From contig JACOUC010000036.1 in assembly GCA_016178055.1 (NCBI GenBank), positions 9-64,008 of the forward strand: a stretch of DNA of 64,000 nt, read 5' to 3'. Within the stretch, counting starts at the first letter, position 1; each line of letters begins with the position of its first letter. The translations under genes and the position numbers were made by a program. Under the pieces are notes generated by a model. The model was not told the DNA's origin and did no database searches. It was given only the letters and a program-made list of their open reading frames with translations. Shown here one piece after another: positions 1-64,000 of this stretch. This stretch comes from Chlamydiota bacterium. GTDB taxonomy: Bacteria > Auribacterota > JACPWU01.

Positions 1-57
1 CTGGCTTCACTCGGTTCGTTGCCTCTCCAAGTGCAGAGTTCAGTTCTGAGTCGGTGG

Positions 58-1242
58 TTAGCCTTTACTCAGGCTCCTTATTTCGGCTTGCTTTTGTTGG
101 CTTGCTTGGCGCACTGAACTTTCAACTTTAAACCTTAAACTTTCGTGATACATCGCATCTCTCTCAACCGGCTCACGTCCCGCATCAGAAATGAGTTTAA
201 TGAGCGTCTCTCGGGTGAGCGCATTTTGAGTTTTTGCTCCGGCATCATGATAAATTTTTTCCTCGATTACGGAGCCGTCAATATCATCGGCTCCATAAGA
301 AAGAGCCACTTGAGAGAGAGCGGGGGTGAGCATAACCCAATAAGCCTTGATATGATTAAAATTATCCAGAAGAAGACGAGAAATGGCCAATGTTTTTAAA
401 TCATCCATTCCCATCGTCCAACCGATCTTTCCCATCCGATTATTTTCAGGATGATAGGCCAAAGGAATAAAACATCGGAAGCCTCCTGTCTCATCTTGAG
501 CACTCCTCAACGCTAAAAGATGTTCAACACGCGACTCTAATTTTTCCAGATGTCCATAGAGCATGGTCGCATTGGTTGGGATCCCTAACCGATGAGCAGT
601 CTTTGCGACCTGGAGCCAGCGAGCCCCTGTCGCCTTCTCTCCACAAATTTTTTTGCGCAATTTTTCATCGAAAATTTCAGCTCCTCCCCCTGGAAGAGAA
701 TCCAAACCCGCTTCTTTGAATTCTGCCAAAACTTCATGAGCTGATTTTTTATAAATTTGAGAGAAAAAATCAATTTCAACACAAGTAAAAGCTTTAATAT
801 GAAGCGTCGGATATGCCTTTTTAATGGCCGATAAAAGATCCAAATAATAAGAATAAGATAACTCCGGATGAAGCCCACCGACCATGTGAAGTTCTGTTAA
901 ACCCTGATCCCAAACATTCTCAATTTTTTTTAGAATTTGATCAATGCTAAGTGTGTATCCTTCAGAATGGCCCAGGTCACGTCGAAAGGAACAAAAGAGG
1001 CAATCGACGGCACAGATATTGGTATAATCAATATGGAGATTAATAACAAAATAAGCCTTATTTCCATTTTTCTTCTCACGCACAAGATTGGCAAGAGCCC
1101 CAATTCCGTTCAAATCTCGAGAACGAAAAAGAGTCAAACCCTCTTCAAACGAAAGACGCTTGCCATGCTCAACTTTTTCGGCAATCAAAGACAATTCAGA
1201 TTTTTCTAATAAAAGATTCATCATAATCCAAACTTGTTCCAC
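58..1242 (-). CDS. Radical SAM enzyme of the MqnC/MqnE type (futalosine-pathway menaquinone biosynthesis)
   Basis: 394 aa ORF. It has a CxxxCxxC radical-SAM cluster motif (CAVDCLFC) near the N-terminus and the overall layout is typical of MqnC/MqnE. A UbiD-like gene is adjacent and an MqnA/D-like gene lies elsewhere in the window. I cannot separate MqnC from MqnE from sequence alone. Confidence 0.7.
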   Translation of the reverse strand: MEQVWIMMNLLLEKSELSLIAEKVEHGKRLSFEEGLTLFRSRDLNGIGALANLVREKKNGNKAYFVINLHIDYTNICAVDCLFCSFRRDLGHSEGYTLSIDQILKKIENVWDQGLTELHMVGGLHPELSYSYYLDLLSAIKKAYPTLHIKAFTCVEIDFFSQIYKKSAHEVLAEFKEAGLDSLPGGGAEIFDEKLRKKICGEKATGARWLQVAKTAHRLGIPTNATMLYGHLEKLESRVEHLLALRSAQDETGGFRCFIPLAYHPENNRMGKIGWTMGMDDLKTLAISRLLLDNFNHIKAYWVMLTPALSQVALSYGADDIDGSVIEEKIYHDAGAKTQNALTRETLIKLISDAGREPVERDAMYHESLRFKVESSVRQASQQKQAEIRSLSKG

Positions 1243-2666
1243 ATTTGAGTGACCCGCTCTTTTACTTGAGCATCCATCACAATTTCATCAGGCCAATCAC
1301 GAGTAAAACCTTCTTCCTTCCATTTACGCGTGGCATCAATCCCCACCTTACTTCCCAGACAGGGTAAGCGACTCGCATGATCCAGAACATCAACCGGTCC
1401 AGTTGTAAAAAGAAAATCCCGTTCAGGATCAATATGGTTCAAAGCCTTCCAAGCAACTTCTCTGAGATTGTGAACATCCACATCTTTATCCACCACTACA
1501 ACCACTTTTGCAAAGCACAATTGAGCTAAACCCCAAATCGCACTCATCACTTTCCGAGCCTGACCCGGATAGCGTTTATCAATCGAAACGATTAAAAGAT
1601 TATGGAAAATACCCTCTGCGGGCATATTCATATCAATGAGTTCAGGAAGCTGTTTCTTCAAAAGGGGAAGAAAAATACGCTCCGTCGCCTTCCCCATAAA
1701 AAAATCCTCCTGAAGAGGAGGACCCACAATGATTGTAGGATAAATAGGATTTTTTCTCATCGTGATCGCGGTCACGTGAAATACAGGATAAAGATCAGCC
1801 AAGGAATAATAGCCGGTGTGATCTCCAAAAGGGCCTTCCGTTTTTGATTCTGTTGGGTTCACATACCCTTCTAAAATAATTTGAGAATTGGCTGGAACTT
1901 CTGAATCGATTGTTTTACAAGAAACCATTTCCACGGGACGATTGCGAATAAAACCGGCCAACATCATTTCATCGACTCCTTCAGGAAGAGGTGCAGATGC
2001 CGAATAAATGACCGCAGGATCAGGCCCTAAAGAAACCGCAACCTCTAGACGTTTTCCTAAAGACTTCGCCTTATGAAAATGGGCTGCTCCCCCCTTATGA
2101 ATTTGCCAATGCATCCCGATCGATCGTTCATCAAAAATTTGGAGCCGGTATATTCCATAATTTTTTGTTCCCGTCTCAGGATCTTTTGTAATCACGACCG
2201 GTAACGTAATATAGCGTCCACCATCTTTGGGCCAACATTGTAACGCGGGTAAATCAAAAAGTGAAAACCCTTCTTTTTTTACAATTTCCTGACATGGGGC
2301 CTGTTTTATCAACTTTGGTTTTAACGCCCTTAACGTTTGGAGCATGGGCAACATCTGAACAGATTCTAGAAAACCTGAAGGAATTTTAGGTTCTAAAAAT
2401 GAGGAAATGCGCTCCGCTAGCTCCTCTAGATTCTGAGCCCCTAAAGAAAGGGACATCCGCTTCGCACTTCCAAAAGTATTAATCAAAAGAGGAATGCTAG
2501 ACCCTTTGACTTTTTCAAAGAGAAGCGCAGGCCCACCCTGCTTGGTCACACGATCCGTGATCTCTGTAATCTCAAGAACAGGATCCACCTCGTAGGAAAT
2601 ACGCTTCAGCTCTCCTATTTTTTCAAGAGCCTGAACAAAATCATTAAGACTGTCGTAGGTATACAT
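1221..2666 (-). CDS. UbiD-family decarboxylase (menaquinone/ubiquinone biosynthesis decarboxylase-like)
   Basis: 481 aa ORF with UbiD-like conservation along its length (for example GGPALLFEKVKG and a C-terminal oligomerisation region). Its start overlaps the upstream radical SAM gene, so the two are likely an operon. Confidence 0.7.
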   Translation of the reverse strand: MYTYDSLNDFVQALEKIGELKRISYEVDPVLEITEITDRVTKQGGPALLFEKVKGSSIPLLINTFGSAKRMSLSLGAQNLEELAERISSFLEPKIPSGFLESVQMLPMLQTLRALKPKLIKQAPCQEIVKKEGFSLFDLPALQCWPKDGGRYITLPVVITKDPETGTKNYGIYRLQIFDERSIGMHWQIHKGGAAHFHKAKSLGKRLEVAVSLGPDPAVIYSASAPLPEGVDEMMLAGFIRNRPVEMVSCKTIDSEVPANSQIILEGYVNPTESKTEGPFGDHTGYYSLADLYPVFHVTAITMRKNPIYPTIIVGPPLQEDFFMGKATERIFLPLLKKQLPELIDMNMPAEGIFHNLLIVSIDKRYPGQARKVMSAIWGLAQLCFAKVVVVVDKDVDVHNLREVAWKALNHIDPERDFLFTTGPVDVLDHASRLPCLGSKVGIDATRKWKEEGFTRDWPDEIVMDAQVKERVTQMWNKFGL

Positions 2667-2819
2667 ATTTTATGGAGGAAACGATACCAAAAGGCTCATA
2701 AAAAAGGAAGGATTACCTCTTAGATATTTCAAGGTTCATAAGAGGTTCATAAAAAAATTGACGTAATACTGAATTACTGATATTCTTACTTTCATCAGTC
2801 TAGAAAGGCGAGATACTAA

Positions 2820-3083
2820 ATGATCCTACAACTTAATAATCGCTCAACCATTACGATCCCTTTGGTAACACGAAGAGAATTGGGTATTGGGCCAGGTGAT
2901 CCCTTGGAGGTATGGATCGAGAATGGTCGTTTGGTTCTTGTACCGGTATCCCCTGTTCCAAGGATGGCCAAATTGACTCCCAAAGGCGAACGGAAGGAAC
3001 GCGTTGCCCAAAGAGAGATGCGGAAGGGTAAAATTCGTAAATATGCATCATCGCGGGATCTTTTGAAAGATTTGTTACCTTGA
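2820..3083 (+). CDS. AbrB/MazE/SpoVT-type antitoxin
   Basis: 87 aa. N-terminal swapped-hairpin pattern (TITIPLVTRRELGIGPGDPLEVWIENGRLVLVPV). It has a 4 bp ATGA overlap with the downstream toxin-like ORF. Confidence 0.6.
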   Translation: MILQLNNRSTITIPLVTRRELGIGPGDPLEVWIENGRLVLVPVSPVPRMAKLTPKGERKERVAQREMRKGKIRKYASSRDLLKDLLP

Positions 3084-3343
3084 CCATTGCTAGAACAGAT
3101 ATTTTTAAAAAAGACTTTTTGGCTTTGCCTCCTGAAGTCCAGAAGGCTACAGCCAAGCAGATTGCTCAACTCTTAATTGATCACTTCCACCCTTCTTTGA
3201 ATTTAGAAGGGATCAAAGGACATCAGGGTTTGTTTTCTGCCCGAGTTAATCAAAGATACCGGATTTCCTTGAGCTTTCAAGGAAGTGATACCCTCTTATT
3301 AAGACGCGTTTTTGATCATGATGATCTCTATTGGAGGCCGTAG
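3080..3343 (+). CDS. RelE/ParE-family toxin
   Basis: 87 aa. The pattern F.KDF..LP.EVQK...KQI..L...P....EGIKG..GLFSARVN.RYRI....Q.D.LLLRRV..HDDLY matches the RelE/ParE fold consensus. It is translationally coupled to the upstream antitoxin. Confidence 0.55.
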   Translation: MTIARTDIFKKDFLALPPEVQKATAKQIAQLLIDHFHPSLNLEGIKGHQGLFSARVNQRYRISLSFQGSDTLLLRRVFDHDDLYWRP

Positions 3344-3364
3344 CTTGCATCTACTCAAACGGCA

Positions 3365-3613
3365 CTAGGAGCTCAATACCAACATGCGATCTCGCAAGAA
3401 TTCTGGAGCTAAGTCAGCTCCATTTTCCCAGACCAGAGTTTCTAGTTCCGGGTCTACTCGAAAAGATTTAAATCTTTTAATATTTTTTAATGGTTCAAAC
3501 ATCTCTCCATAGAGCTCGTCTTTTAAATCTACAATCCCTTCAGACCCATCATTGAGTCGCAACCAAATCATATATTTTTTTTTATATCTAGCTTTCACAA
3601 TGTGTAAAATCAT
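3365..3613 (-). CDS. DUF2442 family protein
   Basis: The body of the ORF (MILHIVKARYKKKYMIWLRLNDGSEGIVDL...LVWENGADLAPEFL) resembles DUF2442. The start was moved to the internal Met to avoid overlapping the upstream DUF4160 gene. The two families are a known co-occurring pair. Confidence 0.45.
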   Translation of the reverse strand: MILHIVKARYKKKYMIWLRLNDGSEGIVDLKDELYGEMFEPLKNIKRFKSFRVDPELETLVWENGADLAPEFLRDRMLVLSS

Positions 3614-3617
3614 GCTT

Positions 3618-3878
3618 TTACTCCAAGGGTGGAATACAACGAAGAGGGCTCCTTTTTCTTGCCCGATCCCAATCATCCACCAACTCACTCACATGAATTT
3701 TTCTCCACGCATTCACCAATCCCAAAGCCCGCTTGGACAAAGATCCTTTAATAATTTTCCCGCTTTCGATCTCAATCACAGCCTCCTCACCACCATACTT
3801 GGCATGAAAATGAGGCGGAGCATGATCATTCCAATAAATCGCAATGAGAATTCCAAAAAACCTACTGATGATTGGCAT
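3618..3878 (-). CDS. DUF4160 family protein
   Basis: 86 aa. The segment ...IYWNDHAPPHFHAKYGGEEAVIEIESGK... is the characteristic DUF4160 core. It is paired with the DUF2442 gene. Confidence 0.45.
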   Translation of the reverse strand: MPIISRFFGILIAIYWNDHAPPHFHAKYGGEEAVIEIESGKIIKGSLSKRALGLVNAWRKIHVSELVDDWDRARKRSPLRCIPPLE

Positions 3879-3930
3879 GCGTTGATTTTACCATAAGAAG
3901 AGACAGACTTTTCAAAAAAAATTGAACTCT

Positions 3931-6900
3931 TCACATGCTTCGTTCCGTCATCTCCGTCGCTTCACGAAATTTTTCCATTTGATCATGCCAACGGCTTACA
4001 TTTGCGAAGGGCGTAACCTGATGCTCGTCCACATCCACAAGCAATCCTTCCAACTCATCAGGTTTAAAACCATGCTGAAGCAATGCTCGGGTAATCGCTT
4101 CGGCATCCCCATAACAAATGGCAGCCATCACGGACACCATCTCCTGACCGTACATGAATTTGTCAAAGAGCCCTTGAATGGGTTCATATAAGTTCCTATT
4201 TTCGCGATGCCCCAGCAGCCACTTTTCTGCCTCCTTCCCGCGAAAAAGTTCCCTCACTTTTGTATCGATTGCAGATCTCGCATCTTGTTCATTCAAATCT
4301 GTCAGGAAAAGAACTCTATCTTGAGGAATTTGATGTTCCCTGCAAAGGGTATCAAACTCTTCTCGAGATCTTTTTCGTTCCACAAAAACCATTTTACGAT
4401 TTCCTGTTTCGGATTCTTTAATAAATTCTGTCGGACTCAAACCTCCCAAACTTTGAACCGGTAAATCCATATCGGGGAATAGACAAACAGGTTTTTGATC
4501 TGCAGATGGTTTTAGAGCCGCTAAAAATTTTTTCTGAAAATGACGCAGCTTGGTTTTTAATCCAATCAGATAAGCGAGGGCCAAAGATAAATCTCTAGGC
4601 CGTGACATCTGAACGTGTGTGACACCCAGCGTCTGGGAATTCAGCTGAGCGGTCATTTCTCCTATTTCCATTTCGAATGACGCACCATTCATATCCTGTC
4701 TGATAGACCAAGTCACATCCCCACTAAAGTCGAGCGTAATCGAGCTTTGCTGAAATTCTCCTCTTTCTACCTTTCCTTCAAGCTCTTGCTCAATATTTTG
4801 AACTGTTTGACCCAACCCCTCCTCATCCAAAAGCCTCCTTGCCTCTAGCTCGAGAGAAAGTCTTTCAGTTTTTGCCTGATGAGCCTCTGCCTCTCTAATA
4901 AGATCCGGATGTTTGACTTGGATCATGAGTTCGACCAGTACAGCATCTAAAGTCTTAAGATCATTCTCTGAAAGCGATGTCTCTTTAGCAAATGAATGTG
5001 TCGCATCTCCCAAAGTCCAAAGAATGTCATAAACGGTATGGCTCTCCATCCATTCCCTTAAGGAAAGTCCCGCCGTTATGTTCTCCTGGGCCCAGGATTC
5101 AAAATTTTGAATTAAATTTTGTTTATGGAATTGAACAACGCCCTCTAAAATTCTAGACTTCAAAGGTTCATCTTCGGGCACCAAATGAAGATAAGCTGAA
5201 AAAATTTCTACTAAACCCTTTCGTTCATTGATGGCCCTAACAGCCGCCCGAACACTGGCCCAGGGGAAGGCGTCTCTTCCTTGATAATGACAAACCAAAA
5301 GGTCCGCTCGATACAACCATTTGTTTATCTCTGTAAAAAAGGCATTTGTCTCGTCAGGGTATAACGACCGAATCCCTGAAGTGTTATAGCCCGGGAAAGA
5401 CAAGCCCGTTATAAGAAATTCTACAGAGGAGTAAACTTCATACTCTGGTTGAAACGGGATGGCCTCTTGATAAAGGCAGTATTGATTCTCACCAACACGT
5501 TGAATCACCAAATAAAGATCTTCATTCTGATTTTCAAAATAAATTTCCCCCCTCGGTAAATTTAAAAAGCAAACGCCTTGATGGGAAAGACGCTTTAACA
5601 ATCTCTCCACCACCTCCTGTTGAGTCTGGGTCAATAAATAAAAAGGCTGAATGGCATTTCCAGATTCATCAACCCAATCGACCCCCTTCGCCAAAAACCT
5701 GCGTTCTACCCCTTCATCAGGTTTCTTTAAATGGTGTAAAGTCATGCTAAGCGAAATAAAATCAAAAGATTCTGCAGAACGATTCTGCATAAACGATTCA
5801 CTCATTACATCATTTTGAGGAATTCTGGCGTCAAGATATGTCACCCCTTCTACATCCGTTTGTCCTCTCTCCCTAAAATCCGCACTGTTAAAAGCACTCT
5901 CTCTGATCTCTCCACTCTCTAGCGAATAACTGGGGAAAAAGGCATCTGTTCCTTCATAGCTAAAATGGGTCCCGGGCAAAGCCTCTTCAAAAGTTTTTCT
6001 CAAAAGATTGAGCGTGGGAGCCCCATAAGCCTTCGGGGCAGATCCAATGTCCAGCCAACGATAATGGTCTTTATGAGGTATCGACAAATGAAGTGAAGGA
6101 AGGTGAGTGGGAATCCATTCCGCTTCAACACCAAAGGGATTTGCATAAAGATGATACATGTCCAGTAAATATCGAAACTGAGGATTGATTTGGATAAACC
6201 GGACAATCGGCTCTCTTGAAAAAATATCTCTTCCTTCAAACATATTCACCACTGCAAGTGCAAGAGGCATGAAACGATGTTCTCCACTGGCATGCCAGGT
6301 CATGAATTTTAGAAAACGCACTATATTTTCTAAGACCTCTTTTCGCCGAGTCTCTGGCAAAGCAGCAACGATTGATAAAATCTTTCCTGCCTCTCGATGT
6401 CGTTCATCGTCATTAGCAAAATCCAACCCGAAAATAGCTGCAATTCCTTCTAAAATATTTTTCTCTTCAATCGTTTGGTGATTAATCTCCGTATAAATTC
6501 GTTTAATCTCAGTTAAGATATTCGTCCGACGCATAACACCTAAAAACAACTTCAAATGTCTCTCCAAATTCGCCTCTCGGGAAAACCTCTTGCCAGCCAC
6601 TTGTCTCGCCCTTTGTCCCATCGTAACTCTTAAATTTGGATGACGGATTAATTCCTCAATTTTCCCTCTAAACGCTTCAACATTTCCAGACTCAACAATA
6701 CAGCCTGTTTCTCCATCCACAACTGTTTCAGGCAATCCTCCCGATCGAGAAACAATAACGGGTTTTCCCATACTTTGAGCCTCTAAAGACACGAGACCAA
6801 ATGTTTCCTCATTTTTTAATGGTTCATCTCGTCTGCTTGGCATGGCAACGATATCGGAAAGAAAATACCAATCTCTCATTTCTTCCGCACTCAAAGGGCC

Positions 6901-9900
6901 TAAAAGAACAATTAAAACACCCTCTTCACGCAAATGTTGAATTTTCTCATACAAAGACTCTCTGAACTGTCTATTGTAGTCGTCATCTCCGTCTCTCAGC
7001 ATATCCTCCGTGAAACCCGCAATGACAACAGCCGCATTCCTCTTTAAATCATTTGATAAGCCCAATATGGCATCGAGCACGACGTCATATCCTTTCCGTT
7101 CCACTGGACGGCCCGACATCAAAATAACTGTCTTACCGGACAAAGAATGATTTACTCTCAAGTCATCTGTTTTGGTAGTAGTCACATAACGAGGATCGTA
7201 AAAACTTAAATCAGCAACAGGATAAAGGCACTCCACTTCAACACCAAAGTCCTTCTGAAATCTTTTTTGAACAGACTCACTAACCGTCAGAGCTAAATCA
7301 GCTTTCTTAAGAATATTTACCGTATTCGGAGAGAAAAATCTTGAATCACCAACCAAATCTTCTGGGACTCGATCTAACAAACGCCAGGGCCCTGAGTGAA
7401 ATTCTTGGATCACAGGTATTTTATTTTGTTTTCCGAACGCATTAAAAGCATTCCCTGCATAGTGAAAAGAAGATTCACTCACAATGAGATCTACTTTACC
7501 CTCTTCTTGTAAAATTTTCCTTAACAAGCCATTGACTTCATCTGCAAGATCTTGCCCTGGCTCATTATTCTGACGAGTCATATGAATTTGAACAACGCCT
7601 TCCAATTCCGATGAAACGACGACTTTACCCCCATCCCGTTTCAATAATGGAGACACCCTTTGACCACCACCCAGAACAATCACATGGATTTTGAGTCCTT
7701 TAATCTCTTGAGCCAATAATAAAAGCAGATGATCCATATAGGTCGATACCCCATTCATCTCCAAATACCCAGGGGCATAAAAAACAAGCACTTTTCCCGA
7801 AAATGCCTCTTTGAGTTGAGATAAGTTCTCTGTTGTTGAAGCTTCCCCCTGTGTAACAGTAATCGAACCCTCTGGACTTGTTTGGGAACCTTGGTCATCG
7901 TTCGCATCATCCCCTAACACCCCCTTCTGATAAAGGGCCCCTGTGACCGTTACCCAATGATTAGAGACAATGTGGGCAATCAGGCCCATGGCCAAAACCG
8001 GCCAGAGGCGAAGTATATTTGAAAAAAGGTTTGATACAACACTCGTCGGTTGAATATCCGGAAGAAGACCAGCAAGGGCAATGTCAGGTTGAATTAACGA
8101 AGTTAATATCAGCAACCCCATGCCCACTACTAAAAAAATCGCTGCTCTTTGACTCTTTCCCTTGACTTGCCTAAGCATCTGTCCTACGATTCCTGCCATG
8201 GAAGAAAATAAATCTGAAAATGATTCCGTAATGAAATCAAGCCACGTGGCTGTCATTCTTGAAGACCTTCGAGGCCAATTTAAGGTTTTTGGAGAAGGGT
8301 TATCCGGACTTCGTGAAAAGACAGAGGAAGGCTTCGCAAGAATCGATAAAAAGTTCGACCGTATCGAAAATGAGCTTGCTAATTTTCGCGTTCGTGTGCG
8401 CGGAGTTGAAGACGGCAATGCACGTATAGAGACCAAAGTCGATAAGATCGAAACCCGACTAGAGAAGGTTGAGACCAAGGTTGATAAGATCGAAATCAGG
8501 CTAGGGAAGATCGAAACCCGACTAGAGAAGGGTGAAATCAAGGTAGAAAAGATTTCAGAAAGTAACGTCCGAATTGAGGCCGATCTTAGGATCATCAAAA
8601 ATCTTGTCAAAGTGAAGGTTGATTTGGAAGAATATAAAATTCTGGAAGATCGTGTTGCCCTTCTTGAATCAAAATTTGCTGCTCTAGCGAGATAACGCGC
8701 TCCATACAAATTCCACACCAAATAAAAAGTTATCCCAACCACCAAAATCATCTCCCACGATGAGAGCCCTGTACGGAAAAATCCAAGAAGTGAGACCAGA
8801 GAAATCAAGGTTGGAATGAAAATTCTTCTGAAGCTAGATGAAAAACCGCTCGAAGCTCGAGGCTCAAAGCTCGAGGTAAATACTTCTTCGGTTCTTTGCT
8901 TTTCCCTCGAGCTTCGAGCCTCCAGCTCATTTTTAGCTTCTAGCCGCCTTTCATGCCCCCACACAAACACCACTCTCAAGACGGCGTAGAGCACAGGACT
9001 TCCTAAAGATAAGGCCCAAATAAAAATTTCTTCGATAAAAGGAACAACAAAATCTTCTTTAAAATCTCGACTCAAAGACTTTCGTCCAAGAACATTTACC
9101 CAAAACCAGTCGAGAGGTCGAGTAACCTGAGACGCCAGCCAATAGGAAGGAAGAAGAACGCCTTTGCCAGAAGAGAAAGAACCTAAAGCAGGATCAACAT
9201 AGCGACTTATAAATGCTTTTAACTCTTGCACTTTAAACAGAGGTTTTTCAGAAAGTTTTCGGGCTTGAATCTCATTAATATAGTGATTGAGCCAAACTTT
9301 TGCTAATTCTAGTCCCTCCTTATTGCCATGTTTTTTCATCATCTCTAGCAAAAATCCTTGCATGACCCCTGTTCGAAGAATGGCATCATGCCCCTGGCCA
9401 AGACTTTCATGTCGATAGCCCTTCTCACCTTCCCTCAACGAGCCAAGCCAGTGTAAATTAAAATAGTAATCAAGAAAGTGAGATGGATCGATCCCTCTTT
9501 TAGTTCCCCGCCATGTGATGAGAGAGAATTTCATTTCCCGACCCGAAATAACAGAAGCTCTCCCTTGTGCCGCTGTCAAATCTCGAACATCCACTCCCAC
9601 ATCTCCTGCATTAATTCTAAAGCCATCAATCAGGGTTTGAGCCTCAGGATTATAGTAACGAACCAAAAACCGTCCCATGGCCGCAAGGGTATTGATCATA
9701 TCTCCAGGCTCAACAAAAGCGCCCCACTTTCCAGGCAAACTTGTATTAACGAGTAAATATCCAGGAGGGATTCGATTTGCCCAAGCATGATGAGGCGAAA
9801 TATACTGAATCTCATCCCGACCATTGATGAATCGACTCGTGTAGGCGCTCACTTTTCCTTCCTGAGTCTCGACCTCTCCATCACGCAAAACCTCGACCAA

Positions 9901-12900
9901 TTCTGCATCCCCGCGATGGCTTAAAAGGGCTTGATACTCACTCGATGTAACACGTGATTTTTCTTGTGCGTCTCTGGCCATGACCATCACCAAAGGAATC
10001 ACTTCCTTCGTTTGTTTTAAAGTTGTCAAAATAAAATAAATATTCTGATAAACCCCCTCTTGAAGGCGAATGACTTGAACAGGAAATTCAATATCATCTA
10101 AAGAAAGTTTACGCCCTCCCAATTCATCCTGAAGAGAATCGAGCAAAATATTTCCCTCTCCCGTTTCAAGATTCTTCATCAACAGAGCCTCAACCGCATT
10201 TCTTGATTGTGCCAATGTCAAATCATTGCGATCCCGAGGCACATCCCACTGATCTCCCTGCCGCCACTGACCCGCTCGATAGAGGTCATAATGGCAAATC
10301 CTACCCCCTTGAGCCATCGAGGCATTGTCCGGCATTTTCTCCATCGCTTGAGATAATCTTTGATAGATCTCAAGCGTCTGAGAGAAAGTGGAGGGCATTT
10401 TGGTTTTGAGTATATTCAGCTTTGATTGATAACGCTCAAGCAAAGTCCGATCCTGCAAAATCACAAAATTGACTGCTGTTAGAAATAAGAGTTGGTCTAC
10501 TTGACTCTGAATCGCCCCTTCAATAAGTTTTCCAAGTGTCCCGATCTCCTCGGAAAGCAAGGCCTGTCTCACTTCTTCTGTGATACGCTGATGCACATTT
10601 TCTCGTCGAACCACAAGAGGTTGAAGAGTAGAGGCTGCAGGCAAAGCAGTTTCACCAGACAAAATATGCGCCTCAATAAACCTCCTCAACGCCTTGCCCA
10701 GGGGATTTTTGCCTTCGCGATTGAAAATTTTATCTGTGAGCTGGATAATCTGAGGATGCGTAAGACGGGTTCTTTCCAAGGCCTCATGAAGGGTCGCTTC
10801 ATCCACCAGATCCGAAATGCCAGTGCTCTTTTCCTCCGCCTCAAGAAACTGCATCAGATTGACCGCCAAAGCGCTTTCAGAGCCCAAGAAATATTTTTCT
10901 CTGCTCAAGACCCGAGCCTCAAACCATTTGAAAGCCTCTCGAGGATTTTGAAGAGCCGCCAAGACCTTTACTATTTCATCGTTTTCAATTCCTTGCTGAA
11001 CCAATGTGCTCCAAATCTCACTTCCAAGGCGCCCAGCCAAAGCCCTCGAGCGTTCTTCCACAAGCGTTACAACAGGCTCATGGGAACTTCTCACCTTGTC
11101 ACTTTGCTCTTCAATTTCTCTTCGCCACTGGGCTTCTTCGTCAGGCGTAACCTCTGGGCCAATGATGTTGCCTGAAGATGGCTCTTCTTCACTTAAGGCG
11201 AGTGACGGAGATTGGGAAGTTTGAAGTTGCCACACAATTTTAGAAGATCCATCACCATTCGTCGTTAACACCTGACTCCCATCTTCAGAAAACTTAGCAG
11301 AGCGCACCCAATTTTTTCCTCCATAAAAAGTCTCAAGGAGCTCTCTTGTTTCAACATTCCATACTTGACCACTCCAATATCGAGTTCGCTCTAGGTAATA
11401 GTTATATTGATCACCCCCCCAGCTTGTTTCAGTTCTATCAAAACGCATTGTTAATACTGTACGTCCATCAGGGGAAACAAGAATATGAACAAGTTTTTTG
11501 CCCATGTATTCCCTATAACGCTTGATAATGCGTTCCTTTGCTTCTTCGGTTAATAGAGAATCAGGAGATCGAGGAGTCGTGGTACCTAAAGGAGCGTCTG
11601 ACGCTGTCGAAGTTACACTTCCTTTTTTCCCCCTCTTTCGAGAAGGACTTGACGGAGGTGTGACTGTTGCTCCAGCAGAGTCAGCTGTTATCGTTGTCGT
11701 GGTCGAATCAGCCCCTGAGCCCGTTTCATCTCGCACAGGTTCAGGGACTATGACTACTTTTGGAGCTTCCGTACATTCCATCCTCAACCAATATGTCACT
11801 TCATTCTCCCCTTCTGTAAAGCCCAACTGACACCCTGGAATAGATGCCATTTGTGCCTTGAGTTCGAGTAGTTTATTCCTGACATTGGATTCTCCTGATT
11901 CTCTGAGACGAAGGGCCTCCTGTCTTGCAGCTTCAATGTCTGGATATTCACCGGTGAGATGTGTTTTTAAGAATTTCTCTTCGTTGGCAGACATTCTTCC
12001 TTCTCTGACAATCTGAATATTAAAGTGGCCTTCTTTTAATTCACTTCCCAGTTCAATGAATCGGCCTGGGTTGTGGGTTTTGGCGATGCGGACAAATTCA
12101 TTGAGCCAGTCTTTTGCGATGGGTCTTTGTTCTTCTGGTAGAGGGAGAGCTTGTGTGAATGGGGTGATGGCTGCATCTTTTAGTTGGGGGTCGTTGTGGT
12201 TTGAACGCTGCCTTTGTTGAGGGGGTGCAGGTAAAGGGGTTCTGGCCCAGAAGCAGCCATATTGTCCATTCATCTGATCGGTTTTGGGAGCGGTTCTTTC
12301 AGAGTCGATGAGATTTGAAAGCACGGCTGGCTCCACCCCATCATTCTGAGAATCCACTGTTTGGCCGACGAGTCCCATGATCTTCTGAAAGATGGGAGCG
12401 ACAGCTTGAGAAGCTGATAATCGATTGTCTGAAGGGGGCGCAGGGTCGAAGGTGAATTGAAAGCCTCTTTCTGGGTTGATGTCTATGTGGAAGGTTCCGC
12501 CATTGAGAATGTGGCCTTGAGCCATTTCTTCGAGGATTCTGTTGCTTAAGGGGTCTCTGATCTCCTGTTCGATGAGTCGTCGTAAGGGCCGTGCCCCATT
12601 GATGATGTCATAGCCTCTTTGAGCGAGGGTTTCATAGACGTTATCCGCGACTTCGACTTTGAATTTGTTTTCTGTGAAGTCACTGAGTTCCCGTTTTAAG
12701 AGGATGCGAGCAATTTGTCTTATGTTTTCAGGGGTGATGACGTTGCAGGCGATGATGTGGTCGATGCGGTTGATGATTTCAGGTTTGTATTTGGCTCTGA
12801 TGCTGGTTTCTACGGTTTGGGCAATGAGGTCGTTCATTTGGGTAATAATAGCTTGTGTTGCCTCTTCTGTTTCTGCGGTTTTAAGTTCTTCAGCCAGGGT

Positions 12901-15900
12901 TCGTAATGGACCTTGTATTTTCTCCATGCCAATGTTGGAGGTCATGATGATGAGGGTGTTTTTGAAGTCGACGGTGTTCCCTTGGCCGTCGGTGAGTTTT
13001 CCTTCGTCGAAGACTTGCATGAGGGTGGTAAGGACGTCCGAATGGGCTTTTTCGATTTCATCAAAGAGGAGAACGGAATAAGGACGTTTGCGGACGGCTT
13101 CGGTGAGTTGGCCGCCTTCTTGGAATCCCACATAACCCGGTGGGGAGCCGATGAGTCTGGATTTTTGATGGGATTCTTGGTATTCACTCATATTGAAGAC
13201 CGTTAAGGCCTGGTCGCTGTCAAAGAGGAATTGAGCTAAGGCTTTAGCCAGTTCTGTTTTGCCTACGCCTGTGGGGCCGGCCATGAAGAAGACGCCCATG
13301 GGACGTTTGCGCTCACCGGGGATAGCCCGGGCACGACGAATGGCTTGAGCGACGGCTTTGATGGCGTCTTCTTGGCCTACGACTCTTTTATGGAGTTCTC
13401 CTTCGATGTTCAAATATTTGGCTGCGTCGTCTTGGTCTAAGGCACCGACGGCCATGCCGGTCATGTCGGCTAAATATTCCTGGACGTCGGCTTGGGTGAT
13501 GCGGATGTCTTTTCTTAAATTGGATAATCGGCTCAAAATAGTATGGTAAGCCTCGAGTATGCCGATCATTTGGTTATGGACTTCGATGACGGTGGGGTCG
13601 GTGTCTGGAACTCCTTCTTTTTTAAGGTCGATGTATTCGTTAATGACGCTGTGGAGACGGTTGAGGAAGTCTTCTTTAGTCATTTCTAGACTGTTCCTTC
13701 GGGCGTTGACTCGGCCCATGGTTCCTTCTAAGACGTCAATGGCTTTGCGGGGTTGGGATTTTTCAGAGAGATAGCGTTGGGCGCATTTGACAGCGGCTTT
13801 AATGGTAGCACGATCTATTTTGAGTGAGAATTTTCCTTCTAAGTAGGTTTTGGCGCCCGTAAGAATGGTTTCTGTTTCCTGGACACTGGGTTCAGGGACA
13901 GAAACTTTGGTAAACCTGTCTTCGAAGGGTTTGTCTTGTTCGATGTAGGCTTTGTATTCAGGGTCTGTCGTGGCCCCAATCACAGTGACTCGCCCTTTTT
14001 CCAGGATGGGCTTTAAGAGGTCTGCGATTCGGGTGTCAATGCTGTTGCTGGGCCCTTTCAATAGGAAATGGATTTCATCGATGAAGAGAATGACGTTGTT
14101 GTTGGTTTTTTCAAGGAGTGGGATCAGTGTTTTGAGGTTGTCTGACATCTCTGAGAGGGTGCTTCCTAAAGCACCCGCTTTAAGGGCAATGATTCTCCTA
14201 CCCTTTAAAGGGCCATCGAGGTTGTTTCGGGCAAGTTTCAAAGAGACGAGTTCGACGAGGGCTGTTTTACCGACTCCTCTGGGGCCGACAAGAACTAAGC
14301 TGTTTTTGATTCTTACTGGAGTGGCCAGACGAGCCATGATGCGGCCGATTTCTTCAGAGCGCCCCACCAATGGGCGAGCGCTGTCAGCTTCAAGAGCGAG
14401 GTCATAGGTATAGTCTTTTAATACCTGCCACTCTTTTTTCTTTTGACCATTGCCTAAATCGACATCTGCGTTCAGTCCTATTCTCTTCAAGTAATCATCC
14501 AGGGGCTCCATCGGAGACTCACCTACAGAGAGTCGAAGGAATGGGACACCGAGGAGATATCCTAAAAGACCTGCAACTACGGTAAACAATAAGGAAGCAA
14601 TCGAAGATCTCCCATTGATCATCGAAGCCCCCCATGGTACTATTTTGATAAAGGAGGCTTTAAAATGTCCGCGAAACTGCAAGAGCTGACGGAATTGATG
14701 GGAGAATTGGAGCCTAAAAGTCTTTCTCGACGAAGTAGAAATGTTGCCAAAGCGCTCTTGGGTAGCTGCCGCGGCCTCATCACGCCTCGAGGTAAGTCCT
14801 CTACCCGGTGGATCCGACAAGAACGTTCCTCCCTCCACAGCAAGGTGAGATAGTTCTGTGCCCTCATTACCAACACTCATTCTCGATACAGATGTCATTG
14901 TCAACTGGCTATCGGAAGAGCTTGAAACAGGAACAGGTCGAGAGTTATGGAAAGCCCCATTTGACATTATCTCTAAAGCAGAAGAAGGTCGCTCTAGTGT
15001 ACTCATTTGTCTTACAACTCTGTTAGAGCTTAGATTTCTCTTGAGGAGAAAGAAACGGCTGAGTGACGCTTCGATTCGGTCTATTATTAATCGAATGTTC
15101 CAAATTATTTCGGTCAATGTTCCTGACAAAACTGAATTGCTCAGGGCCAACCATCTCCAGAGCCTCCATCCTTTGGACCCGTTTGACGCAATACTGCTCG
15201 CTTGCGCCATGTCGTCTGAAGAAGCTATTCTTGTTTCTCGTGACAAGCCACTCCTTCGCATTGCATCTGAATTCCTTGAAGCACTTAACCCTGAAGATGC
15301 CCTCGCCAAAATTTCAAAGTCTTGAATAGCATCAATGCTAAGACGAAAAACCGGAGAGCCAAAAATCCATCCTAAGAGGCCTGTCCCTATGGCTAATAAC
15401 ACAGAACCAATTTTGAGGATGTGTTGAGCATGTGTATGCTCTCCTTTTCCATCGCCATGAGAATGGGTGTGAGCGGGTTTCATCACTATGCTTGAGGTAG
15501 GGCCTCCTTCATTTGAGGATTGAAGAAGTTCGAGGATTTTAAATTCATCGAGCCAATTCCCAATGGCTTCTACGACGCTTACTCCGTCAGGGAGCCTACA
15601 CTCTTCTATAAGTTTTCTTACAGTGGCTTCATCATCGGCCCCCATTTTTCCCATTTCACGCAGTTTTTCAATCAGCCTGGGCGTTAAGGCCTCACGAAAG
15701 CGCTCTTGAGTATAAGCACCGCTATTGATCATTTCATCCAGGGCCTCAGGGACGGCATGGGAAGCAGCATGTTCTGCGTCTTCTGAGTCTAAGTTGCTTT
15801 TGATGTCGGGATTCTTTTCGGCATCTTGAGCAAGTTGCCGCCCGATCCGGCCTAAGATCTGAGTCAATTTCTTCGCCGCTTCGTCTAGTTTTTTCTGAAT

Positions 15901-18900
15901 AAATTCTTCCTTCATGAGAATATTGGCTTGAATCTCTTTAAAAGGCTTACCGTAATGCTGTTCCAGCTCTTTTTGAAAAAGTTTAATAAAAAGGTCCCGC
16001 GTCTTAGGATCAGCCGTTTTTAATCGATCCGCCAGAAATTCACGTAAGGGTCTTTCCTCACACCAGCCCAGGGCACCAAAACCAAAGAATGCAGATATGG
16101 GAGACGTCATTGCGAGGAGCGAGAGCTCCGAAGCAATCCCAGCTTTGCGCAAAACAGAGATGGCTTCGTCGGCTTCACCTCCCTGCAATGACGGCCAAAC
16201 ATAGCTTCCATCCAAAGACGGAAGAGGCAAAAGATTCACCAACCCTAAAGCCAAATTAATTTTGACTCCCCAAATAAGCGGGCCCATTAAAAATCCAAAA
16301 GGCCCAACGGCATTAGCGGCAAGGGCCCCTACCGCAAAGACCACGGCCAAAATTAAATTACTCACCGGCCCCGCAAGCGCTACTTTCTTCATCGAAGATT
16401 CTGAGAGCCGCCAAGAAGAAATAGGAACGGGCTTTAACCACCCGATCGGAATCCCGATCAAAAGCGTAGACGCTAAAAAAGAAATCGTCCCCCAAAAATC
16501 TAAATGCCTCCAAAACCTGAGCAACGTCAATCGCCCCGCCTCCTCAGCCGTCCGATCCCCCAACCTCGCCGCCAGCCATCCATGGGCATATTCATGAAGA
16601 ATCGCGGAGAAGAGAATAATTGCTATCAATGGAACAGCACTTCCTAAAAGGCCAGGGTTGGCCACAAATACAGCGGCAAAAGGAATGCACAAAAAGACAT
16701 AAATATTCTTGACTTGCCCCGGACTTGATTCTATGATTTTTCTCATGAATGAGAAAAAGACTCCAAAACCTATTCCTACTCCAGAAGAAGCCCAGCGATA
16801 CAACTCCGTTATTATTGAGGAGATGAGAAGCCAATTTAAGGTTTTTGGCGAAGGATTAACCGGTTTTAGAAAAGAAACGAATGCACGATTTGACAGACTC
16901 GAAGAAGTCGTTATGGATACGCGTGAACGTGTCTCTAGGGTAGAGAATAGACTCACCAAAGTTGAAGAGAGCAACGCTCGCATTGAATCTGACATTCGCC
17001 TCATCAAAAACCAAATCAAAGTCAAGGTGGATTTAGAAGAATTTAAAGTACTTGAAAATCGGCTTGTGATCGTTGAAAAAAGACTGGCTGCCCTTCCCAT
17101 CTCCGCTTGATTAGCGCTATTTGAAACTCTTCTGGAACCCCCTATACTGCGTATCAAGCCATCCACATCCCCCACATATCCTCCTAATTCCAAGGCTCTT
17201 CTAAGGTAAATTTCTATTGAATGAGCCGTTTGTGCGTGACTCAGGAAAAATCGCATCTGATCTTGCGTGAGCGTAGTCACGCGTTCAAGCCAAAGAAGAG
17301 GGTTTTTCTGCAATTCATCGGAAACTTCCGAACGATTTTCCTTTCCCGCTTTCCTCTCTATTTCTCGAATAACCCCTTCTAAATCTCTCGCCACCTCCTC
17401 CCAATTTTCTAAATTAAGTTCTCGGGCCAAAACCTCTTGATCCCTTTGCCATTGATCAAATTGGAGAGCCGTAAGCCCCGCAGCAAAAGCAGCCTCTTCT
17501 CCCAACGAGCGTATTTCCTCAAGAAAATGAAGCCTCGCGATTTTCTGAAGGGTCGGAAGTGAGGCTTCTTTTAAAGCATCAGGAGCGCCCGAAATAAATC
17601 CAAATTGCTCTTTCATCTTCCTAAAATAGGCGCTGCGATCGTCATGACCCGTCATACGAGGGGCAATGACCCAATAACCGATCTTGGCCTCTTTCAATTT
17701 CTTCGTGATCCCCTCCGTATGAAACCCACCCACCACAAGCGCTGCACAGGGAAGTTTCTTTTCCTGAATTAATTTAAGAGATTTTTCGAACATGATTTTG
17801 TCTCGTTTTAGAACTTGAGTGTAGAATTTTTGGGAGAGGTTAAAGATTTCTCCAAAATCAGGAGATTCATAGTCTATTGCTTCCTTTTTAGCTAATTCGC
17901 CAAGTTGAATTAGAAAATCTCCGATAAAGTCGTTCGGGCCTGCTTGGCTCGAGGCTCGAGGATAATACTTTGCTCGAGGCTCGAAGCTCGAGGCTCGAAG
18001 TAAATGCTTCTCCAGTTTTTGCTTTTGCCTCGAGCCTCGAGCTTCGAGCCGTTTTATGTCTTCCCTACTTCCTTCCATCGCAATCACACGCCTGAGTAGG
18101 TCATAGTCTTTTTCTAACGCCAGCAGCTCTTTCGCCTGAGGCGTTGTCGCCAAATTTTCAACGAGTTCTCCTTCGAGGTTTTTAATTTCTTCATCCAACT
18201 TCTCCCAAGAGATTTGTTTTAGGAGAGACATTTGTTGAATAAGGAGTTGAAGATTGGGATATGGAGCTGATTTCTCGACAGGCTCGAAACGTTTATTAAT
18301 TCTGTTATTGGAGTGCTTCTCGACTGCGCCTCTCGCTCCACTATCGTTTCTCGACGCGTTTCGACTAATGTCGAAACTTGCTTGAAAACTAAATTTATTG
18401 TTCGAGCGTAGTCGAGAACCTTCCTTCGCGTCCTCTACCTCCTCCTGGCCCCTCCTTGTGGTTTGCGCCGTGTTAGGCTCCAACCACTTCCTCGTCCACC
18501 CGCTACGGCGGGTACCCGGACTTGGTCGCAAGGAAGGGAGATTATTTCCCTCTAGCTTCGAGCCTCGAGCCTCGAGCATTCCTAAGTACTTGCTTAGGAA
18601 CAAATAATGCTCTTCATCACTGGTTCTGCCCAGCCGATGCTCTAAGATATTTCTCAAAACTTCATTGAGTTCTTCTTTTGGAAGCTTCTTCTCTAGTTCA
18701 GATAAAAATAAGAGGTATTCAGACTCAATTTTTGATGCGTCCGTTTTCTTTTCGAGTGCTTGGAGTCGAAGGTAGAAATCAAGCTGGGGGTAGTTTTGGC
18801 TCGAAGCTCGAGGCTCAAGGCTCGAGGAGGAAAGAGGAAGAGATTTATTTTCTACATTTTCAGTTTTTCCTTTTGTCTTTGCTTTTGCCTCGAGCTTCGA

Positions 18901-19887
18901 GCCTCGAGCCTTCAGCCCGTTTTCCGCTTCTAGCTGCTTTACATATTCCCCCATCTCTATCTTATGCTCCCTATACTTCTCCCTTTCTTCAATGAGCTCT
19001 ATCAATTCCTTTGGATAAATTTTTTCGGACAAACCCCTAAATATATCATCTAAACCCTGCCAGACATGCTCTTGTAAATTCCTCTCCTTCAAAAGCTCCC
19101 CCATCGCCCTTAAATTCTCGACATAATCAGACAGTTCTTCCACCCCCACTCCCTTAACCTTTTTTGGCCCTTCCTTAACGAGAAAAGTCTCCACCCCATC
19201 GAGTTCATTTTTATCCAAGAATTTTTTGAGAAGAGAAGCTAAAACCCTCTGATCTGGGAAAGACCAGAAAAAGGACATGTCCATTTCACCATCAGCAGCC
19301 TCACAAAATATATGAAATGGTTTAAAATTCTCAGATACGGCTCTAACTTTGAGATTGTTTTGGCTCGAAGCTCGCCCGCCTCGCCTGACTCGTTCGTCAG
19401 ACGAGTCGCCGCCTTTGGCGAGCCTCGCCCTTTGGCGGGAGGTGGGAGGCTCAAGGCTCGAGGTAAATACTTCTGCTTTCTTTGCTTTTGCCTCGAGCTT
19501 CCAGCTTCGAGCCTCGAGCCCGTTTTTTTCTTCGAGCTTCGAGCCTCGAGCCTCTAGCTGCTTTTGTAAAATTTTCAACATCCTCTGAATATTCTCTTGC
19601 GCCTGAGAATTACAATGAATATCTTCAATAATGAAGAGATGAGGTGCTCCGGGGACATAGAATTGATCGGTCACTTCCCCTATTTCATGGGGAATACGCA
19701 TCTCCTCCAAAACTGAACTTAAATCGAGGGATTTGCGATCCACAGGATTAAACTCATTTACAGAAGTGACTGCTTTCAAATGAGTTGCGAATTGAGTATT
19801 CTGGCCAACAGAATAAGAAATGTCATAAAAGAGGAAGGAAAAACAAACGCACAAACTAATCAATGAACGCATAAACCTGACAAGCAT
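3931..19887 (-). CDS. Giant multidomain membrane protein, ORF1 (Tiki/ChaN-like N-domain, M50 protease-like, ClpB-like AAA+ pair, GT4 glycosyltransferase, large unknown regions)
   Basis: The open frame is continuous from 3931 to 19998 and begins with a GTG. The likely true start is ATG 19887 ([18 protein letters not shown], a signal-peptide-like N-terminus), preceded by GAGAGGGG. Domain motifs are listed as separate features. Confidence 0.65.
   Translation of the reverse strand: [5318 protein letters not shown]
6600..8199 (-). other. GT4-family (GT-B) glycosyltransferase module in ORF1, preceded by a transmembrane hairpin
   Basis: [36 protein letters not shown] is the E-x7-E GT4 signature, at about 6724-6810. 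Upstream are [10 protein letters not shown] and two transmembrane helices. An internal Met (MAGIVGQ) lies at 8199. Confidence 0.65.
8162..8190 (+). promoter_or_regulatory. Sigma70-like promoter for the nested coiled-coil gene: TTGACT, 17 bp spacer, TACGAT, 7 nt, then ATG (leaderless-like)
   Basis: TTGACT at 8162-8167 and TACGAT at 8185-8190, with the ATG at 8198. The architecture is identical to 16709-16737. Confidence 0.45.
8198..8695 (+). CDS. Coiled-coil protein (paralog of 16745..17110), nested antisense within ORF1
   Basis: 166 aa, E/K/R-rich heptad-like sequence with tandem 11-aa units (VDKIETRLEK). Its N-terminus matches the paralog (QFKVFGEGLxGxR), and the differences between the two copies are enriched for plus-frame synonymous changes (GGC/GGA, GGT/GGA, AGA/CGT, ACG/ACA). 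It has its own -35/-10 promoter. Confidence 0.5.
   Translation: MEENKSENDSVMKSSHVAVILEDLRGQFKVFGEGLSGLREKTEEGFARIDKKFDRIENELANFRVRVRGVEDGNARIETKVDKIETRLEKVETKVDKIEIRLGKIETRLEKGEIKVEKISESNVRIEADLRIIKNLVKVKVDLEEYKILEDRVALLESKFAALAR
8848..8926. repeat. Family A palindromic element, full hairpin, in frame inside ORF1
   Basis: gctcgaagctcgaggctcaaagctcgagg, then loop taaatacttcttcggttctttgcttttc, then cctcgagcttcgagcctccagc. It translates as [32 protein letters not shown]. Confidence 0.75.
12450..14623 (-). other. ClpB/ClpA-like double AAA+ chaperone module in ORF1
   Basis: AAA-1 has Walker A [12 protein letters not shown] (about 14265-14300) and Walker B [8 protein letters not shown]. AAA-2 has Walker A [19 protein letters not shown] (about 13261-13293) and [10 protein letters not shown], with a ClpB-type C-terminal [13 protein letters not shown]. 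An internal Met (MINGRSS) and a transmembrane helix lie at 14623. Confidence 0.7.
14665..14853 (+). CDS. Small protein, putative VapB-like antitoxin partner of the downstream PIN gene (nested antisense in ORF1)
   Basis: 62 aa. A strong Shine-Dalgarno AAGGAGG lies 7 nt upstream of the ATG. It ends 4 nt before the PIN ORF. I recognised no antitoxin fold from the sequence itself. Confidence 0.35.
   Translation: MSAKLQELTELMGELEPKSLSRRSRNVAKALLGSCRGLITPRGKSSTRWIRQERSSLHSKVR
14858..15325 (+). CDS. PIN-domain (VapC-like) protein nested antisense in ORF1
   Basis: 155 aa. It starts LILDTDVIVNWL (first PIN acidic residue) and ends ...DPFDAILLACAMSSEEAILVSRDK (C-terminal PIN acidic cluster). Confidence 0.55.
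   Translation: MPSLPTLILDTDVIVNWLSEELETGTGRELWKAPFDIISKAEEGRSSVLICLTTLLELRFLLRRKKRLSDASIRSIINRMFQIISVNVPDKTELLRANHLQSLHPLDPFDAILLACAMSSEEAILVSRDKPLLRIASEFLEALNPEDALAKISKS
16100..16746 (-). other. M50 (site-2 protease) metallopeptidase-like module in ORF1
   Basis: HEYAHG (HExxH) lies in a transmembrane helix at about 16580-16597, and [10 protein letters not shown] (the LDG motif) lies downstream. The module begins at an internal Met, MRKII, at 16746. Confidence 0.6.
16709..16737 (+). promoter_or_regulatory. Sigma70-like promoter for the nested coiled-coil gene: TTGACT, 17 bp spacer, TATGAT, 7 nt, then ATG
   Basis: TTGACT at 16709-16714 and TATGAT at 16732-16737, with the ATG at 16745. The spacing is the same as at 8162-8190. 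Confidence 0.45.
16745..17110 (+). CDS. Coiled-coil protein (paralog of 8198..8695), nested antisense within ORF1
   Basis: 121 aa from ATG 16745 (the ORF track begins at TTG 16709). The block QFKVFGEGLTGFRKETNARFDRLEE is shared with the other copy. The ATG overlaps the minus-strand Met of the M50 module in a CATG palindrome. Confidence 0.5.
   Translation: MNEKKTPKPIPTPEEAQRYNSVIIEEMRSQFKVFGEGLTGFRKETNARFDRLEEVVMDTRERVSRVENRLTKVEESNARIESDIRLIKNQIKVKVDLEEFKVLENRLVIVEKRLAALPISA
17945..18050. repeat. Family A palindromic element, full, in frame in ORF1
   Basis: ggctcgaggctcgagg...ctcgaggctcgaagctcgaggctcgaag taaatgcttc...tttgcttttg cctcgagcctcgagcttcgagcc. Confidence 0.75.
18315..18420. repeat. 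Family C compound palindrome in ORF1 (TCTCGACTGCGC / GTTCGAGCGTAGTCGAGAAC arms with an inner gtttcgac/gtcgaaac hairpin)
   Basis: The GTTCGAGCGCAGTCGAGAAC motif recurs at 20103-20122 (intergenic MITE-like element) and at 54661-54680 (in ORF2). Confidence 0.55.
18554..18577. repeat. Family A element, single arm, in frame in ORF1
   Basis: agcttcgagcctcgagcctcgagc. It encodes [10 protein letters not shown]. Confidence 0.6.
18798..18910. repeat. Family A palindromic element, full, in frame in ORF1
   Basis: ggctcgaagctcgaggctcaaggctcgagg ... ttttgcttttgcctcgagcttcgagcctcgagcc. Confidence 0.75.
19362..19562. repeat. Family A compound palindromic element, in frame in ORF1, with an inner gactcgttcgtcagacgagtc palindrome
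   Basis: About 200 bp. Both arms are present, with a loop taaatacttctgctttctttgcttttg typical of the family. Confidence 0.7.
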
Positions 19888-20084
19888 GACAACCCCTCTC
19901 GATCTTGAAAAAATCAATAATGACTGCAAGCTTACATAAGTAAAGACACTTTGGGGACTAGAAATGTAAAAATAAAAATTTAGAAATTTCCATCTCACAA
20001 TTGATAAAGGAAGGTTTCTTATAGAATAACCAGCTATTCCTTCAAGCCCTTACATAATGATTTCCTCTACTTTATGGAACTGTT

Positions 20085-20215
20085 GCAAAATGTAAGCTTT
20101 ACCGTTCGAGCGCAGTCGAGAACAAATGTTTTGAGCTCGAACTTCTCGATTCGGCTCGAAATCTTCGACTTCTCGAGACTCGGCTCGAAGAATAACGGGT
20201 GATGCACATTTTGCA
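20085..20215. mobile_element. MITE-like element, about 130 bp, with 13 bp perfect terminal inverted repeats (TGTTGCAAAATGT), in the ORF1 upstream intergenic region
   Basis: ctgttgcaaaatgt...acattttgcaacag. The interior carries GTTCGAGCGCAGTCGAGAAC and TCGAA/TCGAG-rich palindromes related to families A and C. There is no ORF. Confidence 0.5.
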
Positions 20216-20286
20216 ACAGAGCCTTTATGAACTAAAAGTAACTGTTTTTATATACCTTTAGTTCACATTGTTTTCCAATCTCCCTT

Positions 20287-21978
20287 TCACCCCACCTTAA
20301 CAAGCCCCAACGTCACATCATCGGTTTGGGGCTGATCTTGGATGAATTCTGTTACTTGCTTTAAAAGTTTTTGGAGAATCACTTTCGCCTTCTCGTGTGA
20401 GGCCTCTTTGAGGACATTTTCGATGGCAGGTATAAAATAATGCTCGAAAGTTTGATGAAAAGCATTTCGAGCATGAAGGGCTCCATCCGTGTAAAAGAAA
20501 ATTTTATCTCCTTTTTTTAATTCTATATTTTTTTCTTCAATCATATTTTCAGAATCCCAATCAGAGACCCCTAATGCAACACCCTTGGTAGTTAATTGAA
20601 TCTTTTCCTTTCCTTCATCCCTCATGATTAAAAGAGGTAAATGCCCAGCTCTCGCAAAAGAAAGAACATCATTCTTAACATCTAAAAAAACAATATTGCA
20701 ACTGATCAACATATCTTTTTTCAAGTTCTTCAAAAGCCATTGATTAAGTGTGTTAAGTAATTCCTTCGGCGATAAAGCCCCTTTTATTTTGGTCTTAAGC
20801 ATTAAACGAAACATCGCCATCGCAAGCGCTCCCGAAATACCCTTGCCGCTCACATCCGCCAAGACCAAGGCCAATCGATAATCATCGACCCAATACCAGT
20901 CATAATAATCATTCCCGACTTCTTTTGCAGCCCAGCGGCAAAATGAAAAATCAAATCCTGGAATTTCTGGAAATTCTTTTGGAAGTAAAGCCTGATGAAT
21001 TTGATCAATGGCTTCAGATTCATATTTCACATTCTGCCCTTCTCCATAAATCTTTTGATACTGCCGCACTTGAGAAAGACTCACCGCCACTTGTGCCGCA
21101 AATCCGCTCAAAAAACGCAAATCATCTTCTTCAAATTGACCCATTTTAAAAAGCGTATCGCAATAGATCATCCCTAGAACATTTTTCTTTAAAATAATCG
21201 GAACACAAATCGCTGATTTGATCCCATGAATCTGTACGGTTTGCGATTTTCGAAATCTTTCATCCTGACCTGCATGCACACAAAGAACGCCCACCCCTTC
21301 ACGAAGAACGGTATCCAAAATTTCCTTACTGATCTCCAAAGGATAATATCCAGCCCGATCCGTTCCACGTCGAATGCTCCGGGGAACAAATTCTTGAGTC
21401 TTTTCATCACAGCAAAGAATGACATAGCGGTCTGCAGAAATAACTTCTCCTATCAAGTCCAAAATTTTATAAATCAAAAAATCCTCTTCTAAAATAGAAT
21501 TTAAAATAGAGCTTGCCCGATAAAAAAGTGAAAGATTTTTTTCTGTTTTTTTGATGAGTTCTAAATCTGAAAAAGAAGGTTCAAATTCAAGATAAGAAGA
21601 AAGATCCTGACTCGGAAAGATTTGAGCAATCGGCGGAGAAATTAATTTTTTGGTAACGACTTCCAAAGGGTTTTCTCTTTCTTCATGAGATAACGCAAGG
21701 GCACTCGAAAATTTTAGAAGCGTCCCTCCCAAAAGAATTTCATCCCCCTCTTTGAGCACATACCGATTAATAAATATGCCATTGACATATGTCCCATTAA
21801 CGGCATCTAGATTTCGAAGAATGTAGGAGCCTTCATCCTTGCTAATTTGGGCATGAAACTCTGAGACGCGCAGATCATGAAGAACCCATTGATTGCTCTT
21901 ATCTCGCCCAATGGAAACCCCCTCATGAATAGGATAGACCTGTCCTTCTTCAACACCATGAATAACAATGAGATTCAT
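20287..21978 (-). CDS. FHA - GAF - PP2C (SpoIIE/RsbU-type) Ser/Thr phosphatase
   Basis: 563 aa. The N-terminal FHA domain has GRDKSNQWVLHDLRVSEFHAQI...NGTYVNG. The C-terminal PPM segment has LVLADVSGKGISGALAMAMF and FYTDGALHARNAF. Confidence 0.7.
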   Translation of the reverse strand: MNLIVIHGVEEGQVYPIHEGVSIGRDKSNQWVLHDLRVSEFHAQISKDEGSYILRNLDAVNGTYVNGIFINRYVLKEGDEILLGGTLLKFSSALALSHEERENPLEVVTKKLISPPIAQIFPSQDLSSYLEFEPSFSDLELIKKTEKNLSLFYRASSILNSILEEDFLIYKILDLIGEVISADRYVILCCDEKTQEFVPRSIRRGTDRAGYYPLEISKEILDTVLREGVGVLCVHAGQDERFRKSQTVQIHGIKSAICVPIILKKNVLGMIYCDTLFKMGQFEEDDLRFLSGFAAQVAVSLSQVRQYQKIYGEGQNVKYESEAIDQIHQALLPKEFPEIPGFDFSFCRWAAKEVGNDYYDWYWVDDYRLALVLADVSGKGISGALAMAMFRLMLKTKIKGALSPKELLNTLNQWLLKNLKKDMLISCNIVFLDVKNDVLSFARAGHLPLLIMRDEGKEKIQLTTKGVALGVSDWDSENMIEEKNIELKKGDKIFFYTDGALHARNAFHQTFEHYFIPAIENVLKEASHEKAKVILQKLLKQVTEFIQDQPQTDDVTLGLVKVG

Positions 21979-22247
21979 GAGTTATCCATTTTCAATTTTA
22001 AATTATCAATTTGTTTTAGATAGCCAATCGCCACAACTTATTCTACAATCTTTTTCCAAAATCTAATGTAACCCAAGAACAGAGATAGGAAAATGGAATT
22101 CGACGCAAGATCTTGGCCATCTTGTCCTTCAGAAAGCCTCGACAGACACCTCTCAGTGTATGCCTACGTTTTCTTCAGGCCAATCTAGCTCAAGCTTTTG
22201 CGTCTCGGTTCTCATTTCCTATCTCTGTCCTTGGGTACGAATGAATC

Positions 22248-24209
22248 ATGATCGCATTTCATAAAGAAATTCTAAAGAACTATGATCGGGCCTCTAAACG
22301 AGAATGGGTCGTCACCAATGGCCTGGGCGGTTACGCCTCTTCGACCATCTGTGGCGCCAATACTCGCCGATATCACGGCCTCCTGGTTGCAAGTATAGAG
22401 CCCCCCACCAACCGCATGGTCATTCTCTCTAAAGTAGAGGAAACCATTCACATCGATGGAAAATCCTATGATCTTTCTTGCAACAAATTTCCTGAAACCA
22501 TTCATCCGATGGGTCATCAACATTTAGAACTTTTTTCTTTTGAATTCTACCCCAAATTCATTTACTCCGTTGATGGGGTTCGACTCGAAAAAAATGTTTA
22601 TATGATTTTTGAAAAGAATGCGACAATTATTTTTTATCGCCTGCTTGAGAGTCCTAAACCGATTAAACTCAGTCTCATGAGTTTTGTGGCTTGTCGAAGA
22701 TTCCATGAACTCACCCATGAGAATCCTTTCTTTAATCCCAAAGTCGAATGTCAAGAGGGCCTACTCAGACTGAAGCCCTACAAAAATGCCCCGATGATTC
22801 ATTTCTTTTTTAGCCCTGCGCAATTTGCCGATAACCCATTATGGTATCAAAATTTTGAATATGAAAAGGAATACCGTCGAGGCCTGGATTATCGTGAAGA
22901 TTTATTTACCCCTGGCGACTTAACGTTTGACATCGCTCCGGGAGGCTCCTGTTTCCTGATTGTTTCAACCGACGAGCTTTCATCCTCAGATCTTCTTCAG
23001 GCAGAATTTAAAGAAACAGAACGAAAAAAACTGATTCTAAAAAATTGCAATAAAGACGATAAGCTTGCCTTTTCCCTCTTCTTGGCGGCAGATACTTTTC
23101 TTGTCCAAAGAGGAGAAAAAGGTTCTGCCTCTGTCATTGGGGGATATCACTGGTTTAGTGATTGGGGGCGTGACACCATGATCAGCCTTCCCGGACTTAC
23201 CTTAGCGACAGGTCGATTTGACCTTGCAAAAAGCATTCTCACCACCTATTCAAAATATTGTTCACAGGGAATGCTCCCGAACCGATTTCCTGATGAAGGA
23301 AAAGAGCCTGACTACAACACCGTCGATGCAACCCTGTGGTTTTTTAATGCGATCTACCAATATTTTCTTTATACCGGCGATGAAATTTTTATTCGCTCGA
23401 CGCTTTTTCCTGTTCTTAAAGATATGATTCACTGGCATGAACAGGGAACCCGCTATCAAATTCACGTGGAAGAGGACGGTCTTCTTTTTGCAGGAGAAAA
23501 AGGCAGCCAATTGACTTGGATGGATGCAAAAATTGGTGACAATGTCATCACTCCCCGTGTAGGGAAAGCCGTTGAAGTGAACGCCCTTTGGTATAACGCC
23601 CTCAAAATCATGGAATTTTTTTCCGATCGATTTGGTTTTCTCCCACTCAGAGACCATTATAGCTCAATGGCCGACCTGGCAAAAAAAAGTTTTAACCACC
23701 TCTTTTGGAATCCCGAACTCGAATGCCTCTATGATGTTATTCAAGAAAATCAGGGAGATCCGTCGATTCGCCCCAATCAAATTTTTTCAATCAGCCTTCC
23801 CTTCCCTATTCTTAAAACAGAGCACCATCGTCCCGTTTTAAAAATCATTGAACAAGAACTCCTCACCCCTTATGGGCTTCGAAGTCTCTCCCCTCAAAAT
23901 CCAAAATACACAGGAAAATATTCCGGTAACGCCATTGTCCGTGACAAATCTTATCATCAAGGAACCGTTTGGCCCTGGCTCTTGGGGCCCTATGTTACTT
24001 CTTTTTTAAAAGTCCATGGTCGTACGGGCCGCACCCTTGATAAAGTCAAAGAAATGCTTGAACCTTTTCGGGATCATCTTTATGAAAATGGCATTGGAAC
24101 CATCTCCGAACTCTTTGATGGAGACGCACCCCATGAGCCCAATGGATGCATTTCTCAGGCCTGGAGTGTTGCAGAAATTTTGAGAGTCGTTGTGGAAGAA
24201 CTGAAATAA
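22248..24209 (+). CDS. Glycogen debranching enzyme (amylo-alpha-1,6-glucosidase, archaeal/bacterial GDE type)
   Basis: 653 aa. N-terminal GDE_N-like segment (VVTNGLGGYASSTICGANTRRYHGLLVA) and a C-terminal (alpha/alpha)6 glucosidase domain (GYHWFSDWGRDTMISLPGL...QAWSVAE). Confidence 0.7.
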   Translation: MIAFHKEILKNYDRASKREWVVTNGLGGYASSTICGANTRRYHGLLVASIEPPTNRMVILSKVEETIHIDGKSYDLSCNKFPETIHPMGHQHLELFSFEFYPKFIYSVDGVRLEKNVYMIFEKNATIIFYRLLESPKPIKLSLMSFVACRRFHELTHENPFFNPKVECQEGLLRLKPYKNAPMIHFFFSPAQFADNPLWYQNFEYEKEYRRGLDYREDLFTPGDLTFDIAPGGSCFLIVSTDELSSSDLLQAEFKETERKKLILKNCNKDDKLAFSLFLAADTFLVQRGEKGSASVIGGYHWFSDWGRDTMISLPGLTLATGRFDLAKSILTTYSKYCSQGMLPNRFPDEGKEPDYNTVDATLWFFNAIYQYFLYTGDEIFIRSTLFPVLKDMIHWHEQGTRYQIHVEEDGLLFAGEKGSQLTWMDAKIGDNVITPRVGKAVEVNALWYNALKIMEFFSDRFGFLPLRDHYSSMADLAKKSFNHLFWNPELECLYDVIQENQGDPSIRPNQIFSISLPFPILKTEHHRPVLKIIEQELLTPYGLRSLSPQNPKYTGKYSGNAIVRDKSYHQGTVWPWLLGPYVTSFLKVHGRTGRTLDKVKEMLEPFRDHLYENGIGTISELFDGDAPHEPNGCISQAWSVAEILRVVVEELK

Positions 24210-24213
24210 AGCC

Positions 24214-24246
24214 TATTTCGAATCTCGGATTTCGAATTTCGAATTG
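24214..24246. repeat. Left inverted tandem-repeat array (ATTTCGA/ATTTCGG units) flanking the four-helix-bundle gene
   Basis: tcgaatctcggatttcgaatttcgaattg. Its reverse complement is found at 24617-24650 (aatccgagattcgaaatccgaaatccgaaatc). Confidence 0.6.
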
Positions 24247-24255
24247 AAAAACAAA

Positions 24256-24618
24256 ATGAATTCTCAAGAGTTAAAAACGAGGACTAAACTGTTTGGACTT
24301 AAAATCATTCTTTTGGTTGAAAAATTGCCACGTTCAAAAACATTGGATATTATAAATCGTCAACTTCTACGCTCTGCAACATCCATCGGGGCAAATTATA
24401 GAGCTGCATGTCGTGCAAGATCCAAAGCGGATTTTGTGTCAAAAATTGGCATTGTCGAAGAAGAATCCGATGAATCAGTTTATTGGCTTGAATTGCTTAT
24501 AGAAACTAAGCTGGTTACTGATACCCAAATACATGTCTTGCTTAAAGAAGCAAACGAGTTAACAGCGATCTTTACCGCAACAGGAAGAACTACAAAAGAA
24601 AAACAGAAAAATGAATAA
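24256..24618 (+). CDS. Four-helix-bundle protein (23S rRNA intervening-sequence-type, bAvd-like)
   Basis: The segment ELKTRTKLFGLKIILLVEKLPRSKTLDIINRQLLRSATSIGANYRAACRARSKADFVSKIGIVEEESDESVYWLELL matches the family consensus. The gene is bracketed by inverted 7-mer repeat arrays. Confidence 0.65.
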   Translation: MNSQELKTRTKLFGLKIILLVEKLPRSKTLDIINRQLLRSATSIGANYRAACRARSKADFVSKIGIVEEESDESVYWLELLIETKLVTDTQIHVLLKEANELTAIFTATGRTTKEKQKNE

Positions 24619-26113
24619 ATCCGAGATTCGAAATCCGAAATCCGAAATCAAGAGGCTTTCCCTCGAATCCCTTGCCCAAAATGCCCTCGATGAGGCTATT
24701 TCGCTTGGAGCTTCCTACGCCGATGTCCGATTAATTGAATCCACCAGCCGAAATCTGGCCACCAAAAATGGAGTTCCAACCAGTTTGGATATTGAAGAAT
24801 CGCAAGGCCTAGGAATCAGGCTTCTTTATCATGGGGCCTGGGGATTTGCGGCTACGCATGATCTTTCAAATGAAAATGTATTACGGACAGCCTTTAAAGC
24901 CATTAAAATTGCTAAGGCCAGCGCCCTCACAAAAAAAGAGCCTGTTCGACTGGCCGAAGAAAAACCGATTCAAACAGAATGGTCCAGCCCCTTCTCCATC
25001 GATCCTTTTTCAGTTCCTATTGAAGAGCAACTTAATTTTTTATTACAAATCGATGAAGAAATCAGAAAAACCAAAGGGATCAGCATCTCTGAAACATCCA
25101 TGCATTTTCATAAAGAACACAAACTTTTTCTCTCGAGCGAAGGAAGCCGTATTCTCCAGCACTTTATCACCAGTGGAGCAGGGTTTGTTGCGATGGCTTT
25201 TCGAGATGGAGAATTGCAAAAACGTTCTTACCCTAATTCCTTTGGGGGACAATACCAAAAAAAGGGTTATGAGCTCATTCAAGAGCTAGAACTTCTCAAA
25301 AACGTTCCAAGAATCGCTGAAGAAACCGTTCGCCTTTTAGATGCCCCCAGTTGCCCTGTTGGAGAAAAGGATCTCATTTTAGACAGCTCTCAACTCGGTC
25401 TTCAAATCCATGAATCGGTTGGACACCCTATTGAGCTCGATCGAGTGCTCGGAAGTGAGGCCAATTACGCCGGAAAAAGTTTTCTTACGCTAGATCAATT
25501 AAAAACCCTTCAGTACGGATCCCCTATTGTTCACGTCGTCGCTGACGCTAGACTTTCACATGGTCCAGGTCTCGGCACGTTTGGCTATGATGATGAGGGC
25601 GTCCCTGCACAAGGAACGGATATTATTCGAGAGGGACAATTTGTAGGCTATCTCTCCTCTCGCGAGACCGCTCAAGATATCGGCGAAACACGCAGCAATG
25701 GAACCATGCGAGCTGAAAGCTGGAATCGGATTCCATTAATCCGCATGACCAATATTAGCCTCATGCCAAAAAATTGGGACTTTGAAAACTTAATTGCAGA
25801 CACAAAAGATGGAATTTATTTAGAAACAAATCGAAGCTGGAGCATTGATGATCGTAGGCTCAATTTTCAATTTGGAACTGAAATAGGATGGGAAATTAAA
25901 AATGGCAAGAAGATGAATAGGGTCAAAAACCCAATTTATTGGGGAATCACACCCGAATTCTGGAACGCCTGCGATGCCATTTGTAGTGATCGATATTGGA
26001 CGCTCTGGGGAACTCCCAATTGTGGCAAAGGACAACCCTGCCAAACCATGGGAACAGGTCACGGTTCTAGTCCAGCTAGGTTTCGCGGGATAAAGGTTGG
26101 AGCCAGTCATTGA
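24611..26113 (+). CDS. TldD-family metallopeptidase (TldD/PmbA superfamily)
   Basis: 500 aa with family-wide conservation, including HESVGHPIELDRV and GYDDEGVP. The N-terminal roughly 15 codons are encoded by the repeat array, so the true start may lie downstream. Confidence 0.7.
   Translation: MNKSEIRNPKSEIKRLSLESLAQNALDEAISLGASYADVRLIESTSRNLATKNGVPTSLDIEESQGLGIRLLYHGAWGFAATHDLSNENVLRTAFKAIKIAKASALTKKEPVRLAEEKPIQTEWSSPFSIDPFSVPIEEQLNFLLQIDEEIRKTKGISISETSMHFHKEHKLFLSSEGSRILQHFITSGAGFVAMAFRDGELQKRSYPNSFGGQYQKKGYELIQELELLKNVPRIAEETVRLLDAPSCPVGEKDLILDSSQLGLQIHESVGHPIELDRVLGSEANYAGKSFLTLDQLKTLQYGSPIVHVVADARLSHGPGLGTFGYDDEGVPAQGTDIIREGQFVGYLSSRETAQDIGETRSNGTMRAESWNRIPLIRMTNISLMPKNWDFENLIADTKDGIYLETNRSWSIDDRRLNFQFGTEIGWEIKNGKKMNRVKNPIYWGITPEFWNACDAICSDRYWTLWGTPNCGKGQPCQTMGTGHGSSPARFRGIKVGASH
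24617..24650. repeat. Right inverted tandem-repeat array flanking the four-helix-bundle gene
   Basis: See the left arm. This arm overlaps the annotated 5' end of the following TldD-like ORF. Confidence 0.6.
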
Positions 26114-26118
26114 CAAGA

Positions 26119-26178
26119 AGATCTATAAACGCGGATCTAACGCAGATCTATAAACGCAGATCAAATGCGGATCTATTT
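26119..26178. repeat. Left tandem-repeat array (about 11 bp AACGCGGATCT units) flanking the GxxExxY gene
   Basis: gatctataaacgcggatctaacgcagatctataaacgcagatcaaatgcggatctat. The inverted copy of the array lies at 26590-26648. Confidence 0.6.
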
Positions 26179-26655
26179 ATGGCTATAGAAGAAAAATTGC
26201 TGTATCAGGAGATTACATATGAGATTAGAGGAGCGTGTTTCTGGATATGGAAGGAATTCGCAAGTGCATTCAAAGAATCTATCATTGATAAAGCCCTCAC
26301 GGAGGAACTCAAGAAAAGGGGACTTAAGGTTGATAACCAAAAACACATAGACATTTTCTACAACAAAAAGAAAGTAGGAACTTATATTCCTGATAAAGTT
26401 ATCAATGATTGTGTGCTCGTTGAACTCAAAAGAAAACCTTTTTTACTACGGCAAGATAAAGAACAATTGTGGCATTATTTAAAAGGATCCGAATACAAAT
26501 TGGGTTTGCTAATCAACTTTGGAGAAAACGAACTAGAGTTTGAACGCATCGCCTACGACACTAAAAGAAGATCAAAGAGAGATCAGCGCCAGATCCGCGT
26601 TGCAGATCCGCGTTTGATCCGCGTAGTAGATCCGCGTTTGATCCGCGAACAATGA
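26179..26655 (+). CDS. GxxExxY protein (rRNA intervening-sequence-type, PD-(D/E)XK-like)
   Basis: The segment ITYEIRGACFWIWKEFASAFKESIIDKALTEELKKRGLKVDNQKHIDIFYNKKKVGTYIPDKVINDCVLVELKRKPFLLRQDKEQLWHYLKGSEYKLGLLINFGENELEFERI matches the GxxExxY family. The C-terminal tail is read from the repeat array. Confidence 0.6.
   Translation: MAIEEKLLYQEITYEIRGACFWIWKEFASAFKESIIDKALTEELKKRGLKVDNQKHIDIFYNKKKVGTYIPDKVINDCVLVELKRKPFLLRQDKEQLWHYLKGSEYKLGLLINFGENELEFERIAYDTKRRSKRDQRQIRVADPRLIRVVDPRLIREQ
26590..26648. repeat. Right inverted tandem-repeat array (AGATCCGCGTT units) flanking the GxxExxY gene
   Basis: cagatccgcgttgcagatccgcgtttgatccgcgtagtagatccgcgtttgatccgcg. This is the reverse complement of the array at 26119-26178. 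Confidence 0.6.
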
Positions 26656-27992
26656 AAATACTCAAAGAGAAATCTGAACAAGTTTTTGATACGGTTTTCA
26701 AAACCAGTCAGGCTGATGAAACTGAAATTCATTTTAACTGGATCACCCATGCCCTCACCCGGTTTGCCAATAACGAGATTCATCAAAATATGGGGGACGA
26801 AGATATTGAAGTTTCGATTCGTTCATCCTTTGGAAAAAAAACGGCTCGGGTCACTACGAATAAAACGGACATGGAATATCTCAAAAAAATGACCCAGTTG
26901 TCAAATCATCTGGCTTCCCTAACCCCTGAGGATCCCGACCTTCTTCCCATGCCAGGGCCCCAAACTTATCCCACAGTGAAACACGCTTATGAAAGAACAG
27001 ATCACATCAAAGCTGAAACCAGAGCTCGTGCGGTTTCAGTCCCCATCAAAATCGCACAACTAAAAAATCTGACTTGCGCAGGTATTTTCGCAAATGATCT
27101 CACACGTCATGCCCTTGGAAATTCCAAAGGACTTCGAGCCTATTCTGAGGAAACCTACGCTGTTTTTTCAACCACCATGATGGATAACAAACTAGGTTCA
27201 GGTTGGGCAAAAATGGGTCACCCCGATTCTACTCAAATCCCCGTCGAAACCTTGGCCTTACAGGCTTCTGAAAAAGCTATTTTAAGTAAGAATCCGATTG
27301 ATATTTCTGCAGGTGCTTACACCGTGATTCTCGAACCCTCTGCTGTGCTTGATCTCCTTGAATTCATGCTTCTTGATTTTGGAGGACTTTCCGTTTTAGA
27401 ACAAAGGAGTGCCTTTACAGAAAAATTGGATAAAAAAATTTTTGGTTCAAATATTACTTTTAAGGATGATATTTATCACCCCTTACAATCAGGAGCCCCC
27501 TTTGACGGTGAAGGATTTCCAAAAAAGCAAATTGAGTTGGTCCAAAATGGCATTTTAAAAAATTTGGTCTATAGCCAATCAAGCGCTCTTCGCTCTCAAA
27601 AAAAGCCTACAGGCCATGGATTTCCGGTTCCCAACGCTTATGGAGAAGCACCCATGAATTTCGTCATGAACGGGGGAAACTCCTCCCTCAAGCAAATGAT
27701 TGAAGGAACGGATCGAGGGCTTCTCATGACTCGTTTCTGGTATATCCGTGAAGTCGATCCCATGCAAAAAATCTTGACGGGAATGACAAGAGATGGGACT
27801 TTTTTAATTGAAAATGGCGTTTTAAAATCGGCCGTTAAAAATTTAAGATTCAACGAAAGCTTATTTCATCTATTAAATAATGTGGTTGAATTAGGACCCA
27901 GTGTCCGTGCCTCTGGAGAGGAAGGAATGGATATGATTGTCCCTGCTTTAAAAGCGAACGATTTTCACTTTACAAGCAGTACTAAATATTAA
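26652..27992 (+). CDS. PmbA/TldD-family metallopeptidase (second member of the pair)
   Basis: 446 aa with overall TldD/PmbA family similarity. It lacks the TldD HExxxH-type segment, which fits PmbA/TldE. Confidence 0.65.
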   Translation: MKILKEKSEQVFDTVFKTSQADETEIHFNWITHALTRFANNEIHQNMGDEDIEVSIRSSFGKKTARVTTNKTDMEYLKKMTQLSNHLASLTPEDPDLLPMPGPQTYPTVKHAYERTDHIKAETRARAVSVPIKIAQLKNLTCAGIFANDLTRHALGNSKGLRAYSEETYAVFSTTMMDNKLGSGWAKMGHPDSTQIPVETLALQASEKAILSKNPIDISAGAYTVILEPSAVLDLLEFMLLDFGGLSVLEQRSAFTEKLDKKIFGSNITFKDDIYHPLQSGAPFDGEGFPKKQIELVQNGILKNLVYSQSSALRSQKKPTGHGFPVPNAYGEAPMNFVMNGGNSSLKQMIEGTDRGLLMTRFWYIREVDPMQKILTGMTRDGTFLIENGVLKSAVKNLRFNESLFHLLNNVVELGPSVRASGEEGMDMIVPALKANDFHFTSSTKY

Positions 27993-28018
27993 TAAAATCC
28001 AAAATTTAAACATCAAAA

Positions 28019-28105
28019 ATCAAAATGACATCTCAAAATCCAAAATATATCTATGTCATAGATCATGAAATCATTTTAAATTTTAATATGTCATTTTGAT
28101 TTTTG
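28019..28105 (+). terminator. Possible long-loop hairpin downstream of the pmbA-like gene: 13 bp stem atcaaaatgacat / atgtcattttgat followed by TTTTTG
   Basis: Inverted 13-mers at about 28019-28031 and 28088-28100 in an AT-rich intergenic region. It could instead be an operator for the downstream mqn gene. Confidence 0.25.
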
Positions 28106-28221
28106 TCATCATGAACTTTCAGTCCACCCAAGTGGATGAAAATTGAGTTCCTCCCCTTTGGGGTACAAAGGAGGGAAATAGCCAGTAACAACGTCTCATT
28201 TTCATGACTGAATTTTGATTT

Positions 28222-29085
28222 TTGGAATATCGAAAGGATACTATGTTTTACTCTAAAACTAAAATGTCTCTTAAACTCGCCCACAGTCCCGACGCCGATG
28301 ACGCATTCATGTTTTACGGTCTAGCCAAAGGTTTTGTTCCGTCTGAAGAAATTGAATTCACACATATCTTAAGCGATATCGAAACCCTTAATCAAAAAGC
28401 CAAAGAAGGGATTTATGAAGTCACCGCCCTTTCAGTCCATGCCTATCCTTATGTCAGCGACCGCTATAACATTTTAAAATCTGGCGCAAGCATTGGAGAT
28501 AACTATGGCCCCCTTTTAGTCGCTCGAGAAAAAATGAGCATTGAAGATCTTAAATGGAAAATCATTGCGGTTCCCGGAACCCTGACCACAGCTTATCTTG
28601 CTCTTAAACTTTTTGACCGAAATATTCGAACCAAAATCATTCCTTTCAATCAAATTATTGCAGCCGTGGAAAAAAAAGAAGTGGATGTTGGCCTGATCAT
28701 TCATGAAGGACAGCTTACATTTTCAAAAAATGGCCTTCATAAAATTTTAGATTTAGGAGTTTGGTGGAACGAAACAACCGGACTTCCTCTTCCCCTCGGA
28801 GTGAACGGAATTCGAAAAGATTTAGAACCCTCTCTTCAGAAAAAAATCGCCCGTCTTATTAAAGAAAGTATTTGTTATTCACTTTCCCATCGAAAAGAAG
28901 CGGTAGAGTACGCCCTTCAATTTGCTCGTGGAATGGATCCCGTCCTTGCGGATAAATTTATTGGCATGTATGTGAACGACGACACCATTGAAATGAGCGA
29001 GCAAAGCCAAAAAGCCATTGACGTCCTTCTCACTAGAGCCTTTGAGGAAGGATTAATCCTCCAAAAAAAATTAGAATATATCTAA
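28222..29085 (+). CDS. MqnA/MqnD-family menaquinone (futalosine pathway) biosynthesis protein
   Basis: 287 aa. Periplasmic-binding-protein-like fold of the VitK2_biosynth family (SLKLAHSPDADDAFMFYGL). The start could be 28222, 28243 or 28264. Confidence 0.6.
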   Translation: MEYRKDTMFYSKTKMSLKLAHSPDADDAFMFYGLAKGFVPSEEIEFTHILSDIETLNQKAKEGIYEVTALSVHAYPYVSDRYNILKSGASIGDNYGPLLVAREKMSIEDLKWKIIAVPGTLTTAYLALKLFDRNIRTKIIPFNQIIAAVEKKEVDVGLIIHEGQLTFSKNGLHKILDLGVWWNETTGLPLPLGVNGIRKDLEPSLQKKIARLIKESICYSLSHRKEAVEYALQFARGMDPVLADKFIGMYVNDDTIEMSEQSQKAIDVLLTRAFEEGLILQKKLEYI

Positions 29086-29237
29086 TATAACTCCCTTTTT
29101 AGCAATGAGTTATCGATGTTCAAAACTGTTTAATGTCAGGATTCATTTTCCCTTGACATCGCCCACTCAGCAGCGTGAGAATGGGGGTAAGAGGTCTTAT
29201 AAAGAGACCTTGTGGTGTTAGTAAAAGCAGAATAAAG

Positions 29238-29345
29238 CAAGGTTATAGCCCGATAAAGGCAAACTATTCGAAAGAATGGGGCGCAAAGTTACAGATCCGA
29301 AGATTTTGAGTTCGTGAATCGTATAACATTCCACGAGTCAGGAAC
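29238..29345 (+). ncRNA. c-di-GMP-I (GEMM) riboswitch aptamer
   Basis: GGCAAACTATTCGAAAGAATGGGGCGCAAAG aligns closely with the Vc2 aptamer GGCAAACCAUUCGAAAGAGUGGGACGCAAAG, including the P1 GAAA tetraloop stem. It is followed by an intrinsic terminator and a pilin-like gene. A TTGACA is present at 29152-29157. Confidence 0.55.
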
Positions 29346-29403
29346 CCAGAGTCAGGGTGGCTGAACTGCCAAAGGCTGTGAACTTAGAGTTCCTTTGTGC
29401 ACA

Positions 29404-29435
29404 CCTGTTCTTCGAATAGAAGAACAGGTTTTTTT
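29404..29435 (+). terminator. Intrinsic terminator, likely the riboswitch expression platform
   Basis: Stem cctgttcttc/gaagaacagg with loop GAATA, then 7 Ts, immediately 5' of the pilin-like gene start region. Confidence 0.6.
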
Positions 29436-29456
29436 ATGGGCACGAAGAGGAACTCT

Positions 29457-30494
29457 ATGAAAAAGCGACGGGTCAAAGAATTTAGTCTGGGATTCAGTCT
29501 GATCGAAGTTGTTTCAGGCATTGCGATTATTCTAAGCATTGCAGGACTTCTCTTATCTGCAATTACATCCGCACGAGAAAAAGGACTCCAAGCAAAATGC
29601 ATCAGCAACCAGAAGAATTTAACCGCAGCGCTCATCATGTATGCTGTCGACCATGAAAATTTTCCGACAGAACTTGCCCAACTAAAATTATCCCCTCTCC
29701 AAAAAGAACGTCTATCTGGAGCATGGGTTTACGCTGATTCTTCCGTACCATTTTACTACGACTTACAATTTGGAGTCACTCAATGTCCTAAGGTACAAGG
29801 TAAAATTACAGATCCAACACCCACTTACTCCTATGGAATTAATGAATGGGTTCAAGGAAAAAGTCTAAGCCTTATTACGAACCCTTCCGAAACCATCGTC
29901 ACCTCTGACAGTCTTAACAAGGCCGCTATCTCAAGCGTCCAGGATGTCGACCCTCGCCACATGGGAGGAGCCTTTGCCGGCTTTGCGGACGGCCATGTAG
30001 AGTTAGTCAAATTCTCTCAACTTGAAACCTTTTTCACTTCAAGTGACACATCCTCTTCTTTAAACACGACTGACACTTTCCCCTCTCTTCCTGAAGGGGA
30101 TACAACAGGCGGCATTCTTTTTTACCGTGGCGGGGTCCCCACTGAGGAACCAGTAGCCGATGAGAATGAAGATGTTGAAGACAATGATGACTCTGCTGAA
30201 AGTGAAGACAGCCCTCCTTCAGACGAAGATGAAACAGAAGGGAAAAATTCTGAAGATGAAAATGAAGATGAAAATATTGAAGAACCCATCGAAGAAAATG
30301 ACGAAGAAGATCTTGAGGATCCTACTAAAGACGAAGAAGACCTTGAGGATACCGAAAATGATGATGATTCGGGAGAGGCTCACGATAATAACGGACATGG
30401 CAATAATGAGGACCACGATGACGAAGACAATCCTGGTCAAGGTAATGGAGATCACGGACATGACCACGACGAAGATACCGAGGACCTCCCATGA
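29457..30494 (+). CDS. Prepilin-type N-terminal cleavage/methylation domain plus DUF1559 pseudopilin-like protein with an acidic C-terminal tail
   Basis: N-terminus MKKRRVKEFSLGFSLIEVVSGIAIILSIAGLL (GF(S/T)LIE motif). The DUF1559 C-terminal motif is HMGGAFAGFADGHVELVKF. The D/E/H-rich tail is low-complexity. Confidence 0.6.
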   Translation: MKKRRVKEFSLGFSLIEVVSGIAIILSIAGLLLSAITSAREKGLQAKCISNQKNLTAALIMYAVDHENFPTELAQLKLSPLQKERLSGAWVYADSSVPFYYDLQFGVTQCPKVQGKITDPTPTYSYGINEWVQGKSLSLITNPSETIVTSDSLNKAAISSVQDVDPRHMGGAFAGFADGHVELVKFSQLETFFTSSDTSSSLNTTDTFPSLPEGDTTGGILFYRGGVPTEEPVADENEDVEDNDDSAESEDSPPSDEDETEGKNSEDENEDENIEEPIEENDEEDLEDPTKDEEDLEDTENDDDSGEAHDNNGHGNNEDHDDEDNPGQGNGDHGHDHDEDTEDLP

Positions 30495-30579
30495 TGGCAT
30501 CGATGATGACGAGATGGGAGGAGGAAACAAAAGTGGAGATGATGAGGATACTACTTCTAAAGGAAAGAAAAAATGAGTG

Positions 30580-31797
30580 TTACCGATCCCGCCCAGGTCT
30601 ACCTACTCCTGAGTCTCCCCCAGACATTCCAGGGTCATGAACATCAGTTCCAGAATGATCCCCTATCCCTCTACCCTCAGGTGCGTGAGATTCAATAGGC
30701 CCTATACCTCCATCCCCACCATGGGAAGGGCCTGGACTTTCAACAGCATTGGAAATGGTTTCCCTCAAAGATGAAGCAACACTCTCTCTTACATGACCTG
30801 ATGGAGCTCCAGAACCTAAATTTGAAGATGAAGGAAGATTAAGATTCAAATGAGCAGCTCCTTGATTTCTATCAAAATCCGGCCTCGAAAAATCCATTCT
30901 TCCCAACCCATTTTTAAAATCATTTCCTAATGTCTTAAAGTCATTCCCCTGAAGTTTCAGTGCATCCTTAAATTCTTGAAGGTCTTTGAAATCAAATTTT
31001 CCTCTGAGATCTTCTTTGATATTCTCCGCCCAATTTACATTTTGATGATTCTCTTGATATTCTTCATGAAGCTCTTTTAATTTCTTTTTAATTTTATGCC
31101 TTACCTTGCCATACCCTGGCCTTCCCTCTTCCATATTTTGACTGCCAGAATTAATAGTATCTGTCAGTCCTCCCGTTGAAGAACCTCCTCCAAACGAAGT
31201 CGGAGAACTCCAAAAATTACTACCTCCCACAAATCCTTCGTAATAATAATTATTTGAGGAATCACCCCCTTGAGCACTATCCTGGGTTGTATTTAAAGAT
31301 GAAGAATCACCCCCTGAACTCCCTGAACTACTCGTTCCTGAACTGCTCGTTCCGCCACTGCTTTCATTACTTGTATCCGTATTTGTATTTGAGTTTTCTT
31401 GATGATGTTTAATCAATTTTTTAATGACCTTTCGCCTACGTTGACGACGTTCTTTGGGAGATAATTTGCCATGGCCTAAAAGAGTTCCTTCCTTCAAATT
31501 TTTTAAATTTGGATTTTTCGGATTTCCTTTATTTCCATCTCCCTTTTTTCCTTTTCCTCCCGGCTGATCGCTATGAACCTCGCCCTCGCCCTTCTGACCA
31601 TGATGGTCTTGAACAGTTTCCGAACGCTTTTCTTCATGAGATCCCTCTCCTCCAGAAGACGGGTTATTACTCTGATTCACCTGTTCTCCAGGAGAGGAGG
31701 CCAGAGGGTCTCCTTCTCCAGAAGGCCCAGCGTCTGAAGAGAATCCACTGATGACAAACAAGGTGAGAAAAACAATTAGAGAAACCTTTCGTCCCAT
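30580..31797 (-). CDS. Secreted low-complexity (G/S/N-rich) protein of unknown function
   Basis: The signal peptide MGRKVSLIVFLTLFVISGFSS starts from ATG 31797, with GGGAG upstream. Long G/S/T-rich and basic segments follow. Confidence 0.45.
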   Translation of the reverse strand: MGRKVSLIVFLTLFVISGFSSDAGPSGEGDPLASSPGEQVNQSNNPSSGGEGSHEEKRSETVQDHHGQKGEGEVHSDQPGGKGKKGDGNKGNPKNPNLKNLKEGTLLGHGKLSPKERRQRRRKVIKKLIKHHQENSNTNTDTSNESSGGTSSSGTSSSGSSGGDSSSLNTTQDSAQGGDSSNNYYYEGFVGGSNFWSSPTSFGGGSSTGGLTDTINSGSQNMEEGRPGYGKVRHKIKKKLKELHEEYQENHQNVNWAENIKEDLRGKFDFKDLQEFKDALKLQGNDFKTLGNDFKNGLGRMDFSRPDFDRNQGAAHLNLNLPSSSNLGSGAPSGHVRESVASSLRETISNAVESPGPSHGGDGGIGPIESHAPEGRGIGDHSGTDVHDPGMSGGDSGVGRPGRDR

Positions 31798-31885
31798 AAA
31801 AGAATCTCCCATTACATTATAGCATGTAAAAGGAAAGGCGGTAGGGTAGCGGTAAATTTTACATAATATACTAGAGAGCAATAAG

Positions 31886-32230
31886 TTAAATATAAAAAGA
31901 GGCTTGCATTTGTGTTGATTTATTACTTGATGATTTGTCTTTTAGGAGGGGATCAAACTGACTTTCAATCACTTCCTTCAAATCTTTCATCTCGACATGG
32001 CGATACCAGATATTATCAGGGAAAATCATCACATTAGGCCCTTGAGCACAAAGATCAAAACACCCCGACCGACTCACACGGACTTTCCCTTTTAGACCAT
32101 GATCTTTCACATAAGACTTTAAATATTCGCAAATCTCTTCCCCTGCTTGAGCGCAAGACACTTCACCATTTTTACGATGGTTCGTGCAGATAAAGATATG
32201 CTTTTGATAAGGATTTTTAGAGGCTTTCAT
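31886..32230 (-). CDS. Thioredoxin-like [2Fe-2S] ferredoxin
   Basis: 114 aa with four Cys in the spacing typical of NuoE/thioredoxin-like ferredoxins (C..C, C...C). Confidence 0.55.
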   Translation of the reverse strand: MKASKNPYQKHIFICTNHRKNGEVSCAQAGEEICEYLKSYVKDHGLKGKVRVSRSGCFDLCAQGPNVMIFPDNIWYRHVEMKDLKEVIESQFDPLLKDKSSSNKSTQMQASFYI

Positions 32231-32300
32231 TGTTGACCTTCTTTTAGCACAATCATTTTACCATGAATATTTTGTATTTACTCACTCTAAGAGAAAGAAT

Positions 32301-33170
32301 ATGATATCTCCACTTATGCAAAAATTATCGATTAAAGAACTTGAAAATTTAGCCCATGAGATGAGAAAAGACATCATTATCATGATTGGAAAAGCCGCCT
32401 CGGGTCATCCAGGAAGTTCGCTTTCCGCCATTGATATAATCACAGCCCTTTTCTTCAATATCATGCGGCATGACTCTAAAAATCCGCACTGGCAGGATCG
32501 AGACCGCTTTGTTCTCAGCAAAGGCCATGCAGCCCCTGCCCTTTACGCCGCTTATGAAAGATCCGGCTATTTTCCCTATGAGTGGATTTATAATTTGCGA
32601 AAATTAGGCTCTCCCCTGCAGGGACATCCCGATCGTAGAAAAATGGATTTTGTCGAAGCCTCCACGGGTTCGCTTGGCCAAGGCCTTTCAGTCGCTTTAG
32701 GAATTGGGCTTGCAGCCAAGCTCGACAAAAAAGACTACTGGACTTACTGCATGATTGGCGATGGAGAATCCAATGAGGGGCAAATATGGGAAGCTGCGAT
32801 GTTTGCCTCCCATCAGAAAATAGACAATGTCACTGTCATTTTAGATTACAACAAATTTCAACTGGATGGGGCCGTCAAAGACATTTTAAACATGGAGCCC
32901 ATGAAACATAAGTGGGAATCCTTTGGCTGGCATGTTCAGGAAATTGATGGTCACAACATGAAACAAATTATTGATTCTTTAGAACAAGCTAAAAAAATCA
33001 AAAATCAACCTACGATGATCATTGCCCATACGGTCAAAGGGAAAGGAGTCTCTTTCATGGAAAATAACAATCACTTTCATGGGGTTGCTCCTACGCCTGA
33101 TGAAATGAGAAAAGCGCTCTCAGAATTAGGTGAAAAATCAGAACGAATTGAAGAAATTTTAAAAAGATAG
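32301..33170 (+). CDS. Transketolase, N-terminal (TPP-binding) subunit
   Basis: 289 aa with GHPGSSLSAIDIITALFF, GHAAPALYA and GDGESNEGQIWEA (a TPP-binding motif). Confidence 0.8.
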   Translation: MISPLMQKLSIKELENLAHEMRKDIIIMIGKAASGHPGSSLSAIDIITALFFNIMRHDSKNPHWQDRDRFVLSKGHAAPALYAAYERSGYFPYEWIYNLRKLGSPLQGHPDRRKMDFVEASTGSLGQGLSVALGIGLAAKLDKKDYWTYCMIGDGESNEGQIWEAAMFASHQKIDNVTVILDYNKFQLDGAVKDILNMEPMKHKWESFGWHVQEIDGHNMKQIIDSLEQAKKIKNQPTMIIAHTVKGKGVSFMENNNHFHGVAPTPDEMRKALSELGEKSERIEEILKR

Positions 33171-33181
33171 CGATGAACAAC

Positions 33182-33262
33182 GAGTCCACGGTCAACGGTC
33201 TACAGTCCATAGAAAAAAATAATTCCTTTAAAGCTGTGAACCGTTGACTGTGGACTGTGGAC
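33182..33262. repeat. Intergenic imperfect palindrome (hairpin with about a 15 bp stem) between the transketolase subunit genes
   Basis: gtccacggtcaacggt ... accgttgactgtggac with extra flanking complementarity. Confidence 0.45.
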
Positions 33263-33327
33263 CATTTTCCTCTAGATGGGTGGACGAAAGTTGGATGAAT
33301 TAAAATTACAATGACTAGGAAACATCT

Positions 33328-34287
33328 ATGCCTCTCGAAAAAAAATTAGGTGCAGCAACGCGTGATGCTTATGGGAAAGCCCTCATAGAGCTTGGGAAGA
33401 AAAACCAAAACATTGTCGTCTTGGATGCGGATCTCTCCAAATCAACTAAAACCGAACTTTTTGGAAAAGAATTCCCGGATCGATTTATTAACTGCGGCAT
33501 CATTGAAGCAAACATGGTGGGTGTTGCATCGGGACTCGCCCTTTCAGGAAAAATTGTCTTTGTTTCAAGCTTTGCCTGCTTTGTCATCTGCAAATCCTAC
33601 GATCAACTGCGCATGTCTATCGCCAATCCCATGGCCAATGTCAAAATCGTCGCCTCTCATGGTGGAATCAGTGTCGGTGAGGACGGAGCCTCTCAACAGG
33701 CGATCGAAGACATTGCTCTTGCAGCTTCTCTTCCAGGATTCACCGTCATCCTCCCTTCGGATGAACATTGCACGCGAGAGCTCGTCATTCAAGCAGCCCA
33801 AACTCCTGGCCCCTTTTATATTCGCACCGGACGCCCGAAAGCCCCACTTGTTCACACTGAAAAAACGAAATTTAAAATTGGAAAAGGGGTCCTCCTCCGG
33901 GAAGGACAGGATGTCACACTCATTGCAAATGGCCTTCTTGTCTTTGAAGCCTTAATGGCTGCAGAAAAACTTCAAAATGAAGGAATGAGCGCTTCTGTCA
34001 TTGACATGCACACCATTAAGCCTCTGGATTTGGAGCTCTTAAAATCCGAGTGCAAAAAAACGGGAGCCATTGTAACCGCCGAAGAGCATCTTTTAATTGG
34101 AGGCTTAGGAAGTGCAGTAGCCCAAGCAACGGCTCAAATCCATCCTGTTCCCATCGAATATGTTGCCATCAACGACACCTACGCAGAATCTGGAAAAGGT
34201 GACGAGCTTCTTGTAAAATATGGCCTCACCTCCCGCCATATTGTCGAATCTGTCCGAAAAGTGTTTAAGAGAAAATCTCTACGCTAA
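33328..34287 (+). CDS. Transketolase, C-terminal (pyrimidine-binding) subunit
   Basis: 319 aa with an N-terminal transketolase pyrimidine-binding domain and a C-terminal domain-III-like region. Confidence 0.8.
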   Translation: MPLEKKLGAATRDAYGKALIELGKKNQNIVVLDADLSKSTKTELFGKEFPDRFINCGIIEANMVGVASGLALSGKIVFVSSFACFVICKSYDQLRMSIANPMANVKIVASHGGISVGEDGASQQAIEDIALAASLPGFTVILPSDEHCTRELVIQAAQTPGPFYIRTGRPKAPLVHTEKTKFKIGKGVLLREGQDVTLIANGLLVFEALMAAEKLQNEGMSASVIDMHTIKPLDLELLKSECKKTGAIVTAEEHLLIGGLGSAVAQATAQIHPVPIEYVAINDTYAESGKGDELLVKYGLTSRHIVESVRKVFKRKSLR

Positions 34288-34502
34288 TTAATCTTTTTTT
34301 AAATCTTTTTACACAATAACACTAGAACCTTCGTAGGCAACCTTGATATGAAACTTACTCACCTTAGAAATCAAGCCACCAAAGCCATATCAAAATCTGG
34401 AAATAAAATAACGGCTGGATGAACCTTAAGGGCTTTTGCTAGAACCAAAGCCCTTTCTCTACCCATATAATGTGCATCTGTTTCCATGGCAAGAGAGAAC
34501 TA

Positions 34503-34679
34503 TCAAATGTTTTCTAAATGAGAACTGGGAAATTCTTGGAGATAAAGTTCCGTGGCTTCTTTTAAGTTCGAAATGGCCTCTTCCAATGCAGAACCTTGAC
34601 TGACAGTTCCAACCTCTGGACATTCCGCAACGTAAAGATGATCTTCTTTATGAATAACTGCGCAAAAGGACTGAAACAT
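34503..34679 (-). CDS. HicB-like (UPF0150/DUF1902) antitoxin-family small protein
   Basis: 58 aa hand-translated from the minus strand: MFQSFCAVIHKEDHLYVAECPEVGTVSQGSALEEAISNLKEATELYLQEF. It is below the ORF-track size cutoff. No HicA partner was found. Confidence 0.35.
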   Translation of the reverse strand: MFQSFCAVIHKEDHLYVAECPEVGTVSQGSALEEAISNLKEATELYLQEFPSSHLENI

Positions 34680-34713
34680 TTTACTATAGCTCCTATATAT
34701 CTTTAATTTAAGT

Positions 34714-34740
34714 ATTGCGGAAATCTATTACGCTGCGGCG
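34714..34740. repeat. Left copy of a 24 bp direct repeat flanking the HepT/MntA cassette
   Basis: gcggaaatctattacgctgcggcg here versus gcgggaatctgttacgcggcggcg at 35552-35575. The two copies are 21/24 identical and the right copy contains the stop codon of ORF2. Confidence 0.5.
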
Positions 34741-34768
34741 TCAGAGAGTGTTAAGAGTTATAAGGTGA

Positions 34769-35215
34769 TTAAATAAACTTTTTTTTGAGTTTTTTTAAGA
34801 AATCTTCGATTTCACCCTGTTGCATTCTTTGATGATCAATCAAGGCACAATCAATGGCCTCAATTAAACTATTTTTTTCAGAGTAGTTTAGAACTAATTC
34901 ATGAACTACCTTGTCAAGCAGTGGAAGCTCTTCTCTTAAGACAGACCAAACAATATCGATATCAATCCCAAAATATTCATGCGTAATTTTATTTCTAAAG
35001 TCTACTATTGGGCGATATTGTTCATTCAAAATTTTATATCGAATCAAATTACCAATCGCTTCCCCTATCACTTGTAGTTCTCTCAAAACTGCATCGTATG
35101 ACCTAAAATCTCGCAAGAGCTCTTGCTTGGAGAAAAAACTGCGAACAAGGTGATTTACCTTATAAATAGCCACTAAAACATCAACAATATAATGTTCCAC
35201 ATCACGCTTAGGCAT
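34769..35215 (-). CDS. HepT-like HEPN nuclease toxin (DUF86)
   Basis: 148 aa with the R-x4-H-x-Y HEPN motif (RNKITHEY). It has an 8 bp overlap with the upstream nucleotidyltransferase gene. Confidence 0.65.
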   Translation of the reverse strand: MPKRDVEHYIVDVLVAIYKVNHLVRSFFSKQELLRDFRSYDAVLRELQVIGEAIGNLIRYKILNEQYRPIVDFRNKITHEYFGIDIDIVWSVLREELPLLDKVVHELVLNYSEKNSLIEAIDCALIDHQRMQQGEIEDFLKKLKKKFI

Positions 35216-35498
35216 AAATCACATCTTTTTGAATACGACGGCGAATAAATTCTTTTAAGGAAGACTCAAGTCCAAGATCGACCTTTTTTTTGAAAGAAGA
35301 TTCAAGAAAATGGTTCAAATTAAAAAAACTCCTGAATTTATTTGGACTTACAATATCGACAAGAATATCAATATCACTCTCCTCACGAGCCTCATTTCGT
35401 GCGTAGCTCCCAAACAAACCGATGCTGACGACCCCAAAGTTTGTCTTAAGCTCTGCTTTATGTCTTTGAAGAAAATGGAGAATTTCGTCACGTGTCAT
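35208..35498 (-). CDS. MntA-like minimal nucleotidyltransferase antitoxin
   Basis: 96 aa with GLFGSYARNEAREESDIDILVD (the GS...D.D nucleotidyltransferase motif). Confidence 0.65.
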   Translation of the reverse strand: MTRDEILHFLQRHKAELKTNFGVVSIGLFGSYARNEAREESDIDILVDIVSPNKFRSFFNLNHFLESSFKKKVDLGLESSLKEFIRRRIQKDVIYA

Positions 35499-35549
35499 AA
35501 ATATATTTATTTAAGTATAGCGTATTTTTAAAGTTGATGGTCACAAAAA

Positions 35550-35576
35550 ATGCGGGAATCTGTTACGCGGCGGCGG
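35550..35576. repeat. Right copy of the 24 bp direct repeat flanking the HepT/MntA cassette (overlaps the ORF2 stop)
   Basis: See 34714-34740. Confidence 0.5.
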
Positions 35577-38500
35577 CGGCGAGTTCTGAGATGGCTTTGA
35601 GGTTGTTGCGAGTGATTTCGTCAGAAAGGTTTTTGCGTTCGATATGAATAGTTTTATTTTCTCTAAATTGTTGTGCAAGATTCGGGTCAATTTTCCCAAT
35701 CATTTCTAACACCTCGGGACTGACAGAATCTACCTGAATATTGATTTCATCATTGCTTAAGAGAATGATGTTAAGATCTTTCGAAATCAAACCTTCATAG
35801 AGACTACGATGTTCCATATGAACGATAAATTGAAAGTCTTTTTTCTCCAGTGCTTCTAATCCATATCCAGGTTTGGCAAGTTCAGCCTTAATAAAGTTGA
35901 ACAGTGCCTCACCCGCTAGGTCCTTACTTTCAGGAGTAAGTAATAAGACACTTCTATTGTTTTCCTCTCCTGTTATGCTAAGCAAGCTGTCAAACTCTGG
36001 CCCCAATGCACTCTTTAAAGAATCCTTTTTAATCTGATCATGATTCATGAGCACAATTTTAAATCCCTTATTATTTTTCATCTTCTGAGCAGCTTCTTTC
36101 AAAATCTCAATATAAAAATCCGCCTCAGGTCGCTTGACTCCCTTTGCATCGACCAAATTAGCTAAATCAAAATCAACGACGCCTTTTCCTTTACCAAACG
36201 ACTCGCGGCTGTTCACAAAGAGATTTAAGAAAGCTTTTGTTGCAACACGAAGATGATTGGGTAGCACTCGTATGTTTTTCAGCTCCTCGTCCTTCCATCG
36301 ATCAATCTGTTCAGATTTGGTTTTTAAACTTAGCTTTTCAGCATCCGTCATTTCATATTGATCAATTTTGGATTTGAAAGTGCTCGAAGGCTCTAATCCA
36401 TTCAGCTCTTCTCCACTGGCAAGTTTCATCTCAAGCTGCAATCTCCAACCAGCCTCGGCTGCAACGCCCGAGCGATGGGCATTAAGGCTCGAGGCTCGAG
36501 GCTCGAGGCTCGAGGTAGAAGACTTTTTCAGGCCAAACTCCCTATCTTCATGATTAAAAATATCATCAACAACATCTTTAAAGTGAATCCGCCCATCAAA
36601 AAGGGTTACCGTCGCGGCTTCAATCAAATATTCAATGGGGATGACTGACCAGCGAACGCCATCCACATCTACCGTGACAGAAGAAGCAGTAGAGACGACT
36701 CCATCTGCATCCGTCGTTGTGAAATAATAGGGATGCCGCCCCCTATCTGGCGAGTCGTTGCGACTTGCAAAAATAATGTTGCGGTCTGTAAACCATTCTT
36801 TGATCTGAGCATCGGTCAACGCCATTCCCCTAACGCTTAAACTATTCTTTAAACGCTCCACATATCCATCAGGTCCCGATTGACGATGTTTAACCTGCTC
36901 ATAAATATCTTGGGCATTTTCTTCAGAAAAATGACCGGACCCAATGGTGCGGGAGGTGATAGAAGAGGGCATCGCTGGAGCTATCGCAAGTGGATCCATA
37001 AGGCTCTGAACCTGAACAGTCTTATCATCCGAACCCTTGCTTCGAATGTTTAAGTTTGGTTGGGTCCTGTCGTCTAAGATATCTATCCCTTCTGCCTGCT
37101 CAACCAGGACGCGTGGAACATCTCTCACAGGAACCCTTGAAATCACTCTTCCCATCTGCGAGTCACTGAGGGGATCAGAGATTCCATCCGTCATTTCAAG
37201 TAGCCAAGACCCTGATGGAACCTCTTCTGCTACAACGACTATTGGAAAATATAGATGATTGGCAATCAGGCTATTCACCACCCTGTTTCTTCTCTGCCAC
37301 AGTTGCTCAGGAGTATATCGATTGAAGTCACTTGGAATGAGATGTTCCCACTTCTCAAAATCACCCTCCTGCTCCACAGTAGAATAAAAGGGCTGCAAGG
37401 TCCATATCAAACGTATTTTTTTTGCCCTTCGGGCATCGTAAATAAGAAGTGACGAAGAGGTTGTCACTGGATAATTGTCTATCGTTAAAGGTAAAAGTTT
37501 TGTCTTAGGCCTTCGTAAATAGACCCGAGAATCGCCCGCATTAATGGTATAGACCATATAGGTTCCGTCTTTTTTTGGGATCACAAGAGACACGGCTGCT
37601 GTTGTCCCCATTCTATTGATCGGAAAAAGTTTTAAAAAAATATTCCAATCCTTTCCGTAGAAGAAAGATTCCAACTCATTAATCCGCGCCTCAGATCGAG
37701 ATACTGCATCAAAAGCCTCTAATATACCCCTTTGATTATCGCGAAAATGTTTCCTTAAAGATTCGACATCACCCTGGGTCGTTGACCCTCTCTTCATCTC
37801 CTCGACCCATTCGGGTGTAAAAATTGACGGCTCAGAAGAAAAGGATTTTCTCAAAACTCTTTTGATCTGATTGCGATCATGGGCGCTTAAGGGGATGCGC
37901 AACACACGAGAGATGATGTTATCTAAGTAGGACTCGATCATCGATTCCGGCACTTCTTCTAAGATCATATAAGGATTTGGAACTTGGCTCATCTTCTCTA
38001 TGACAGAGTGGGCCCTTTTAAAAGAGCGAGCAAGGATTGTATAAACCTGATCTTCATCCGAGGCCTCCTCTAATTCCTCGGAAAGGATAGAGGAAATCAC
38101 AATCTTGGCAAGGGTACTGGCGACCTGCCCTCCAGGACGACCTCCCACGCCATCCAAAACGCCCGATACCCTCCAGCCATTCCTTAAAACCATCGCAAAT
38201 CGATTGTCCTCATTTCGATCCGGATGCGCACTGGAAGCCTTTGTCAGATGTGAAAACACAGTGGCTTCAACCCTCCATCGGTCGACATCCTGTGCTAAAC
38301 TCTCAAGGGAAGCTTGATCATTATGAGAAATGTTTGGATCATTGCGGATTTCGAGAATCAATTTTTCAGAGGGCGCTAAACCTTGTAAATATTTCTGGTC
38401 GCTTCTCTTCCTAGCCAGCAAAAGATCATGATGGATGCGCTCACCCTTTGAGGCACGGTATTCAGCGGCGACACCCACACGATGGGCTTGTTGACGAAGG

Positions 38501-41500
38501 TCAATAGACAACTGGTCGATTCGACTGACTCCCACTTTCTTCATTAGCTCAAGCAATCTTTGATATTCACTTCCTTCATGGGTCACAATGCCACTCACCA
38601 CTCTATCAATGTCTGTATCAAGCTCGCCAGAGGGTTCAAGATAATCGACGGTGATGAGGGTGTAAAGCTGGTTATTCGCCACAAAACTGATGGATGGACT
38701 GCGGGCTCCGATGATATTGGTAAGATAGTGAGAATCTCTTTGACGATCACCTCCCGGCATTTCTCGTAAGTCGCTTAACCGAACATAAAGAACTTGCACG
38801 TTTTGGGCCAATGCCGTTTGATCTATCTCTTCGAGATCGAGGCCCCACTGGGCACACTGATCACGCGTGTTTGTTTGAGTCGTTTTAATTCGATTTACAA
38901 AATCCGTCACACTCAAACTCGTCACATCCGAAAGCTGAATATCCGGGTGATTTCCAACGACATGGGAGTTAAAGCTTCCAGAACCTCCTGAAGTTTCAGT
39001 GTCCCATCCTTCCATACCCATTAGACCCCACTCACCCTGTCCAGTAAAGCTCATATCTCCTCCTGCCGATAAGAAGCTGGCCATGCTGGATTCTTCCGCC
39101 TTCAGCTTTTCACCAAGGCTAATAATCTCGAGCAACTTTTCTCTCGCTTCCTCAAAATCCATTCTGTTTTTTGCTGGATTCAAAACTTTTTGAGTTTCTC
39201 CATCAACAACCACCGAGGAACGATTTGCCGCAAGCTCGTTATGTAATCCCTTCTTTACCCACTCGATCCACAATTTCCACATTTCTCCCTCTCCTCGACC
39301 CAGAGGCCTGTTATCTTCCAAAATATTCAGATTAGGCTGTGCAAACAATTTTCTTAAAAACACATTCACTGTTTTTCTAAATGCTGGATATTGTTGAACA
39401 AGTACTCTCAAACCTCCATGAACTCCTTTTAAAAATTGGTTTGCATTTATCCACGAAATTTCTTCTTCTTGAATATCTTGATCAGAAAAAGGATCTTTTC
39501 CATGACTCAAAACATGAAAAATCATAACAGCCATGCCATATAAATCAGAACGTCTTAAAGGATCTGGATCACTGACATCAACCGGTTCTAAATGTTGCTG
39601 AAACATCTGTGTTAATAACTTTTCCGGTGATAAATAAGAGGAACTGCCTGATACTTGTCCTCCATCTTTAGAAAGGTCATCTGTTTTAGACCTTGCAAGT
39701 CCAAAATCGATCAATTGGGTCTGAAGCGTTATCGGATCTACGATCACATTATCTTCTTTAACATCATGATGATTGACATCACCGTCTTGAACTCCTTGTA
39801 AGGAGTTCAGAAAATTCAGCGATACGCGAGCCAGTTTGATCATGTCGTCCACCGAAAAAGCCCCAGATGATGGAAAATCCTTCACCCAATCATCGAAGGT
39901 CACCCCTTCTACCCATTCCATCGCAATAAAAAAGGACTTTTTCTCTTTTTTCTCTACACCTGAAACGAAAGTTCCTTCTCCAAAATCATAAATTGCTGCA
40001 ACATCTTTACGATGAATTTTGGCTTGAAGTTCAGCCTCCCTCTTAAAGAAAGGTAATTTGTCTTGATCCAATGCCTCTTTAATCAGAACGCGTCTGCCAT
40101 TCTCATCCTCTGCAATCCAAATCCTTCCCATTCCGCCTTGGGCAAGGTAGCCAACAATGTCATAACGATTTTCGAGCCTTGACCCCATATAGGGATATTC
40201 TGATAATTGCTTGCCTTCTAATTTACGAATAGCATCTTGGGCTTCTCCAATCGATAAATCTATACTTGCAATTATATTCTTATGATCAGTGATACGACTT
40301 TTATAGATATTCTTATCTAATCCATTTAAGAAACTCTCAGAAAAAGAAGCAATTCGTTTTATATCTTTAGTAATCTCCCATTTTTCCAACCTTGTAAGCA
40401 TAGTATTCAAGGAGCCTGTGAATGCGGCAGTAAAGGCATCAAAATTTAAAATGACGGTTTTTGGAGAAGTTGTAAGTGTCTGTAAAATAAACTCACAAGA
40501 TTGCTCAAAGGAATCCAATGTTCTTGGAGTTTGAACACTGTTTAAGTTTTCAAGACCTGCAATTAGAGCAATATAGGCATTGGCTAAATGAAGCTGGCTT
40601 TCAAGAGAGGCACCTCCTCTTTGAAGGGATTCAAGATTATTTCTGACCTCTGGTAAAAGAGGAGAAACAAGAGGATTCGTCGAATGATAACTCAAAAGGG
40701 CTTCGATCTTCCACTCATCTACTTGATTGGCTAAGCCCTCAAGATCTTTTGCACCTGTTGGAAGCTTAAGTTGAGAAGCAGGTTTCAGAGATTGAAGATA
40801 TTGAATATTTCCTGTCTTGGCAGCAAGGAGGATGTCCCAATGAATTCTTTCGCCATGAGTCTGAGCAAATTCTGTTCTGACACCCGTCTGATGGGCTTCT
40901 CTTCTAAGCGATTCAGGAAGAGCAGCTATCGTGTCTACCTGAGCTTCACCCATCCTCTCTATCAGCTCTTGATATTCCGACCTCTCATGAACGACAATAC
41001 CTCGGGCAGTTTTTTGAACATCTAAGCTTTCATCAGGCTTATCTTTTAAATAATCCACACTGATCACCGTGTAAAGCTGACCATTCACCACAAAACTGAT
41101 GGAGGAGCTTCTGCTCTTACCCGTTGAATCCGTGAAATAATGAAGATCTTGAGAACTGATCCGGCCAGGAAGGCCATTTAGAGTTGTGAAGAGAATATGA
41201 TGGGTTGGGTCCCCTGCTGTGACTGTCTCTAAAGACTGAGCATCAAGACCAAACTTGCTACATGCTTTTCGCATCTCCTCTTGCATACCTTCTAGCTGCT
41301 CAACAAATTGAGTATCTGTAAGGGTAGTTAAATCAGAAAGTTGAATGTCCTTATTTTCTCCAATGGTGTGGGATTGGAAAATTGGAGTAACTCCAGAAGC
41401 AGAAACAAGTGCTTCCCAACGGTATTGGGTGGGGAATGTCTGCCCTATTTGAGTGATGATAAGGGTTTGTCCATCTTGGCTTAAATTTAAGGAAAACTGA

Positions 41501-44500
41501 GGTGTTGAAATCTTTCTAGCGTTAGTATCATCTGGCAAGAGAAGATCCGATTCAGCAGTTTTTTTAGCGCGGCTTCCAACTGTGACGACTTTACCTTGTT
41601 CTAAGATAAAGTTTTCAACACCCGGCTGCCGGCCAGGGGCAAAAATCTTATCCCCCTTTTTAGGAAGAGAAAGGACAAACTGTCCTGAACGGTAATCTAT
41701 ATGTAATATCTCTTTATCAAAGCTTTCGGGTGCGCCAAGTTTTTTAACTAACCCTTTCACTCCTAAAACTAAGGTTCGGTTTGAGAAGTTGCCGGGTCCT
41801 ACCGGAAGACTGTCTCCGCTTTTCAATTCATTTATCCATTTTTCTGCTTCTACTTTGACAGCAGATTCAACGAATGGCGTGGGTGGTTTTTCTTCACCCC
41901 TAAATGAGGTTCGAGAACCCAAATGTTCTACTTCCAAGTCATCTTCAACTCTTTGGATTCTGACATGTTTTTCTGAAAGAGCTTGAAACAGACGGAGTAA
42001 AGTCTTATCATCCCTTCCTAAAATTTGGCCAGCAGTAAGATGATCCTTATTCCATTTACAAAGACTCGTAGAAGAAATTCCTTTCCCTTCAAAAGACAAA
42101 GCAACCCCTCCATCCAGTTGGAGTGAAACTCTGACTTCAATCGACTCCTCACTGCGTGCTCCAGGCACTCTAAGAATCAAATCTTTCTTTTCCAAAACAC
42201 TCATCGGAAAACGCAATAAAGGCCCCGGTTGATCCTTTGCAGTCTTTACTTCACCTAAGGGGGTATTTTCTAGAGGCAAATCTTTCAGTTCTAAAACTTT
42301 TCTTTGAGCTGAAGGCTGGACTGCAAGAGGAGCAAATTTTGAAGGCTGAATCACCTCTTCATAACCGGTCATGTCATCATCTTTTGCACGACCTCGTAAA
42401 GGATGTGTAGAACCTTTATTGGCAGATGTATCTCTAACTTCACGACTCTTTTGAATCAGAAGAAGAGGGGCCTCTCCAGGGGCTGTTTCATCCATGATTT
42501 TATCAATTGAATCGTGGATCGAACCGCCTGGAGTCTCGTCGGGTAAATTATCTCTCAGTCCATCGCACACCCCTATTAAGCGAGTGCCAGCCTTCACTCC
42601 CTCAGCTTTTACGATAACAGGAATACATTTCATACCCGGTGTTAGAGAAGTTCCGAGGGCGTTCCTGTTTTCAAAAACTTCTTTAGGGTTTCCTTGAAGA
42701 TTGCTAGGAAGCAAGTTCTCACAACGATCACAATCACGAAGACTTAGAACGGAGGCCAAGAAAAGTTGAGGGGTGTTTTTTCTAGCCTTATCAGCCTCAT
42801 CCAAAGAGATAGACCTGTTTCTTTGTTCTTCTGAAGGAATATAATTATCAATGGTCATCACACGTAATTTTTTACCGGGTTCCTTCAAATAAAAACCGGT
42901 ATCCCCTACATTAATCACGTAAATATTGGAAGTCCCATCAGATTGGGGAACAATGATCGAAGTTCCTCCCGCTGTTCCCATATTTGAAAGGGGGAAAAAC
43001 GCCTTCCAAAATGCTTCTATAGATTGATTCTCATTGATTGCCCGATCCATTTTCCTATTCATTTCCTTTACAAAATTTCCTATCAATTTTTTAGCATCAT
43101 CTTGTTTCAAATTAAGAAAAGTATTTGAAAACTGTTTTCCTACCTCTATAGTAAAGAATCTCTTCCAATCATTTAAAACAGAATCTTTTAAAGTAAGAAA
43201 ATTATATTGTTTATCTACATCCTGACCATATACAGATTTCAGATAACCCAGAACGGCGTTAGATAAAAGATTTTCAATTGAATAAGCAGCAAAATGACTC
43301 TTCATCACCCCACGAATTTCCGAGACATCAAATGAAAACTTCAAACGCCCCGGAAGCAAATTCAAAACTTTTTCTAAAAATGAATCCAAAAACTCATCCT
43401 CAAAAAGAGGACGGGGAAGACTTGCAACTAATTCAATCGCAAGTTGAGCTTTTTGATAAGCCTCACCCAAAATCGAAGGGATTTGCTCTTCTGAAGCATT
43501 TGAAATTTTTTGTTTAAGATATTCGCTCACGACAACTCTGGCAATGGTGCTGGCCACTTCTCCTCCTGCCGCCCCTCCCATTCCATCAAAGACGCCTCCT
43601 ACAATCATCTCATCCTTCAAAACAATTCTAAAATAACTGTCTTCATTTCGCCCCATGTGTGCATTTGCAGCGAGAGTCGCCATGCTATAGACTCCAGGTT
43701 CTCTCTTGACTTCAATCCCTATCTCCTCCTCTTCAAGTGAAAGTTGGCCCGGCTTATCCTCATAAGAAATCGTTAGACCTTCTCTATAGCCAATGAAAAG
43801 CTTCCCATCGCTAACACGAAGCGAAACACGACCGATCGGTGTGCCTCCGTTAACCGAAGGAAGGCGAATATTTCTAGTATTGGTATGAGGTCCTAAACTG
43901 CCCAAAAGAATTTTTTCTTCTAAAATATCAGTGGCTCTTGATCCCAAACTTACTTCCTCATCATTAGATCCGATCCGAGAAAAATTAAAATTCCCATCTT
44001 CGAGACTAACTTTCACAACAACCGAATTTCCTAAATCTGGCGAAGAACCCGTCCATGTCAGAAGAATATCCTGAGACTCTAGATCTGTCAGATTGATCTC
44101 TTCAAGTCCGGTAGAAGCTATAACATCAAAGTCATCAATGGCTTGATCTATGGTTTGAGTTCGTTGCTGTGGGTCTTTCTCAAGAAGTTTTCTCAACCAA
44201 TCGACCCATGGAGAAGGTAAATTCAGCAAGCGGGGATGATGAGGATTTTTCTCGAAAAAATCTACCGCAACAGTATTCGTTAAAACTTGCCGTTTTTGAC
44301 CTTCGTCAAGAAATGCCTCTGCCCCAAAAGGATTTTTGCCAGTCAAGGCCTCTAAAAAAAGAGTTCCCAGTGAAAATAAATCTGAAGAGAATCGAACGCG
44401 ATAGCCAGGGGCACTTTCAGAAATTTGATCTATATCTACAATCTCAGGGGCCATATAACCAAGCGTTCCAACTATGCGATGAATCTCTTCATTGACCGAA

Positions 44501-47500
44501 ACTGAGATTCCAAAATCTAAAAGGGTTATCCTTCCCGTCTCCTCATCATAAATGATATTTTCCGGCTTAAGATCAAGATGAACAATATTTGCCTGATGCA
44601 CCTTTTGAACAGCCAAGAGAATCCTCCTAAAACATAGCAGCATTCTCTGAATATCGGCCTCTTCCAGAGTCTCCTTAGCCCTAAACCTCTGAATGAAATC
44701 TTTCAGTTGTTTTCCAGATCCATACTCCATCGCAAAATAGTGACGTGTCCCCCCTGTCGTCGGATCTCGATAGGAACTCTTTTCTAACACCCTTGGGACA
44801 ATATTTTCACCTTCCGAAATTTTAACTACAGCCTCTTGCATCTCCATTTCACGATTTCTTGCCTGACCCTGACTCATAGCGGGTTCTTGATCTAATGGGA
44901 CTTTGACAACACACCGTGTTCCTGCGGAATAAGAGCCTTTTGGTTCATCTGATTCAAGAGGTTTAACTAATTCAACCTCGAAGACCTTGGCGATACTTGA
45001 ACTCACCAATAATCCAAGAATTTTGTACTTTTCTCCAAGCGGTGGCAAATTTTGTTCAGGAAAAGAAGCCATCCAATTTTCCGGGGCTGAATCTTTTAAA
45101 AATGGGAATAATTTTTGTTTCATCTGACGAGTTCGTTCAGGCCCCACAATAGAAACAACTCGATCGTAATCAAAATGATTTCTTCGCTCATAGGCTCTTT
45201 GAGCAACATTCTCAAAACCCTTCATGATATCGTTAAATGTCTTTTCGAAAATAGGTCTTAATGTTGAATCTAATGTGGCATTAGGACTTAACCGTCCTTG
45301 GGTTATATTAAATGCCCGTTGAAATTTAGCAATGGCAAAACCCGTTTGATTAAGCTCAAATTCCCTTAACCCTTCAAGAAAACTAACACTCGCTCGGGTA
45401 TAATCAAGCATGCACTCGTGTAATAAATCTAAGCTTTTATCTCGATCAGAGGATTTCTGTTTAATCGTAATCCCTGGAGTTTTTTCCCAAAATTTCTTTA
45501 GGCTTTCCGATAACTGCATCGCACTAGATTTATCACCCCTTTCAAGAGCTTCGCGAACGACCTGATCGTGCCTCTGAACAAGCCCTATCAATCGCGTGTA
45601 TGTACTCTGAAATTGAGTCGGATCTTTAAGAAGGTTATTCCACAAAAGTTCACAGGCTTTCGCATCATCTTGCGTTTGAAGAGCGGCTTCAACCGAATCT
45701 TGTCCCCTTGCTGAGGGGGAATTACGCGGCGGCGCAAGGGCCGCCATCGAAGCCAGAGGAAGGATCTTAAGAAAATCACTGACCCCTCGTGGCACCCATG
45801 AAGGGAGTCTTCCCTCTCGAGCCCGTAAAATAAGACGGTTATATATCGAGTGAATCAACGCAAGACCGATAGAAGCACTGACTAAAGGTGCCACAGGTGC
45901 ACTAAAAATAAATATAGCTACATCATAAATTCCAAGATAAAAAATGGAAAAGTAGACATAGACGACAAAATAGTTTAAAAATTCTCTTTTAAACGCATCC
46001 CCAAAATTTCGATAGCGCTGATCGCTGGGCAAGCGATAGCGATCGATCATCCACAGCACAATCACATGTCCAGCCGAAAAAAGAAACCCGCTCACGAAAA
46101 ATGCAGTCAAAGCCAAAGGCGCCTGCAAAGAGAAATAATCCACACTTCCATGCACTAAAGACCAAAAGAGACCCGTTTCAAGAATGGGTGCTACCCACGT
46201 GATCAGGATCCTTCCCCAGAAGGTCTTTGATGGCTTGATCAGAAATCGCTCACGAAGACTAAGAGCTGCCTCGCTCACTTCTTGACCGTTACGAATATAA
46301 GTTCTGCCAGACTCATGCGCGGACATCCAGGCTGTATCTTCAATAAAAACTGGAATCTCTTTAAACTCCCTTTTATAGAACTCTTTCAATAGTTCTAGAG
46401 CAATCTCACGAATTTTTTTAGAATCACGGCCTGCTGCCTCCCAAATTTGACCTGAAACTGCAAGTAGTTTTTCCTTTTGTTTCTCTCTATCCAGGTTTCT
46501 CATTGCTTCAGGCTCTGGTATGATGATCTGTGTTCCTGTCGGCGAAGAAAGTTTTTTTGCAAACTCCTTGAACAAGTGATGAATGGCCTGGGCATGTCCC
46601 TTTTCAATTTGGGGTATGGCCATAGTACCAGTGTCTAAACCGCCTTGCTGACGAACTTGCTCTTTTACCTCTTCAACCTTTTTCCAATATTCAAAAAGCT
46701 CTGTTTCAAAAAATCTCATAACGTTGATTTCATCCGGGATGGCCGCTAAAGAACCCAGGTAAGCCGTGTATTCATCGTTAGGGCGTGAAAGCCCCTTGTT
46801 CAACAAGTCTGCCAACTCATTCAATTTATGAATCGCTTCATGATAAACGGTGGATAATGTCAAGCGCTCGTCTCTCCCCTCTTTAAGAAGAACATAAACC
46901 TCATCCTGCTTGCTCGGAGCAAAACATCTGTAATTATCCTTATTCGTATAATCTGGTCTGACAAAGGCAACCCGAAATTCTGAATAGGGCTCAAGATGAA
47001 TCGGGATATAAGAGTCTAGGCGGCCCAAAAGAACGATGTCGGACGGGTGGGCATAAAAGACAAGATGATAGGGCTTGAAGAATTGTCTTAAGAATTCAGC
47101 GGCTTGTGTATAATTCCAGCTCTTTTGAAGAACGGCTCCCACAGATTCCACAAGTTTGGGATTTTTCCTTTTCATGTCACTGATCCAGGTCTGATATTCA
47201 CCACCATCCGCCTGAAGCTTGCCTTGAAAGAATTTCAATAACATTGAATAAATCCCTTCTGCTTGAGGCTGGGTATAGGTTGGTCTGAAAGATTCACCCT
47301 TTAGAAGAACCTCCCCATAAACCTTCAGGCTTGTCTCAAACCAATCAAATACAAATATTTCACCATCCTTTCCGTCAAAGAACAATTTCCTCAACTGGCT
47401 GTGAGCACTTCGATCTTGGCTAAAAAAAGCGCTTTTATCTTGAGAAGAAACCTCAACATTCGAAACGTACTCATTCACCTGACGTGTGAGAAAGGTTGAA

Positions 47501-50500
47501 TTGTCAACGATGCTCCAACTATTTTCTTTAATCAAAGAGCCCCAGGCCAGCACATGAGCCATTCGAATAATATTGGGGCGGCCTTTCTCCATAAAGGATG
47601 GAGGAATTTTTGCTTGTAACTCCAAATCTTGCGGCAATGTCCAACGCAGCTTGTGATACCAAGCGGCTTTCAGCTTTTCAAACTGAAGCGCCTCGGCACG
47701 TTCGGACTCATTAAGACTCTGATCCATAAAGATGTAATAAACAGGATTTTGTCCATCACTACTTTCAACAGGCAAGAGATAGGCCCCTGTAAAAGATTTT
47801 AGATGCTGGCCGATGACATCACTTTCATTCTGACTGTCATAATTAAAAATACGACAAGTGATGGCTTCATTATTAATGGTTTCCGTTGTCACCTCTCCCT
47901 GTGTGGAAATAGGCAATTCAACTGTTTTCTCTAGGTTAATGGTTTTCCCAAGACGGAGCGCTACCCTTTGCCCCTGAATCTGTTGCGCTTTGATTAGAAT
48001 CACTCCATCACCCTCTTTCCCCAAACTATCTCCCTCGCTCCAAATATTCTTACGAGCGCCGCCACCGGTGATATTGGGCGGATTAATCGAGGGAACTCGC
48101 AGAAGAGCGGGGGCTAAACTTCCACTGCTTAAGAGGCTTAGGCTCAAAATGACACCGCTCATTCTTCGGGCAAGAATTCCATGCTGCCTCAACCAATTCC
48201 AAACGGGATAGAGCCAATTCATCCTTCCTTTAAGTTCTCTTCTCGCCTCATCTCTAAACCTTTCTTCATAGGTATGAATAGAATCTATCGAAAGAATCGG
48301 ATAGCGATATTTTTGCAAAAGAGGATTGATGAGCCCAGACAATTGATTTTGATAATTAATTCTTGCTTGAATATTTTCGGCCTTAAATGCACTTTCAACA
48401 AATCCTGCCAATTCAGTCCCATTCATCTCTAATATTTTCAAACGGCTTAATTGAGTCAATCCTTCAGGTGTTTGACCCGCTTCAAGGTAGGATTGAACTT
48501 GATGGGCAATGATTGTGGCTAGAATAAGAGCTTTATCAGTATTGGGATGATCCCGCTCATCAGCATCAAAACGCTCCTCTACACCCGGAAGAGCAAGTAG
48601 CTGTGTTTTTAATTGAGAGTCCCTTTCACCCAAAGCAGCTAAAATAATCTGAATGATTTGCCATTCTCCACTTTCATGTCTCAAAACTTCGTCAAATGCT
48701 TGACTTGGCTTCCCCTGACTGCAAAGATCTTGCCTTACCTGAATAGCAAGGGCTGTAGCAGTGCCCTCATGCCCTCCATGATGGCCTCTTGGAAAATTTT
48801 TCAGAGAAAGAGAAGGTTCTACTGCTTGATCCGTTACAGGATTTAAAATGGGCTGACCTGACCATACAAGAGAAGGCGAAACTTTATCAGTCACAGATCC
48901 AGATGCAGCCAAGGAAAGTGGAAGAGCTGAGTCATCACCCGGATAGCCCACAAATGGTTCCCGTCTCATAGATCCGACTAGAGGTATTTCACCTAAAGAT
49001 GGAGCAACAACCGCAGGCACACTCGCAAGTCTAGGCAAGAGCCCAAGCCGAGATTGAGTCGGAGGTTGAAGCTCACGCATGGCCGTGGGTAAAAGGCCTT
49101 GATAAATATTTAGAATGATTTCTCTAGAAAGATCTACCATTGCTTGAGCAATTTGTTCAGCTGAAATTTGTTGTTCTCGTCCTGGAGGGCCACGAACACC
49201 TGCAAGTTTATTTAACAAAACAGGAGGAGCTCTTCCCGAAGAGGGTTCTACCCATTTTTGAAGTTCTAGAGCAACAGCCTCACGTGATTTAAGAATACCC
49301 TTTACATATAACGCCTTCTTTGCGAGTGCATGAAGTGTTTCCATTCCTGGGCCTGAGAGACCTGCCTTCAATCCTGCATCACGAATTCGAGCCATATATT
49401 TGGCAGTCTTCATTAAAGTTTGGATCGGATCCCCCTGATACGACTCTCTCTGGTGCTCAAATTTACCTAAGAGCTCAGTCATGGAATGAAGGTAACGCAA
49501 GGGCGTCATATCGATGAATTCAATTCTCTCACCCTCTTTCTGCATTTGATTGACCACATGGAAAATAGCCCCTGTAGAATAGTGAGGATCTTTCTCGAAA
49601 AGACGGACTTCCATGGAGAGGCTTAACAACTGAACTCTCTGGGACATACTCAGCGGTATAATATTTTCTTGAGTGACGACATTATTTTCTTCCTTGAAAC
49701 GAGCTAATCTCTCAAGCTTCCTTCGTAAAATTCGACGTCTGGCTTCTTCTTCCCGCAATCCCTCTGGAATTGTTGGATCCAAATTTGAGATTTCAGCGGC
49801 AAGCTGCCCTTGTACTTTTCCATAGTAGGCCTCGGCTTGTGCCAAAAAATCTTGCAAGGAAGGAATTTCCTTTAAAGACTTCCACATTTCATGGGAAGGA
49901 CCCCCCCCATCGATCAAAAAAGCAGTATAGGCGACCTGAGTCTCCAATAGCAATGCCTGTTGACGACGAAGAGAATCTTCTTGGCGAGAGATATCGATGA
50001 TCAAGGGGTCTCCATAAGAATTTGCATCGAAAACCTGATAAGAAGAATCTTGAAAGCCCGCCTCTTTCCAAACATCATCAAAGGCCATCAAAATCCGCTC
50101 GGACCCTTCATTGAGAATGCTGAGGTCATAATCACTCCCCATTCCAACTGAACCTGTAGAGTTTAAACGGACTTCTCGGAAATTTTTGATTTTTGAATGA
50201 ACTTTAATCCAAGAATAATTCTGATGAGCCCTTTCTTCCGCCTTCATTAAAAGGGTATCCACAACCGCCTTTCTCTGTCGTTCAAAAGCCTTTTGAAGTT
50301 CTTCAGAAAGATTAAATTCTTTCACCCATGCACGAATCTGATCCCAATCTTGCACCTCTTTAAAAAAGGCAAGAAAACGCTCATCCACCCCCTCATCGGT
50401 GACTTGGGAAAGTCCATTTCCAACAGAAGATAAAAGCTTTTGAAGAGGAAGAGGAAGCGGCTGATGAATCCTCTGGATAATATTTCCTTTATAAAAATCA

Positions 50501-53500
50501 AAGTCATAGGTCAAAAGATTTCCCTTTCGATCGGTAGAAGTAAAAAAAGTTTCTTTCAAAACGCCCAGGGCATCGCGAAAATAAGTTTCTGCCTCTACTC
50601 CAAACTTCTGAAGTAATTCTGAGCTCCGCGAAAGATTTTTTAAGAGATATTCCAACTCCTTTGAATTCATCATGTACCATGAACCCGCAATGGCGACCAC
50701 CTCATGGGGATTTTGTTTCCAATGAGACCGGTCTCCCTCTTTATCTTCTCTAAGTTGGCTGAAAGAAATACCTGCCTGACGAAGTTGAATCGCTCGAGCC
50801 TCAAGAAAACCAAATAGATCATCCCCTTTTGTCTCTTTAAATTGAGCGATTTCCTCATCTATTTGGAAAACATCGCCTGTTAGCTGGATCATATCTTTTT
50901 TGTTCAACAAATTCATATATTCATAAAGATCCGAACTCACATAAACCACCTCTTCTCCTCGTTCCTGACGAACCCAACCGTCTGGTTGCAATGATCTAAA
51001 GCCCTCAATACTGAGGGAAGCAAGCTGATCCATTGTAAACCTGCTCCCTGCATCATCAATATAAGCGGTAAACCCCGAAGCCTTACTCATACGAATCCAA
51101 CGATCAACAGAGAAGAGAGGCGTTTTTTCACGATTTGAGCCCGTCGAGAGTTTGTGACACAGCTCATGAAAAAATGTGACCGCCATCGGCTCACTTGTTC
51201 TTTGTTGCTCTAACAGTTGAAAATTAAGTGAAAGGGAAAGAACCGTTTGAGCAAGCCGAGCTACCCCCAGTGAAGACATTCCTCTTTCCGCACCTGAAAA
51301 AGCAATAAAGGTACGATAGGCATCCGTCATGGGGCGGGGAAGAAAACTGACGGCCTCTTCCATTTCTTTTATGAAAGACTCTGGAATGGGTGCCTCAATC
51401 GCAATGTTACGTGCTCGAGCCTCAAGGTGGAGCAAAACTAGATGATATAAAATAGATGATTTCCACTCTGCTTCTCTTCCCAGGACAAAATTTCTTTGGA
51501 GATATGAAAGCAAATTTTGTCCTTCCCGATCTATGCCTCTTTCCTCTTTTTTATATTTTTGAAAGAGAAAATCATTAAAAAGATGGCTAACCATATGATT
51601 GAGAATTGCATCCCCAACATCCGGAATGTAGGATAGTGCGATCATCAAAGCCCCTATCTCATCTTGGGTCAGCTCAAGTCCGCCAAGAGGATTTTGGAAA
51701 GTGCGGTCAAACACGGAAAGATGAACCGTCCTGGTTTCAAGACAATTTGATACAAATAGGACCAGTTGATCCTTAAGCTCAGGTCGTATAGGTAAAGGCC
51801 TCAGCTTTTGTTTGAAGCTCTCTAATTCAGGCCTTTCTACAACCGTTTGTCCCCCCAAAACTTCCAGTTTCACCGTTTCAGCTATATCAAGTCTGCGAGG
51901 CTCAACCGAAGGAACCAATATCGCTGAATCCCCTTCCACAGAACGGGCCGGCATAGATGTAAAAATACCGCTGGGTTTAAAAGCAATGGAAACTGGAACA
52001 ACCTCGCGTACAGTAGAATCATGTTTTCCATTAATACCCTCAACAATTGTGGCTGTACTCGTAAGAGCTTGCTTCAAAGCACTTATTTTATCCTTTATGT
52101 TTAAATATGAACCATTTAAAAAATTAATCACTTCCTTCAAAGCAGGGGTCACCACAGCAACATTTGCTTGGTAAAAACGAAGAGCGGCCTCTAAATCAGA
52201 ATAGCTATAATGTACCGCCAAATAAGCAGCAACTTTCTTTACAGAATCAAGGTCCCCTTCTTCGAGAAGAGGAAGCTGTTTATTTAACCCAACTTCTTTG
52301 CCGTCTCTAACATAGACACGAGACAATTCATGAGCCCTCATCCAGCTTGTATCCTCTACAAAATCTGGGACATACCCAAGTCCTTTTTCATCCCTGTAAA
52401 ACTCTTTCATGAGTTCCAAAGCAATATCATGAATCTTGTTGGAATCCTGGCCTAAATCTAGCCAAATTTTTTGCGAGATAGCCTTTAATTTTTCCTTTTG
52501 TTCACTCCTAGACAACCCCTGCAAATCAATAAACTTAGGAATAACAATTGGAATTGCGGTCCTTGCAGAAACTTTTTTGGCAAATTCTTTGAATAAATGA
52601 TGAATGGCCTTGGAATGCCCCCCTTTATCGTCGCTTTCAACAGCCAAAGTGTTTGAAGTTGATTCACCTCGTCCACGCGCTTGGGCTTTAGCTAATTCGG
52701 CCTCTTCCCAATAGCCAAAAAGCTCTGTCTCAAAAAAACGCTTCACATTGACTTCATCAGGAATGGCAATCAAGGAGGCAACGTAAGCCGTATATTCATC
52801 ATCAGCAAAACTCAATTTAAAATGTGGATTTATCTTTTTTAATAAAGCATTAAAATTATGCAAAGCTTCATGATAACCTGTGGAAAGTCTTAAGCGCTCA
52901 AGTTCTTCACTAGAAAGTTCCCGCCGACTCTCGCTATCCTGCAATAGAACATAAACTTCATCATTTATTCCCGGAATTTTAAAACCTCGGGCATTTCCTC
53001 GATTATCGTAATCTGGATGAACAAAAAGGATACGAAATGGGGGATGAAGACCTAAACTGATCGGAATGTATGAATCTAGGCGACCGAGCAAGATCGAACC
53101 ATAAGCTCTTCTACTCTGGAAAACAAAATGGTAGGGTTTAAAAAATTCCCTTAAAAATTCTGCGGCGGCAGCATAGCCCTGTCCTTTTTTGAGGATAATT
53201 TCAATATTTTTAAAAAGCTCTGTATCTCTATTTTTGGGGGAAAAGCTTACTTCTATTGAAGGATTTCCACTTTGAAGAGATACTCGAAAGCGGTTGTAAA
53301 TTTCTTCAACCTCTGCCTGTGTGTAGGACAACGGTTTTTCTACAGAGGATAGTGAATAAGGGCTCTTATTCTTTCCAAGATGCCTTACAATCAAATGACC
53401 CTGACTATCCTTCTTTAATGAAAGATGAAAACGAGATATCAGACTTTCAGAATCCTTAATAACTAAATTGAGACTCTTCGGAGAGCTTCCAGCAAATGGC

Positions 53501-56500
53501 GAACTTCCAACCCGTAATTCTTGATCACCAACCTGAATGACGCTCTCACCAGAAACCACAATGAATTGACCCTTTGCTGAATCATATGTAATAGTAATAG
53601 GCGCCTCTGAATAACCTGCGAGTTTGACCTGTAAAATTTTTCCAGATAAGAGATCAGGTGAAATGCGGTAGAATTCTCCTTTCTTCCAAACTCCTTCTTC
53701 CAGCGATATAGATTGTGAAAATCTGATTAAGGCTTCTTCCTTCCATTGATCTATTTTTTGGGCCAGCTCACCAAGGACATCCGCATATTTAACAGGCAAA
53801 CCTTGCTGGACATATTCTTTAATCTTTGATTTATATTCACGAGCACTTTTGAGATTGTCTAAATAAGCCCAATCGCCTCGTTGAGTTGCACTGAAAATTT
53901 CATAACGAATTCTTTCTCCTTGAGAAGCTCTATATTCTGCAACCACCCCAACTCGATGCGCATGAAGTTGAACTTTAGAATCCTTAGATTGTTTGGCCAA
54001 ATTTTCTTTTGTCTCATGGAGAGCGACACCTCTGATCATTTTCATGATATCAAAATCAAGGGCTCTCGCTTCTTTCAAAGACTCTAGGCTCATCACCGTA
54101 TAAAGTTTTCCATCCACTTCAAAACTGAGGGTCGAACTCTTGCCGCGCGAGCCTTCAAAGAAAACAGAAGTCGAATCTGTCCCCGAACGCAAAGCCCCCG
54201 GTAAATCTTTTAGAGAGGTAATAAAAATATTATTCTCTTTAAGCCAATCAGATTCATCTTTTTTCAAACCTAGTCCAGGGGAACTTCCATTCACCAAACC
54301 AATCTGTAAACGTTGAAGAACCATTACAAAATCTATCGAACTCAATGAAGTTAAATCCCCTAATGCCAATTCCTGATGCTCGCCCACCGGCTGAGCGGTG
54401 GAAAGAGGAATTATTTCCGCTACCGGAGGGCCACTGGCTTCGAGAGCAGCTATATTAACTTCTACCTCAGACAGCTGTAACCCCATAACCTGACTGGTTT
54501 TTCCATCGATTAAAAAAGTAGCGAGATTAATTATTAAATTTTTTCCGGGCAAACCTTCAAGAGGAATCGCACATAAAAGCTCGCTTCCTTGTAAAATGAA
54601 TTTTAAATTTTGAAGATCTAGAGAGAAATCTCGAAGAATAGCCCCTGGCGACGACCGATCTTGTTCGAGCGCAGTCGAGAACCCGCTCTTTCCCATAGCC
54701 TGAAGCCTTGCCCCAACAAAATCACCAAAAGATTGTGGACTGACAGCCGCATCAGTTGCTTTAAATTCAGCATAAAGACTTTTTAAAATGGTCGAAATCA
54801 ACTGAAGTTCATAGGCAATAATCGGAGCTCGGTCTTCGGGAAGGCCTTCAGCATTGGTCATGAGCCAATGCATGAGACTCTTCTGGCTCGAGGCTCGAGG
54901 CTGGAGGCTAGAGGAGGAAATAGGAAGAGATTCATTTTCTGCTTCTTCGGTTTGTTTTTTTTCTTTTGTTTCTGCCTCGAGCTTCGAGCCTCGAGCTTCG
55001 AGCCTAAGATTTTCCCCCACCCATTTCTCAAAAGGGGTCAGCTCCCCCATCATTACAGATTCATAGCGGTCCGCAGAAGATGCATTAAAATGAGGGATGA
55101 AGACAACATACGAGTAGCCCGCCTGTTTCAAGGCTTCCTTTAGAGCTGGAGTATGGAACCCCCCGGTCATCACGGCCCCGAAAGACTCATCAGACTCTTT
55201 CAAGCGATTTAACGCCCGAAGCGTCATTTCATGATCCCGTTCAAGCGTTGCTTCATAATAAGGTTCGATCTGGCTAAGCCGATCGGCCAAGGGATAATGG
55301 ATATCTTCAGCATGCTCTTCTACAGTGTAAGCCCCCGATTCATGCTGAATGAATTTTAAAATTTTTGGAATGAGCTTATCTTTTTTAGAAACGTATTCCT
55401 GATATTCAGATTTCTCAATGGAGAGATCTGTAAGGCGATCCAGAAGATTAATAAAGGATGAATAGAGGCATAAAGATTTTTCTTCCTCGGTCACACATTC
55501 AGCAAATAAGGTTTCAAAGGCAAGTTTTTGGATTTGTTCAAAGAGGAGGGCATCACTGACTTTTTGCACCGCTTCGAGATAGTTCATGTAGTTTTGGATA
55601 TTTGGATAAGAATTTGAAATGCTCGAGGCTCGAGGCTCGAGGATCGAAGCAGGCATAGAAAGCTCCATAAACCTCTTCACTGTCTGATAAAATTCTAAGG
55701 GGGCAATCTCATTCAAACGATACGATAAAGTCTGCTCTAAAAATTTGGCCATTTCCTCATCACTGGCCTTTCCGTTGACGGCGATGAGAAGCTTTCCCAT
55801 TTCATTGTGAATTTTCTTTAGATCAATATTTTTCTTGAAGGGAAGCGTTGCAAGATAAGGCTTAATCTCTGAAAAATTTTCAAGATTGATTTTTGCCTTT
55901 TCGCTCTCCCTCATGAGACTTCCCATAAAATGCTCTAAATCTATTTTGTAGGTAAGATAGTCATTCAATTCCCTTACAAAACTCTGAACTTCACCTGTAT
56001 AGACATAATCCGAAAACTGAGCCATTAAAATTTTTAATTTAGCAATATGCTCTTTCAATTCTTTGCGAAGAGAGACCGTATCCCGGTAGGCATGATAATT
56101 TTTTAAGTAGAGATGGATATCCTCAATCCCATAAAGTTGAAGAGGCTTTTCTCCATTGATCGCTTCAAACTCAGCACCCGTGAGCTGACCCAAATTGAGA
56201 TATTCCTCGGACACCTCTTTTAATATTTTTTTATCGGGGAAAGATCGAAAGCGTTGGGTCGAGAGCTCACCCGAGGCGGCTTCGATGTTGATCCTTTTAA
56301 GATTATATTTTTGAGCGAGATATTCTAAGAGGTCCACCGTATTTTTCTGAGCTTGAGGATGGGCATGAATATCCTGAAAGAGGAAAACGGTATGGCTTGA
56401 GTTCGGCGCTTGATACGTCTCGATCACCCGTCCCAGCTCTGTCGGAATAAAAATAGAGGAAGAATTTTCAAGAGAAGAAATGGACGCCGCTTCTTTAGCC

Positions 56501-56601
56501 CCTAAAGAGGCGTAAAGGGAGAGGTTGTCCTGAGCCAGAAAGGCCAGAACAACCGTTGAGCTGATAATTTTTTTGAAAAATTTAAAATTAAAAATCCCCA
56601 T
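35563..56601 (-). CDS. Giant multidomain transmembrane signalling protein, ORF2 (7012 aa: Tiki/ChaN-like N-domain, HExxH modules, transmembrane cluster, two Ser/Thr kinases, two PP2C domains, four-fold repeated module)
   Basis: Continuous 21 kb open frame with ATG at 56601 and GAAGGA 6 nt upstream. The N-terminal signal peptide is MGIFNFKFFKKIISSTVVLAFLA. Confidence 0.7.
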   Translation of the reverse strand: MGIFNFKFFKKIISSTVVLAFLAQDNLSLYASLGAKEAASISSLENSSSIFIPTELGRVIETYQAPNSSHTVFLFQDIHAHPQAQKNTVDLLEYLAQKYNLKRINIEAASGELSTQRFRSFPDKKILKEVSEEYLNLGQLTGAEFEAINGEKPLQLYGIEDIHLYLKNYHAYRDTVSLRKELKEHIAKLKILMAQFSDYVYTGEVQSFVRELNDYLTYKIDLEHFMGSLMRESEKAKINLENFSEIKPYLATLPFKKNIDLKKIHNEMGKLLIAVNGKASDEEMAKFLEQTLSYRLNEIAPLEFYQTVKRFMELSMPASILEPRASSISNSYPNIQNYMNYLEAVQKVSDALLFEQIQKLAFETLFAECVTEEEKSLCLYSSFINLLDRLTDLSIEKSEYQEYVSKKDKLIPKILKFIQHESGAYTVEEHAEDIHYPLADRLSQIEPYYEATLERDHEMTLRALNRLKESDESFGAVMTGGFHTPALKEALKQAGYSYVVFIPHFNASSADRYESVMMGELTPFEKWVGENLRLEARGSKLEAETKEKKQTEEAENESLPISSSSLQPRASSQKSLMHWLMTNAEGLPEDRAPIIAYELQLISTILKSLYAEFKATDAAVSPQSFGDFVGARLQAMGKSGFSTALEQDRSSPGAILRDFSLDLQNLKFILQGSELLCAIPLEGLPGKNLIINLATFLIDGKTSQVMGLQLSEVEVNIAALEASGPPVAEIIPLSTAQPVGEHQELALGDLTSLSSIDFVMVLQRLQIGLVNGSSPGLGLKKDESDWLKENNIFITSLKDLPGALRSGTDSTSVFFEGSRGKSSTLSFEVDGKLYTVMSLESLKEARALDFDIMKMIRGVALHETKENLAKQSKDSKVQLHAHRVGVVAEYRASQGERIRYEIFSATQRGDWAYLDNLKSAREYKSKIKEYVQQGLPVKYADVLGELAQKIDQWKEEALIRFSQSISLEEGVWKKGEFYRISPDLLSGKILQVKLAGYSEAPITITYDSAKGQFIVVSGESVIQVGDQELRVGSSPFAGSSPKSLNLVIKDSESLISRFHLSLKKDSQGHLIVRHLGKNKSPYSLSSVEKPLSYTQAEVEEIYNRFRVSLQSGNPSIEVSFSPKNRDTELFKNIEIILKKGQGYAAAAEFLREFFKPYHFVFQSRRAYGSILLGRLDSYIPISLGLHPPFRILFVHPDYDNRGNARGFKIPGINDEVYVLLQDSESRRELSSEELERLRLSTGYHEALHNFNALLKKINPHFKLSFADDEYTAYVASLIAIPDEVNVKRFFETELFGYWEEAELAKAQARGRGESTSNTLAVESDDKGGHSKAIHHLFKEFAKKVSARTAIPIVIPKFIDLQGLSRSEQKEKLKAISQKIWLDLGQDSNKIHDIALELMKEFYRDEKGLGYVPDFVEDTSWMRAHELSRVYVRDGKEVGLNKQLPLLEEGDLDSVKKVAAYLAVHYSYSDLEAALRFYQANVAVVTPALKEVINFLNGSYLNIKDKISALKQALTSTATIVEGINGKHDSTVREVVPVSIAFKPSGIFTSMPARSVEGDSAILVPSVEPRRLDIAETVKLEVLGGQTVVERPELESFKQKLRPLPIRPELKDQLVLFVSNCLETRTVHLSVFDRTFQNPLGGLELTQDEIGALMIALSYIPDVGDAILNHMVSHLFNDFLFQKYKKEERGIDREGQNLLSYLQRNFVLGREAEWKSSILYHLVLLHLEARARNIAIEAPIPESFIKEMEEAVSFLPRPMTDAYRTFIAFSGAERGMSSLGVARLAQTVLSLSLNFQLLEQQRTSEPMAVTFFHELCHKLSTGSNREKTPLFSVDRWIRMSKASGFTAYIDDAGSRFTMDQLASLSIEGFRSLQPDGWVRQERGEEVVYVSSDLYEYMNLLNKKDMIQLTGDVFQIDEEIAQFKETKGDDLFGFLEARAIQLRQAGISFSQLREDKEGDRSHWKQNPHEVVAIAGSWYMMNSKELEYLLKNLSRSSELLQKFGVEAETYFRDALGVLKETFFTSTDRKGNLLTYDFDFYKGNIIQRIHQPLPLPLQKLLSSVGNGLSQVTDEGVDERFLAFFKEVQDWDQIRAWVKEFNLSEELQKAFERQRKAVVDTLLMKAEERAHQNYSWIKVHSKIKNFREVRLNSTGSVGMGSDYDLSILNEGSERILMAFDDVWKEAGFQDSSYQVFDANSYGDPLIIDISRQEDSLRRQQALLLETQVAYTAFLIDGGGPSHEMWKSLKEIPSLQDFLAQAEAYYGKVQGQLAAEISNLDPTIPEGLREEEARRRILRRKLERLARFKEENNVVTQENIIPLSMSQRVQLLSLSMEVRLFEKDPHYSTGAIFHVVNQMQKEGERIEFIDMTPLRYLHSMTELLGKFEHQRESYQGDPIQTLMKTAKYMARIRDAGLKAGLSGPGMETLHALAKKALYVKGILKSREAVALELQKWVEPSSGRAPPVLLNKLAGVRGPPGREQQISAEQIAQAMVDLSREIILNIYQGLLPTAMRELQPPTQSRLGLLPRLASVPAVVAPSLGEIPLVGSMRREPFVGYPGDDSALPLSLAASGSVTDKVSPSLVWSGQPILNPVTDQAVEPSLSLKNFPRGHHGGHEGTATALAIQVRQDLCSQGKPSQAFDEVLRHESGEWQIIQIILAALGERDSQLKTQLLALPGVEERFDADERDHPNTDKALILATIIAHQVQSYLEAGQTPEGLTQLSRLKILEMNGTELAGFVESAFKAENIQARINYQNQLSGLINPLLQKYRYPILSIDSIHTYEERFRDEARRELKGRMNWLYPVWNWLRQHGILARRMSGVILSLSLLSSGSLAPALLRVPSINPPNITGGGARKNIWSEGDSLGKEGDGVILIKAQQIQGQRVALRLGKTINLEKTVELPISTQGEVTTETINNEAITCRIFNYDSQNESDVIGQHLKSFTGAYLLPVESSDGQNPVYYIFMDQSLNESERAEALQFEKLKAAWYHKLRWTLPQDLELQAKIPPSFMEKGRPNIIRMAHVLAWGSLIKENSWSIVDNSTFLTRQVNEYVSNVEVSSQDKSAFFSQDRSAHSQLRKLFFDGKDGEIFVFDWFETSLKVYGEVLLKGESFRPTYTQPQAEGIYSMLLKFFQGKLQADGGEYQTWISDMKRKNPKLVESVGAVLQKSWNYTQAAEFLRQFFKPYHLVFYAHPSDIVLLGRLDSYIPIHLEPYSEFRVAFVRPDYTNKDNYRCFAPSKQDEVYVLLKEGRDERLTLSTVYHEAIHKLNELADLLNKGLSRPNDEYTAYLGSLAAIPDEINVMRFFETELFEYWKKVEEVKEQVRQQGGLDTGTMAIPQIEKGHAQAIHHLFKEFAKKLSSPTGTQIIIPEPEAMRNLDREKQKEKLLAVSGQIWEAAGRDSKKIREIALELLKEFYKREFKEIPVFIEDTAWMSAHESGRTYIRNGQEVSEAALSLRERFLIKPSKTFWGRILITWVAPILETGLFWSLVHGSVDYFSLQAPLALTAFFVSGFLFSAGHVIVLWMIDRYRLPSDQRYRNFGDAFKREFLNYFVVYVYFSIFYLGIYDVAIFIFSAPVAPLVSASIGLALIHSIYNRLILRAREGRLPSWVPRGVSDFLKILPLASMAALAPPRNSPSARGQDSVEAALQTQDDAKACELLWNNLLKDPTQFQSTYTRLIGLVQRHDQVVREALERGDKSSAMQLSESLKKFWEKTPGITIKQKSSDRDKSLDLLHECMLDYTRASVSFLEGLREFELNQTGFAIAKFQRAFNITQGRLSPNATLDSTLRPIFEKTFNDIMKGFENVAQRAYERRNHFDYDRVVSIVGPERTRQMKQKLFPFLKDSAPENWMASFPEQNLPPLGEKYKILGLLVSSSIAKVFEVELVKPLESDEPKGSYSAGTRCVVKVPLDQEPAMSQGQARNREMEMQEAVVKISEGENIVPRVLEKSSYRDPTTGGTRHYFAMEYGSGKQLKDFIQRFRAKETLEEADIQRMLLCFRRILLAVQKVHQANIVHLDLKPENIIYDEETGRITLLDFGISVSVNEEIHRIVGTLGYMAPEIVDIDQISESAPGYRVRFSSDLFSLGTLFLEALTGKNPFGAEAFLDEGQKRQVLTNTVAVDFFEKNPHHPRLLNLPSPWVDWLRKLLEKDPQQRTQTIDQAIDDFDVIASTGLEEINLTDLESQDILLTWTGSSPDLGNSVVVKVSLEDGNFNFSRIGSNDEEVSLGSRATDILEEKILLGSLGPHTNTRNIRLPSVNGGTPIGRVSLRVSDGKLFIGYREGLTISYEDKPGQLSLEEEEIGIEVKREPGVYSMATLAANAHMGRNEDSYFRIVLKDEMIVGGVFDGMGGAAGGEVASTIARVVVSEYLKQKISNASEEQIPSILGEAYQKAQLAIELVASLPRPLFEDEFLDSFLEKVLNLLPGRLKFSFDVSEIRGVMKSHFAAYSIENLLSNAVLGYLKSVYGQDVDKQYNFLTLKDSVLNDWKRFFTIEVGKQFSNTFLNLKQDDAKKLIGNFVKEMNRKMDRAINENQSIEAFWKAFFPLSNMGTAGGTSIIVPQSDGTSNIYVINVGDTGFYLKEPGKKLRVMTIDNYIPSEEQRNRSISLDEADKARKNTPQLFLASVLSLRDCDRCENLLPSNLQGNPKEVFENRNALGTSLTPGMKCIPVIVKAEGVKAGTRLIGVCDGLRDNLPDETPGGSIHDSIDKIMDETAPGEAPLLLIQKSREVRDTSANKGSTHPLRGRAKDDDMTGYEEVIQPSKFAPLAVQPSAQRKVLELKDLPLENTPLGEVKTAKDQPGPLLRFPMSVLEKKDLILRVPGARSEESIEVRVSLQLDGGVALSFEGKGISSTSLCKWNKDHLTAGQILGRDDKTLLRLFQALSEKHVRIQRVEDDLEVEHLGSRTSFRGEEKPPTPFVESAVKVEAEKWINELKSGDSLPVGPGNFSNRTLVLGVKGLVKKLGAPESFDKEILHIDYRSGQFVLSLPKKGDKIFAPGRQPGVENFILEQGKVVTVGSRAKKTAESDLLLPDDTNARKISTPQFSLNLSQDGQTLIITQIGQTFPTQYRWEALVSASGVTPIFQSHTIGENKDIQLSDLTTLTDTQFVEQLEGMQEEMRKACSKFGLDAQSLETVTAGDPTHHILFTTLNGLPGRISSQDLHYFTDSTGKSRSSSISFVVNGQLYTVISVDYLKDKPDESLDVQKTARGIVVHERSEYQELIERMGEAQVDTIAALPESLRREAHQTGVRTEFAQTHGERIHWDILLAAKTGNIQYLQSLKPASQLKLPTGAKDLEGLANQVDEWKIEALLSYHSTNPLVSPLLPEVRNNLESLQRGGASLESQLHLANAYIALIAGLENLNSVQTPRTLDSFEQSCEFILQTLTTSPKTVILNFDAFTAAFTGSLNTMLTRLEKWEITKDIKRIASFSESFLNGLDKNIYKSRITDHKNIIASIDLSIGEAQDAIRKLEGKQLSEYPYMGSRLENRYDIVGYLAQGGMGRIWIAEDENGRRVLIKEALDQDKLPFFKREAELQAKIHRKDVAAIYDFGEGTFVSGVEKKEKKSFFIAMEWVEGVTFDDWVKDFPSSGAFSVDDMIKLARVSLNFLNSLQGVQDGDVNHHDVKEDNVIVDPITLQTQLIDFGLARSKTDDLSKDGGQVSGSSSYLSPEKLLTQMFQQHLEPVDVSDPDPLRRSDLYGMAVMIFHVLSHGKDPFSDQDIQEEEISWINANQFLKGVHGGLRVLVQQYPAFRKTVNVFLRKLFAQPNLNILEDNRPLGRGEGEMWKLWIEWVKKGLHNELAANRSSVVVDGETQKVLNPAKNRMDFEEAREKLLEIISLGEKLKAEESSMASFLSAGGDMSFTGQGEWGLMGMEGWDTETSGGSGSFNSHVVGNHPDIQLSDVTSLSVTDFVNRIKTTQTNTRDQCAQWGLDLEEIDQTALAQNVQVLYVRLSDLREMPGGDRQRDSHYLTNIIGARSPSISFVANNQLYTLITVDYLEPSGELDTDIDRVVSGIVTHEGSEYQRLLELMKKVGVSRIDQLSIDLRQQAHRVGVAAEYRASKGERIHHDLLLARKRSDQKYLQGLAPSEKLILEIRNDPNISHNDQASLESLAQDVDRWRVEATVFSHLTKASSAHPDRNEDNRFAMVLRNGWRVSGVLDGVGGRPGGQVASTLAKIVISSILSEELEEASDEDQVYTILARSFKRAHSVIEKMSQVPNPYMILEEVPESMIESYLDNIISRVLRIPLSAHDRNQIKRVLRKSFSSEPSIFTPEWVEEMKRGSTTQGDVESLRKHFRDNQRGILEAFDAVSRSEARINELESFFYGKDWNIFLKLFPINRMGTTAAVSLVIPKKDGTYMVYTINAGDSRVYLRRPKTKLLPLTIDNYPVTTSSSLLIYDARRAKKIRLIWTLQPFYSTVEQEGDFEKWEHLIPSDFNRYTPEQLWQRRNRVVNSLIANHLYFPIVVVAEEVPSGSWLLEMTDGISDPLSDSQMGRVISRVPVRDVPRVLVEQAEGIDILDDRTQPNLNIRSKGSDDKTVQVQSLMDPLAIAPAMPSSITSRTIGSGHFSEENAQDIYEQVKHRQSGPDGYVERLKNSLSVRGMALTDAQIKEWFTDRNIIFASRNDSPDRGRHPYYFTTTDADGVVSTASSVTVDVDGVRWSVIPIEYLIEAATVTLFDGRIHFKDVVDDIFNHEDREFGLKKSSTSSLEPRASSLNAHRSGVAAEAGWRLQLEMKLASGEELNGLEPSSTFKSKIDQYEMTDAEKLSLKTKSEQIDRWKDEELKNIRVLPNHLRVATKAFLNLFVNSRESFGKGKGVVDFDLANLVDAKGVKRPEADFYIEILKEAAQKMKNNKGFKIVLMNHDQIKKDSLKSALGPEFDSLLSITGEENNRSVLLLTPESKDLAGEALFNFIKAELAKPGYGLEALEKKDFQFIVHMEHRSLYEGLISKDLNIILLSNDEINIQVDSVSPEVLEMIGKIDPNLAQQFRENKTIHIERKNLSDEITRNNLKAISELAAAAA
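36486..36516. repeat. Family A element, single arm (CTCGAGG x4), in frame in ORF2
   Basis: ggctcgaggctcgaggctcgaggctcgagg. It encodes SSLEPRASS. Confidence 0.6.
37150..38240 (-). other. ORF2 PP2C phosphatase domain B
   Basis: GVLDGVGGRPGGQVAS at 38101-38180, INAGDSRVYL and LLEMTDGISDPLSD. Confidence 0.6.
39480..40200 (-). other. ORF2 Ser/Thr kinase-like domain B (divergent)
   Basis: Gly-rich loop LAQGGMGRIW, then RVLIKEA, NHHDVKEDNVIV at 39725-39790, IDFGLA and YLSPE. Confidence 0.6.
42550..43700 (-). other. ORF2 PP2C phosphatase domain A
   Basis: GVFDGMGGAAGGEVAS at about 43541-43591. The later motifs are NVGDTGFYL and GVCDGLRDNL. Confidence 0.6.
44300..45045 (-). other. ORF2 Ser/Thr protein kinase domain A
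   Basis: VHLDLKPENIIY at 44540-44592, then DFGIS and GTLGYMAPE. Confidence 0.7.
45840..46260 (-). other. ORF2 mid-protein transmembrane cluster (about 4 helices)
   Basis: WGRILITWVAPILETGLFWSLV...LALTAFFVSGFLFSAGHVIVLWMI...NYFVVYVYFSIFYLGIYDVAIFIFSAPVAPLVSASIGLALIHSIY. The kinase and PP2C domains lie on the far (C-terminal) side. Confidence 0.5.
46500..47110 (-). other. ORF2 HExxH module, copy 2 (AEFLRQFFKPYH...STVYHEAIH...DEYTAY)
   Basis: Paralog of copy 1. A third HExxH (FFHELCHKL) lies at about 51128-51190. Confidence 0.4.
52550..53190 (-). other. ORF2 HExxH module, copy 1 (AEFLREFFKPYH...STGYHEALH...DEYTAY)
   Basis: About 200 aa, internally duplicated with copy 2 at 46500-47110. It has a zincin-like HEAxH. 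Confidence 0.4.
54884..55006. repeat. Family A palindromic element, full, in frame in ORF2
   Basis: ggctcgaggctcgaggctggaggctagagg ... loop ... cctcgagcttcgagcctcgagcttcgagcc. It translates as LEARGSKLEAETKEKKQTEEAENESLPISSSSLQPRASS. Confidence 0.75.
55050..56520 (-). other. ORF2 N-terminal Tiki/TraB/ChaN-like domain
   Basis: LFQDIHAHPQAQKN...INIEAASGEL and AVMTGGFHTPALKEAL. It is homologous to the N-terminal domains of ORF1 and ORF3. Confidence 0.35.
55621..55648. repeat. Family A element, single arm, in frame in ORF2
   Basis: gctcgaggctcgaggctcgaggatcgaa. It encodes ILEPRASS. Confidence 0.6.
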
Positions 56602-56701
56602 AATCCTTCTCTTGAGAAAAGCATAACTTTTCTCTCCGTTTGATAAAGTAAACTTCTCGACTCTCTCTCGATAAACTCAAGATCACTCGAAGAATAAAAG
56701 A

Positions 56702-59700
56702 CTACGCCTTTACCGCAGCCAAGTCATACATCTGACGCGTTGCTTTATATTTTTCCTCGTCTAATTCTTCTTTCTTAAGATGCACGCTATAGGTCTTCAC
56801 TCCTTGTCCCACCTCTTTTGCCTTAAACCGTTTTGCAAGCTCTGCATTCATTGCGCTCAATTTATCAAACATCGTTTGATCAAGCTGGATATCAATCGCA
56901 TCGCCCAGTATGAGTTGATTCAAAATTTTCGAGTAAATAGATTGATGGCTGGGGTCGATCACAACCTGAATATTTTGAACTTGTAATCCCATTAAACCCT
57001 TCGCCTCAGCCGCTTTTATAATATAATTTTCCATATTTTCAGGGCTTGCCTCTTCTCGAGTGGGTGCCTGCTCAAAAATAATTCCTTCATTTCTAAATCT
57101 CAACAAAACTTCGGCTCCAGGAATTTTCTTATCAACCAATGCCTGAAGGCCACCGATCTTACCTTCATGGTCAACCAATACTATTTTCATTTGGCCTTGA
57201 CTCTGACGCATCTGGGCCGCTGCTTTTACTAAAACTGCAATTGAAGCCTCAGCCCCAGGACGAGCGATATTATTACCATCCACAAGAGTCGAAAGATCGA
57301 TCAGCAAAAGCGCCGGAGCTCTATCCAGTGCCTCTGGTCTGTCCATAAAAAGTCCACGAACAACTCCCTCAAGCGCTTCAGCCTTAGACGCTTCAAAACG
57401 ATTCGCAGATGTTTTCCGGATTGACTTCTGAAGCAATGCAAATTGTTTAACCGAGGTCTCAAATTTTTCAATTTGGAATATGACATTATCCGGAGACTTT
57501 CCTAAGGCTGTTAATATCAAGGGTAAATATTGCTTAATAAATTCTCTCTGCTCAGCACGATCATCTCCAATCACAGCTTGAAGGGCATCTAGATCCATTT
57601 CTCGAATTTCATTCCAGAGAAATTCTACTTGAGTAATATCAGTCCAACCATTTTCAATGATTTGAAGGGCCCAGGCCAATATATGACTGACACGAGCAAG
57701 ATCTGGTAACTCCCCCAACCCCTCTTGAACCAAGAGGGGAGTCCCTCCTACTGAAGTCTCTCCCCTTTCTTTTAAGGGGGAGCTGGAGAGGTTACTCTCC
57801 ATCCAATTTTTAATAAATATTTCCATCTTTTCATGCTGAAGAGCAATTTTTTTATCTTGGGCATTCCTAGAAATAAATATATAGAGCTTGCCATCATTCC
57901 CATAGCAGTGATAGGCCCCGCCGACCGTCTTTAAAATATCTTTTAAACCTGGAAACAATTTTTCCAGATGAGGATCATTTTCATCATAGTTCACTTCCTG
58001 ATACGTTGTAACCCCTCTAACTCCCCTTAAACTAAGGGGAGAGCCCGTCTCCCTTCCCGATTCAAGAGTAGCCATCTCCCCTCTTGGTTCAAGAGGGGTT
58101 GGGCGAGTTACGTTCTTTAACTTACTTAAATAAGGGTCGCCATCATCAATTGTCACCGTCCGACTCTTACTAATTTTTTTTAGATTTACTGCAAATTCAA
58201 TCATCTTTAATTCCTTATCACGACTCAAACTCACTTGATGATGCACCAATTTCTTACGAGCTCCGCCGCTTCCTGGCGTACCAGAGCCCGGAGGTGTTTT
58301 GGAGCCTGAAATTCGGGCGAGCCATCGGACGAAGGGAGATTGCGCAAACGCTTCAACCTTAAGCCAAGAAATTCCTGCCAATGTTGTATAAATTAGACTT
58401 TTTCGAAAGGTTAATTCCTCTAATGCCCTTTCCCTGAACCTTGATTCATAAGCGTTTAACTCGTCCATATTAATCTGCATAGTTCGCATAGGTTCTGGCA
58501 TGCGCCTATTTAAAGTTTCTATGACCCGATGCTGAAGAGATGCCCGCATTTCAGACGTTTCTGCTTCAACTCTTTCGAGAAATGCAGTGTCTTTCTCCCT
58601 CATTTTTCTTTCATGAAGTAGTGTCAACCCTTGTTTTCCATATTTGATGACCTCTAAAGCCGCCGCCCCTATGTGAGCTGCAAGGACAGCGATGCTATAT
58701 TCACGAGTTTCTCCACTATATCTTGCTCTACGCTGGACAAGTCTCTCTTCTAAAATAGGCTCTAGTTCATCTATCAAATCTGGATTGCTTATAATCCACT
58801 GCATCAAGTGCCATTCTGAAATTTCATGAACACCCACTTCGTCACGTTCTTCCATTTTAAGGTTTCGACTCATCCAAATTTCAACACGATTCCTTTCAGC
58901 AACTTTAATCACCGCATCATTTCCTTGAAGTTTATCAGCAGGCACCAAATAACAGCTTAGTTCGGCATCTTCACCCAAAAAGTTTTTAATCTGTTTATAA
59001 GGAAAAGATGGAATTAAAAATGACTCGTACTTATTTGACTCTGCCGGCTCATGAAGTGAGGGAAGACCCATCTCACCCTGAGAAGAACGGCTTTGATCGG
59101 CCCTTTGACCCGTAGAAGTAGTTGTAGAAACTGCATGAGCAAGCGTACCAAAAGCACCCGCCACCTCTGGAGCCAAAACATCATCAACGATTTCGATGTC
59201 AGGTGAAATTTCCTCTGGTAAAACAATGTCTAATTGATCTAGGGCCTCTGAAGTCGACATTCTCTGTGTAACGTCCTTCGCGAGAAGTCCTCTGAAAAAA
59301 GTTTGAAGATCGGAATTCAATTTTGAAAAAGCTGCTTCATATTGTCCATCAAAGGGATCGACATTTGTCACCTTTTCACGCCCTTTTACTGCACGACCTT
59401 GCCCCGTGGGCACTTCTCTATCCATGACTCGAAAGGGACTTGTGTTTAAAAGGGACATATATAAAATAACCCCCAGTGCAAAAAGATCACTTTTAAAACT
59501 GAAATTGCCATCATAAGTTTCTGGAGACATATAGGTAAGAGAGCCAATAATGAATCCGGATCGAACCTTTATTTCAGGAGAACCCGCAGCCCCAAAATCG
59601 ATCAGGGTCATTTTGTTTGTTTTAGGATTATAAAAGAAGTTTGCAGGCTTAAGGTCTCGATGGACTAAATTTAGGCCATGAACTTCTTCCAAGGTTTTCA

Positions 59701-62700
59701 GCAGCTCTTTAAAAGCCGTCAAAATATTATTCTGAAATGTTTCATATGTTAACTCTCCACTCACCAGTTGAGTTCGAAGGTTATGAACATATTGATCCCA
59801 TCTGATTGTCCCTTCTTCTTGAGTTACATCATCCATTGCAATGAATGAATCCCCATTTTCTAGAACACCAAACTCACGAACCGCAGGGTCTGGATTGTTT
59901 GGAAGGTCATGTACTTGTTTCTGAATTTGAGCTTCTCTTTCAGGGGTTGGGAGATAATGATAATCATCCTCTGGGCGAGGCGAAATAATTTTTAAAGCTA
60001 CGTGCTCGTTAGCATTTGTATCCAGAGCTCTAAAAACAGAACCTTGACCTCCTTCACCTAACTTCTCCAAAATCTGATAGTGACCCATGACTGTTCCAAT
60101 CTCATAAACATGTCTAGGTGTAGAAGGTGAAGCAGAGGGCGACAATCCACTCTCCCCTTCAGGAGCAGGTTCTTCTAGCAAGGCTTCGACTGGGACTTCA
60201 GGTCTAGCTAAAAAAGAGGAAGCCTCTGCCTCAGCCAAAATAACCGGTGTTATTCTCTCTAACTCATTCAAAGCCTGAGCGGCATTTTTGAATCTTTGAC
60301 TCACATGCTGATCTAGAATTTGTCTTATATAAGACATCAAGGGAGGAGAAATAGAAGCAATATCTTGTCCCTGAAACGCATCATTACCCAATTTCTTCGT
60401 TGCAATCACAACTTCTACATCTCCTGGAGCAATGCCAAAGGGAAAAGAAGCAGCGATCATATTAAAAAAGATTACGCCAGCAGAATACAAATCTGATTGA
60501 ACCGTTCGTCTTGTCTCAGGAGCTGCGTATAAGAAAGAAAGCTGCTGAAGGGCTTGTTCTTCTTCCGTCTCACTTGTTGAAGAACCAAAATCAAGGAAGG
60601 TGATTTGATGCTTAGAGGCATTGTAGCGTATATTTTCAGGTTTAAGGTCATTGTGTAATATCCCCCGAGCATGAAGTTCACCCAAAGCAGTCAGTAAAGC
60701 TTTAAAAAACGTTAGCATCTCTTGCATGTATACATCTCTTGAAAGAGTTCCTTCATCCATCCCATCTTGTAAGCGTACAATATAATCCTGAAGATCTTCA
60801 TCTTGATTAAAGTCCATCACAAGAAAATGACGTTGGCTCCCCTGATCATAACCATATCCATAAACTGAGGGGGCAGGTCCTCCATCGCGGGATGCAGATA
60901 ACTGACGTTGATATTCTTGCTCAATTTTTCTTTCGGCATCCTCAGCTCCCTCTTTCATCCACTTAATAGCACGTACATTGCCATCAACATCCTTAGCCTC
61001 CCAGGTTTCTGCAGTCGTTCCTTCACCTAATTTATTTACTAAGCGATAGCGACCATCAATAATCGTTGCCCCCTGACGATTCCATTGACTTAACACTTCA
61101 AAAGCTTGGACTTCAGCATTCAAAGCTTCTAAGGCATCATTGATATTCCAATAAAGCTCATCCAGTTGTTTTCTATCTTCCGCCGAAAGTTGAGCCAAAG
61201 CATCTCTTGCACTAACAAAATCATTCACTAAATTTGCTTCGCTCAGATTTAACGACGTCACCTCATCAGGTGAGGCAGAAGATAAATCTTCCCTCCATCC
61301 CTCAACTTGATTCATTGCCTCAGCAATACGATTCCGTAGAGAAAGCATTTGAGACCGAAGCGTCTCTTCTCCTTCAGACCCAGCCAATTCAGGAGACGGA
61401 GCTTCTTCTCCTCCACCAGCCAATTGAAATTCATCTAAAGAAGCGCTGTTAAAATCAATTCTCAAAACGGGCAGAAGATGATCATAAGTATGCTGATCTG
61501 GCGAAGACAAAACCTGCTTCAAAATTGCCTTTCGTTGCTGGTGAATTCCTGTTTCTAATACAGGATCATTTAATTGGTTTAAAATAGATCTCAAGTCCTG
61601 ATCACTTTCAAGAAGTCCTAAAAATTCGACATATCGCTCATCGATTCTTTTCAAGGAGGCCCCGCTCCCTTTCGGAAGTTTCCGAGCTCGATCAAGGAGA
61701 CAATCCATCCAAAAGGCTGAAACAGCATGAGGAGTAAGCGTCTCCACAAAAGTATTCCCTAAAACGCCACGAGCAAGAACCTGTAAGGGTGCTTTAAAAG
61801 GTTTCATTCCCTTTTCACTGTAAGGTCTAAATCGAAAAATGAGGGGCTCCCCTTTTATTAATCCAAATACAAGCCGGGCCCCTTCTTCATCCAAAGCACT
61901 ATATAAAATTTTAATCCCTTCACGATCTCTATCTTTTAACCACTGCGCTAATTCAGGATTTTTCTCTCTCCGCTTACGCGCATAAGCAAGCGTTGCTGCC
62001 GTCAGAGCAAATTCAGCCTTAAAATCATCTCCCACTTGCGTTTTTCTTCTGGGATCCGTGCTGATAAATCCAATGCCATCCTCTAGAGCAAGCATTTCTC
62101 CAATCCCCTTTAGATCTTCAGCCGTCAACGCATATTCTGGATCGCCCATTCTCTTCAGATAAAGCTGATAAGCCTCTTCAATAGAGTCCCTCGGAATCAC
62201 AGGAGAAATCACATGATAGGAAATATTTTTTTGTTGAAAGAATTTTTCCAAACCAGGGGTATGATAACCCCCAACCATCAGAACAGCACTCTTAACATTT
62301 TTTTCAGAAAACGAAGCCATGAAATTTTTGGCGATTTCTCCATCGCGAGATTTAATAGTTTTGTAATATTGCTCATACAATGGAAAATATTTTTTCAATG
62401 GAGCACTATCTTCGCCCATAAACTGCTGAATTTTATCCCAGCCCAAACGCTCAATCGTTTCCTCAACAAGCGTTAAGTCATCTTCACGACCTCTTAATTC
62501 CGCCATTCTTTTAAGGGCATAGAGCCATTCAAAAATAATTGCGGATTTATCAGAAATAAAACTCAGTTTAAGATTCTCTTCAATCTCACGAATTTCTTCC
62601 ATCAATTGATTGTCATTAATTTCAGTTCTAAACTGATAGGCCTGAATCGAACGGTCAATATTAGGGTAATCTTTTAGATTAATTTCTGAGCGCTTAGAGA

Positions 62701-63754
62701 AATCAATCAGAGCCAGATAATATTCATTAATTGAAAGCTCATTCATTCGATATTGAAGCGTCAGTTCAAGTAATTGAATGAGATCCTTTCGGGATAATTC
62801 ATCACCTAAAACATCCAGAAGCTTTCTCTCCTCATCTCCCAAGAGACTTGGATGAATTTCTTTTTCCATTTCAAAGTAATGAAGAACGTTTACATAATTT
62901 CGGATTTTGGATTTTGGATTTTGGATTTTTAAGGAGATCTGTAAATCGCTTAAAGCCTGGCAATAATCAAAAAGGCTTAATTCGTGACGAACATATTGAT
63001 CATGAAATTTAATCAATGAAATAAGTTGAGAGTTTTTTGCCTCGAGCCTCGAGCCTCGAGCCTCGAGCTGCTTTATTAATTCCTCTAAAACGGGCAGGAC
63101 TTCATCCTTCACCTTTAAAACATCTAAAAAGAGTTTCTTATTTTTTAAATAGTAAAGAGGCGTTTCAATTCCATAGAGAAGTGGATTGGACTCACTTGTA
63201 ATGGCATAAAACTCAGGCCCATTGAGCTTGGCATTTTTCATCAAAAATTCTGCAGTATCTCGGCGGATTTCTGGATCTGGAAGATTCTTAAAATAAGAAT
63301 AATCAAGGGCGCCACTGGCGCCTTCAAGGGCGATGAGAAAGCTGGAGCTTCGAGCTTCGAGGCTACTTTGGCTCGAGGCTCGAAGCTCGAGGCTCGAGGT
63401 AAATACTTTCTCAGTTTTTGCTTTTGTTTCTGCTTCGAGCTGATTTTCAATAATTTCCAAGATCCTGGCCATTCGCCATTGGACTTCAAAGTTCCCGTGG
63501 GCGTCTTGAAGGAGATAAATGGTTTTTGCATCTTTATCGGGAGAAATCCAGCTTCGCTCAATCCATCCTAATTTTTGAGGAATATAAAAATCTATATTTT
63601 TACCGAGAGAAGAAACGGAAGCAGGATTAAAGGGCAGCGTTTGCGCAAAAAGACTCTGGGAAGAGAAAATCATATCTTTCTCTATCAAAGAGAATGCGAA
63701 GGCAACCGTCACCCCAATACGGATCAATTTTATAAATAATGTTTCTCTTTTCAT
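56702..63754 (-). CDS. Giant multidomain protein, ORF3 (2350 aa: Tiki/ChaN-like N-domain, two Ser/Thr kinases, C-terminal module shared with ORF2)
   Basis: ATG at 63754 with AGGAG 4 nt upstream. Signal peptide MKRETLFIKLIRIGVTVAFAFSL. Its stop is about 100 bp upstream of the ORF2 start on the same strand. Confidence 0.7.
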   Translation of the reverse strand: MKRETLFIKLIRIGVTVAFAFSLIEKDMIFSSQSLFAQTLPFNPASVSSLGKNIDFYIPQKLGWIERSWISPDKDAKTIYLLQDAHGNFEVQWRMARILEIIENQLEAETKAKTEKVFTSSLELRASSQSSLEARSSSFLIALEGASGALDYSYFKNLPDPEIRRDTAEFLMKNAKLNGPEFYAITSESNPLLYGIETPLYYLKNKKLFLDVLKVKDEVLPVLEELIKQLEARGSRLEAKNSQLISLIKFHDQYVRHELSLFDYCQALSDLQISLKIQNPKSKIRNYVNVLHYFEMEKEIHPSLLGDEERKLLDVLGDELSRKDLIQLLELTLQYRMNELSINEYYLALIDFSKRSEINLKDYPNIDRSIQAYQFRTEINDNQLMEEIREIEENLKLSFISDKSAIIFEWLYALKRMAELRGREDDLTLVEETIERLGWDKIQQFMGEDSAPLKKYFPLYEQYYKTIKSRDGEIAKNFMASFSEKNVKSAVLMVGGYHTPGLEKFFQQKNISYHVISPVIPRDSIEEAYQLYLKRMGDPEYALTAEDLKGIGEMLALEDGIGFISTDPRRKTQVGDDFKAEFALTAATLAYARKRREKNPELAQWLKDRDREGIKILYSALDEEGARLVFGLIKGEPLIFRFRPYSEKGMKPFKAPLQVLARGVLGNTFVETLTPHAVSAFWMDCLLDRARKLPKGSGASLKRIDERYVEFLGLLESDQDLRSILNQLNDPVLETGIHQQRKAILKQVLSSPDQHTYDHLLPVLRIDFNSASLDEFQLAGGGEEAPSPELAGSEGEETLRSQMLSLRNRIAEAMNQVEGWREDLSSASPDEVTSLNLSEANLVNDFVSARDALAQLSAEDRKQLDELYWNINDALEALNAEVQAFEVLSQWNRQGATIIDGRYRLVNKLGEGTTAETWEAKDVDGNVRAIKWMKEGAEDAERKIEQEYQRQLSASRDGGPAPSVYGYGYDQGSQRHFLVMDFNQDEDLQDYIVRLQDGMDEGTLSRDVYMQEMLTFFKALLTALGELHARGILHNDLKPENIRYNASKHQITFLDFGSSTSETEEEQALQQLSFLYAAPETRRTVQSDLYSAGVIFFNMIAASFPFGIAPGDVEVVIATKKLGNDAFQGQDIASISPPLMSYIRQILDQHVSQRFKNAAQALNELERITPVILAEAEASSFLARPEVPVEALLEEPAPEGESGLSPSASPSTPRHVYEIGTVMGHYQILEKLGEGGQGSVFRALDTNANEHVALKIISPRPEDDYHYLPTPEREAQIQKQVHDLPNNPDPAVREFGVLENGDSFIAMDDVTQEEGTIRWDQYVHNLRTQLVSGELTYETFQNNILTAFKELLKTLEEVHGLNLVHRDLKPANFFYNPKTNKMTLIDFGAAGSPEIKVRSGFIIGSLTYMSPETYDGNFSFKSDLFALGVILYMSLLNTSPFRVMDREVPTGQGRAVKGREKVTNVDPFDGQYEAAFSKLNSDLQTFFRGLLAKDVTQRMSTSEALDQLDIVLPEEISPDIEIVDDVLAPEVAGAFGTLAHAVSTTTSTGQRADQSRSSQGEMGLPSLHEPAESNKYESFLIPSFPYKQIKNFLGEDAELSCYLVPADKLQGNDAVIKVAERNRVEIWMSRNLKMEERDEVGVHEISEWHLMQWIISNPDLIDELEPILEERLVQRRARYSGETREYSIAVLAAHIGAAALEVIKYGKQGLTLLHERKMREKDTAFLERVEAETSEMRASLQHRVIETLNRRMPEPMRTMQINMDELNAYESRFRERALEELTFRKSLIYTTLAGISWLKVEAFAQSPFVRWLARISGSKTPPGSGTPGSGGARKKLVHHQVSLSRDKELKMIEFAVNLKKISKSRTVTIDDGDPYLSKLKNVTRPTPLEPRGEMATLESGRETGSPLSLRGVRGVTTYQEVNYDENDPHLEKLFPGLKDILKTVGGAYHCYGNDGKLYIFISRNAQDKKIALQHEKMEIFIKNWMESNLSSSPLKERGETSVGGTPLLVQEGLGELPDLARVSHILAWALQIIENGWTDITQVEFLWNEIREMDLDALQAVIGDDRAEQREFIKQYLPLILTALGKSPDNVIFQIEKFETSVKQFALLQKSIRKTSANRFEASKAEALEGVVRGLFMDRPEALDRAPALLLIDLSTLVDGNNIARPGAEASIAVLVKAAAQMRQSQGQMKIVLVDHEGKIGGLQALVDKKIPGAEVLLRFRNEGIIFEQAPTREEASPENMENYIIKAAEAKGLMGLQVQNIQVVIDPSHQSIYSKILNQLILGDAIDIQLDQTMFDKLSAMNAELAKRFKAKEVGQGVKTYSVHLKKEELDEEKYKATRQMYDLAAVKA
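57713..57782. repeat. Family B palindromic element (CCCCTCTTGAACCAAGAGGGG and CTCCCCTTTCTTTTAAGGGGGAG hairpins), in frame in ORF3
   Basis: It is an inverted partner of 58021-58103, about 240 bp away. Confidence 0.6.
58021..58103. repeat. Family B palindromic element, inverted partner (CTCCCCTTAAACTAAGGGGAG ... CCCCTCTTGGTTCAAGAGGGG), in frame in ORF3
   Basis: The reverse complement matches 57713-57782 over about 80 bp with gaps. Confidence 0.6.
59380..60095 (-). other. ORF3 Ser/Thr kinase domain 2
   Basis: HYQILEKLGEGGQGSVFRALD at 60020-60088, VALKII, VHRDLKPANFFY at 59643-59665, IDFGAAG and LTYMSPE. Confidence 0.7.
60330..61070 (-). other. ORF3 Ser/Thr kinase domain 1
   Basis: RYRLVNKLGEGTTAETWEAKD at 61021-61070, RAIKW, HNDLKPENIRY at 60612-60660, LDFGSS and LYAAPE. 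Confidence 0.65.
63039..63068. repeat. Family A element, single arm, in frame in ORF3
   Basis: gcctcgagcctcgagcctcgagcctcgagc. It encodes LEARGSRLEAK. Confidence 0.6.
63343..63440. repeat. Family A palindromic element, full, in frame in ORF3
   Basis: gagcttcgagcttcgaggc...ggctcgaggctcgaagctcgaggctcgagg taaatactttctcagtttttgcttttgtttctgcttcgagc. Confidence 0.75.
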
Positions 63755-63844
63755 ACTCCTTCTCTAACTCCCCCATCTCCAAACTCCCAATTTAAAGATA
63801 CGATCGAGATGGACATTTCCAACATAAAAAAACCTCTTTTTTGT

Positions 63845-64000
63845 TTACGCTGCTTCTTGGGCCATCGGATGCACCCTTCTTCTTTCATCTAATCTTTGAG
63901 AAGGACTTGAATTCGTAGATGGATCATTCGATAATCCTGCAAGCAAGAGATCCACAGCCCCAATAAAATCCGCTTCAGTTGCAATATCTCTAAAATGGGC
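63845..64000 (-). CDS. C-terminal fragment of an unidentified minus-strand gene, truncated by the window edge
   Basis: Hand translation gives ...IATEADFIGAVDLLLAGLSNDPSTNSSPSQRLDERRRVHPMAQEAA*. It was not in the ORF track because the window ends inside it. Confidence 0.3.
   Translation of the reverse strand, partial: AHFRDIATEADFIGAVDLLLAGLSNDPSTNSSPSQRLDERRRVHPMAQEAA

Follow-up and report, generated by a model that had tools for sequence, protein, structure and literature searches.

Three very long minus-strand open reading frames (ORFs) are present in the 64,000-nucleotide stretch of DNA analysed here (the window), which comes from a groundwater metagenome-assembled genome (MAG) labelled 'Chlamydiae bacterium' (PVC superphylum), and all three belong, as intact genes, to a very large, so far unnamed family of long multi-enzyme proteins. 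The organism also occurs in the sequencing runs SRR12113417 and SRR12113387. The first of them, ORF1, is made of four coding blocks that are joined in frame by three bridges, where ORF1 reads the reverse complement of plus-strand cassettes, one per bridge, that look autonomous. The explanation that best accounts for the whole, and towards which we lean with some reserve, is that these are intact genes of the giant family and that ORF1 is a cassette-bridged mosaic kept open by selection and most likely translated as one chain.

The coordinates that a first-pass annotation of this DNA had given for the three giant ORFs were found to be exact, and they are as follows.

3931..19998, minus strand: ORF1, 5355 codons from a GTG, or 5318 aa from its likely start, an ATG at 19887 (MLVRFMRS...), as called in GCA_016196915.1
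35563..56601, minus strand: ORF2, 7012 aa
56702..63754, minus strand: ORF3, 2350 aa

The longest antisense stop-free run among 13.6 k control codons was only 140 codons and therefore ORFs as large as these are not there by chance. They had been described as tandem, which holds for ORF2 and ORF3 with a gap of 100 nt between them but not for ORF1, which is 15.5 kb off with ordinary genes between. The N-terminal domains of the three (hereafter the head) are indeed paralogous (2e-29 for ORF2 and ORF3, 8e-18 for ORF1 and ORF3, and 7e-14 for ORF1 and ORF2), and ORF2 and ORF3 have a C-terminal module in common (4e-13). Long frames could also be produced by chimeric joins at repeats or by collapsed errors, considering that the source is a short-read MAG, that the ORFs contain short repeats (hairpin elements and two coiled-coil copies), and that independent Logan contigs end before reaching the giant ORFs. 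Such an artefact is, however, very improbable, because a separately deposited assembly, GCA_016196915.1, concurs in sequence and in ORF lengths (5318, 7012, and 2350 in both): it is 100% identical over window positions 1-12666, including the cc2 cassette described below and its junctions, and over 17.3 kb it differs from the window by 15 substitutions and 0 indels. Moreover, there are no repeats at the cassette junctions, the repeats that do occur are merely 65-88% identical, and the catalytic motifs are unbroken throughout.

The four coding blocks of ORF1 are given here in the order of translation.

17113..19887, minus strand: block 1, signal sequence and head (EDIH at aa 125, GGFHT at aa 757), broken by 4-5 in-frame hairpin elements
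15328..16746, minus strand: block 2, M50 intramembrane protease, then about 250 uncharacterised aa, with a transmembrane (TM) helix at the end (aa 1530-1555)
8698..14622, minus strand: block 3, TM anchor, Hsp100-type double AAA+ (aa 1876-2493, 12520-14373), WD40-like patch, and about 1100 aa without an assigned domain
3934..8199, minus strand: block 4, TM anchor, GT4 glycosyltransferase (aa 4082-4477, 6568-7755), a weak methyltransferase-like region (5551-6075), and a C-terminus without a family match

When the three proteins were searched with Pfam and NCBIfam models, the M50 (marginally), AAA+, GT4, kinase, and PP2C domains assigned earlier were supported, and the AAA+ module did not reach the status of a ClpB equivalog. 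The M50 match is marginal by score (Peptidase_M50, 27.8 vs 27.2 bits) and is accompanied by HEYAH at aa 1135, NLLPLPSLDG at aa 1255, and five predicted TM helices; the block is 37-44% identical to stand-alone M50 proteins by tblastn, and a scan of genome contigs with it found just distant stand-alone proteins of this kind (about 220 aa). The GT4 was recognised by Glyco_transf_4 (1.3e-7) and Glycos_transf_1 (1.7e-29), and its E-x7-E motif is ETFGLVSLE at aa 4398. Of the complete ClpB that had been proposed, what stands are the AAA, AAA_lid_9, AAA_2, and ClpB_D2-small (5e-16) domains with the motifs GPRGVGKT (aa 1905), FIDEI (1969), GPTGVGKT (2241), and LFDEI (2309), and what does not stand is the equivalog: the score of 542 bits falls short of the cutoff, 1232, Clp_N is absent, and so is the pore-loop tyrosine of D1, where no [KR]Y[RK]G was found, while D2 has GYVG at aa 2288. 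The ClpB model TIGR03346 matches ORF1 in two stretches and the ClpA model in one. Judged by these sequence features, the module is Hsp100-class and not a ClpB equivalog. Like ClpB and other class-1 Hsp100 proteins it has two AAA+ domains with Walker A and B motifs, AAA_lid_9, ClpB_D2-small, the GYVG of D2, and a GAR sensor; unlike them it has an N-terminal TM anchor instead of Clp_N, is without the KYRG-type tyrosine of D1, and sits within a 16-kb ORF. Tethered beside the M50 protease, such an unfoldase would act as an FtsH-style extract-and-cleave device. A homolog search with aa 2560-3760 returned WD40-like patches only and no orthologous giant, and homologs of the ORF1 body were searched for and none was found. 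The uncharacterised regions of ORF1 had no Pfam match even at E<=1 and no BLAST match among about 125 long relatives, and the same was true of the modules X, Y, and Z and the shared C-terminal module of ORF2 and ORF3.

By codon score ORF2 is coding-like throughout. In ORF1 there are three places, at about 8130-8900, 14430-15330, and 16680-17130, where its own frame has a non-coding score and the coding frame is on the plus strand; there are zero such flips in ORF2 and ORF3. These non-coding-like stretches had escaped the first-pass annotation. Each corresponds to one cassette.

16709..17110, plus strand: cc1 cassette, promoter TTGACT-17-TATGAT at 16709-16737 and a coiled-coil gene from the ATG at 16745..17110 (121 aa)
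14648..15325, plus strand: vapBC-like cassette, AAGGAGG Shine-Dalgarno, putative antitoxin of 62 aa (14665..14853), and PIN toxin (14858..15325)
8162..8695, plus strand: cc2 cassette, promoter TTGACT-17-TACGAT at 8162-8190 and a coiled-coil gene from the ATG at 8198..8695 (165 aa, 21-nt heptad repeats)

Read in the ORF1 frame these give bridge peptides such as ...SRFSSTLNSSKSTLTLIWF..., ...SNSVLSGTLTEIIWNIR..., and ...STLVSTFSSRVSILSTLVS.... The cc1 and cc2 genes are paralogous, the promoter is conserved between them, and other organisms have conserved members of their coiled-coil family. The PIN gene was matched by PIN_3 (2e-11) and PIN (1.4e-10) and has the acidic residues D10, D12, E57, D107/D110, and D129; the 62-aa vapB-like ORF had no Pfam or NCBIfam match. 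As in type II VapBC systems, the PIN gene is preceded, at a distance of 4 nt, by a small ORF that has a strong Shine-Dalgarno, and the acidic residues are at the expected places; what differs is that the antitoxin is without a family match and that the whole operon is antisense within ORF1 with a codon usage that spares ORF1. The PIN and coiled-coil genes are unannotated in the deposited MAG. The TM helix at aa 1800-1825 is a diverged duplicate of that at aa 1530-1555 and the pair flanks the vapBC cassette, which suggests, from the sequence, that this cassette was inserted into a pre-existing ORF. Apart from this duplication, no convincing target-site duplications or terminal inverted repeats were seen around the cassettes at the DNA level.

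The codon choice in the cassettes avoids all the triplets that would be stops in the ORF1 frame. Given the cassette proteins, the probability of having zero antisense stops is 0.39 for cc2, 0.049 for cc1, 0.025 for PIN, and 0.009 for the vapB-like ORF, and the joint probability is about 4e-6, which rises if the vapB-like ORF, being without a family match, is no gene. Thus, the long frame of ORF1 looks selected. A stand-alone coiled-coil homolog has two stops in the corresponding phase. The openness opposite cc1 and cc2 is by itself not very improbable because coiled-coil genes are poor in Tyr, His, and Gln, and some antisense frame is open at 18 of 46 low-GC homolog loci (high-GC loci, where every frame contains long ORFs, are uninformative and were left out). 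In another metagenome, at locus L058, an unrelated ORF of 3787 codons contains, in antisense, a coiled-coil homolog that has a promoter of its own, and this ORF has DnaJ upstream and MT, HATPase_c, and 2-Hacid_dh downstream. Antisense-coding segments were absent from a 9.4-kb piece of the gene for an 11,572-aa protein (L001), and hence embedding is not universal. That autonomous cassettes live antisense in giant ORFs with their codon usage tuned to avoid host stops, so that the DNA would truly code in both directions, and may even weld neighbouring genes into longer ORFs and thereby be a route by which giant genes become larger, is a tentative generalisation that we find possible and still rather doubtful.

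This leads to the question whether ORF1 yields one chain or several products. The earlier proposal of M50, ClpB, and GT4 in one polypeptide is less strong than it seems, because the enzymes are in separate coding blocks that are linked only via the antisense of other genes. After each bridge there is a Met followed by a TM helix (M1085, M1793, and M3934), so the blocks might be produced separately; Shine-Dalgarno sequences at the internal starts are uninformative, since most genes in the window do not have one. These internal starts, which have a Met, a basic stretch, and a TM helix as in a normal N-terminus, are what one would expect if ORF1 were four adjacent minus-strand genes (head, M50, Hsp100, and GT4) with their own starts, interleaved with three opposite-strand cassettes, the open frame being a by-product of cassette composition and chance, or of insertions that replaced stops and intergenic DNA, and the full chain being functionless. 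Stand-alone head proteins (about 500-1000 aa) and M50 proteins (about 220 aa) exist, open antisense frames are as frequent for coiled-coil genes as described above, the bridges score as non-coding in the ORF1 frame, and at locus L027 the coiled-coil gene is the single plus-strand gene amid separate minus-strand genes. We consider this alternative unlikely, yet worth weighing. It requires three consecutive upstream genes all to be without a stop and three junctions all to be in frame (1/27 by chance), and the vapBC cassette taken by itself has a probability of about 2e-4. The TM helix duplicated around vapBC points to insertion within an ORF, M1085 and M3934 are within DNA common to both coiled-coil cassettes and are therefore cassette-derived and not ancestral starts, the same embedding occurs again in L058, and a ribosome starting at the head reads to 3931, whatever the origin of ORF1. 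In the mosaic that we favour, selection would keep ribosomes reading through and ORF1 would most likely be one membrane-threaded chain, in which the Ser/Leu/Thr/Arg-rich, antisense-derived bridges would be tolerated spacers with a TM helix behind each of them. The cassettes would then be passengers of a selfish kind.

The start of all three proteins had been called a Tiki/TraB/ChaN-like two-motif domain. Both motifs are present in all three, (E/Q)D(I/A)H at aa 125, 76, and 83 and GG(F/Y)HT at aa 757, 480, and 495 of ORF1, ORF2, and ORF3, respectively, but a family HMM match is not: TraB, Cofac_haem_bdg, Erythro_esteras, and TIKI of Pfam gave none at E<=0.01 with any of the three heads. In the head alignment (A2), E107, R455, and H483 are invariant and QD(A/I)H...E.Q and GG(F/Y)HT are present. 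A comparison of the head profile with PDB sequences gave spurious EF-hand matches only, and a Foldseek search of the head against the PDB was dominated by helical bundles, none of them significant. Among the structural neighbours of the head are HopBA1, PMT, and RRSP, which are effector and toxin domains. The head (about 500 aa) has a predicted Tiki/TraB/ChaN/EreA-like alpha/beta core with conserved His, Glu, and Arg and a helical insert (about 300 aa). The superfamily motifs, as Sanchez-Pulido and Ponting reportedly described them in 2013, are two His-containing ones (GxxH type) with a conserved Glu and Arg. Compared to the Tiki/TraB/PrgY/ChaN/erythromycin-esterase superfamily, the head likewise has two His motifs and a conserved Glu and Arg, whereas its motif 1 is QDxH and not GxxH, its core is split by the helical insert, and it is always N-terminal in long proteins.

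The head profile found 9,895 representatives at E<=1e-3, and among the best 150 of these, 109 are longer than 1000 aa, 40 are longer than 3000 aa, and the head is N-terminal in all. In 12 long head-bearing relatives that were examined, signal peptides are present and the cargo is PGM/PMM, ROK, starch synthase, PGI, GT1/2, HEAT, PP2C, or radical SAM. The family architecture is a Sec-type signal and the head first and then a lineage-specific string of enzymes. The reading of the locus as a dedicated machine is not supported, as thousands of long proteins begin with this head and their enzyme cargo is unrelated. Stand-alone heads do not always adjoin giant genes; they do at L001 and L005 and do not at L083 and L084. 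At another locus (L003), a head-kinase fusion adjoins PP2C, FHA-sigma54, Clp-like AAA+, STK-WD40, and ClpP genes, so the kinase/PP2C/FHA theme of the window is echoed in a relative. Speculatively, the head is a Tiki/RRSP-like putative endopeptidase that could be a maturase cutting such chains later. A general polyprotein cleavage motif was looked for and rejected, as the 12 head-bearing long proteins have no common recurrent short motif and only those of L058 and L056 have one; L058 has 18 G[SA]RL[AG] sites, and its cassette lies between two of them.

The signalling domains are in ORF2 and ORF3, and a gene of the same kind adjoins ORF1.

55012-56601, minus strand: ORF2 head, followed by four copies of module X, two of module Y (HEAxH), and the TM cluster
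45853-46209, minus strand: ORF2 TM cluster (aa 3465-3583)
44098-45039, minus strand: ORF2 kinase 1
42352-43689, minus strand: ORF2 PP2C 1
39463-40176, minus strand: ORF2 kinase 2
36967-38250, minus strand: ORF2 PP2C 2
35566-36222, minus strand: ORF2 C-terminal module
62120-63754, minus strand: ORF3 head
60245-61054, minus strand: ORF3 kinase 1
59216-60085, minus strand: ORF3 kinase 2
57329-58843, minus strand: ORF3 region in common with ORF2
56705-57355, minus strand: ORF3 C-terminal module
20287..21978, minus strand: FHA-GAF-SpoIIE (PP2C-type) phosphatase gene, 289 nt upstream of ORF1

The Ser/Thr kinase domains noted earlier are real, with two Pkinase matches each in ORF2 (3e-49) and ORF3 (3e-58), and the Hanks motifs HxDxKxxN, DFG, and (A/S)PE are at aa 4008/4029/4051 and 5611/5632/5658 of ORF2 and at aa 1034/1055/1078 and 1365/1386/1410 of ORF3. 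The two PP2C domains of ORF2 were also borne out (PP2C_2, 30.9 bits vs 24; PP2C, 21.3 vs 20.3); the metal motifs DGxGG, GDS/T, DG, and DD are at aa 4339/4564/4679/4742 and 6150/6354/6471/6525 and both copies have large inserts. These phosphatases had been put on the far side of the TM cluster, but the kinases and PP2Cs are all C-terminal to aa 3465-3583 and hence on the same side. The topology is inconsistent in any case: module X is found on both sides of the ORF2 cluster, in ORF3, which begins with a signal sequence, no TM helix separates the exported head from the kinases, and a head-kinase fusion among the relatives (P0035) has neither a TM helix nor a signal peptide. The FHA-GAF-PP2C gene, said to be downstream of ORF1, is upstream of it by the direction of transcription. 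The exported head would be in the periplasm, and the kinases and PP2Cs together with the FHA-GAF-SpoIIE protein may form a phospho-Ser/Thr circuit.

The signal sequence of ORF3, with no TM helix ahead of its eukaryote-like kinases, would also fit a reading in which ORF2 and ORF3, if not all the giant proteins, are secreted multi-effectors against a host or prey, like MARTX or the large clostridial toxins. Their kinases and phosphatases would then work inside the target cell, while translocation would be the task of the hydrophobic cluster. The effector and toxin domains among the structural neighbours of the head, the published readings of the Omnitrophota giants, which lean to host- or prey-directed functions, and the Chlamydiae label of the MAG are in line with this. 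ORF3 is also a hot spot of strain differences, as 14 of the 15 fall in it and 11 codons are changed nonsynonymously against one synonymously, an excess that is not significant alone (p about 0.16). However, neither a secretion-system signal nor an autoprocessing protease domain was found, the cargo of the family relatives is housekeeping sugar metabolism, and the FHA/PP2C/kinase neighbourhood at L003 resembles ordinary bacterial signalling; we therefore think it quite unlikely that these proteins are effectors.

A hairpin element built on the heptamer GCTCGAG is read in frame in the giant ORFs.

17972..18049: example of the element
8848-8926, 18549-18577, 18799-18916, 19491-19558, 36487-36515, 54886-55003, 55621-55649, 63040-63068, 63371-63399: further copies

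There are 28 matches of this type against 0 expected, and in the window the hairpins are confined to the giant ORFs, chiefly to the head domain, where they are insertions relative to the head-family alignment. Five of the elements were folded, and four of them gave energies of -46 to -56 kcal/mol and z values between -6 and -8.8. As with the Rickettsia palindromic elements and in-frame MITEs (PMC10969869), short palindromes are in frame in protein genes and translated as an extra peptide; here the arms come from a 7-nt unit that is stop-free in all six frames and the lineage is different. Beyond the ORF2 stop codon there are further small genes.

34769..35498, minus strand: MntA (NTP_transf_2)/HepT toxin-antitoxin pair, directly after the stop codon
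34503-34679: HicB-like gene

Giant genes have been discovered in bacteria only recently and are poorly understood. What the present data add is that a giant ORF can hold complete, conserved opposite-strand genes and stay open, with codon-level evidence of selection, and that at least two giant ORFs with no relation to each other show this. Should it be confirmed, it bears on the means by which giant genes tolerate mobile cassettes or recruit them, on gene callers that silently drop embedded genes, and on whether long ORFs yield one chain at all; it is also a caution that a domain combination in a giant ORF is not always a designed fusion protein. The signal peptide and hydrolase-like head, which mark thousands of long multi-enzyme proteins, provide a handle to find, classify, and test them.

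The architecture had been said to have no obvious precedent, but a class of long multi-enzyme proteins has already been described for Omnitrophota, the 'Archaeovorins', with emphasis on proteins of at least 10 and up to 147 kaa (West-Roberts et al. 2023, 10.1101/2023.11.21.568195; Nielsen & Lui 2026, 10.64898/2026.06.07.730766). In the main text of both papers a conserved head domain and opposite-strand genes within ORFs are apparently unmentioned. As in those giants, unrelated enzymes are concatenated (GT1/GT4, methyltransferase, AAA, peptidases, and sugar metabolism), TM helices are scattered along chains that have a signal peptide, the source is a groundwater PVC lineage, and the head-sharing relatives of the window ORFs carry exactly the published domain set. 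The window ORFs differ in being shorter (2350-7012 aa), in their cargo of Hanks kinases, PP2C, M50, and Hsp100, and in the Chlamydiae label of the MAG. The embedded cassettes, finally, resemble the candidate antisense overlapping genes of E. coli (10.1101/2020.11.18.388249) in that a complete gene is opposite to and inside a longer ORF with both frames open, whereas here the embedded genes (PIN and coiled-coil) are the conserved ones with their own promoters, and it is the giant host frame that looks non-coding over them.

Three very long open reading frames lie on the minus strand of the window, as the first-pass annotation had reported:

3931..19998, minus strand, ORF1, 5355 codons (5318 aa counted from the ATG at 19887)
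35563..56601, minus strand, ORF2, 7012 codons
56702..63754, minus strand, ORF3, 2350 codons

These frames are not due to chance because the longest antisense stop-free run in control genes (13.6 k codons) was only 140 codons. An assembly artefact is an unlikely source of their length since the sibling assembly used for comparison, GCA_016196915.1 (contig JACPWT010000011.1), is 100% identical over window 1-12666, differs over 46702-64000 by 15 substitutions and no indels, and gives identical ORF lengths in its gene calls (5318 with the ATG at 19887, 7012, and 2350). The proteins of the window are deposited as MBI1870647-668 in a MAG labelled 'Chlamydiae bacterium'. ORF2 and ORF3 are in tandem with a gap of 100 nt, but ORF1, which had been counted in the same array, is 15.5 kb away, and ordinary genes lie between them (glycogen debranching enzyme, TldD/PmbA, MqnA, a pseudopilin-like gene, and transketolase). 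The FHA-GAF-SpoIIE gene, earlier put downstream of ORF1, was found upstream of it. Selfish-looking small cassettes cluster at the ends of the giant genes (2700-3900, 26110-26655, and 34503-35498). The ORF1 stop is followed by a DUF4160/DUF2442 pair and a MazE-like pair, the ORF2 stop by MntA/HepT and a HicB-like gene, and a PDDEXK_3 gene sits between tldD and pmbA with overlaps of 4 nt.

The enzymatic domains proposed earlier were backed by Pfam and NCBIfam and their catalytic motifs were found. ORF1 has the M50 motifs HEYAH at aa 1135 and NLLPLPSLDG at aa 1255, Walker A and B in each of its two AAA+ modules with GYVG in D2, and the GT4 motif E-x7-E at aa 4398. All four kinase domains of ORF2 and ORF3 carry HxDxKxxN, DFG, and (A/S)PE, and both PP2C domains of ORF2 carry DGxGG, GD(S/T), DG, and DD. 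The double AAA+ region, described as ClpB-like, is of the Hsp100 class but is not a ClpB equivalog (542 bits against a cutoff of 1232); the ClpB model aligns to it in two pieces, and Clp_N and the D1 pore-loop tyrosine are absent. The PP2C domains of ORF2 are not across the TM cluster from the kinases as had been thought, both kinases and both PP2Cs being C-terminal to it. The kinases, the PP2Cs, and the FHA-GAF-SpoIIE protein would make up a phospho-Ser/Thr circuit, and the tethered unfoldase could be paired with the intramembrane protease in an FtsH-like manner. The Hsp100-coding stretch at 12001-14000 has a GC of 0.488 compared to ~0.42 elsewhere and a GC skew of +0.21 where the remaining minus-strand genes are negative, and this atypical composition hints at a separate origin of the Hsp100 module.

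When coding was scored by codon usage trained on neighbouring genes, the ORF1 frame was backed except at ~8130-8900, ~14430-15330, and ~16680-17130, where a plus-strand frame was best; no such strand flips were seen in ORF2 or ORF3. The plus-strand genes embedded in ORF1 are as follows:

8198..8695, plus strand, coiled-coil gene cc2, paralog of cc1
from 14665, plus strand, 62-aa ORF before the PIN gene, with an AAGGAGG Shine-Dalgarno site
14858..15325, plus strand, PIN-domain gene (PIN_3 2e-11)
16745..17110, plus strand, coiled-coil gene cc1, paralog of cc2

The 62-aa ORF and the PIN gene probably form a vapBC-like pair. Both cc1 and cc2 keep the promoter TTGACT-17-TAyGAT and have a leaderless-type start, and their proteins belong to a small conserved family that is also present in other organisms. 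A third paralog on another contig of the same MAG (MBI1870399.1 / HYS07_04310) is 84% identical to cc1 and is annotated at only 70 aa, which leaves it truncated on either side when set against the family. Met codons after cc1 and cc2 do not count as evidence for ancestral gene starts because they fall in DNA common to both cassettes, where palindromic CCATGG and TCATGA sites contain both start codons. From the strand flips and the plus-strand genes it follows that ORF1 consists of four blocks: the head, which is its N-terminal domain; M50; a TM-anchored Hsp100 with uncharacterised sequence; and a TM-anchored GT4 with a methyltransferase-like region. The reverse strand of the cassettes links these blocks in frame, and each bridge would read as Ser/Leu/Thr/Arg-rich low-complexity sequence, with a TM helix after it. 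The deposited gene calls at the three cassettes hold the long ORF alone, and none of the plus-strand genes (8162-8695, 14665-15325, and 16709-17110) was found in the protein collection (PIN by direct look-up). Genes embedded antisense in this way are missed by standard gene callers and are under-represented in protein databases.

In control genes antisense stops occur at 4.3-5.5% of codons. Tyr, His, and Gln make up 1.8-4.8% of the cassette proteins compared to 9.5%, and because this lowers the expected number of antisense stops, synonymous codons were resampled with the protein sequences fixed and stops were counted in ORF1's frame. The probability of finding no stop was 0.39 for cc2, 0.049 for cc1, 0.025 for PIN, and 0.009 for the vapB-like ORF, and jointly ~4e-6 for the four genes, which excludes the 1/27 chance of three in-frame junctions. 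A stand-alone coiled-coil homolog has 2 stops in the corresponding phase. On either side of the vapBC cassette there is a diverged copy of the same TM helix (aa 1530-1555 and 1800-1825, 46% identity), the pattern that a cassette inserted into a frame already present should leave. We lean towards reading ORF1-3 as intact head-bearing long multi-enzyme proteins, with the open frame of ORF1 across the selfish opposite-strand cassettes maintained by selection. Such selection would imply read-through translation, and ORF1 would then be made as one chain. The main alternative is separate production of the four blocks, in which case the long frame would be functionless; we think this rather unlikely.

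When metagenomes were scanned with the coiled-coil alignment, 64 loci were found, the majority of copies being stand-alone; those of high GC are uninformative for antisense openness. At locus L058 (GC 0.45) a homolog with its own promoter, TTGACG-17-TATCCT, lies antisense within a 3787-codon ORF that has DnaJ upstream of the cassette and methyltransferase, HATPase_c, and 2-hydroxyacid dehydrogenase downstream, and the codon score flips strand over the cassette alone. The relative phase of the embedded gene is not the same as in the window. At L056 the antisense ORF around the gene measures at least 742 codons and is open at the contig end, whereas at L027 it is the lone opposite-strand gene amid a run of separate genes. 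Antisense embedding is thus recurrent but not obligatory. The L058 ORF (862-12225, minus strand, 3787 aa) has 18 copies of G[SA]R[LM][AGS] where ~0.2 are expected, two of which bracket the cassette; since its codons vary synonymously this is a peptide-level motif. The L056 ORF (1-2226, minus strand) has a recurrent (S/T/G)RAELR. These repeats may serve in processing or docking; 12 head-bearing long proteins that were compared had no recurrent motif in common.

Of 15 differences found on comparing 30 kb of the two strain assemblies, 14 are in ORF3 (span 57853-62908); they comprise 11 nonsynonymous codons against 1 synonymous, with none inside the kinase domains. ORF2 (9.9 kb compared) and window 1-12666 showed no differences. 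That the giant proteins are secreted effectors aimed at host or prey would account for this clustering and for ORF3 having no TM helix between the exported head and the kinases, but as an explanation of function we consider it improbable. ORF3 also has a 36-nt inverted repeat (57706-57741 and 58076-58111, 97% complementary, 334 nt apart), not far from 58162-58183, where the strains differ.

Runs of the heptamer GCTCGAG (28 matches, 0 expected) form the arms of hairpin elements, all within ORF1-3 and most in the head:

8848-8926, 17972-18049, 18549-18577, 18799-18916, 19491-19558, hairpin elements in ORF1
36487-36515, 54886-55003, 55621-55649, hairpin elements in ORF2
63040-63068, 63371-63399, hairpin elements in ORF3

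They read in frame as LEARGS(K/R)LEAK or SSLEPRASS, and RNA folding gave -46 to -56 kcal/mol for four of the five that were folded. Since 7 has no factor in common with 3, the arms have no stops in any of the six frames. The elements have an analogue in the Rickettsia palindromic elements (PMC10969869).

The N-terminal ~500 aa of ORF1, ORF2, and ORF3 are paralogous. A word-indexed search gave 18 homologs of this head, most of them stand-alone ~510-aa proteins and one a kinase fusion that has PP2C, FHA-sigma54, Clp-like AAA+, STK-WD40, and ClpP as neighbours. An exhaustive profile search gave 9,895 cluster representatives at E<=1e-3 and 6,763 at E<=1e-30; among the best 150 matches, 109 are longer than 1000 aa, 77 longer than 2000 aa, and 40 longer than 3000 aa. 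In the long relatives the head is always N-terminal, behind a Sec-type signal peptide. In Omnitrophota-like contigs (L001, L002, L005, and L084) a stand-alone head gene comes after a PilZ gene and a giant one (11,572 or 13,055 aa) and before fused glycolytic enzymes, e.g. TIM-FBPase-PGK-GAPDH (2763 aa) and PPDK-enolase (2879 aa). Twelve long relatives carry PGM/PMM, ROK, starch synthase, PGI, and transaldolase together with GT1/GT2, HEAT, CsrA, PP2C, and radical SAM domains, and the bodies of ORF1-3 beyond the head had no relatives among ~125 long proteins compared. Searched for 'TraB' and 'N-terminal', the main text of two Omnitrophota preprints yielded nothing on a conserved head, and in these texts the head common to such proteins appears to go unremarked. 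The domain content of the 12 relatives is that published there for very long Omnitrophota proteins (10.1101/2023.11.21.568195; 10.64898/2026.06.07.730766), and ORF1-3 are accordingly placed as new members of a known giant multi-enzyme class. The view of the locus as an unprecedented machine falls because giant multi-enzyme ORFs are already known; the novelty lies in a head domain so widely shared and, most of all, in conserved genes that sit antisense within giant ORFs while the host frame is spared at the codon level.

What the first reader, a model, noticed from the sequence alone, without database searches (positions are those of the whole stretch)
8162..17110. Four plus-strand genes nested antisense inside giant ORF1, each exactly at a module boundary and divergent from an internal Met
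Three plus-strand units sit inside the minus-strand ORF1: coiled-coil gene cc2 (8198-8695), a VapB-like/PIN pair (14665-15325) and coiled-coil gene cc1 (16745-17110). The two cc genes are paralogs with identical promoter geometry (TTGACT, 17 bp spacer, TA(C/T)GAT, 7 nt, then ATG). Differences between the copies are enriched for plus-frame synonymous changes, including AGA versus CGT for the same Arg, so the plus frame is under coding selection. The PIN gene has canonical acidic motifs and its partner has an AAGGAGG Shine-Dalgarno. Opposite each of them, the ORF1 translation turns into S/R/L-rich, antisense-looking low-complexity sequence (for example ...NPSPKTLNW...). Each nested unit starts back-to-back with an internal Met that opens a transmembrane-anchored module. 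MRKII of the M50 module and MAGIVG of the GT4 module even share a CATG with the plus-strand ATG. MINGRSS of the ClpB module lies 42 bp from the VapB-like start. Three of the four nested genes (cc1, cc2, PIN) lie in the antisense phase where the wobble positions of both strands coincide (plus codon position 1 is congruent to 2 mod 3 against the ORF1 frame), which is the least constrained phase for dual coding. This suggests either true dual-strand coding or a giant ORF born by read-through fusion of formerly separate divergent and convergent genes, with the modules possibly still expressed from internal starts.
Basis: partly seen in the sequence, partly recalled or inferred. Interest (0 to 1): 0.9.

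Follow-up and report, generated by a model that had tools for sequence, protein, structure and literature searches.

The report
Real genes nested inside giant gene
A 16-kb bacterial (chlamydia-like) gene runs without a stop straight through four small, independent genes that lie on its opposite strand, and the small genes' codon choices appear tuned to keep the big gene's reading frame open, so the same DNA seems to be read as protein in both directions.

Summary
ORF1 (3931-19998, minus strand, 5355 codons) runs through cc2, a VapB-like/PIN pair and cc1 on the plus strand.

The nested genes are real:
- cc is a conserved family that stands alone in other genomes.
- PIN passes Pfam's threshold.
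- The plus frame wins on codon usage and on dN/dS.

ORF1's openness is not chance:
- All 9 His/Gln codons in cc1, cc2 and PIN follow a C-ending codon. The genome baseline is T 52%, C 17%. NNT|CAN would put TGA in ORF1.
- The VapB-like ORF uses none of TTA, CTA or TCA.
- The joint probability of openness is about 7e-6.

The "read-through fusion" origin fails where it could be tested. Five distant relatives carry M50 and ClpB-like modules in one ORF. The window has about 285 extra residues there, flanked by a duplicated transmembrane segment, so the PIN cassette was inserted into an older ORF.

A second, unrelated giant ORF (metagenome locus L052) runs through HicA, a HicB-like gene, a cc-like gene and a 23S_rRNA_IVP gene. 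It has zero stops where 3-7 are expected in each.

Best reading: autonomous small genes sit inside the linkers of translated giant genes. Expression is untested.

The parts
3931..19998 (-). ORF1, the giant host ORF (5355 codons stop to stop). The likely start is the ATG at 19887 (MLVRFMRSL..., signal-peptide-like) with GAGAGGGG 5 nt upstream.
17143..19887 (-). Module A: an N-terminal domain paralogous to the N-termini of the two other giant ORFs in the window. It carries several in-frame heptamer-hairpin elements.
16709..16737 (+). cc1 promoter-like site (TTGACT, 17 nt, TATGAT), 7 nt before the ATG. This is leaderless geometry.
16745..17110 (+). cc1, a nested antisense gene of 121 aa. The model is a single long helix. 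It belongs to a conserved family.
15331..16746 (-). M50 metalloprotease module with its conserved C-terminal extension (aa 1085-1556).
15334..15411 (-). Transmembrane segment, copy 1 (IGSVLLAIGTGLLGWIFGSPVFRLSI), just upstream of the PIN cassette in the ORF1 sense.
14858..15325 (+). Nested antisense PIN-domain gene (155 aa, GTG start 4 nt after the VapB-like stop).
14665..14853 (+). Nested antisense 62-aa ORF in the antitoxin position. AAGGAGG lies at 14650-14656. It matches no family.
14524..14601 (-). Transmembrane segment, copy 2 (IASLLFTVVAGLLGYLLGVPFLRLSV), just downstream of the cassette and after the MINGRSS Met at 14622.
12439..14622 (-). ClpB-like double-AAA module. Roughly 12020-14420 has an aberrant third-codon-position make-up (C3 0.43).
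8946..12438 (-). Post-ClpB region. It is conserved with relatives up to about aa 2756, followed by a lineage-specific region.
8836..8945 (.). Heptamer-repeat hairpin element (-49.5 kcal/mol) with T-runs on both sides. It is read through by ORF1 and lies 140 nt after the cc2 stop.
8162..8190 (+). cc2 promoter-like site (TTGACT, 17 nt, TACGAT), 7 nt before the ATG.
8198..8695 (+). cc2, a nested antisense gene of 165 aa. It is a paralog of cc1 with an expanded 21-nt (7-aa) repeat.
3931..8199 (-). GT4 glycosyltransferase plus methyltransferase-like C-terminal module, beginning at MAGIVG and a transmembrane segment.

Best explanation
ORF1 is a genuine giant gene that is still translated. It encodes a membrane-anchored, multi-module protein: an N-terminal domain shared with the window's two other giant ORFs, then M50 protease, ClpB-like ATPase, GT4 and methyltransferase modules.

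Three autonomous small gene units lie on the opposite strand inside its inter-module linkers. They are two copies of a coiled-coil gene, each with its own leaderless-type promoter, and a PIN toxin gene with an upstream partner ORF.

At the M50/ClpB linker the unit was inserted into an already continuous ORF. The insertion duplicated the transmembrane segment.

The host frame has since been kept open by selection at the synonymous sites of the nested genes. Codons before CAN end in C rather than T, and TTA, CTA and TCA are absent. Ribosomes therefore read through the antisense of the nested genes and produce junk-like S/R/L/W-rich spacers. The nested genes keep their own protein sequences.

Shown:
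- the nested genes are real;
- there is a statistical signature of stop avoidance;
- M50 and ClpB-like modules formed one ORF ancestrally;
- the transmembrane segment is duplicated;
- a second locus shows the same pattern.

Inferred:
- ORF1 is actually translated across the linkers;
- the cc units were inserted rather than trapped by fusion;
- the nested genes are expressed;
- there are regulatory consequences, such as convergent transcription and antisense RNA against the giant mRNA.
For: (1) The nested genes are real.
- The cc family has stand-alone homologs in Chlamydiota MAGs and other assemblies, with conserved motifs and similar promoter geometry.
- The plus frame has dN/dS 0.22 and the better codon usage.
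- PIN scores 45 bits against a cut-off of 27.

(2) The host frame is kept open against expectation.
- P(open | protein sequence, genome codon usage) is 0.39 for cc2, 0.058 for cc1, 0.03 for PIN and 0.01 for the VapB-like ORF.
- 9 of 9 codons before CAN end in C, against a baseline of T 52% and C 17%. P(no T) is 0.0013 and P(all C) is 1.4e-7.
- 0 of 19 Leu/Ser codons in the VapB-like ORF are TTA, CTA or TCA, against a baseline of 23% (P = 0.007).
- All modules stay in one frame.

(3) Five representative proteins have M50 and ClpB-like modules collinear in one ORF, with one transmembrane segment between them and no junk linker (P0009, P0013, P0015, P0018, P0023). The window has about 285 extra residues there, flanked by a duplicated transmembrane segment (local score 63 against shuffles of 23 +/- 4, 0 of 1000).

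(4) Module A is the N-terminal domain of ORF2 and ORF3 as well, and there it is followed by thousands of residues.

(5) Independent replicate. The giant ORF of locus L052 (5127 aa) passes through four nested genes:
- a 23S_rRNA_IVP gene on the same strand in another frame (139 bits; 0 stops against 7.2 expected, P < 2e-4);
- a cc-like gene (P 0.004-0.009);
- a HicA toxin gene (35 bits; P 0.04);
- a HicB-like gene (P 0.03).

(6) No sense codon is missing from ordinary genes, so no cryptic stop codon is hidden in the data.
Against: - There are no expression data of any kind.
Conservation of the open frame over time is therefore untested.
- A duplicated transmembrane segment on each side of the PIN cassette would invert the topology of the ClpB module in a single polypeptide. 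It fits two separate products better.
- MINGRSS has an SD-like G-run.
- The hairpin at 8836-8945 looks like a bidirectional terminator inside ORF1.
- The ORF1 peptide opposite the nested genes shows no sign of selection beyond stop avoidance.
- The VapB-like ORF has no family support and a poor codon score.
Confidence: 0.6

Rival explanations
1. Gene fission. The cassettes split an ancestral giant gene, or separate genes that were never joined. Modules A, M50, ClpB-plus and GT4-MT are made as separate proteins from internal starts. The continuous frame has no function.
For: - There is an internal Met followed by a transmembrane segment at each module start.
- The transmembrane segment is duplicated, so both halves keep an anchor.
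- GGGGGG lies 5 nt before the MINGRSS ATG.
- A terminator-like hairpin lies between module C and cc2.
- GT4 and module A are not part of the M50-ClpB family architecture in relatives.
- In L003 a cc homolog lies between separate minus-strand genes.
Against: - The upstream modules have no stop codon.
- The three downstream modules are all in frame (1/27 by chance).
- The open frame needs specific synonymous choices in the nested genes (joint P about 7e-6).
- The same signature recurs in L052.
- The MRKII and MAGIVG Mets lie in the cassette-derived sequence and have no Shine-Dalgarno.
- cc1 and cc2 have saturated dS, and the transmembrane copies are only about 40% identical. The arrangement is therefore old enough for stops to have accumulated if they were neutral.
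Confidence: 0.22
2. Only ORF1 is functional. The plus-strand ORFs are remnants of inserted cassettes that now serve merely as linker DNA and are no longer expressed.
For: - The VapB-like ORF has no family match and no codon-usage advantage.
- The closest cc1 relative, P0002, is annotated as only 70 aa.
- There are no expression data.
Against: - All four plus ORFs are intact.
- Since cc1 and cc2 diverged, the plus frame has been the more constrained (dN/dS 0.22 against 0.61, with multi-step synonymous Arg changes).
- Promoter hexamers and spacing are identical in both copies and similar in homologs.
- The PIN domain matches the profile end to end.
- Codon usage favours the plus frame.
Confidence: 0.1
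3. Chance or artefact: an accidental long ORF, an assembly chimera, or an unrecognised genetic code in which some sense codon terminates the modules.
For: The wobble-aligned antisense phase of K/E/R-rich coiled-coil genes is often open. Two of three stand-alone cc homologs are open in that phase.
Against: - 611 non-module codons are without a stop.
- The conditional probability is about 7e-6.
- All 61 sense codons are used in ordinary genes and inside Pfam-supported domains, and ordinary genes end at canonical stops.
- There is an independent replicate in L052.
Confidence: 0.03

Closest known systems
Antisense overlapping (embedded) protein-coding genes in bacteria, such as olg1/olg2 of Pseudomonas aeruginosa and the E. 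coli O157:H7 examples (PMC8850804, PMC9927249; review PMC7457138)
   Same: Two proteins are encoded on opposite strands of the same DNA. One ORF lies wholly inside the other. There is evidence of selection on both frames.
   Different: The known cases are young ORFs overprinted on an older gene. Here the embedded genes belong to old, widespread families (PIN, HicA, 23S_rRNA_IVP, the cc family) with their own promoters. The secondary reading is that of the host, and it is constrained only to stay stop-free.
Rickettsia palindromic elements and other intragenic MITEs inserted in frame into ORFs (PMC10969869, citing Ogata et al. 2000)
   Same: Selfish DNA sits inside protein-coding genes without breaking the frame and is translated as part of the host protein. 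The window's own heptamer-hairpin elements behave in just this way.
   Different: RPEs are elements of about 150 bp that carry no gene. The units here are complete genes of 0.4-0.7 kb, mostly in antisense orientation.
Type II toxin-antitoxin modules (VapBC, HicAB) as mobile, region-stabilising cassettes, for example in chromosomal integron arrays (own knowledge, not checked here)
   Same: There is a small two-gene operon: an upstream short ORF, then a PIN or HicA toxin with a gap of a few nucleotides. The units are interspersed among unrelated modules.
   Different: They are located inside an open reading frame rather than between genes. The antitoxin identity of the window's upstream ORF is unsupported.
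Giant multi-transmembrane genes of Omnitrophota and other bacteria (bioRxiv 10.1101/2023.11.21.568195; 10.64898/2026.06.07.730766)
   Same: These are ORFs of many kilobases with several transmembrane segments and mixed enzymatic domains.
   Different: Neither paper's text contains 'antisense', 'nested' or 'opposite strand'. The window is chlamydia-like according to the source name of the closest cc1 homolog.
M50 plus ClpB-like long membrane proteins (representatives P0009, P0013, P0015, P0018, P0023)
   Same: They are collinear with ORF1 aa 1103-2756: the M50 HExxH domain, a conserved extension, a transmembrane segment, a double AAA module and a conserved tail. Identity is 31-38% over about 900 aa.
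   Different: They lack the nested cassette, module A and the GT4-MT module. They have one transmembrane segment, not two, between M50 and ClpB.
23S rRNA intervening sequences that carry a small four-helix-bundle ORF (Pfam PF05635; biology from own knowledge)
   Same: A small selfish gene resides inside another gene whose function survives. The same family is nested in the L052 giant ORF and sits between operon genes in the window (24244-24618).
   Different: There the host is an rRNA and the insert is cut out of the RNA. Here the host is an ORF whose frame runs through the insert.

Membership tests
Antisense overlapping gene pair (both strands protein-coding) | Two ORFs on opposite strands share the same nucleotides | tested here: met
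Antisense overlapping gene pair (both strands protein-coding) | Selection acts on the embedded (plus) frame | tested here: met
   dN/dS is 0.22 between cc1 and cc2. Family conservation is shown.
Antisense overlapping gene pair (both strands protein-coding) | Selection acts on the host (minus) frame within the overlap | tested here: met
   Only stop avoidance was detected. Nine of 9 codons before CAN end in C. No TTA, CTA or TCA is used. The joint P is about 7e-6. There is no evidence of amino-acid-level constraint.
Antisense overlapping gene pair (both strands protein-coding) | Both products are expressed | not testable with these tools
   This needs RNA-seq, Ribo-seq or proteomics.
VapBC-type type II toxin-antitoxin module | The toxin has a PIN domain | tested here: met
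   PF13470 scores 45.1 bits and PF01850 42.3 bits, both above their cut-offs. The acidic residues were seen by eye only (LILDTD, LLELR, DPFDAIL, SRDK).
VapBC-type type II toxin-antitoxin module | An upstream antitoxin with a recognisable DNA-binding or antitoxin domain | tested here: inconclusive
   The 62-aa ORF hits nothing in four libraries. The geometry fits: a Shine-Dalgarno and a 4-nt gap to the PIN start.
VapBC-type type II toxin-antitoxin module | Toxicity that is neutralised by the partner | not testable with these tools
   This is an experimental question.
Read-through (stop-loss) fusion of formerly separate genes | Relatives have the modules as separate neighbouring genes | tested here: not met
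   This holds for the M50/ClpB junction, where five relatives have one ORF. For A/M50 and C/GT4 no informative relative was found.
M50 plus ClpB-like long membrane protein family | M50 domain, extension, transmembrane segment and double AAA plus tail, collinear in one ORF | tested here: met
In-frame intragenic palindromic repeat (RPE/MITE-like), for the heptamer hairpins | A repeated palindromic element lies inside ORFs without breaking the frame | tested here: met
   The 29 matches lie in the three giant ORFs only; 0 are expected by chance. A hairpin of -49.5 kcal/mol is shown. The elements give LEARGSKLE and LEPRASS peptides.
In-frame intragenic palindromic repeat (RPE/MITE-like), for the heptamer hairpins | Terminal inverted repeats with target-site duplication, and evidence of mobility | not tested
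   No element-free alleles were available.
Invertible DNA cassette | Inverted repeats flank each nested unit | tested here: not met

The most novel reading that the evidence does not exclude
Giant ORFs in this group of bacteria may be translated arrays of modules, functionally polyprotein-like or cassette-like. Autonomous selfish genes (toxin-antitoxin pairs, the cc gene, the four-helix-bundle IVP gene) settle repeatedly in their linkers, in either orientation.

The host would tolerate them as long as the frame stays open. The embedded toxin-antitoxin pairs and antisense promoters would in turn stabilise or regulate the giant gene.

In L052 an in-frame 15-nt motif (G[AS]RLA) occurs 24 times, always on the coding strand and in one frame. 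It brackets every nested unit. It would then mark processing or recombination sites that delimit the modules.
Probability: 0.25. Interest if true: 0.9.

Novelty: new variant of a known kind. Interest (0 to 1): 0.8.

Why it matters
If the reading is right, there are four consequences.

1. A stretch of bacterial DNA can carry an old, domain-bearing gene on one strand and a translated piece of a giant protein on the other. This overlap would have arisen by insertion, not by overprinting. That route to overlapping genes is not the one discussed in the literature I could search.

2. The case gives a clean sequence-only signature of dual coding. The signature is synonymous choices that avoid stops on the other strand, and it can be searched for systematically.

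3. Gene callers that accept the giant ORF will silently drop the nested genes. Those genes were not on record for this window.

4. Toxin-antitoxin modules embedded inside giant genes suggest a link between selfish elements and the maintenance or regulation of giant genes.

Tried and rejected
Searches that led nowhere
- A homolog search with the M50 module, linker and ClpB N-terminus gave one weak hit. The self-hit and close relatives are absent or hidden.
- A scan of species-representative genomes with the M50 module returned only small, ordinary M50 genes.
- A chimeric query of the two flanking genes, meant to reach the related Chlamydiota MAG, returned nothing above 30% identity.
- Look-ups of the PIN protein and of P0002 were not on record.
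- Look-ups of the flanking genes returned only short contigs of the same organism.
- As a result the decisive close-relative comparison could not be made.

Explanations rejected
- Chance openness.
- A cryptic sense-to-stop reassignment.
- An invertible cassette: no flanking inverted repeats.
- Duplications flanking cc1 or cc2: none found at DNA or protein level.
- A G[AS]RLA-type punctuation motif in the window's own giant ORFs: none found.

Checks that added little
- PHROGs and PADLOC gave only generic coiled-coil hits for cc.
- No solved structure is related to the PIN by sequence.
- The cc1 model is one long helix, so a fold search would not have been informative.
- L015 has an antisense ORF at 68% GC, which is uninformative.
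- L050 has a cc-like ORF without a canonical start and is unclear.

Full report
**1. The observation**

The window holds a 16,068-nt stop-free frame on the minus strand at 3931..19998, which is 5355 codons. The other frames of the window carry a stop about every 16-20 codons. Two further giant minus-strand ORFs follow, at 35563..56601 (7012 aa) and 56702..63754 (2350 aa).

Four plus-strand ORFs lie inside ORF1:
- cc2 at 8198-8695
- a 62-aa ORF at 14665-14853
- a 155-aa ORF at 14858-15325
- cc1 at 16745-17110

- The two cc genes are paralogs (E 6e-28).
- Each follows TTGACT, 17 nt, TA(C/T)GAT, 7 nt, ATG. These are the only two such matches in the window.
- The 155-aa ORF is a PIN domain (PF13470, 45 bits, cut-off 27).
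- Its upstream partner has AAGGAGG 8 nt before its ATG and ends 4 nt before the PIN start.
- MAGIVG/cc2 and MRKII/cc1 share a CATG. MINGRSS lies 42 nt from the partner ORF's ATG.
- cc1, cc2 and PIN lie in the antisense phase where third codon positions face each other.

**2. The plus-strand genes are real**

- A codon-usage log-odds scan shows the plus frame beating the ORF1 frame exactly at 8131-8700, 14850-15200 and 16650-17000, and nowhere else in ORF1. Apart from a single window at 12931 inside the compositionally odd ClpB tract (section 8), it wins nowhere else in ORF1. The other two giant ORFs show no such switch.
- Between cc1 and cc2, 59 of 116 aligned codons keep the amino acid, and 32 of those differ synonymously. 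The differences include AGA/CGT twice and CGC/AGG.
- dN/dS is 0.22 in the plus frame and 0.61 in the ORF1 frame.
- The cc protein has homologs called as ordinary stand-alone genes elsewhere. The closest is named by its source as a Chlamydiae/Chlamydiota MAG protein.
- These homologs share an N-terminal LEDLRSQFKVFGEGL motif and a C-terminal IKVKVDLEEFK-LENRL motif. Two of them have a similar -35/17/-10/7-9 nt/ATG layout.
- The cc1 model is one long helix (pLDDT 88).
- The 62-aa ORF is the weak member. It matches no family in four libraries and has no codon-usage advantage.

**3. ORF1's continuity is not chance**

Given the nested proteins' sequences and the genome's codon usage, the probability that the ORF1 frame stays open is as follows:

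| Nested ORF | P(open) |
|---|---|
| cc2 | 0.39 |
| cc1 | 0.058 |
| PIN | 0.03 |
| 62-aa ORF | 0.01 |

The joint probability is about 7e-6. That figure does not yet count the need for three downstream modules to stay in frame, or for the spacers to be open.

The mechanism is visible in the sequence:
- In the wobble-on-wobble phase, a stop in ORF1 arises only from NNT|CAN or NNY|TAN on the plus strand.
- All nine His/Gln codons of cc1, cc2 and PIN are preceded by a C-ending codon.
- In this genome the base before CAN is T in 52% and C in 17% of 1170 cases. P(no T) is 0.0013 and P(all C) is 1.4e-7.
- The codon-aligned 62-aa ORF uses none of TTA, CTA or TCA among its 19 Leu/Ser codons, against a baseline of 23% (P = 0.007).
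- All 61 sense codons occur in ordinary genes and inside Pfam-supported domains. No hidden stop codon explains the long ORF.

**4. Origin**

An exhaustive search of 1.84 billion cluster representatives found no close relative. The best hits were long single proteins: P0009 (3378 aa), P0013, P0015, P0018 and P0023. All are collinear with ORF1 aa 1103-2756: an M50 domain, a conserved extension, one transmembrane segment, the ClpB-like double AAA module and a conserved tail.

In P0009 there are 17 residues between the last M50-side match and the first ClpB-side match. In ORF1 there are 301. The extra stretch is the antisense of the PIN pair plus a second copy of the transmembrane segment.

The two copies are IGSVLLAIGTGLLGWIFGSPVFRLSI before the cassette and IASLLFTVVAGLLGYLLGVPFLRLSV after it. 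The local alignment score is 63 against 23 +/- 4 for shuffles, with 0 of 1000 shuffles reaching it. Similarity is also detectable at the DNA level.

So at this junction a continuous ORF came first and the cassette was inserted. This is the opposite of a read-through fusion of separate genes.

For the other two junctions the origin is open:
- Module A is paralogous to the N-terminal 500-600 aa of ORF2 and ORF3. This fits its being the leader of a long protein.
- Neither module A nor the GT4-methyltransferase module is present in the M50-ClpB relatives.
- In L003 a cc homolog sits between separate genes, next to the start of a module-A-type gene.
- No duplication or inverted repeat flanks cc1 or cc2.

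The first 13 or so codons of the M50 and GT4 modules, including their Met, are the reverse complement of the cc promoter and start region. That region is homologous between the two cassettes (GQVK is the reverse complement of TTGACTTGCC). These Mets have no Shine-Dalgarno. They are therefore poor evidence for internal initiation.

**5. A second, independent case**

A metagenome scan with the cc alignment returned 64 distant cc-like loci. Most are stand-alone genes.

In L052 (JGI Ga0080064_1000212, 47% GC) the cc-like gene lies antisense inside a 5127-aa ORF. That ORF has DnaJ, methyltransferase, HATPase_c and 2-hydroxyacid-dehydrogenase domains. The plus frame again wins on codon usage.

The same ORF runs through three more recognisable genes:

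| Nested gene in L052 | Strand and coordinates | Family evidence | Stops observed / expected in the host frame |
|---|---|---|---|
| 23S_rRNA_IVP four-helix-bundle gene | same strand, other frame, 7573-7926, own GAGGTG Shine-Dalgarno | PF05635, 139 bits | 0 / 7.2 (0 of 5000 resamplings open) |
| HicA toxin gene | antisense, 11813-12040 | PF07927, 35 bits, cut-off 27 | 0 / 2.8 |
| HicB-like gene | antisense, 11537-11803 | 17.7 bits, weak | 0 / 3.2 |
| cc-like gene | antisense, 10001-10285 | cc family | 0 / 4.7 |

The L052 protein has a single Cys in 5128 residues, and that residue lies in antisense-derived junk. This points to one selective regime over the whole ORF.

**6. How it most likely works**

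The giant ORF is translated from one end to the other. Small autonomous genes have lodged in its linkers: two cc copies, a PIN pair, and elsewhere HicAB and IVP. Only insertions and later variants that keep the frame open survive. This leaves the stop-avoidance signature in the nested genes' synonymous sites.

The host's reading of these segments is a spacer with no constraint other than openness. The nested genes are transcribed from their own promoters against the direction of the giant gene. This must cause some transcriptional collision and antisense pairing, so a regulatory side effect is plausible but unshown.

The hairpin at 8836-8945 could end the cc2 transcript. It would be melted by ribosomes in the ORF1 direction. 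This is inference.

Points that fit less well:
- The two transmembrane copies would flip the ClpB module's topology in a single chain.
- MINGRSS has a G-run in Shine-Dalgarno position.

A mixed regime of read-through plus some internal initiation cannot be excluded.

**7. Comparison with what is known**

Embedded antisense genes are known in bacteria, but as young overprinted ORFs (PMC8850804, PMC9927249, PMC7457138).

In-frame selfish insertions in ORFs are known for gene-less palindromic elements (PMC10969869). The window's own heptamer hairpins are of that kind.

The giant-gene papers I could read do not mention nested or antisense genes.

The case here combines the two. Complete, old genes sit inside a giant ORF, and the host frame is preserved by selection. 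I file it as a new variant of overlapping genes, not as a member of any TA-in-operon or gene-fusion class.

**8. Limits**

- There are no expression data.
- No close relative was reachable.
- The taxonomy of L052 is unknown.
- The 62-aa ORF is unproven.
- The codon-composition anomaly of the ClpB tract is unexplained: C3 is 0.43 against 0.12-0.19 elsewhere. It may mean that part of ORF1 was replaced recently by recombination.

Noticed in passing
window 8848-8926, 17946-18055, 18542-18577, 18798-18917, 19435-19558, 36487-36515, 54886-55003, 55621-55649, 63040-63068, 63341-63399: These are hairpin-forming repeats built of the heptamer GCTCGAR. The pattern search matched only inside the three giant ORFs (29 matches, 0 expected), mostly in their shared N-terminal domain.

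Because the unit is 7 nt, every frame gives the same kind of peptide (LEARGSKLE or LEPRASS). Neither strand has a stop in any frame. The element can therefore sit in an ORF in any phase or orientation.
   Followed up: partly
window 12020-14420 (ORF1 aa about 1860-2660): The ClpB-like and conserved tail segment has third-position C 0.43, G 0.10 and T 0.17. Everywhere else in the window the values are C 0.12-0.19, G 0.21-0.27 and T 0.28-0.40. This reverses the GC and AT skew there.

The boundaries match the segment that is homologous to distant relatives, not the edge of the cassette. Possible recombinational replacement; unexplained.
   Followed up: partly
window 35563-56601 and 56702-63754 (minus strand): There are two more giant ORFs (7012 and 2350 aa) with protein-kinase and PP2C-like domains. 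Their N-terminal 500-600 aa are paralogous to ORF1 module A (motifs ..QDIH..Q.N.. and GGFHT). All three are Cys-poor, at 0.17-0.41% against about 1.1% in ordinary genes.
   Followed up: partly
L052 5786-19579 (minus strand): A 15-nt motif, GGCKCGCGGCTGGCG, is read as G[AS]RLA. It occurs 24 times in one frame on the coding strand of the giant ORF and nowhere else in the locus. It brackets each nested gene and many module borders.

A few copies keep the peptide through synonymous changes (AGG or AGA for CGG, CTA or TTG for CTG). It could be a processing or recombination site, or a two-unit relative of the heptamer element.
   Followed up: partly
L052 4862-20245: The giant ORF has a single cysteine in 5128 residues, located in the segment antisense to the HicB-like gene.
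   Followed up: no
window 24244-24618 and 26110-26655 (plus strand): Small genes of the 23S_rRNA_IVP (four-helix-bundle) and PDDEXK_3 families are wedged between the GDE, PmbA and TldD genes. The same IVP family is nested inside the L052 giant ORF.
   Followed up: no
window 29248-29373 (plus strand): A c-di-GMP-I riboswitch (Rfam RF01051, 56.9 bits) lies just upstream of the ORF at 29397-30494.
   Followed up: no
window 8444-8553: cc2 contains four tandem 21-nt (7-aa) repeats that cc1 lacks. The closest cc1 relative, P0002, has one extra 7-aa unit. The family therefore grows and shrinks by heptad units.
   Followed up: no
window 16737-16758: A perfect 10-nt inverted repeat (TTTTTCTCAT GA ATGAGAAAAA) is centred on the back-to-back cc1 and MRKII start codons.
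   Followed up: no
window 20100-20190: TCGAG-rich repeats related to the heptamer element lie in the intergenic region just upstream of ORF1.
   Followed up: no
L050 1-2226: This is a short contig with a cc-like ORF antisense inside an open frame of at least 2226 nt. That frame's translation repeats AELRR. The cc-like ORF has no canonical start codon after its TTGACA-17-TAGTGT promoter-like site.
   Followed up: partly

What the first reader, a model, noticed from the sequence alone, without database searches (positions are those of the whole stretch)
8848..63440. Family of palindromic repeat elements inserted in frame at 10 or more sites in the giant ORFs
Elements built from CTCGAGG/CTCGAAG units (core GGCTCGAGGCTCGAAGCTCGAGG ... 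TTTGCTTTTGCCTCGAGCTTCGAGCC) form about 80-200 bp hairpins with a conserved loop (TAAATACTTCT...TTTGCTTTTG). They occur at 8848, 17945, 18798, 19362, 54884 and 63343 as full elements, and as single arms at 18554, 36486, 55621 and 63039. Every copy preserves the reading frame, encoding LEARGSKLEAK...SSLEPRASS-type peptides. Because the element is palindromic it encodes similar peptides in either orientation. Several copies split the N-terminal Tiki-like domain between its two conserved motifs. This is strongly reminiscent of Rickettsia palindromic elements that colonise coding sequences, but here they are concentrated in giant genes and may have helped them expand.
Basis: seen in the sequence. 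Interest (0 to 1): 0.8.

Follow-up and report, generated by a model that had tools for sequence, protein, structure and literature searches.

The report
In-frame heptamer-stem hairpin repeats in giant genes
A family of 75-125 bp DNA hairpins, whose stems are runs of the 7-base unit GCTCGAG, has been copied in frame into loops of the N-terminal domain of three huge secreted proteins, much as Rickettsia palindromic elements sit inside genes.

Summary
Ten loci of a GCTCGAR-heptamer repeat lie in the three giant minus-strand ORFs: six full hairpins and four truncated single arms. The full hairpins fold at -32 to -56 kcal/mol, except the decayed copy in ORF C. All ORFs stay open.

The copies share a conserved non-palindromic loop. 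They are the only nucleotide similarity among the three ORFs, and they sit at non-homologous sites. The loop is read in at least two frames. They are absent from distant homologues of the domain. They are therefore DNA-level dispersed repeats, analogous to RPEs and in-frame MITEs.

- The copies concentrate in the about 500-residue N-terminal Tiki/ChaN-like domain (8 of 10 loci in 10% of the window), not in giant genes as such.
- They make up only 2% of giant-ORF length, so they do not explain gene size.

The lineage ("Chlamydiae bacterium" groundwater MAGs) is rich in heptamer-stem hairpins. Stop-rich families are intergenic, and some flank four-helix-bundle and GxxExxY cassette genes. One copy of this same family sits at a gene's 3' end in a related MAG.

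Verdict: a new variant of a known kind. The copying mechanism is unknown.

The parts
3931..19998 (-). Giant ORF A (5355 aa), host of five N-terminal element loci and one internal locus
   Evidence: translation. The N-terminal domain is paralogous to those of B and C at 26-27% identity.
35563..56601 (-). Giant ORF B (7012 aa). It equals P0007, MBI1870667.1 / MBI3276470.1, named 'protein kinase [Chlamydiae bacterium]'
56702..63754 (-). Giant ORF C (2350 aa)
19362..19560 (-). Site-1 composite element in ORF A. It has two left-arm arrays (19490-19520 and 19530-19559), a short loop, and a right arm (19449-19470, resuming at 19362-19375). The right arm is split by a nested GC-rich palindrome at 19375-19447.
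   Evidence: Sequence; translation. Core hairpin -32.1 kcal/mol, z -3.7. Nested insert -43.8 kcal/mol, z -2.0. The site is empty in ORF B, P0004 and P0005.
18796..18919 (-). Site-2 long-loop element in ORF A, orthologous to L121 10855-10966
   Evidence: -55.9 kcal/mol, z -6.0. It is 82% identical over 124 nt to the ORF B copy, which sits at a different site. Alignments.
18544..18578 (-). Site-3 single arm in ORF A. It adjoins about 250 nt of unexplained inserted coding sequence at 18290-18540.
17946..18052 (-). Site-4 short-loop element in ORF A with a duplicated loop-end plus right arm. Its loop is read in a different frame (RQKQK) from most copies.
   Evidence: -51.4 kcal/mol, z -8.1. Frame. 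It is 82% identical over 95 nt to the ORF C site-1 copy.
8846..8929 (-). Short-loop element in ORF A at about residue 3690, outside the N-terminal domain
   Evidence: -46.2 kcal/mol, z -7.1
54883..55007 (-). Site-5 long-loop element in ORF B, just after the GGFHT motif region. It is absent from the 45-56% identical relatives P0008-P0010.
   Evidence: -50.7 kcal/mol, z -6.4. The encoded peptide has pLDDT below 50 in the model.
55619..55652 (-). Site-3 single arm in ORF B (peptide ILEPRASS)
   Evidence: It falls in a predicted loop, residues 315-323.
36485..36531 (-). Truncated element (one arm plus part of the loop) near the C-terminus of ORF B, at about residue 6695
   Evidence: It is 91% identical over 46 nt to 63370-63414. 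Reproduced in Logan contig L243.
63342..63442 (-). Site-1 short-loop element in ORF C with a decayed left arm and an extra arm fragment at 63342-63361
   Evidence: Fold -17.4 kcal/mol, z -1.6.
63036..63071 (-). Single arm in ORF C (peptide QLEARGSRLEAK)
62897..62929 (-). In-frame array of a different heptamer, (CCAAAAT)n, in ORF C at site 2
33178..33262 (+). Intergenic hairpin of the same architecture (heptamer arms plus an AT-rich loop) between the two transketolase subunit genes
   Evidence: -38.1 kcal/mol, z -7.2. It has stops in 5 of 6 frames. A Logan contig breaks inside it.
27994..28105 (+). Intergenic AAAATCA-type heptamer hairpin, homologous to L121 8558-8680 and 6910-7033
   Evidence: It has stops in all six frames.
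24215..24648 (+). Four-helix-bundle (TIGR02436 / PF05635, 23S IVS-type) gene flanked by inverted heptamer arrays at 24215-24245 and 24618-24648
   Evidence: A homologue from an unrelated sample is also flanked by heptamer hairpins.
26119..26647 (+). GxxExxY (TIGR04256) gene flanked by inverted 11-13-mer arrays, lying between tldD and pmbA

Best explanation
The elements are a lineage-specific family of small, non-autonomous palindromic repeats. Each has a left arm (GCTCGAR)3-4, a conserved loop GCAAAAGCAAAAAC.GAAGAAGTATTTAC (or a longer loop variant), and a right arm (YTCGAGC)3-4.

Copies have been made at the DNA level into new sites after the three giant genes diverged. Because the arms contain no stop codon on either strand and the loop is open in most sense frames, a copy that adds a multiple of 3 bases to a permissive region of a protein does not break the gene and can persist. 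Such regions include inter-helix loops of the N-terminal Tiki/ChaN-like domain and the end of that domain.

Copies then decay by losing an arm, by nested insertion of other hairpins and by point change. This leaves solo arms.

The family belongs to a wider class of heptamer-stem hairpins in these 'Chlamydiae bacterium' MAGs. Members of that class with stop-rich sequence are confined to spacers.

Shown here: the repeat family, the hairpins, the insertions relative to homologues, dispersal to non-homologous sites, the use of different reading frames, and an orthologous copy retained across species.

Inferred: that persistence is passive tolerance rather than function, and that clustering in this domain reflects arm-to-arm recombination, local copying or target preference. 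The copying enzyme or mechanism is unknown.
For: 1. One family with a shared non-palindromic loop. Nine copies align through both arms and the loop. The long-loop type is the short-loop type plus an extra loop segment.

2. Dispersal. blastn among the 44 kb of giant ORFs finds only the elements. Examples are 18794-18917 vs 54881-55004 (82% over 124 nt; site 2 vs site 5) and 17949-18043 vs 63350-63441 (82% over 95 nt; site 4 vs site 1). The host domains are only 26-27% identical in protein.

3. Insertions. All five sites are empty in the distant homologues P0004 and P0005. Each site is occupied in only some paralogues. The ORF B copies are absent from its 45-56% identical relatives. None of the other 149 best representatives of the domain family carries the peptides.

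4. DNA level, not protein level. The loop GCAAAAGCAAA is read as AKAK in four copies and as RQKQK or REKQR in two. A copy in a related MAG is antisense to its gene and half non-coding.

5. Stop-codon filter. These elements have stops in only some frames, and in no frame at all on the sense strand of 17946-18052. The intergenic AAAATCA-type hairpins have stops in all six frames, and the 33178 hairpin has them in five of six.

6. Permissive sites. Sites 1 and 3 map to predicted loops, site 2 to a helix end, and site 5 beyond the domain with pLDDT below 50. The same sites hold unrelated inserts in relatives: SPLKLRGAGGVMEE, PLPRGEGLGEG, and (GAAGTCA)n or (ACTCACG)n arrays.

7. Lineage context. 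Period-7 arrays of at least 3 units number 18 in the window, 11 in L121 and 6 in L122, against 0-1 for each of periods 8-12 and 0 in shuffles. Many are intergenic hairpins.

8. Decay. The solo arm at 36485 keeps part of the loop. The ORF C copy has lost an arm. A GC-rich palindrome is nested in the ORF A site-1 copy.
Against: - No transposase, RAYT or other mobility gene was found next to any copy, and target-site duplications are not clear. AAAAC flanks the site-2 copy, but there is no consistent pattern.
- The clustering is stronger than simple tolerance predicts. Eight of 10 loci are in 9.8% of the window, and none is in the window's spacers although other hairpin families are there.
- All independent in-ORF copies, at least six events, have the same orientation.
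- The site-1 copy is better conserved between ORF A and P0001 than its flanks: 78-96% nt and 70-100% at third positions, against 55-67% and 25-55%.
- P0003 carries at site 1 a hairpin whose two arms have both changed, to GCTGGGAA / TTCCCAGC, and which still folds at -39.6 kcal/mol.
- The last three points could mean that the hairpin itself is under selection.
- The source genome could not be surveyed as a whole.
Confidence: 0.6

Rival explanations
1. The hairpins are functional RNA (or DNA) structures selected in the 5' part of the giant genes. With 18-24 bp of near-perfect stem they could be RNase III cleavage sites, transcription or translation pause sites, or mRNA stabilisers. They would tune expression of very long secreted proteins, and the encoded peptide would be a by-product.
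For: - Stems are very stable (-46 to -56 kcal/mol).
- All in-ORF copies share one orientation.
- They concentrate in the first 2-3 kb of each gene.
- The site-1 copy has higher third-position conservation than its flanks.
- A hairpin persists at site 1 in P0003 with both arms changed.
- Four of 19 consensus pairs show double changes that keep pairing.
- The antisense copy at the DUF4416 gene end has a hairpin plus a T-rich tail, like a terminator.
Against: - Occupancy is patchy. ORF B lacks sites 1, 2 and 4, ORF C lacks sites 3-5, and the close relatives of ORF B lack all copies.
- Copies decay to solo arms and receive nested insertions.
- The same loops hold unrelated inserts in relatives.
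- The site-2 copy is no better conserved than its flanks.
- The covariation counts are confounded by the repetitive arms.
- Arm concordance can also arise from re-insertion of a variant element or from arm-to-arm correction.
Confidence: 0.17
2. The heptamer arrays are contingency (phase-variation) loci. Slippage by one 7-base unit would shift the frame and switch a giant surface protein off or on.
For: - The unit length is not a multiple of 3 and the arrays lie inside ORFs for secreted proteins.
- Heptamer repeats are known slippage-prone simple repeats and are over-represented in many bacteria (PMC4692102).
Against: - The arrays are short (3-4.4 units) and interrupted by A/G variants.
- Slippage does not explain the paired inverted arms or the conserved loop.
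- ORF B is identical in two MAG records, and the 36485 arm is identical in an independent per-run assembly.
- All three ORFs are in the 'on' state.
Confidence: 0.05
3. The inserts are selected at the protein level, as flexible or charged surface linkers or coiled segments of the Tiki-like domain. The nucleotide similarity would then simply follow from a conserved peptide.
For: - The peptides are hydrophilic (LEARGSKLEAKAK / SSLEPRASS) and predicted to be disordered or surface-exposed.
- The site-2 peptide is retained between ORF A and P0001.
Against: - The same DNA is read in different frames.
- One copy in a related MAG is antisense and partly non-coding.
- A peptide has no need for the two halves of its coding sequence to be reverse complements.
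- Distant and close homologues work without the inserts.
- Other, unrelated sequences occupy the same loops.
Confidence: 0.08
4. The elements are an assembly artefact: palindromic chimeras or collapsed repeats at XhoI-rich sequence in a metagenome assembly.
For: - Short-read contigs break at these repeats. Logan contig L243 begins inside the 33178 hairpin and ends at the 36485 arm.
Against: - Reading frames of 2350-7012 codons pass through every copy.
- The sequence is identical in independent assemblies and in two MAG records.
- Orthologous copies occur in a different MAG at the same protein sites.
Confidence: 0.02

Closest known systems
Rickettsia palindromic elements (RPE; Ogata et al. 2000, as reviewed in PMC2229807)
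   Same: - Both are short palindromic repeats (RPE 105-146 bp) that fold into long stem-loops.
- Both are found in spacers and fused in frame inside conserved protein genes without destroying them.
- For both, the insert is thought to be neutral or slightly deleterious and tolerated.
- No clear target duplication or mobility gene is known for either.
   Different: - The host is a PVC / 'Chlamydiae bacterium' groundwater MAG, not Rickettsia.
- The stems here are tandem heptanucleotide arrays, which I am not aware of in RPEs (my own knowledge; no RPE sequence was compared here).
- In the DNA sampled, copies pile up in one protein domain rather than being spread over many housekeeping genes.
- Several copies occur per gene, and nested inserts are present.
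Bacterial MITE-like repeats with open frames (Correia/NEMIS 107-bp form, ERIC, YPAL; PMC2229807)
   Same: - These are repeats of about 100-200 bp with terminal inverted repeats and stable transcript hairpins.
[quoted passage not shown] The window shows the same contrast.
- Correia hairpins are RNase III targets, which is a possible parallel.
   Different: - Typical bacterial MITEs are A+T-rich, end in TA and make target-site duplications.
- Here the arms are G+C-rich heptamer arrays, no TA ends are seen, and a duplication is not established.
Heptanucleotide tandem repeats (cyanobacterial STRR of Calothrix; heptamer simple repeats over-represented in bacteria; PMC4692102)
   Same: - The building block is a tandem array with a 7-base unit.
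   Different: - Those are simple direct arrays, mostly between genes.
- None of the 120 loci fetched has the two arrays in inverted orientation around a loop.
- The hairpin form with a conserved loop, inserted in frame, is what is particular here.
23S rRNA intervening-sequence type cassettes (four-helix-bundle protein PF05635 / TIGR02436; GxxExxY TIGR04256)
   Same: - In the window, both small genes are bracketed by inverted arrays of short tandem units. A four-helix-bundle homologue from another sample is flanked by heptamer hairpins.
- This is a stem-loop-stem architecture like the elements, with a gene in place of the loop.
   Different: - The in-ORF elements carry no gene.
- Their heptamer is different.
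- No cassette with GCTCGAR arms was found. A tblastn of the 120 GCTCGAR loci found none.

Membership tests
Rickettsia palindromic elements (RPE) | Palindromic repeat of roughly 100-150 bp predicted to form a long stem-loop | tested here: met
   Elements are 75-125 nt with stems of 18-24 pairs, -46 to -56 kcal/mol and z -6 to -8.
Rickettsia palindromic elements (RPE) | Copies fused in frame inside protein-coding genes that stay intact | tested here: met
   Ten loci lie inside open ORFs of 2350-7012 aa. They are insertions relative to homologues.
Rickettsia palindromic elements (RPE) | Copies also in non-coding regions | tested here: inconclusive
   One copy straddles a gene end and spacer in related MAG locus L121. 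None is in the spacers of this window. The whole genome was not available.
Rickettsia palindromic elements (RPE) | Sequence relatedness to the RPE-1 to RPE-8 consensus, and occurrence in Rickettsia | not tested
   No RPE sequences were at hand. The host proteins are annotated 'Chlamydiae bacterium'. Only the analogy is claimed, not membership.
Bacterial MITE | Terminal inverted repeats and a size below about 300 bp | tested here: met
   The arms are inverted repeats of 22-36 nt at 83-96% complementarity.
Bacterial MITE | Target-site duplication, TA termini, A+T-rich body | tested here: inconclusive
   AAAAC occurs on both sides of the site-2 copy, but the flanks of nine aligned copies are not consistent. 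The arms are G+C-rich and no TA termini are seen.
Bacterial MITE | A parent insertion sequence or transposase with matching ends in the same genome | not testable with these tools
   No transposase is in the window. The rest of the genome could not be fetched.
Simple-sequence contingency locus | Tandem repeat inside an ORF with a unit length that is not a multiple of 3 | tested here: met
   Period-7 arrays lie inside the ORFs.
Simple-sequence contingency locus | Unit-number variation between cells or strains that switches the frame | tested here: inconclusive
   No variation was seen. ORF B is identical in two MAG records, and the 36485 arm is identical in a Logan assembly. Reads were not examined.
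Tiki / ChaN / TraB / erythromycin-esterase superfamily (host domain) | Shared fold | tested here: met
Tiki / ChaN / TraB / erythromycin-esterase superfamily (host domain) | Significant match to a family profile | tested here: inconclusive
   The window proteins have no Pfam hit. Homologue P0004 hits PF04187 at 27.4 bits against a cut-off of 27.7. A profile search of PDB sequences found nothing.
23S IVS-type cassette | Small four-helix-bundle or GxxExxY gene bracketed by inverted repeats | tested here: met
   This holds for 24215-24648 and 26119-26647. It does not apply to the in-ORF elements, which carry no gene.

The most novel reading that the evidence does not exclude
Heptamer-stem hairpins may be the ends or footprints of a still uncharacterised mobility system. 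It would be shared with the small four-helix-bundle and GxxExxY (PD-(D/E)XK-like) cassettes that are bracketed by the same kind of inverted heptamer arrays. The in-ORF GCTCGAR elements would then be gene-less miniature derivatives that this system copies, in a strand-specific way, into arrays or loops of a preferred gene family. That would account for the single orientation, the clustering and the concerted change of both arms.
Probability: 0.18. Interest if true: 0.8.

Novelty: new variant of a known kind. Interest (0 to 1): 0.55.

Why it matters
In-frame 'selfish' palindromes are textbook for Rickettsia but are rarely documented elsewhere. Here the same outcome appears in an uncultivated PVC lineage, with a distinct architecture in which the stems are built from heptanucleotide arrays.

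Several things can be read from one locus: recurrent use of the same protein loops by different repeat families, orthologous copies retained across species, decay products and nested insertions. That gives a natural map of the permissive sites in a domain that heads thousands of very long proteins (7454 relatives in the representative library).

There are also practical consequences:
- The repeats break short-read assemblies.
- They add junk peptides that may contribute to profile searches missing the domain (an inference; the window proteins have no Pfam hit).

If the link to the heptamer-flanked four-helix-bundle and GxxExxY cassettes is mechanistic, it would point to an unknown way of moving small DNA hairpins.

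Tried and rejected
1. Scan of genome contigs with GCTCGARGCTCGARGCTCGAR. None has inverted paired arms, and the source genome was not reached. So the heptamer array is widespread, but the scan said nothing about the hairpin family. An open-frame test on those loci is confounded by high GC and was not used.

2. Scan of metagenome contigs with GCTCGARGCAAAAGCAAA. All 120 loci lack arms. They are chance or unrelated matches, because the pattern was too short for that collection.

3. Search of 5.8 billion proteins with concatenated element peptides. It returned only P0006 and missed P0001, which carries a segment identical to part of the query. The search was therefore insensitive, and its near-emptiness is weak evidence.

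4. Exact look-ups of window proteins. The GDE protein, ORF C, P0002 and P0006 are not on record. ORF B is too long to look up. The rest of the source genome could not be sampled.

5. Rfam at gathering thresholds finds no family at the hairpins.

6. A probe for the second small GC hairpin type found nothing at up to 3 mismatches.

7. The idea that solo arms are specially placed to pair with neighbouring elements was dropped. Any solo arm is complementary to one arm of any full element.

8. My first impression that the elements are open in 5 of 6 frames was wrong. The count varies from copy to copy.
Full report
**Setting.** The window carries three very long ORFs, all on the minus strand: A (3931-19998, 5355 aa), B (35563-56601, 7012 aa) and C (56702-63754, 2350 aa). 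Between them lie ordinary genes: MqnC-like, UbiD, an FHA-GAF-SpoIIE phosphatase, a glycogen debranching enzyme, TldD/PmbA, a DUF1559 pseudopilin-like protein and a split transketolase. ORF B is identical to NCBI proteins MBI1870667.1 / MBI3276470.1, named 'protein kinase [Chlamydiae bacterium]', on a 66.8-kb MAG contig. I use that organism label as annotated and did not test it.

- The 23-mer core matches 25 times at up to 3 mismatches, against 0 in shuffles. A two-unit probe matches 62 times against 0.33 expected.
- Six loci have two arrays in inverted orientation around a loop. Four have one array.
- On the gene strand the layout is (GCTCGAR)3-4, then GCAAAAGCAAAAAC.GAAGAAGTATTTAC, then (YTCGAGC)3-4. 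A long-loop variant replaces TTTAC with GAAAATNAATCTCTTCCTNTTTCCTC.
- As RNA the full copies fold at -46.2, -51.4, -55.9, -32.1 and -50.7 kcal/mol, and no shuffle is as stable. The ORF C copy has lost most of its left arm.
- The peptides read LEARGSKLEAKAK...(V)FTSSLEPRASS.
- Two per-run Logan assemblies are 100% identical to window 33192-36516 and 23585-25095. The first ends exactly at the arm at 36485-36516 and starts inside another heptamer hairpin. The repeats are therefore real and they break short-read graphs.

**DNA repeat or protein motif?** It is a DNA repeat.
- blastn among the 44 kb of giant ORFs finds nothing except the elements. Full-length copies at non-homologous protein positions are about 82% identical: site 2 of A vs site 5 of B over 124 nt, and site 4 of A vs site 1 of C over 95 nt. 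The host domains are 26-27% identical in protein.
- The loop is read as AKAK / AETK in four copies and as RQKQK / REKQR in the copies at 17946-18052 and 8846-8929. Because a heptamer array yields the same cyclic peptide in every frame, only the loop reveals this.
- In a related MAG (GCA_016196915.1, locus L121) a copy of the same family lies antisense at the end of a DUF4416 gene. The gene reads through one arm and stops at the loop's TAA. The rest of the copy is spacer, followed by a T-rich stretch.

**Are they insertions?** Yes.
- The N-terminal 500-900 residues of A, B and C are paralogous.
- Alignment with the related proteins P0001-P0003 and the distant homologues P0004/P0005 defines five sites.
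- All five sites are empty in P0004 and P0005.
- Site 1 is filled in A, C, P0001 and P0006, and by a variant element in P0002 and P0003. It is empty in B.
- Site 2 is filled in A and P0001.
- Site 3 holds a solo arm in both A and B.
- Site 4 is filled in A.
- Site 5 is filled in B only.
- The closest relatives of ORF B (P0008-P0010, 45-56% identical) lack its copies. At the same places they carry unrelated inserts, such as PLPRGEGLGEG-type peptides, a (GAAGTCA)n array, and PLKIRGG / SPRHSEPSPRHSE.
- Among the 150 best representatives of the domain family, which has 7454 members at E <= 0.001, only ORF B itself has LEARGS / PRASS peptides.
- The site-2 copy of ORF A is orthologous to that of P0001, so some copies predate the split of these species.

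**The host domain.**
- Pfam finds nothing in the window proteins. P0004 has a borderline PF04187 (ChaN, Tiki superfamily) hit over the GGFH region. A profile search of PDB sequences found nothing.
- An AlphaFold model of ORF B residues 1-550 has pLDDT 78.5.
- From my own knowledge (Sanchez-Pulido and Ponting 2013), these belong to the Tiki/TraB/ChaN/EreA superfamily.
- Sites 1-4 lie between the invariant DIH (77-79) and GGFH (480-483) motifs.
- Sites 1 and 3 fall in predicted loops and site 2 at a helix end. Site 4 falls in a lower-confidence, poorly aligned helical stretch. Site 5 lies beyond the domain, where pLDDT is below 50.

- The elements are not a feature of gene gigantism. Eight of 10 loci lie in the N-terminal domains, which are 9.8% of the window. 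The probability is 3e-7 under a uniform model over the window and 6e-6 over the giant ORFs alone. The elements sum to 892 nt, or 2.0% of giant-ORF length.
- The same domain with the same elements appears in partial or fragmentary gene calls of 215 and 1222 aa in relatives.
- All in-ORF copies share one orientation, so 'either orientation' is not seen inside ORFs.

**The wider context.**
- Period-7 arrays of at least three units number 18 in the window, 11 in 13.7 kb of L121 and 6 in 21.9 kb of L122. Periods 8-12 give 0-1 each and shuffles give none.
- Many of these arrays form spacer hairpins with the same architecture but other heptamers. One lies at 33178-33262, between the transketolase genes. 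Another lies at 27994-28105 and has homologues in L121.
- These spacer families have stop codons in five or six of the six frames. The GCTCGAR family has stops in only some frames. The Correia 107-bp and 155-bp forms show the same contrast (PMC2229807).
- Other heptamer arrays also sit in frame: (CCAAAAT)n in ORF C, (GAAGWCA)6 in the valyl-tRNA synthetase of L122, and (ATTGCGG)n in P0001.
- The GCTCGAR family is lineage-specific. It is present in the source genome, in GCA_016196915.1 and in the HYS07 MAG. It is absent from 69 kb sampled from GCA_016178005.1, where site 1 carries a hairpin with GCTGGGAA / TTCCCAGC arms that folds at -39.6 kcal/mol.
- Two small genes in the window are bracketed by inverted arrays of short tandem units: a TIGR02436 four-helix-bundle (23S IVS-type) protein and a TIGR04256 GxxExxY protein. 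A 72%-identical four-helix-bundle gene from an unrelated sample is flanked by heptamer hairpins as well.

**Most likely mechanism (confidence about 0.6).**
- The elements are a family of small non-autonomous palindromic repeats, copied at the DNA level.
- Copies persist inside genes only where they add a multiple of three bases, meet no stop codon and land in a permissive region of the protein. They then decay to solo arms and receive nested insertions.
- Shown here: family membership, dispersal, insertion status, frame differences, hairpin potential and the stop-codon contrast.
- Inferred: that the copies are neutral, and why they cluster. I favour copying seeded by homology between existing arms, or local copying among the paralogous domains. 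That would also explain solo arms lying next to full copies, but it is untested.

**What argues for more than passive tolerance.**
- The clustering is very strong.
- All in-ORF copies share one orientation.
- The site-1 copy has higher third-position identity between ORF A and P0001 than its flanks.
- Both arms have changed together in the P0003 site-1 hairpin.
- I therefore keep an RNA- or DNA-structure function as the main rival (0.17). Against it stand the patchy occupancy, the visible decay and the use of the same loops by unrelated inserts.
- Phase variation (0.05) fits the 7-base unit. It does not fit the short interrupted arrays, the paired arms, or the identical sequence in independent assemblies.
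- A protein-level role (0.08) does not explain the different frames or the need for reverse complementarity.
- An assembly artefact is excluded for practical purposes.

**Comparison with known systems.**
- The closest functional analogue is the Rickettsia palindromic element, together with the open-frame forms of bacterial MITEs (Correia 107 bp, ERIC, YPAL). These are small hairpin repeats found in spacers and fused in frame to genes (PMC2229807).
- I do not file the elements as RPEs. Sequence relatedness was not tested, the host is unrelated, and heptamer-array stems are not, to my knowledge, an RPE feature.
- Typical MITE hallmarks (TA ends, an A+T-rich body, a clear target duplication, a parent IS) are not met or could not be tested.
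- Heptanucleotide arrays as such are known and over-represented in bacteria (PMC4692102). Arrays of this exact unit occur in many phyla, but only as simple direct arrays in the 120 loci seen.
- Two papers on giant genes of Omnitrophota (10.1101/2023.11.21.568195 and 10.64898/2026.06.07.730766) do not mention palindromes, hairpins or tandem repeats in such genes.

**Verdict.**
The 'giant-gene expansion' reading is rejected.
- This is a new variant of a known kind, of moderate interest.
- The untested link to the heptamer-flanked cassette genes is the most novel possibility.

Noticed in passing
window 29248-29373 (+): A c-di-GMP-I riboswitch (RF01051, 56.9 bits, E 1.8e-8) lies directly upstream of the DUF1559 / GspG-like pseudopilin ORF at 29397-30494.
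   Followed up: no
window 24215-24648: A four-helix-bundle (TIGR02436, PF05635, 23S IVS-type) gene is bracketed by inverted heptamer arrays (31 nt, 87% complementary). It sits between the debranching-enzyme gene and tldD. A 72%-identical gene in an unrelated Logan sample (L246) has heptamer hairpins on both sides.
   Followed up: partly
window 26119-26647: A GxxExxY (TIGR04256) gene is bracketed by inverted arrays of 11-13-base units and lies between tldD and pmbA. It looks like an inserted cassette.
   Followed up: partly
window 57706-58111 (ORF C): A 36-nt inverted repeat, 97% complementary, brackets 334 nt of coding sequence. The peptides here (TPLEPRGEM, SPLSLRGVRGV, PLLVQEGLGE) resemble the SPLKLRGAGGVMEE inserts of P0001-P0003. 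This suggests a second family of small GC-rich hairpins tolerated in frame.
   Followed up: partly
window 18290-18540 (ORF A): About 250 nt of low-complexity coding sequence (SLRPSPGTRRSGWTRKWLEPNTAQTTRRG...) is inserted at site 3 next to the solo arm. It is absent from all homologues. Its origin is unexplained.
   Followed up: no
window 19375-19447 (ORF A): A GC-rich palindrome (-43.8 kcal/mol) is nested inside the right arm of the site-1 element.
   Followed up: partly
L122 2048-2091; L244 11677-11714: In a related MAG, valyl-tRNA synthetase carries an in-frame (GAAGWCA)6 array in its zinc-loop region. The same heptamer forms an in-frame array at site 5 of P0008.
   Followed up: partly
L244 1-1628 (GCA_016178005.1, JACOUD010000087.1): A related MAG has a called gene for a 19,623-residue protein next to kinase/PP2C giant genes that share the same N-terminal domain. 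That domain family has 7454 members in the representative library, many of 2,000-8,000 residues.
   Followed up: no
window 33192 and 36516: A Logan contig of 3325 bp begins inside the 33178-33262 hairpin and ends exactly at the GCTCGAG arm at 36485-36516. These repeats fragment short-read assemblies. Many four-helix-bundle homologues are likewise on contigs of only 0.5-2 kb.
   Followed up: partly
window 24611-24660: The longest ORF for TldD starts inside the heptamer array (MNKSEIRNPKSEIK...). The true start is probably further downstream.
   Followed up: no
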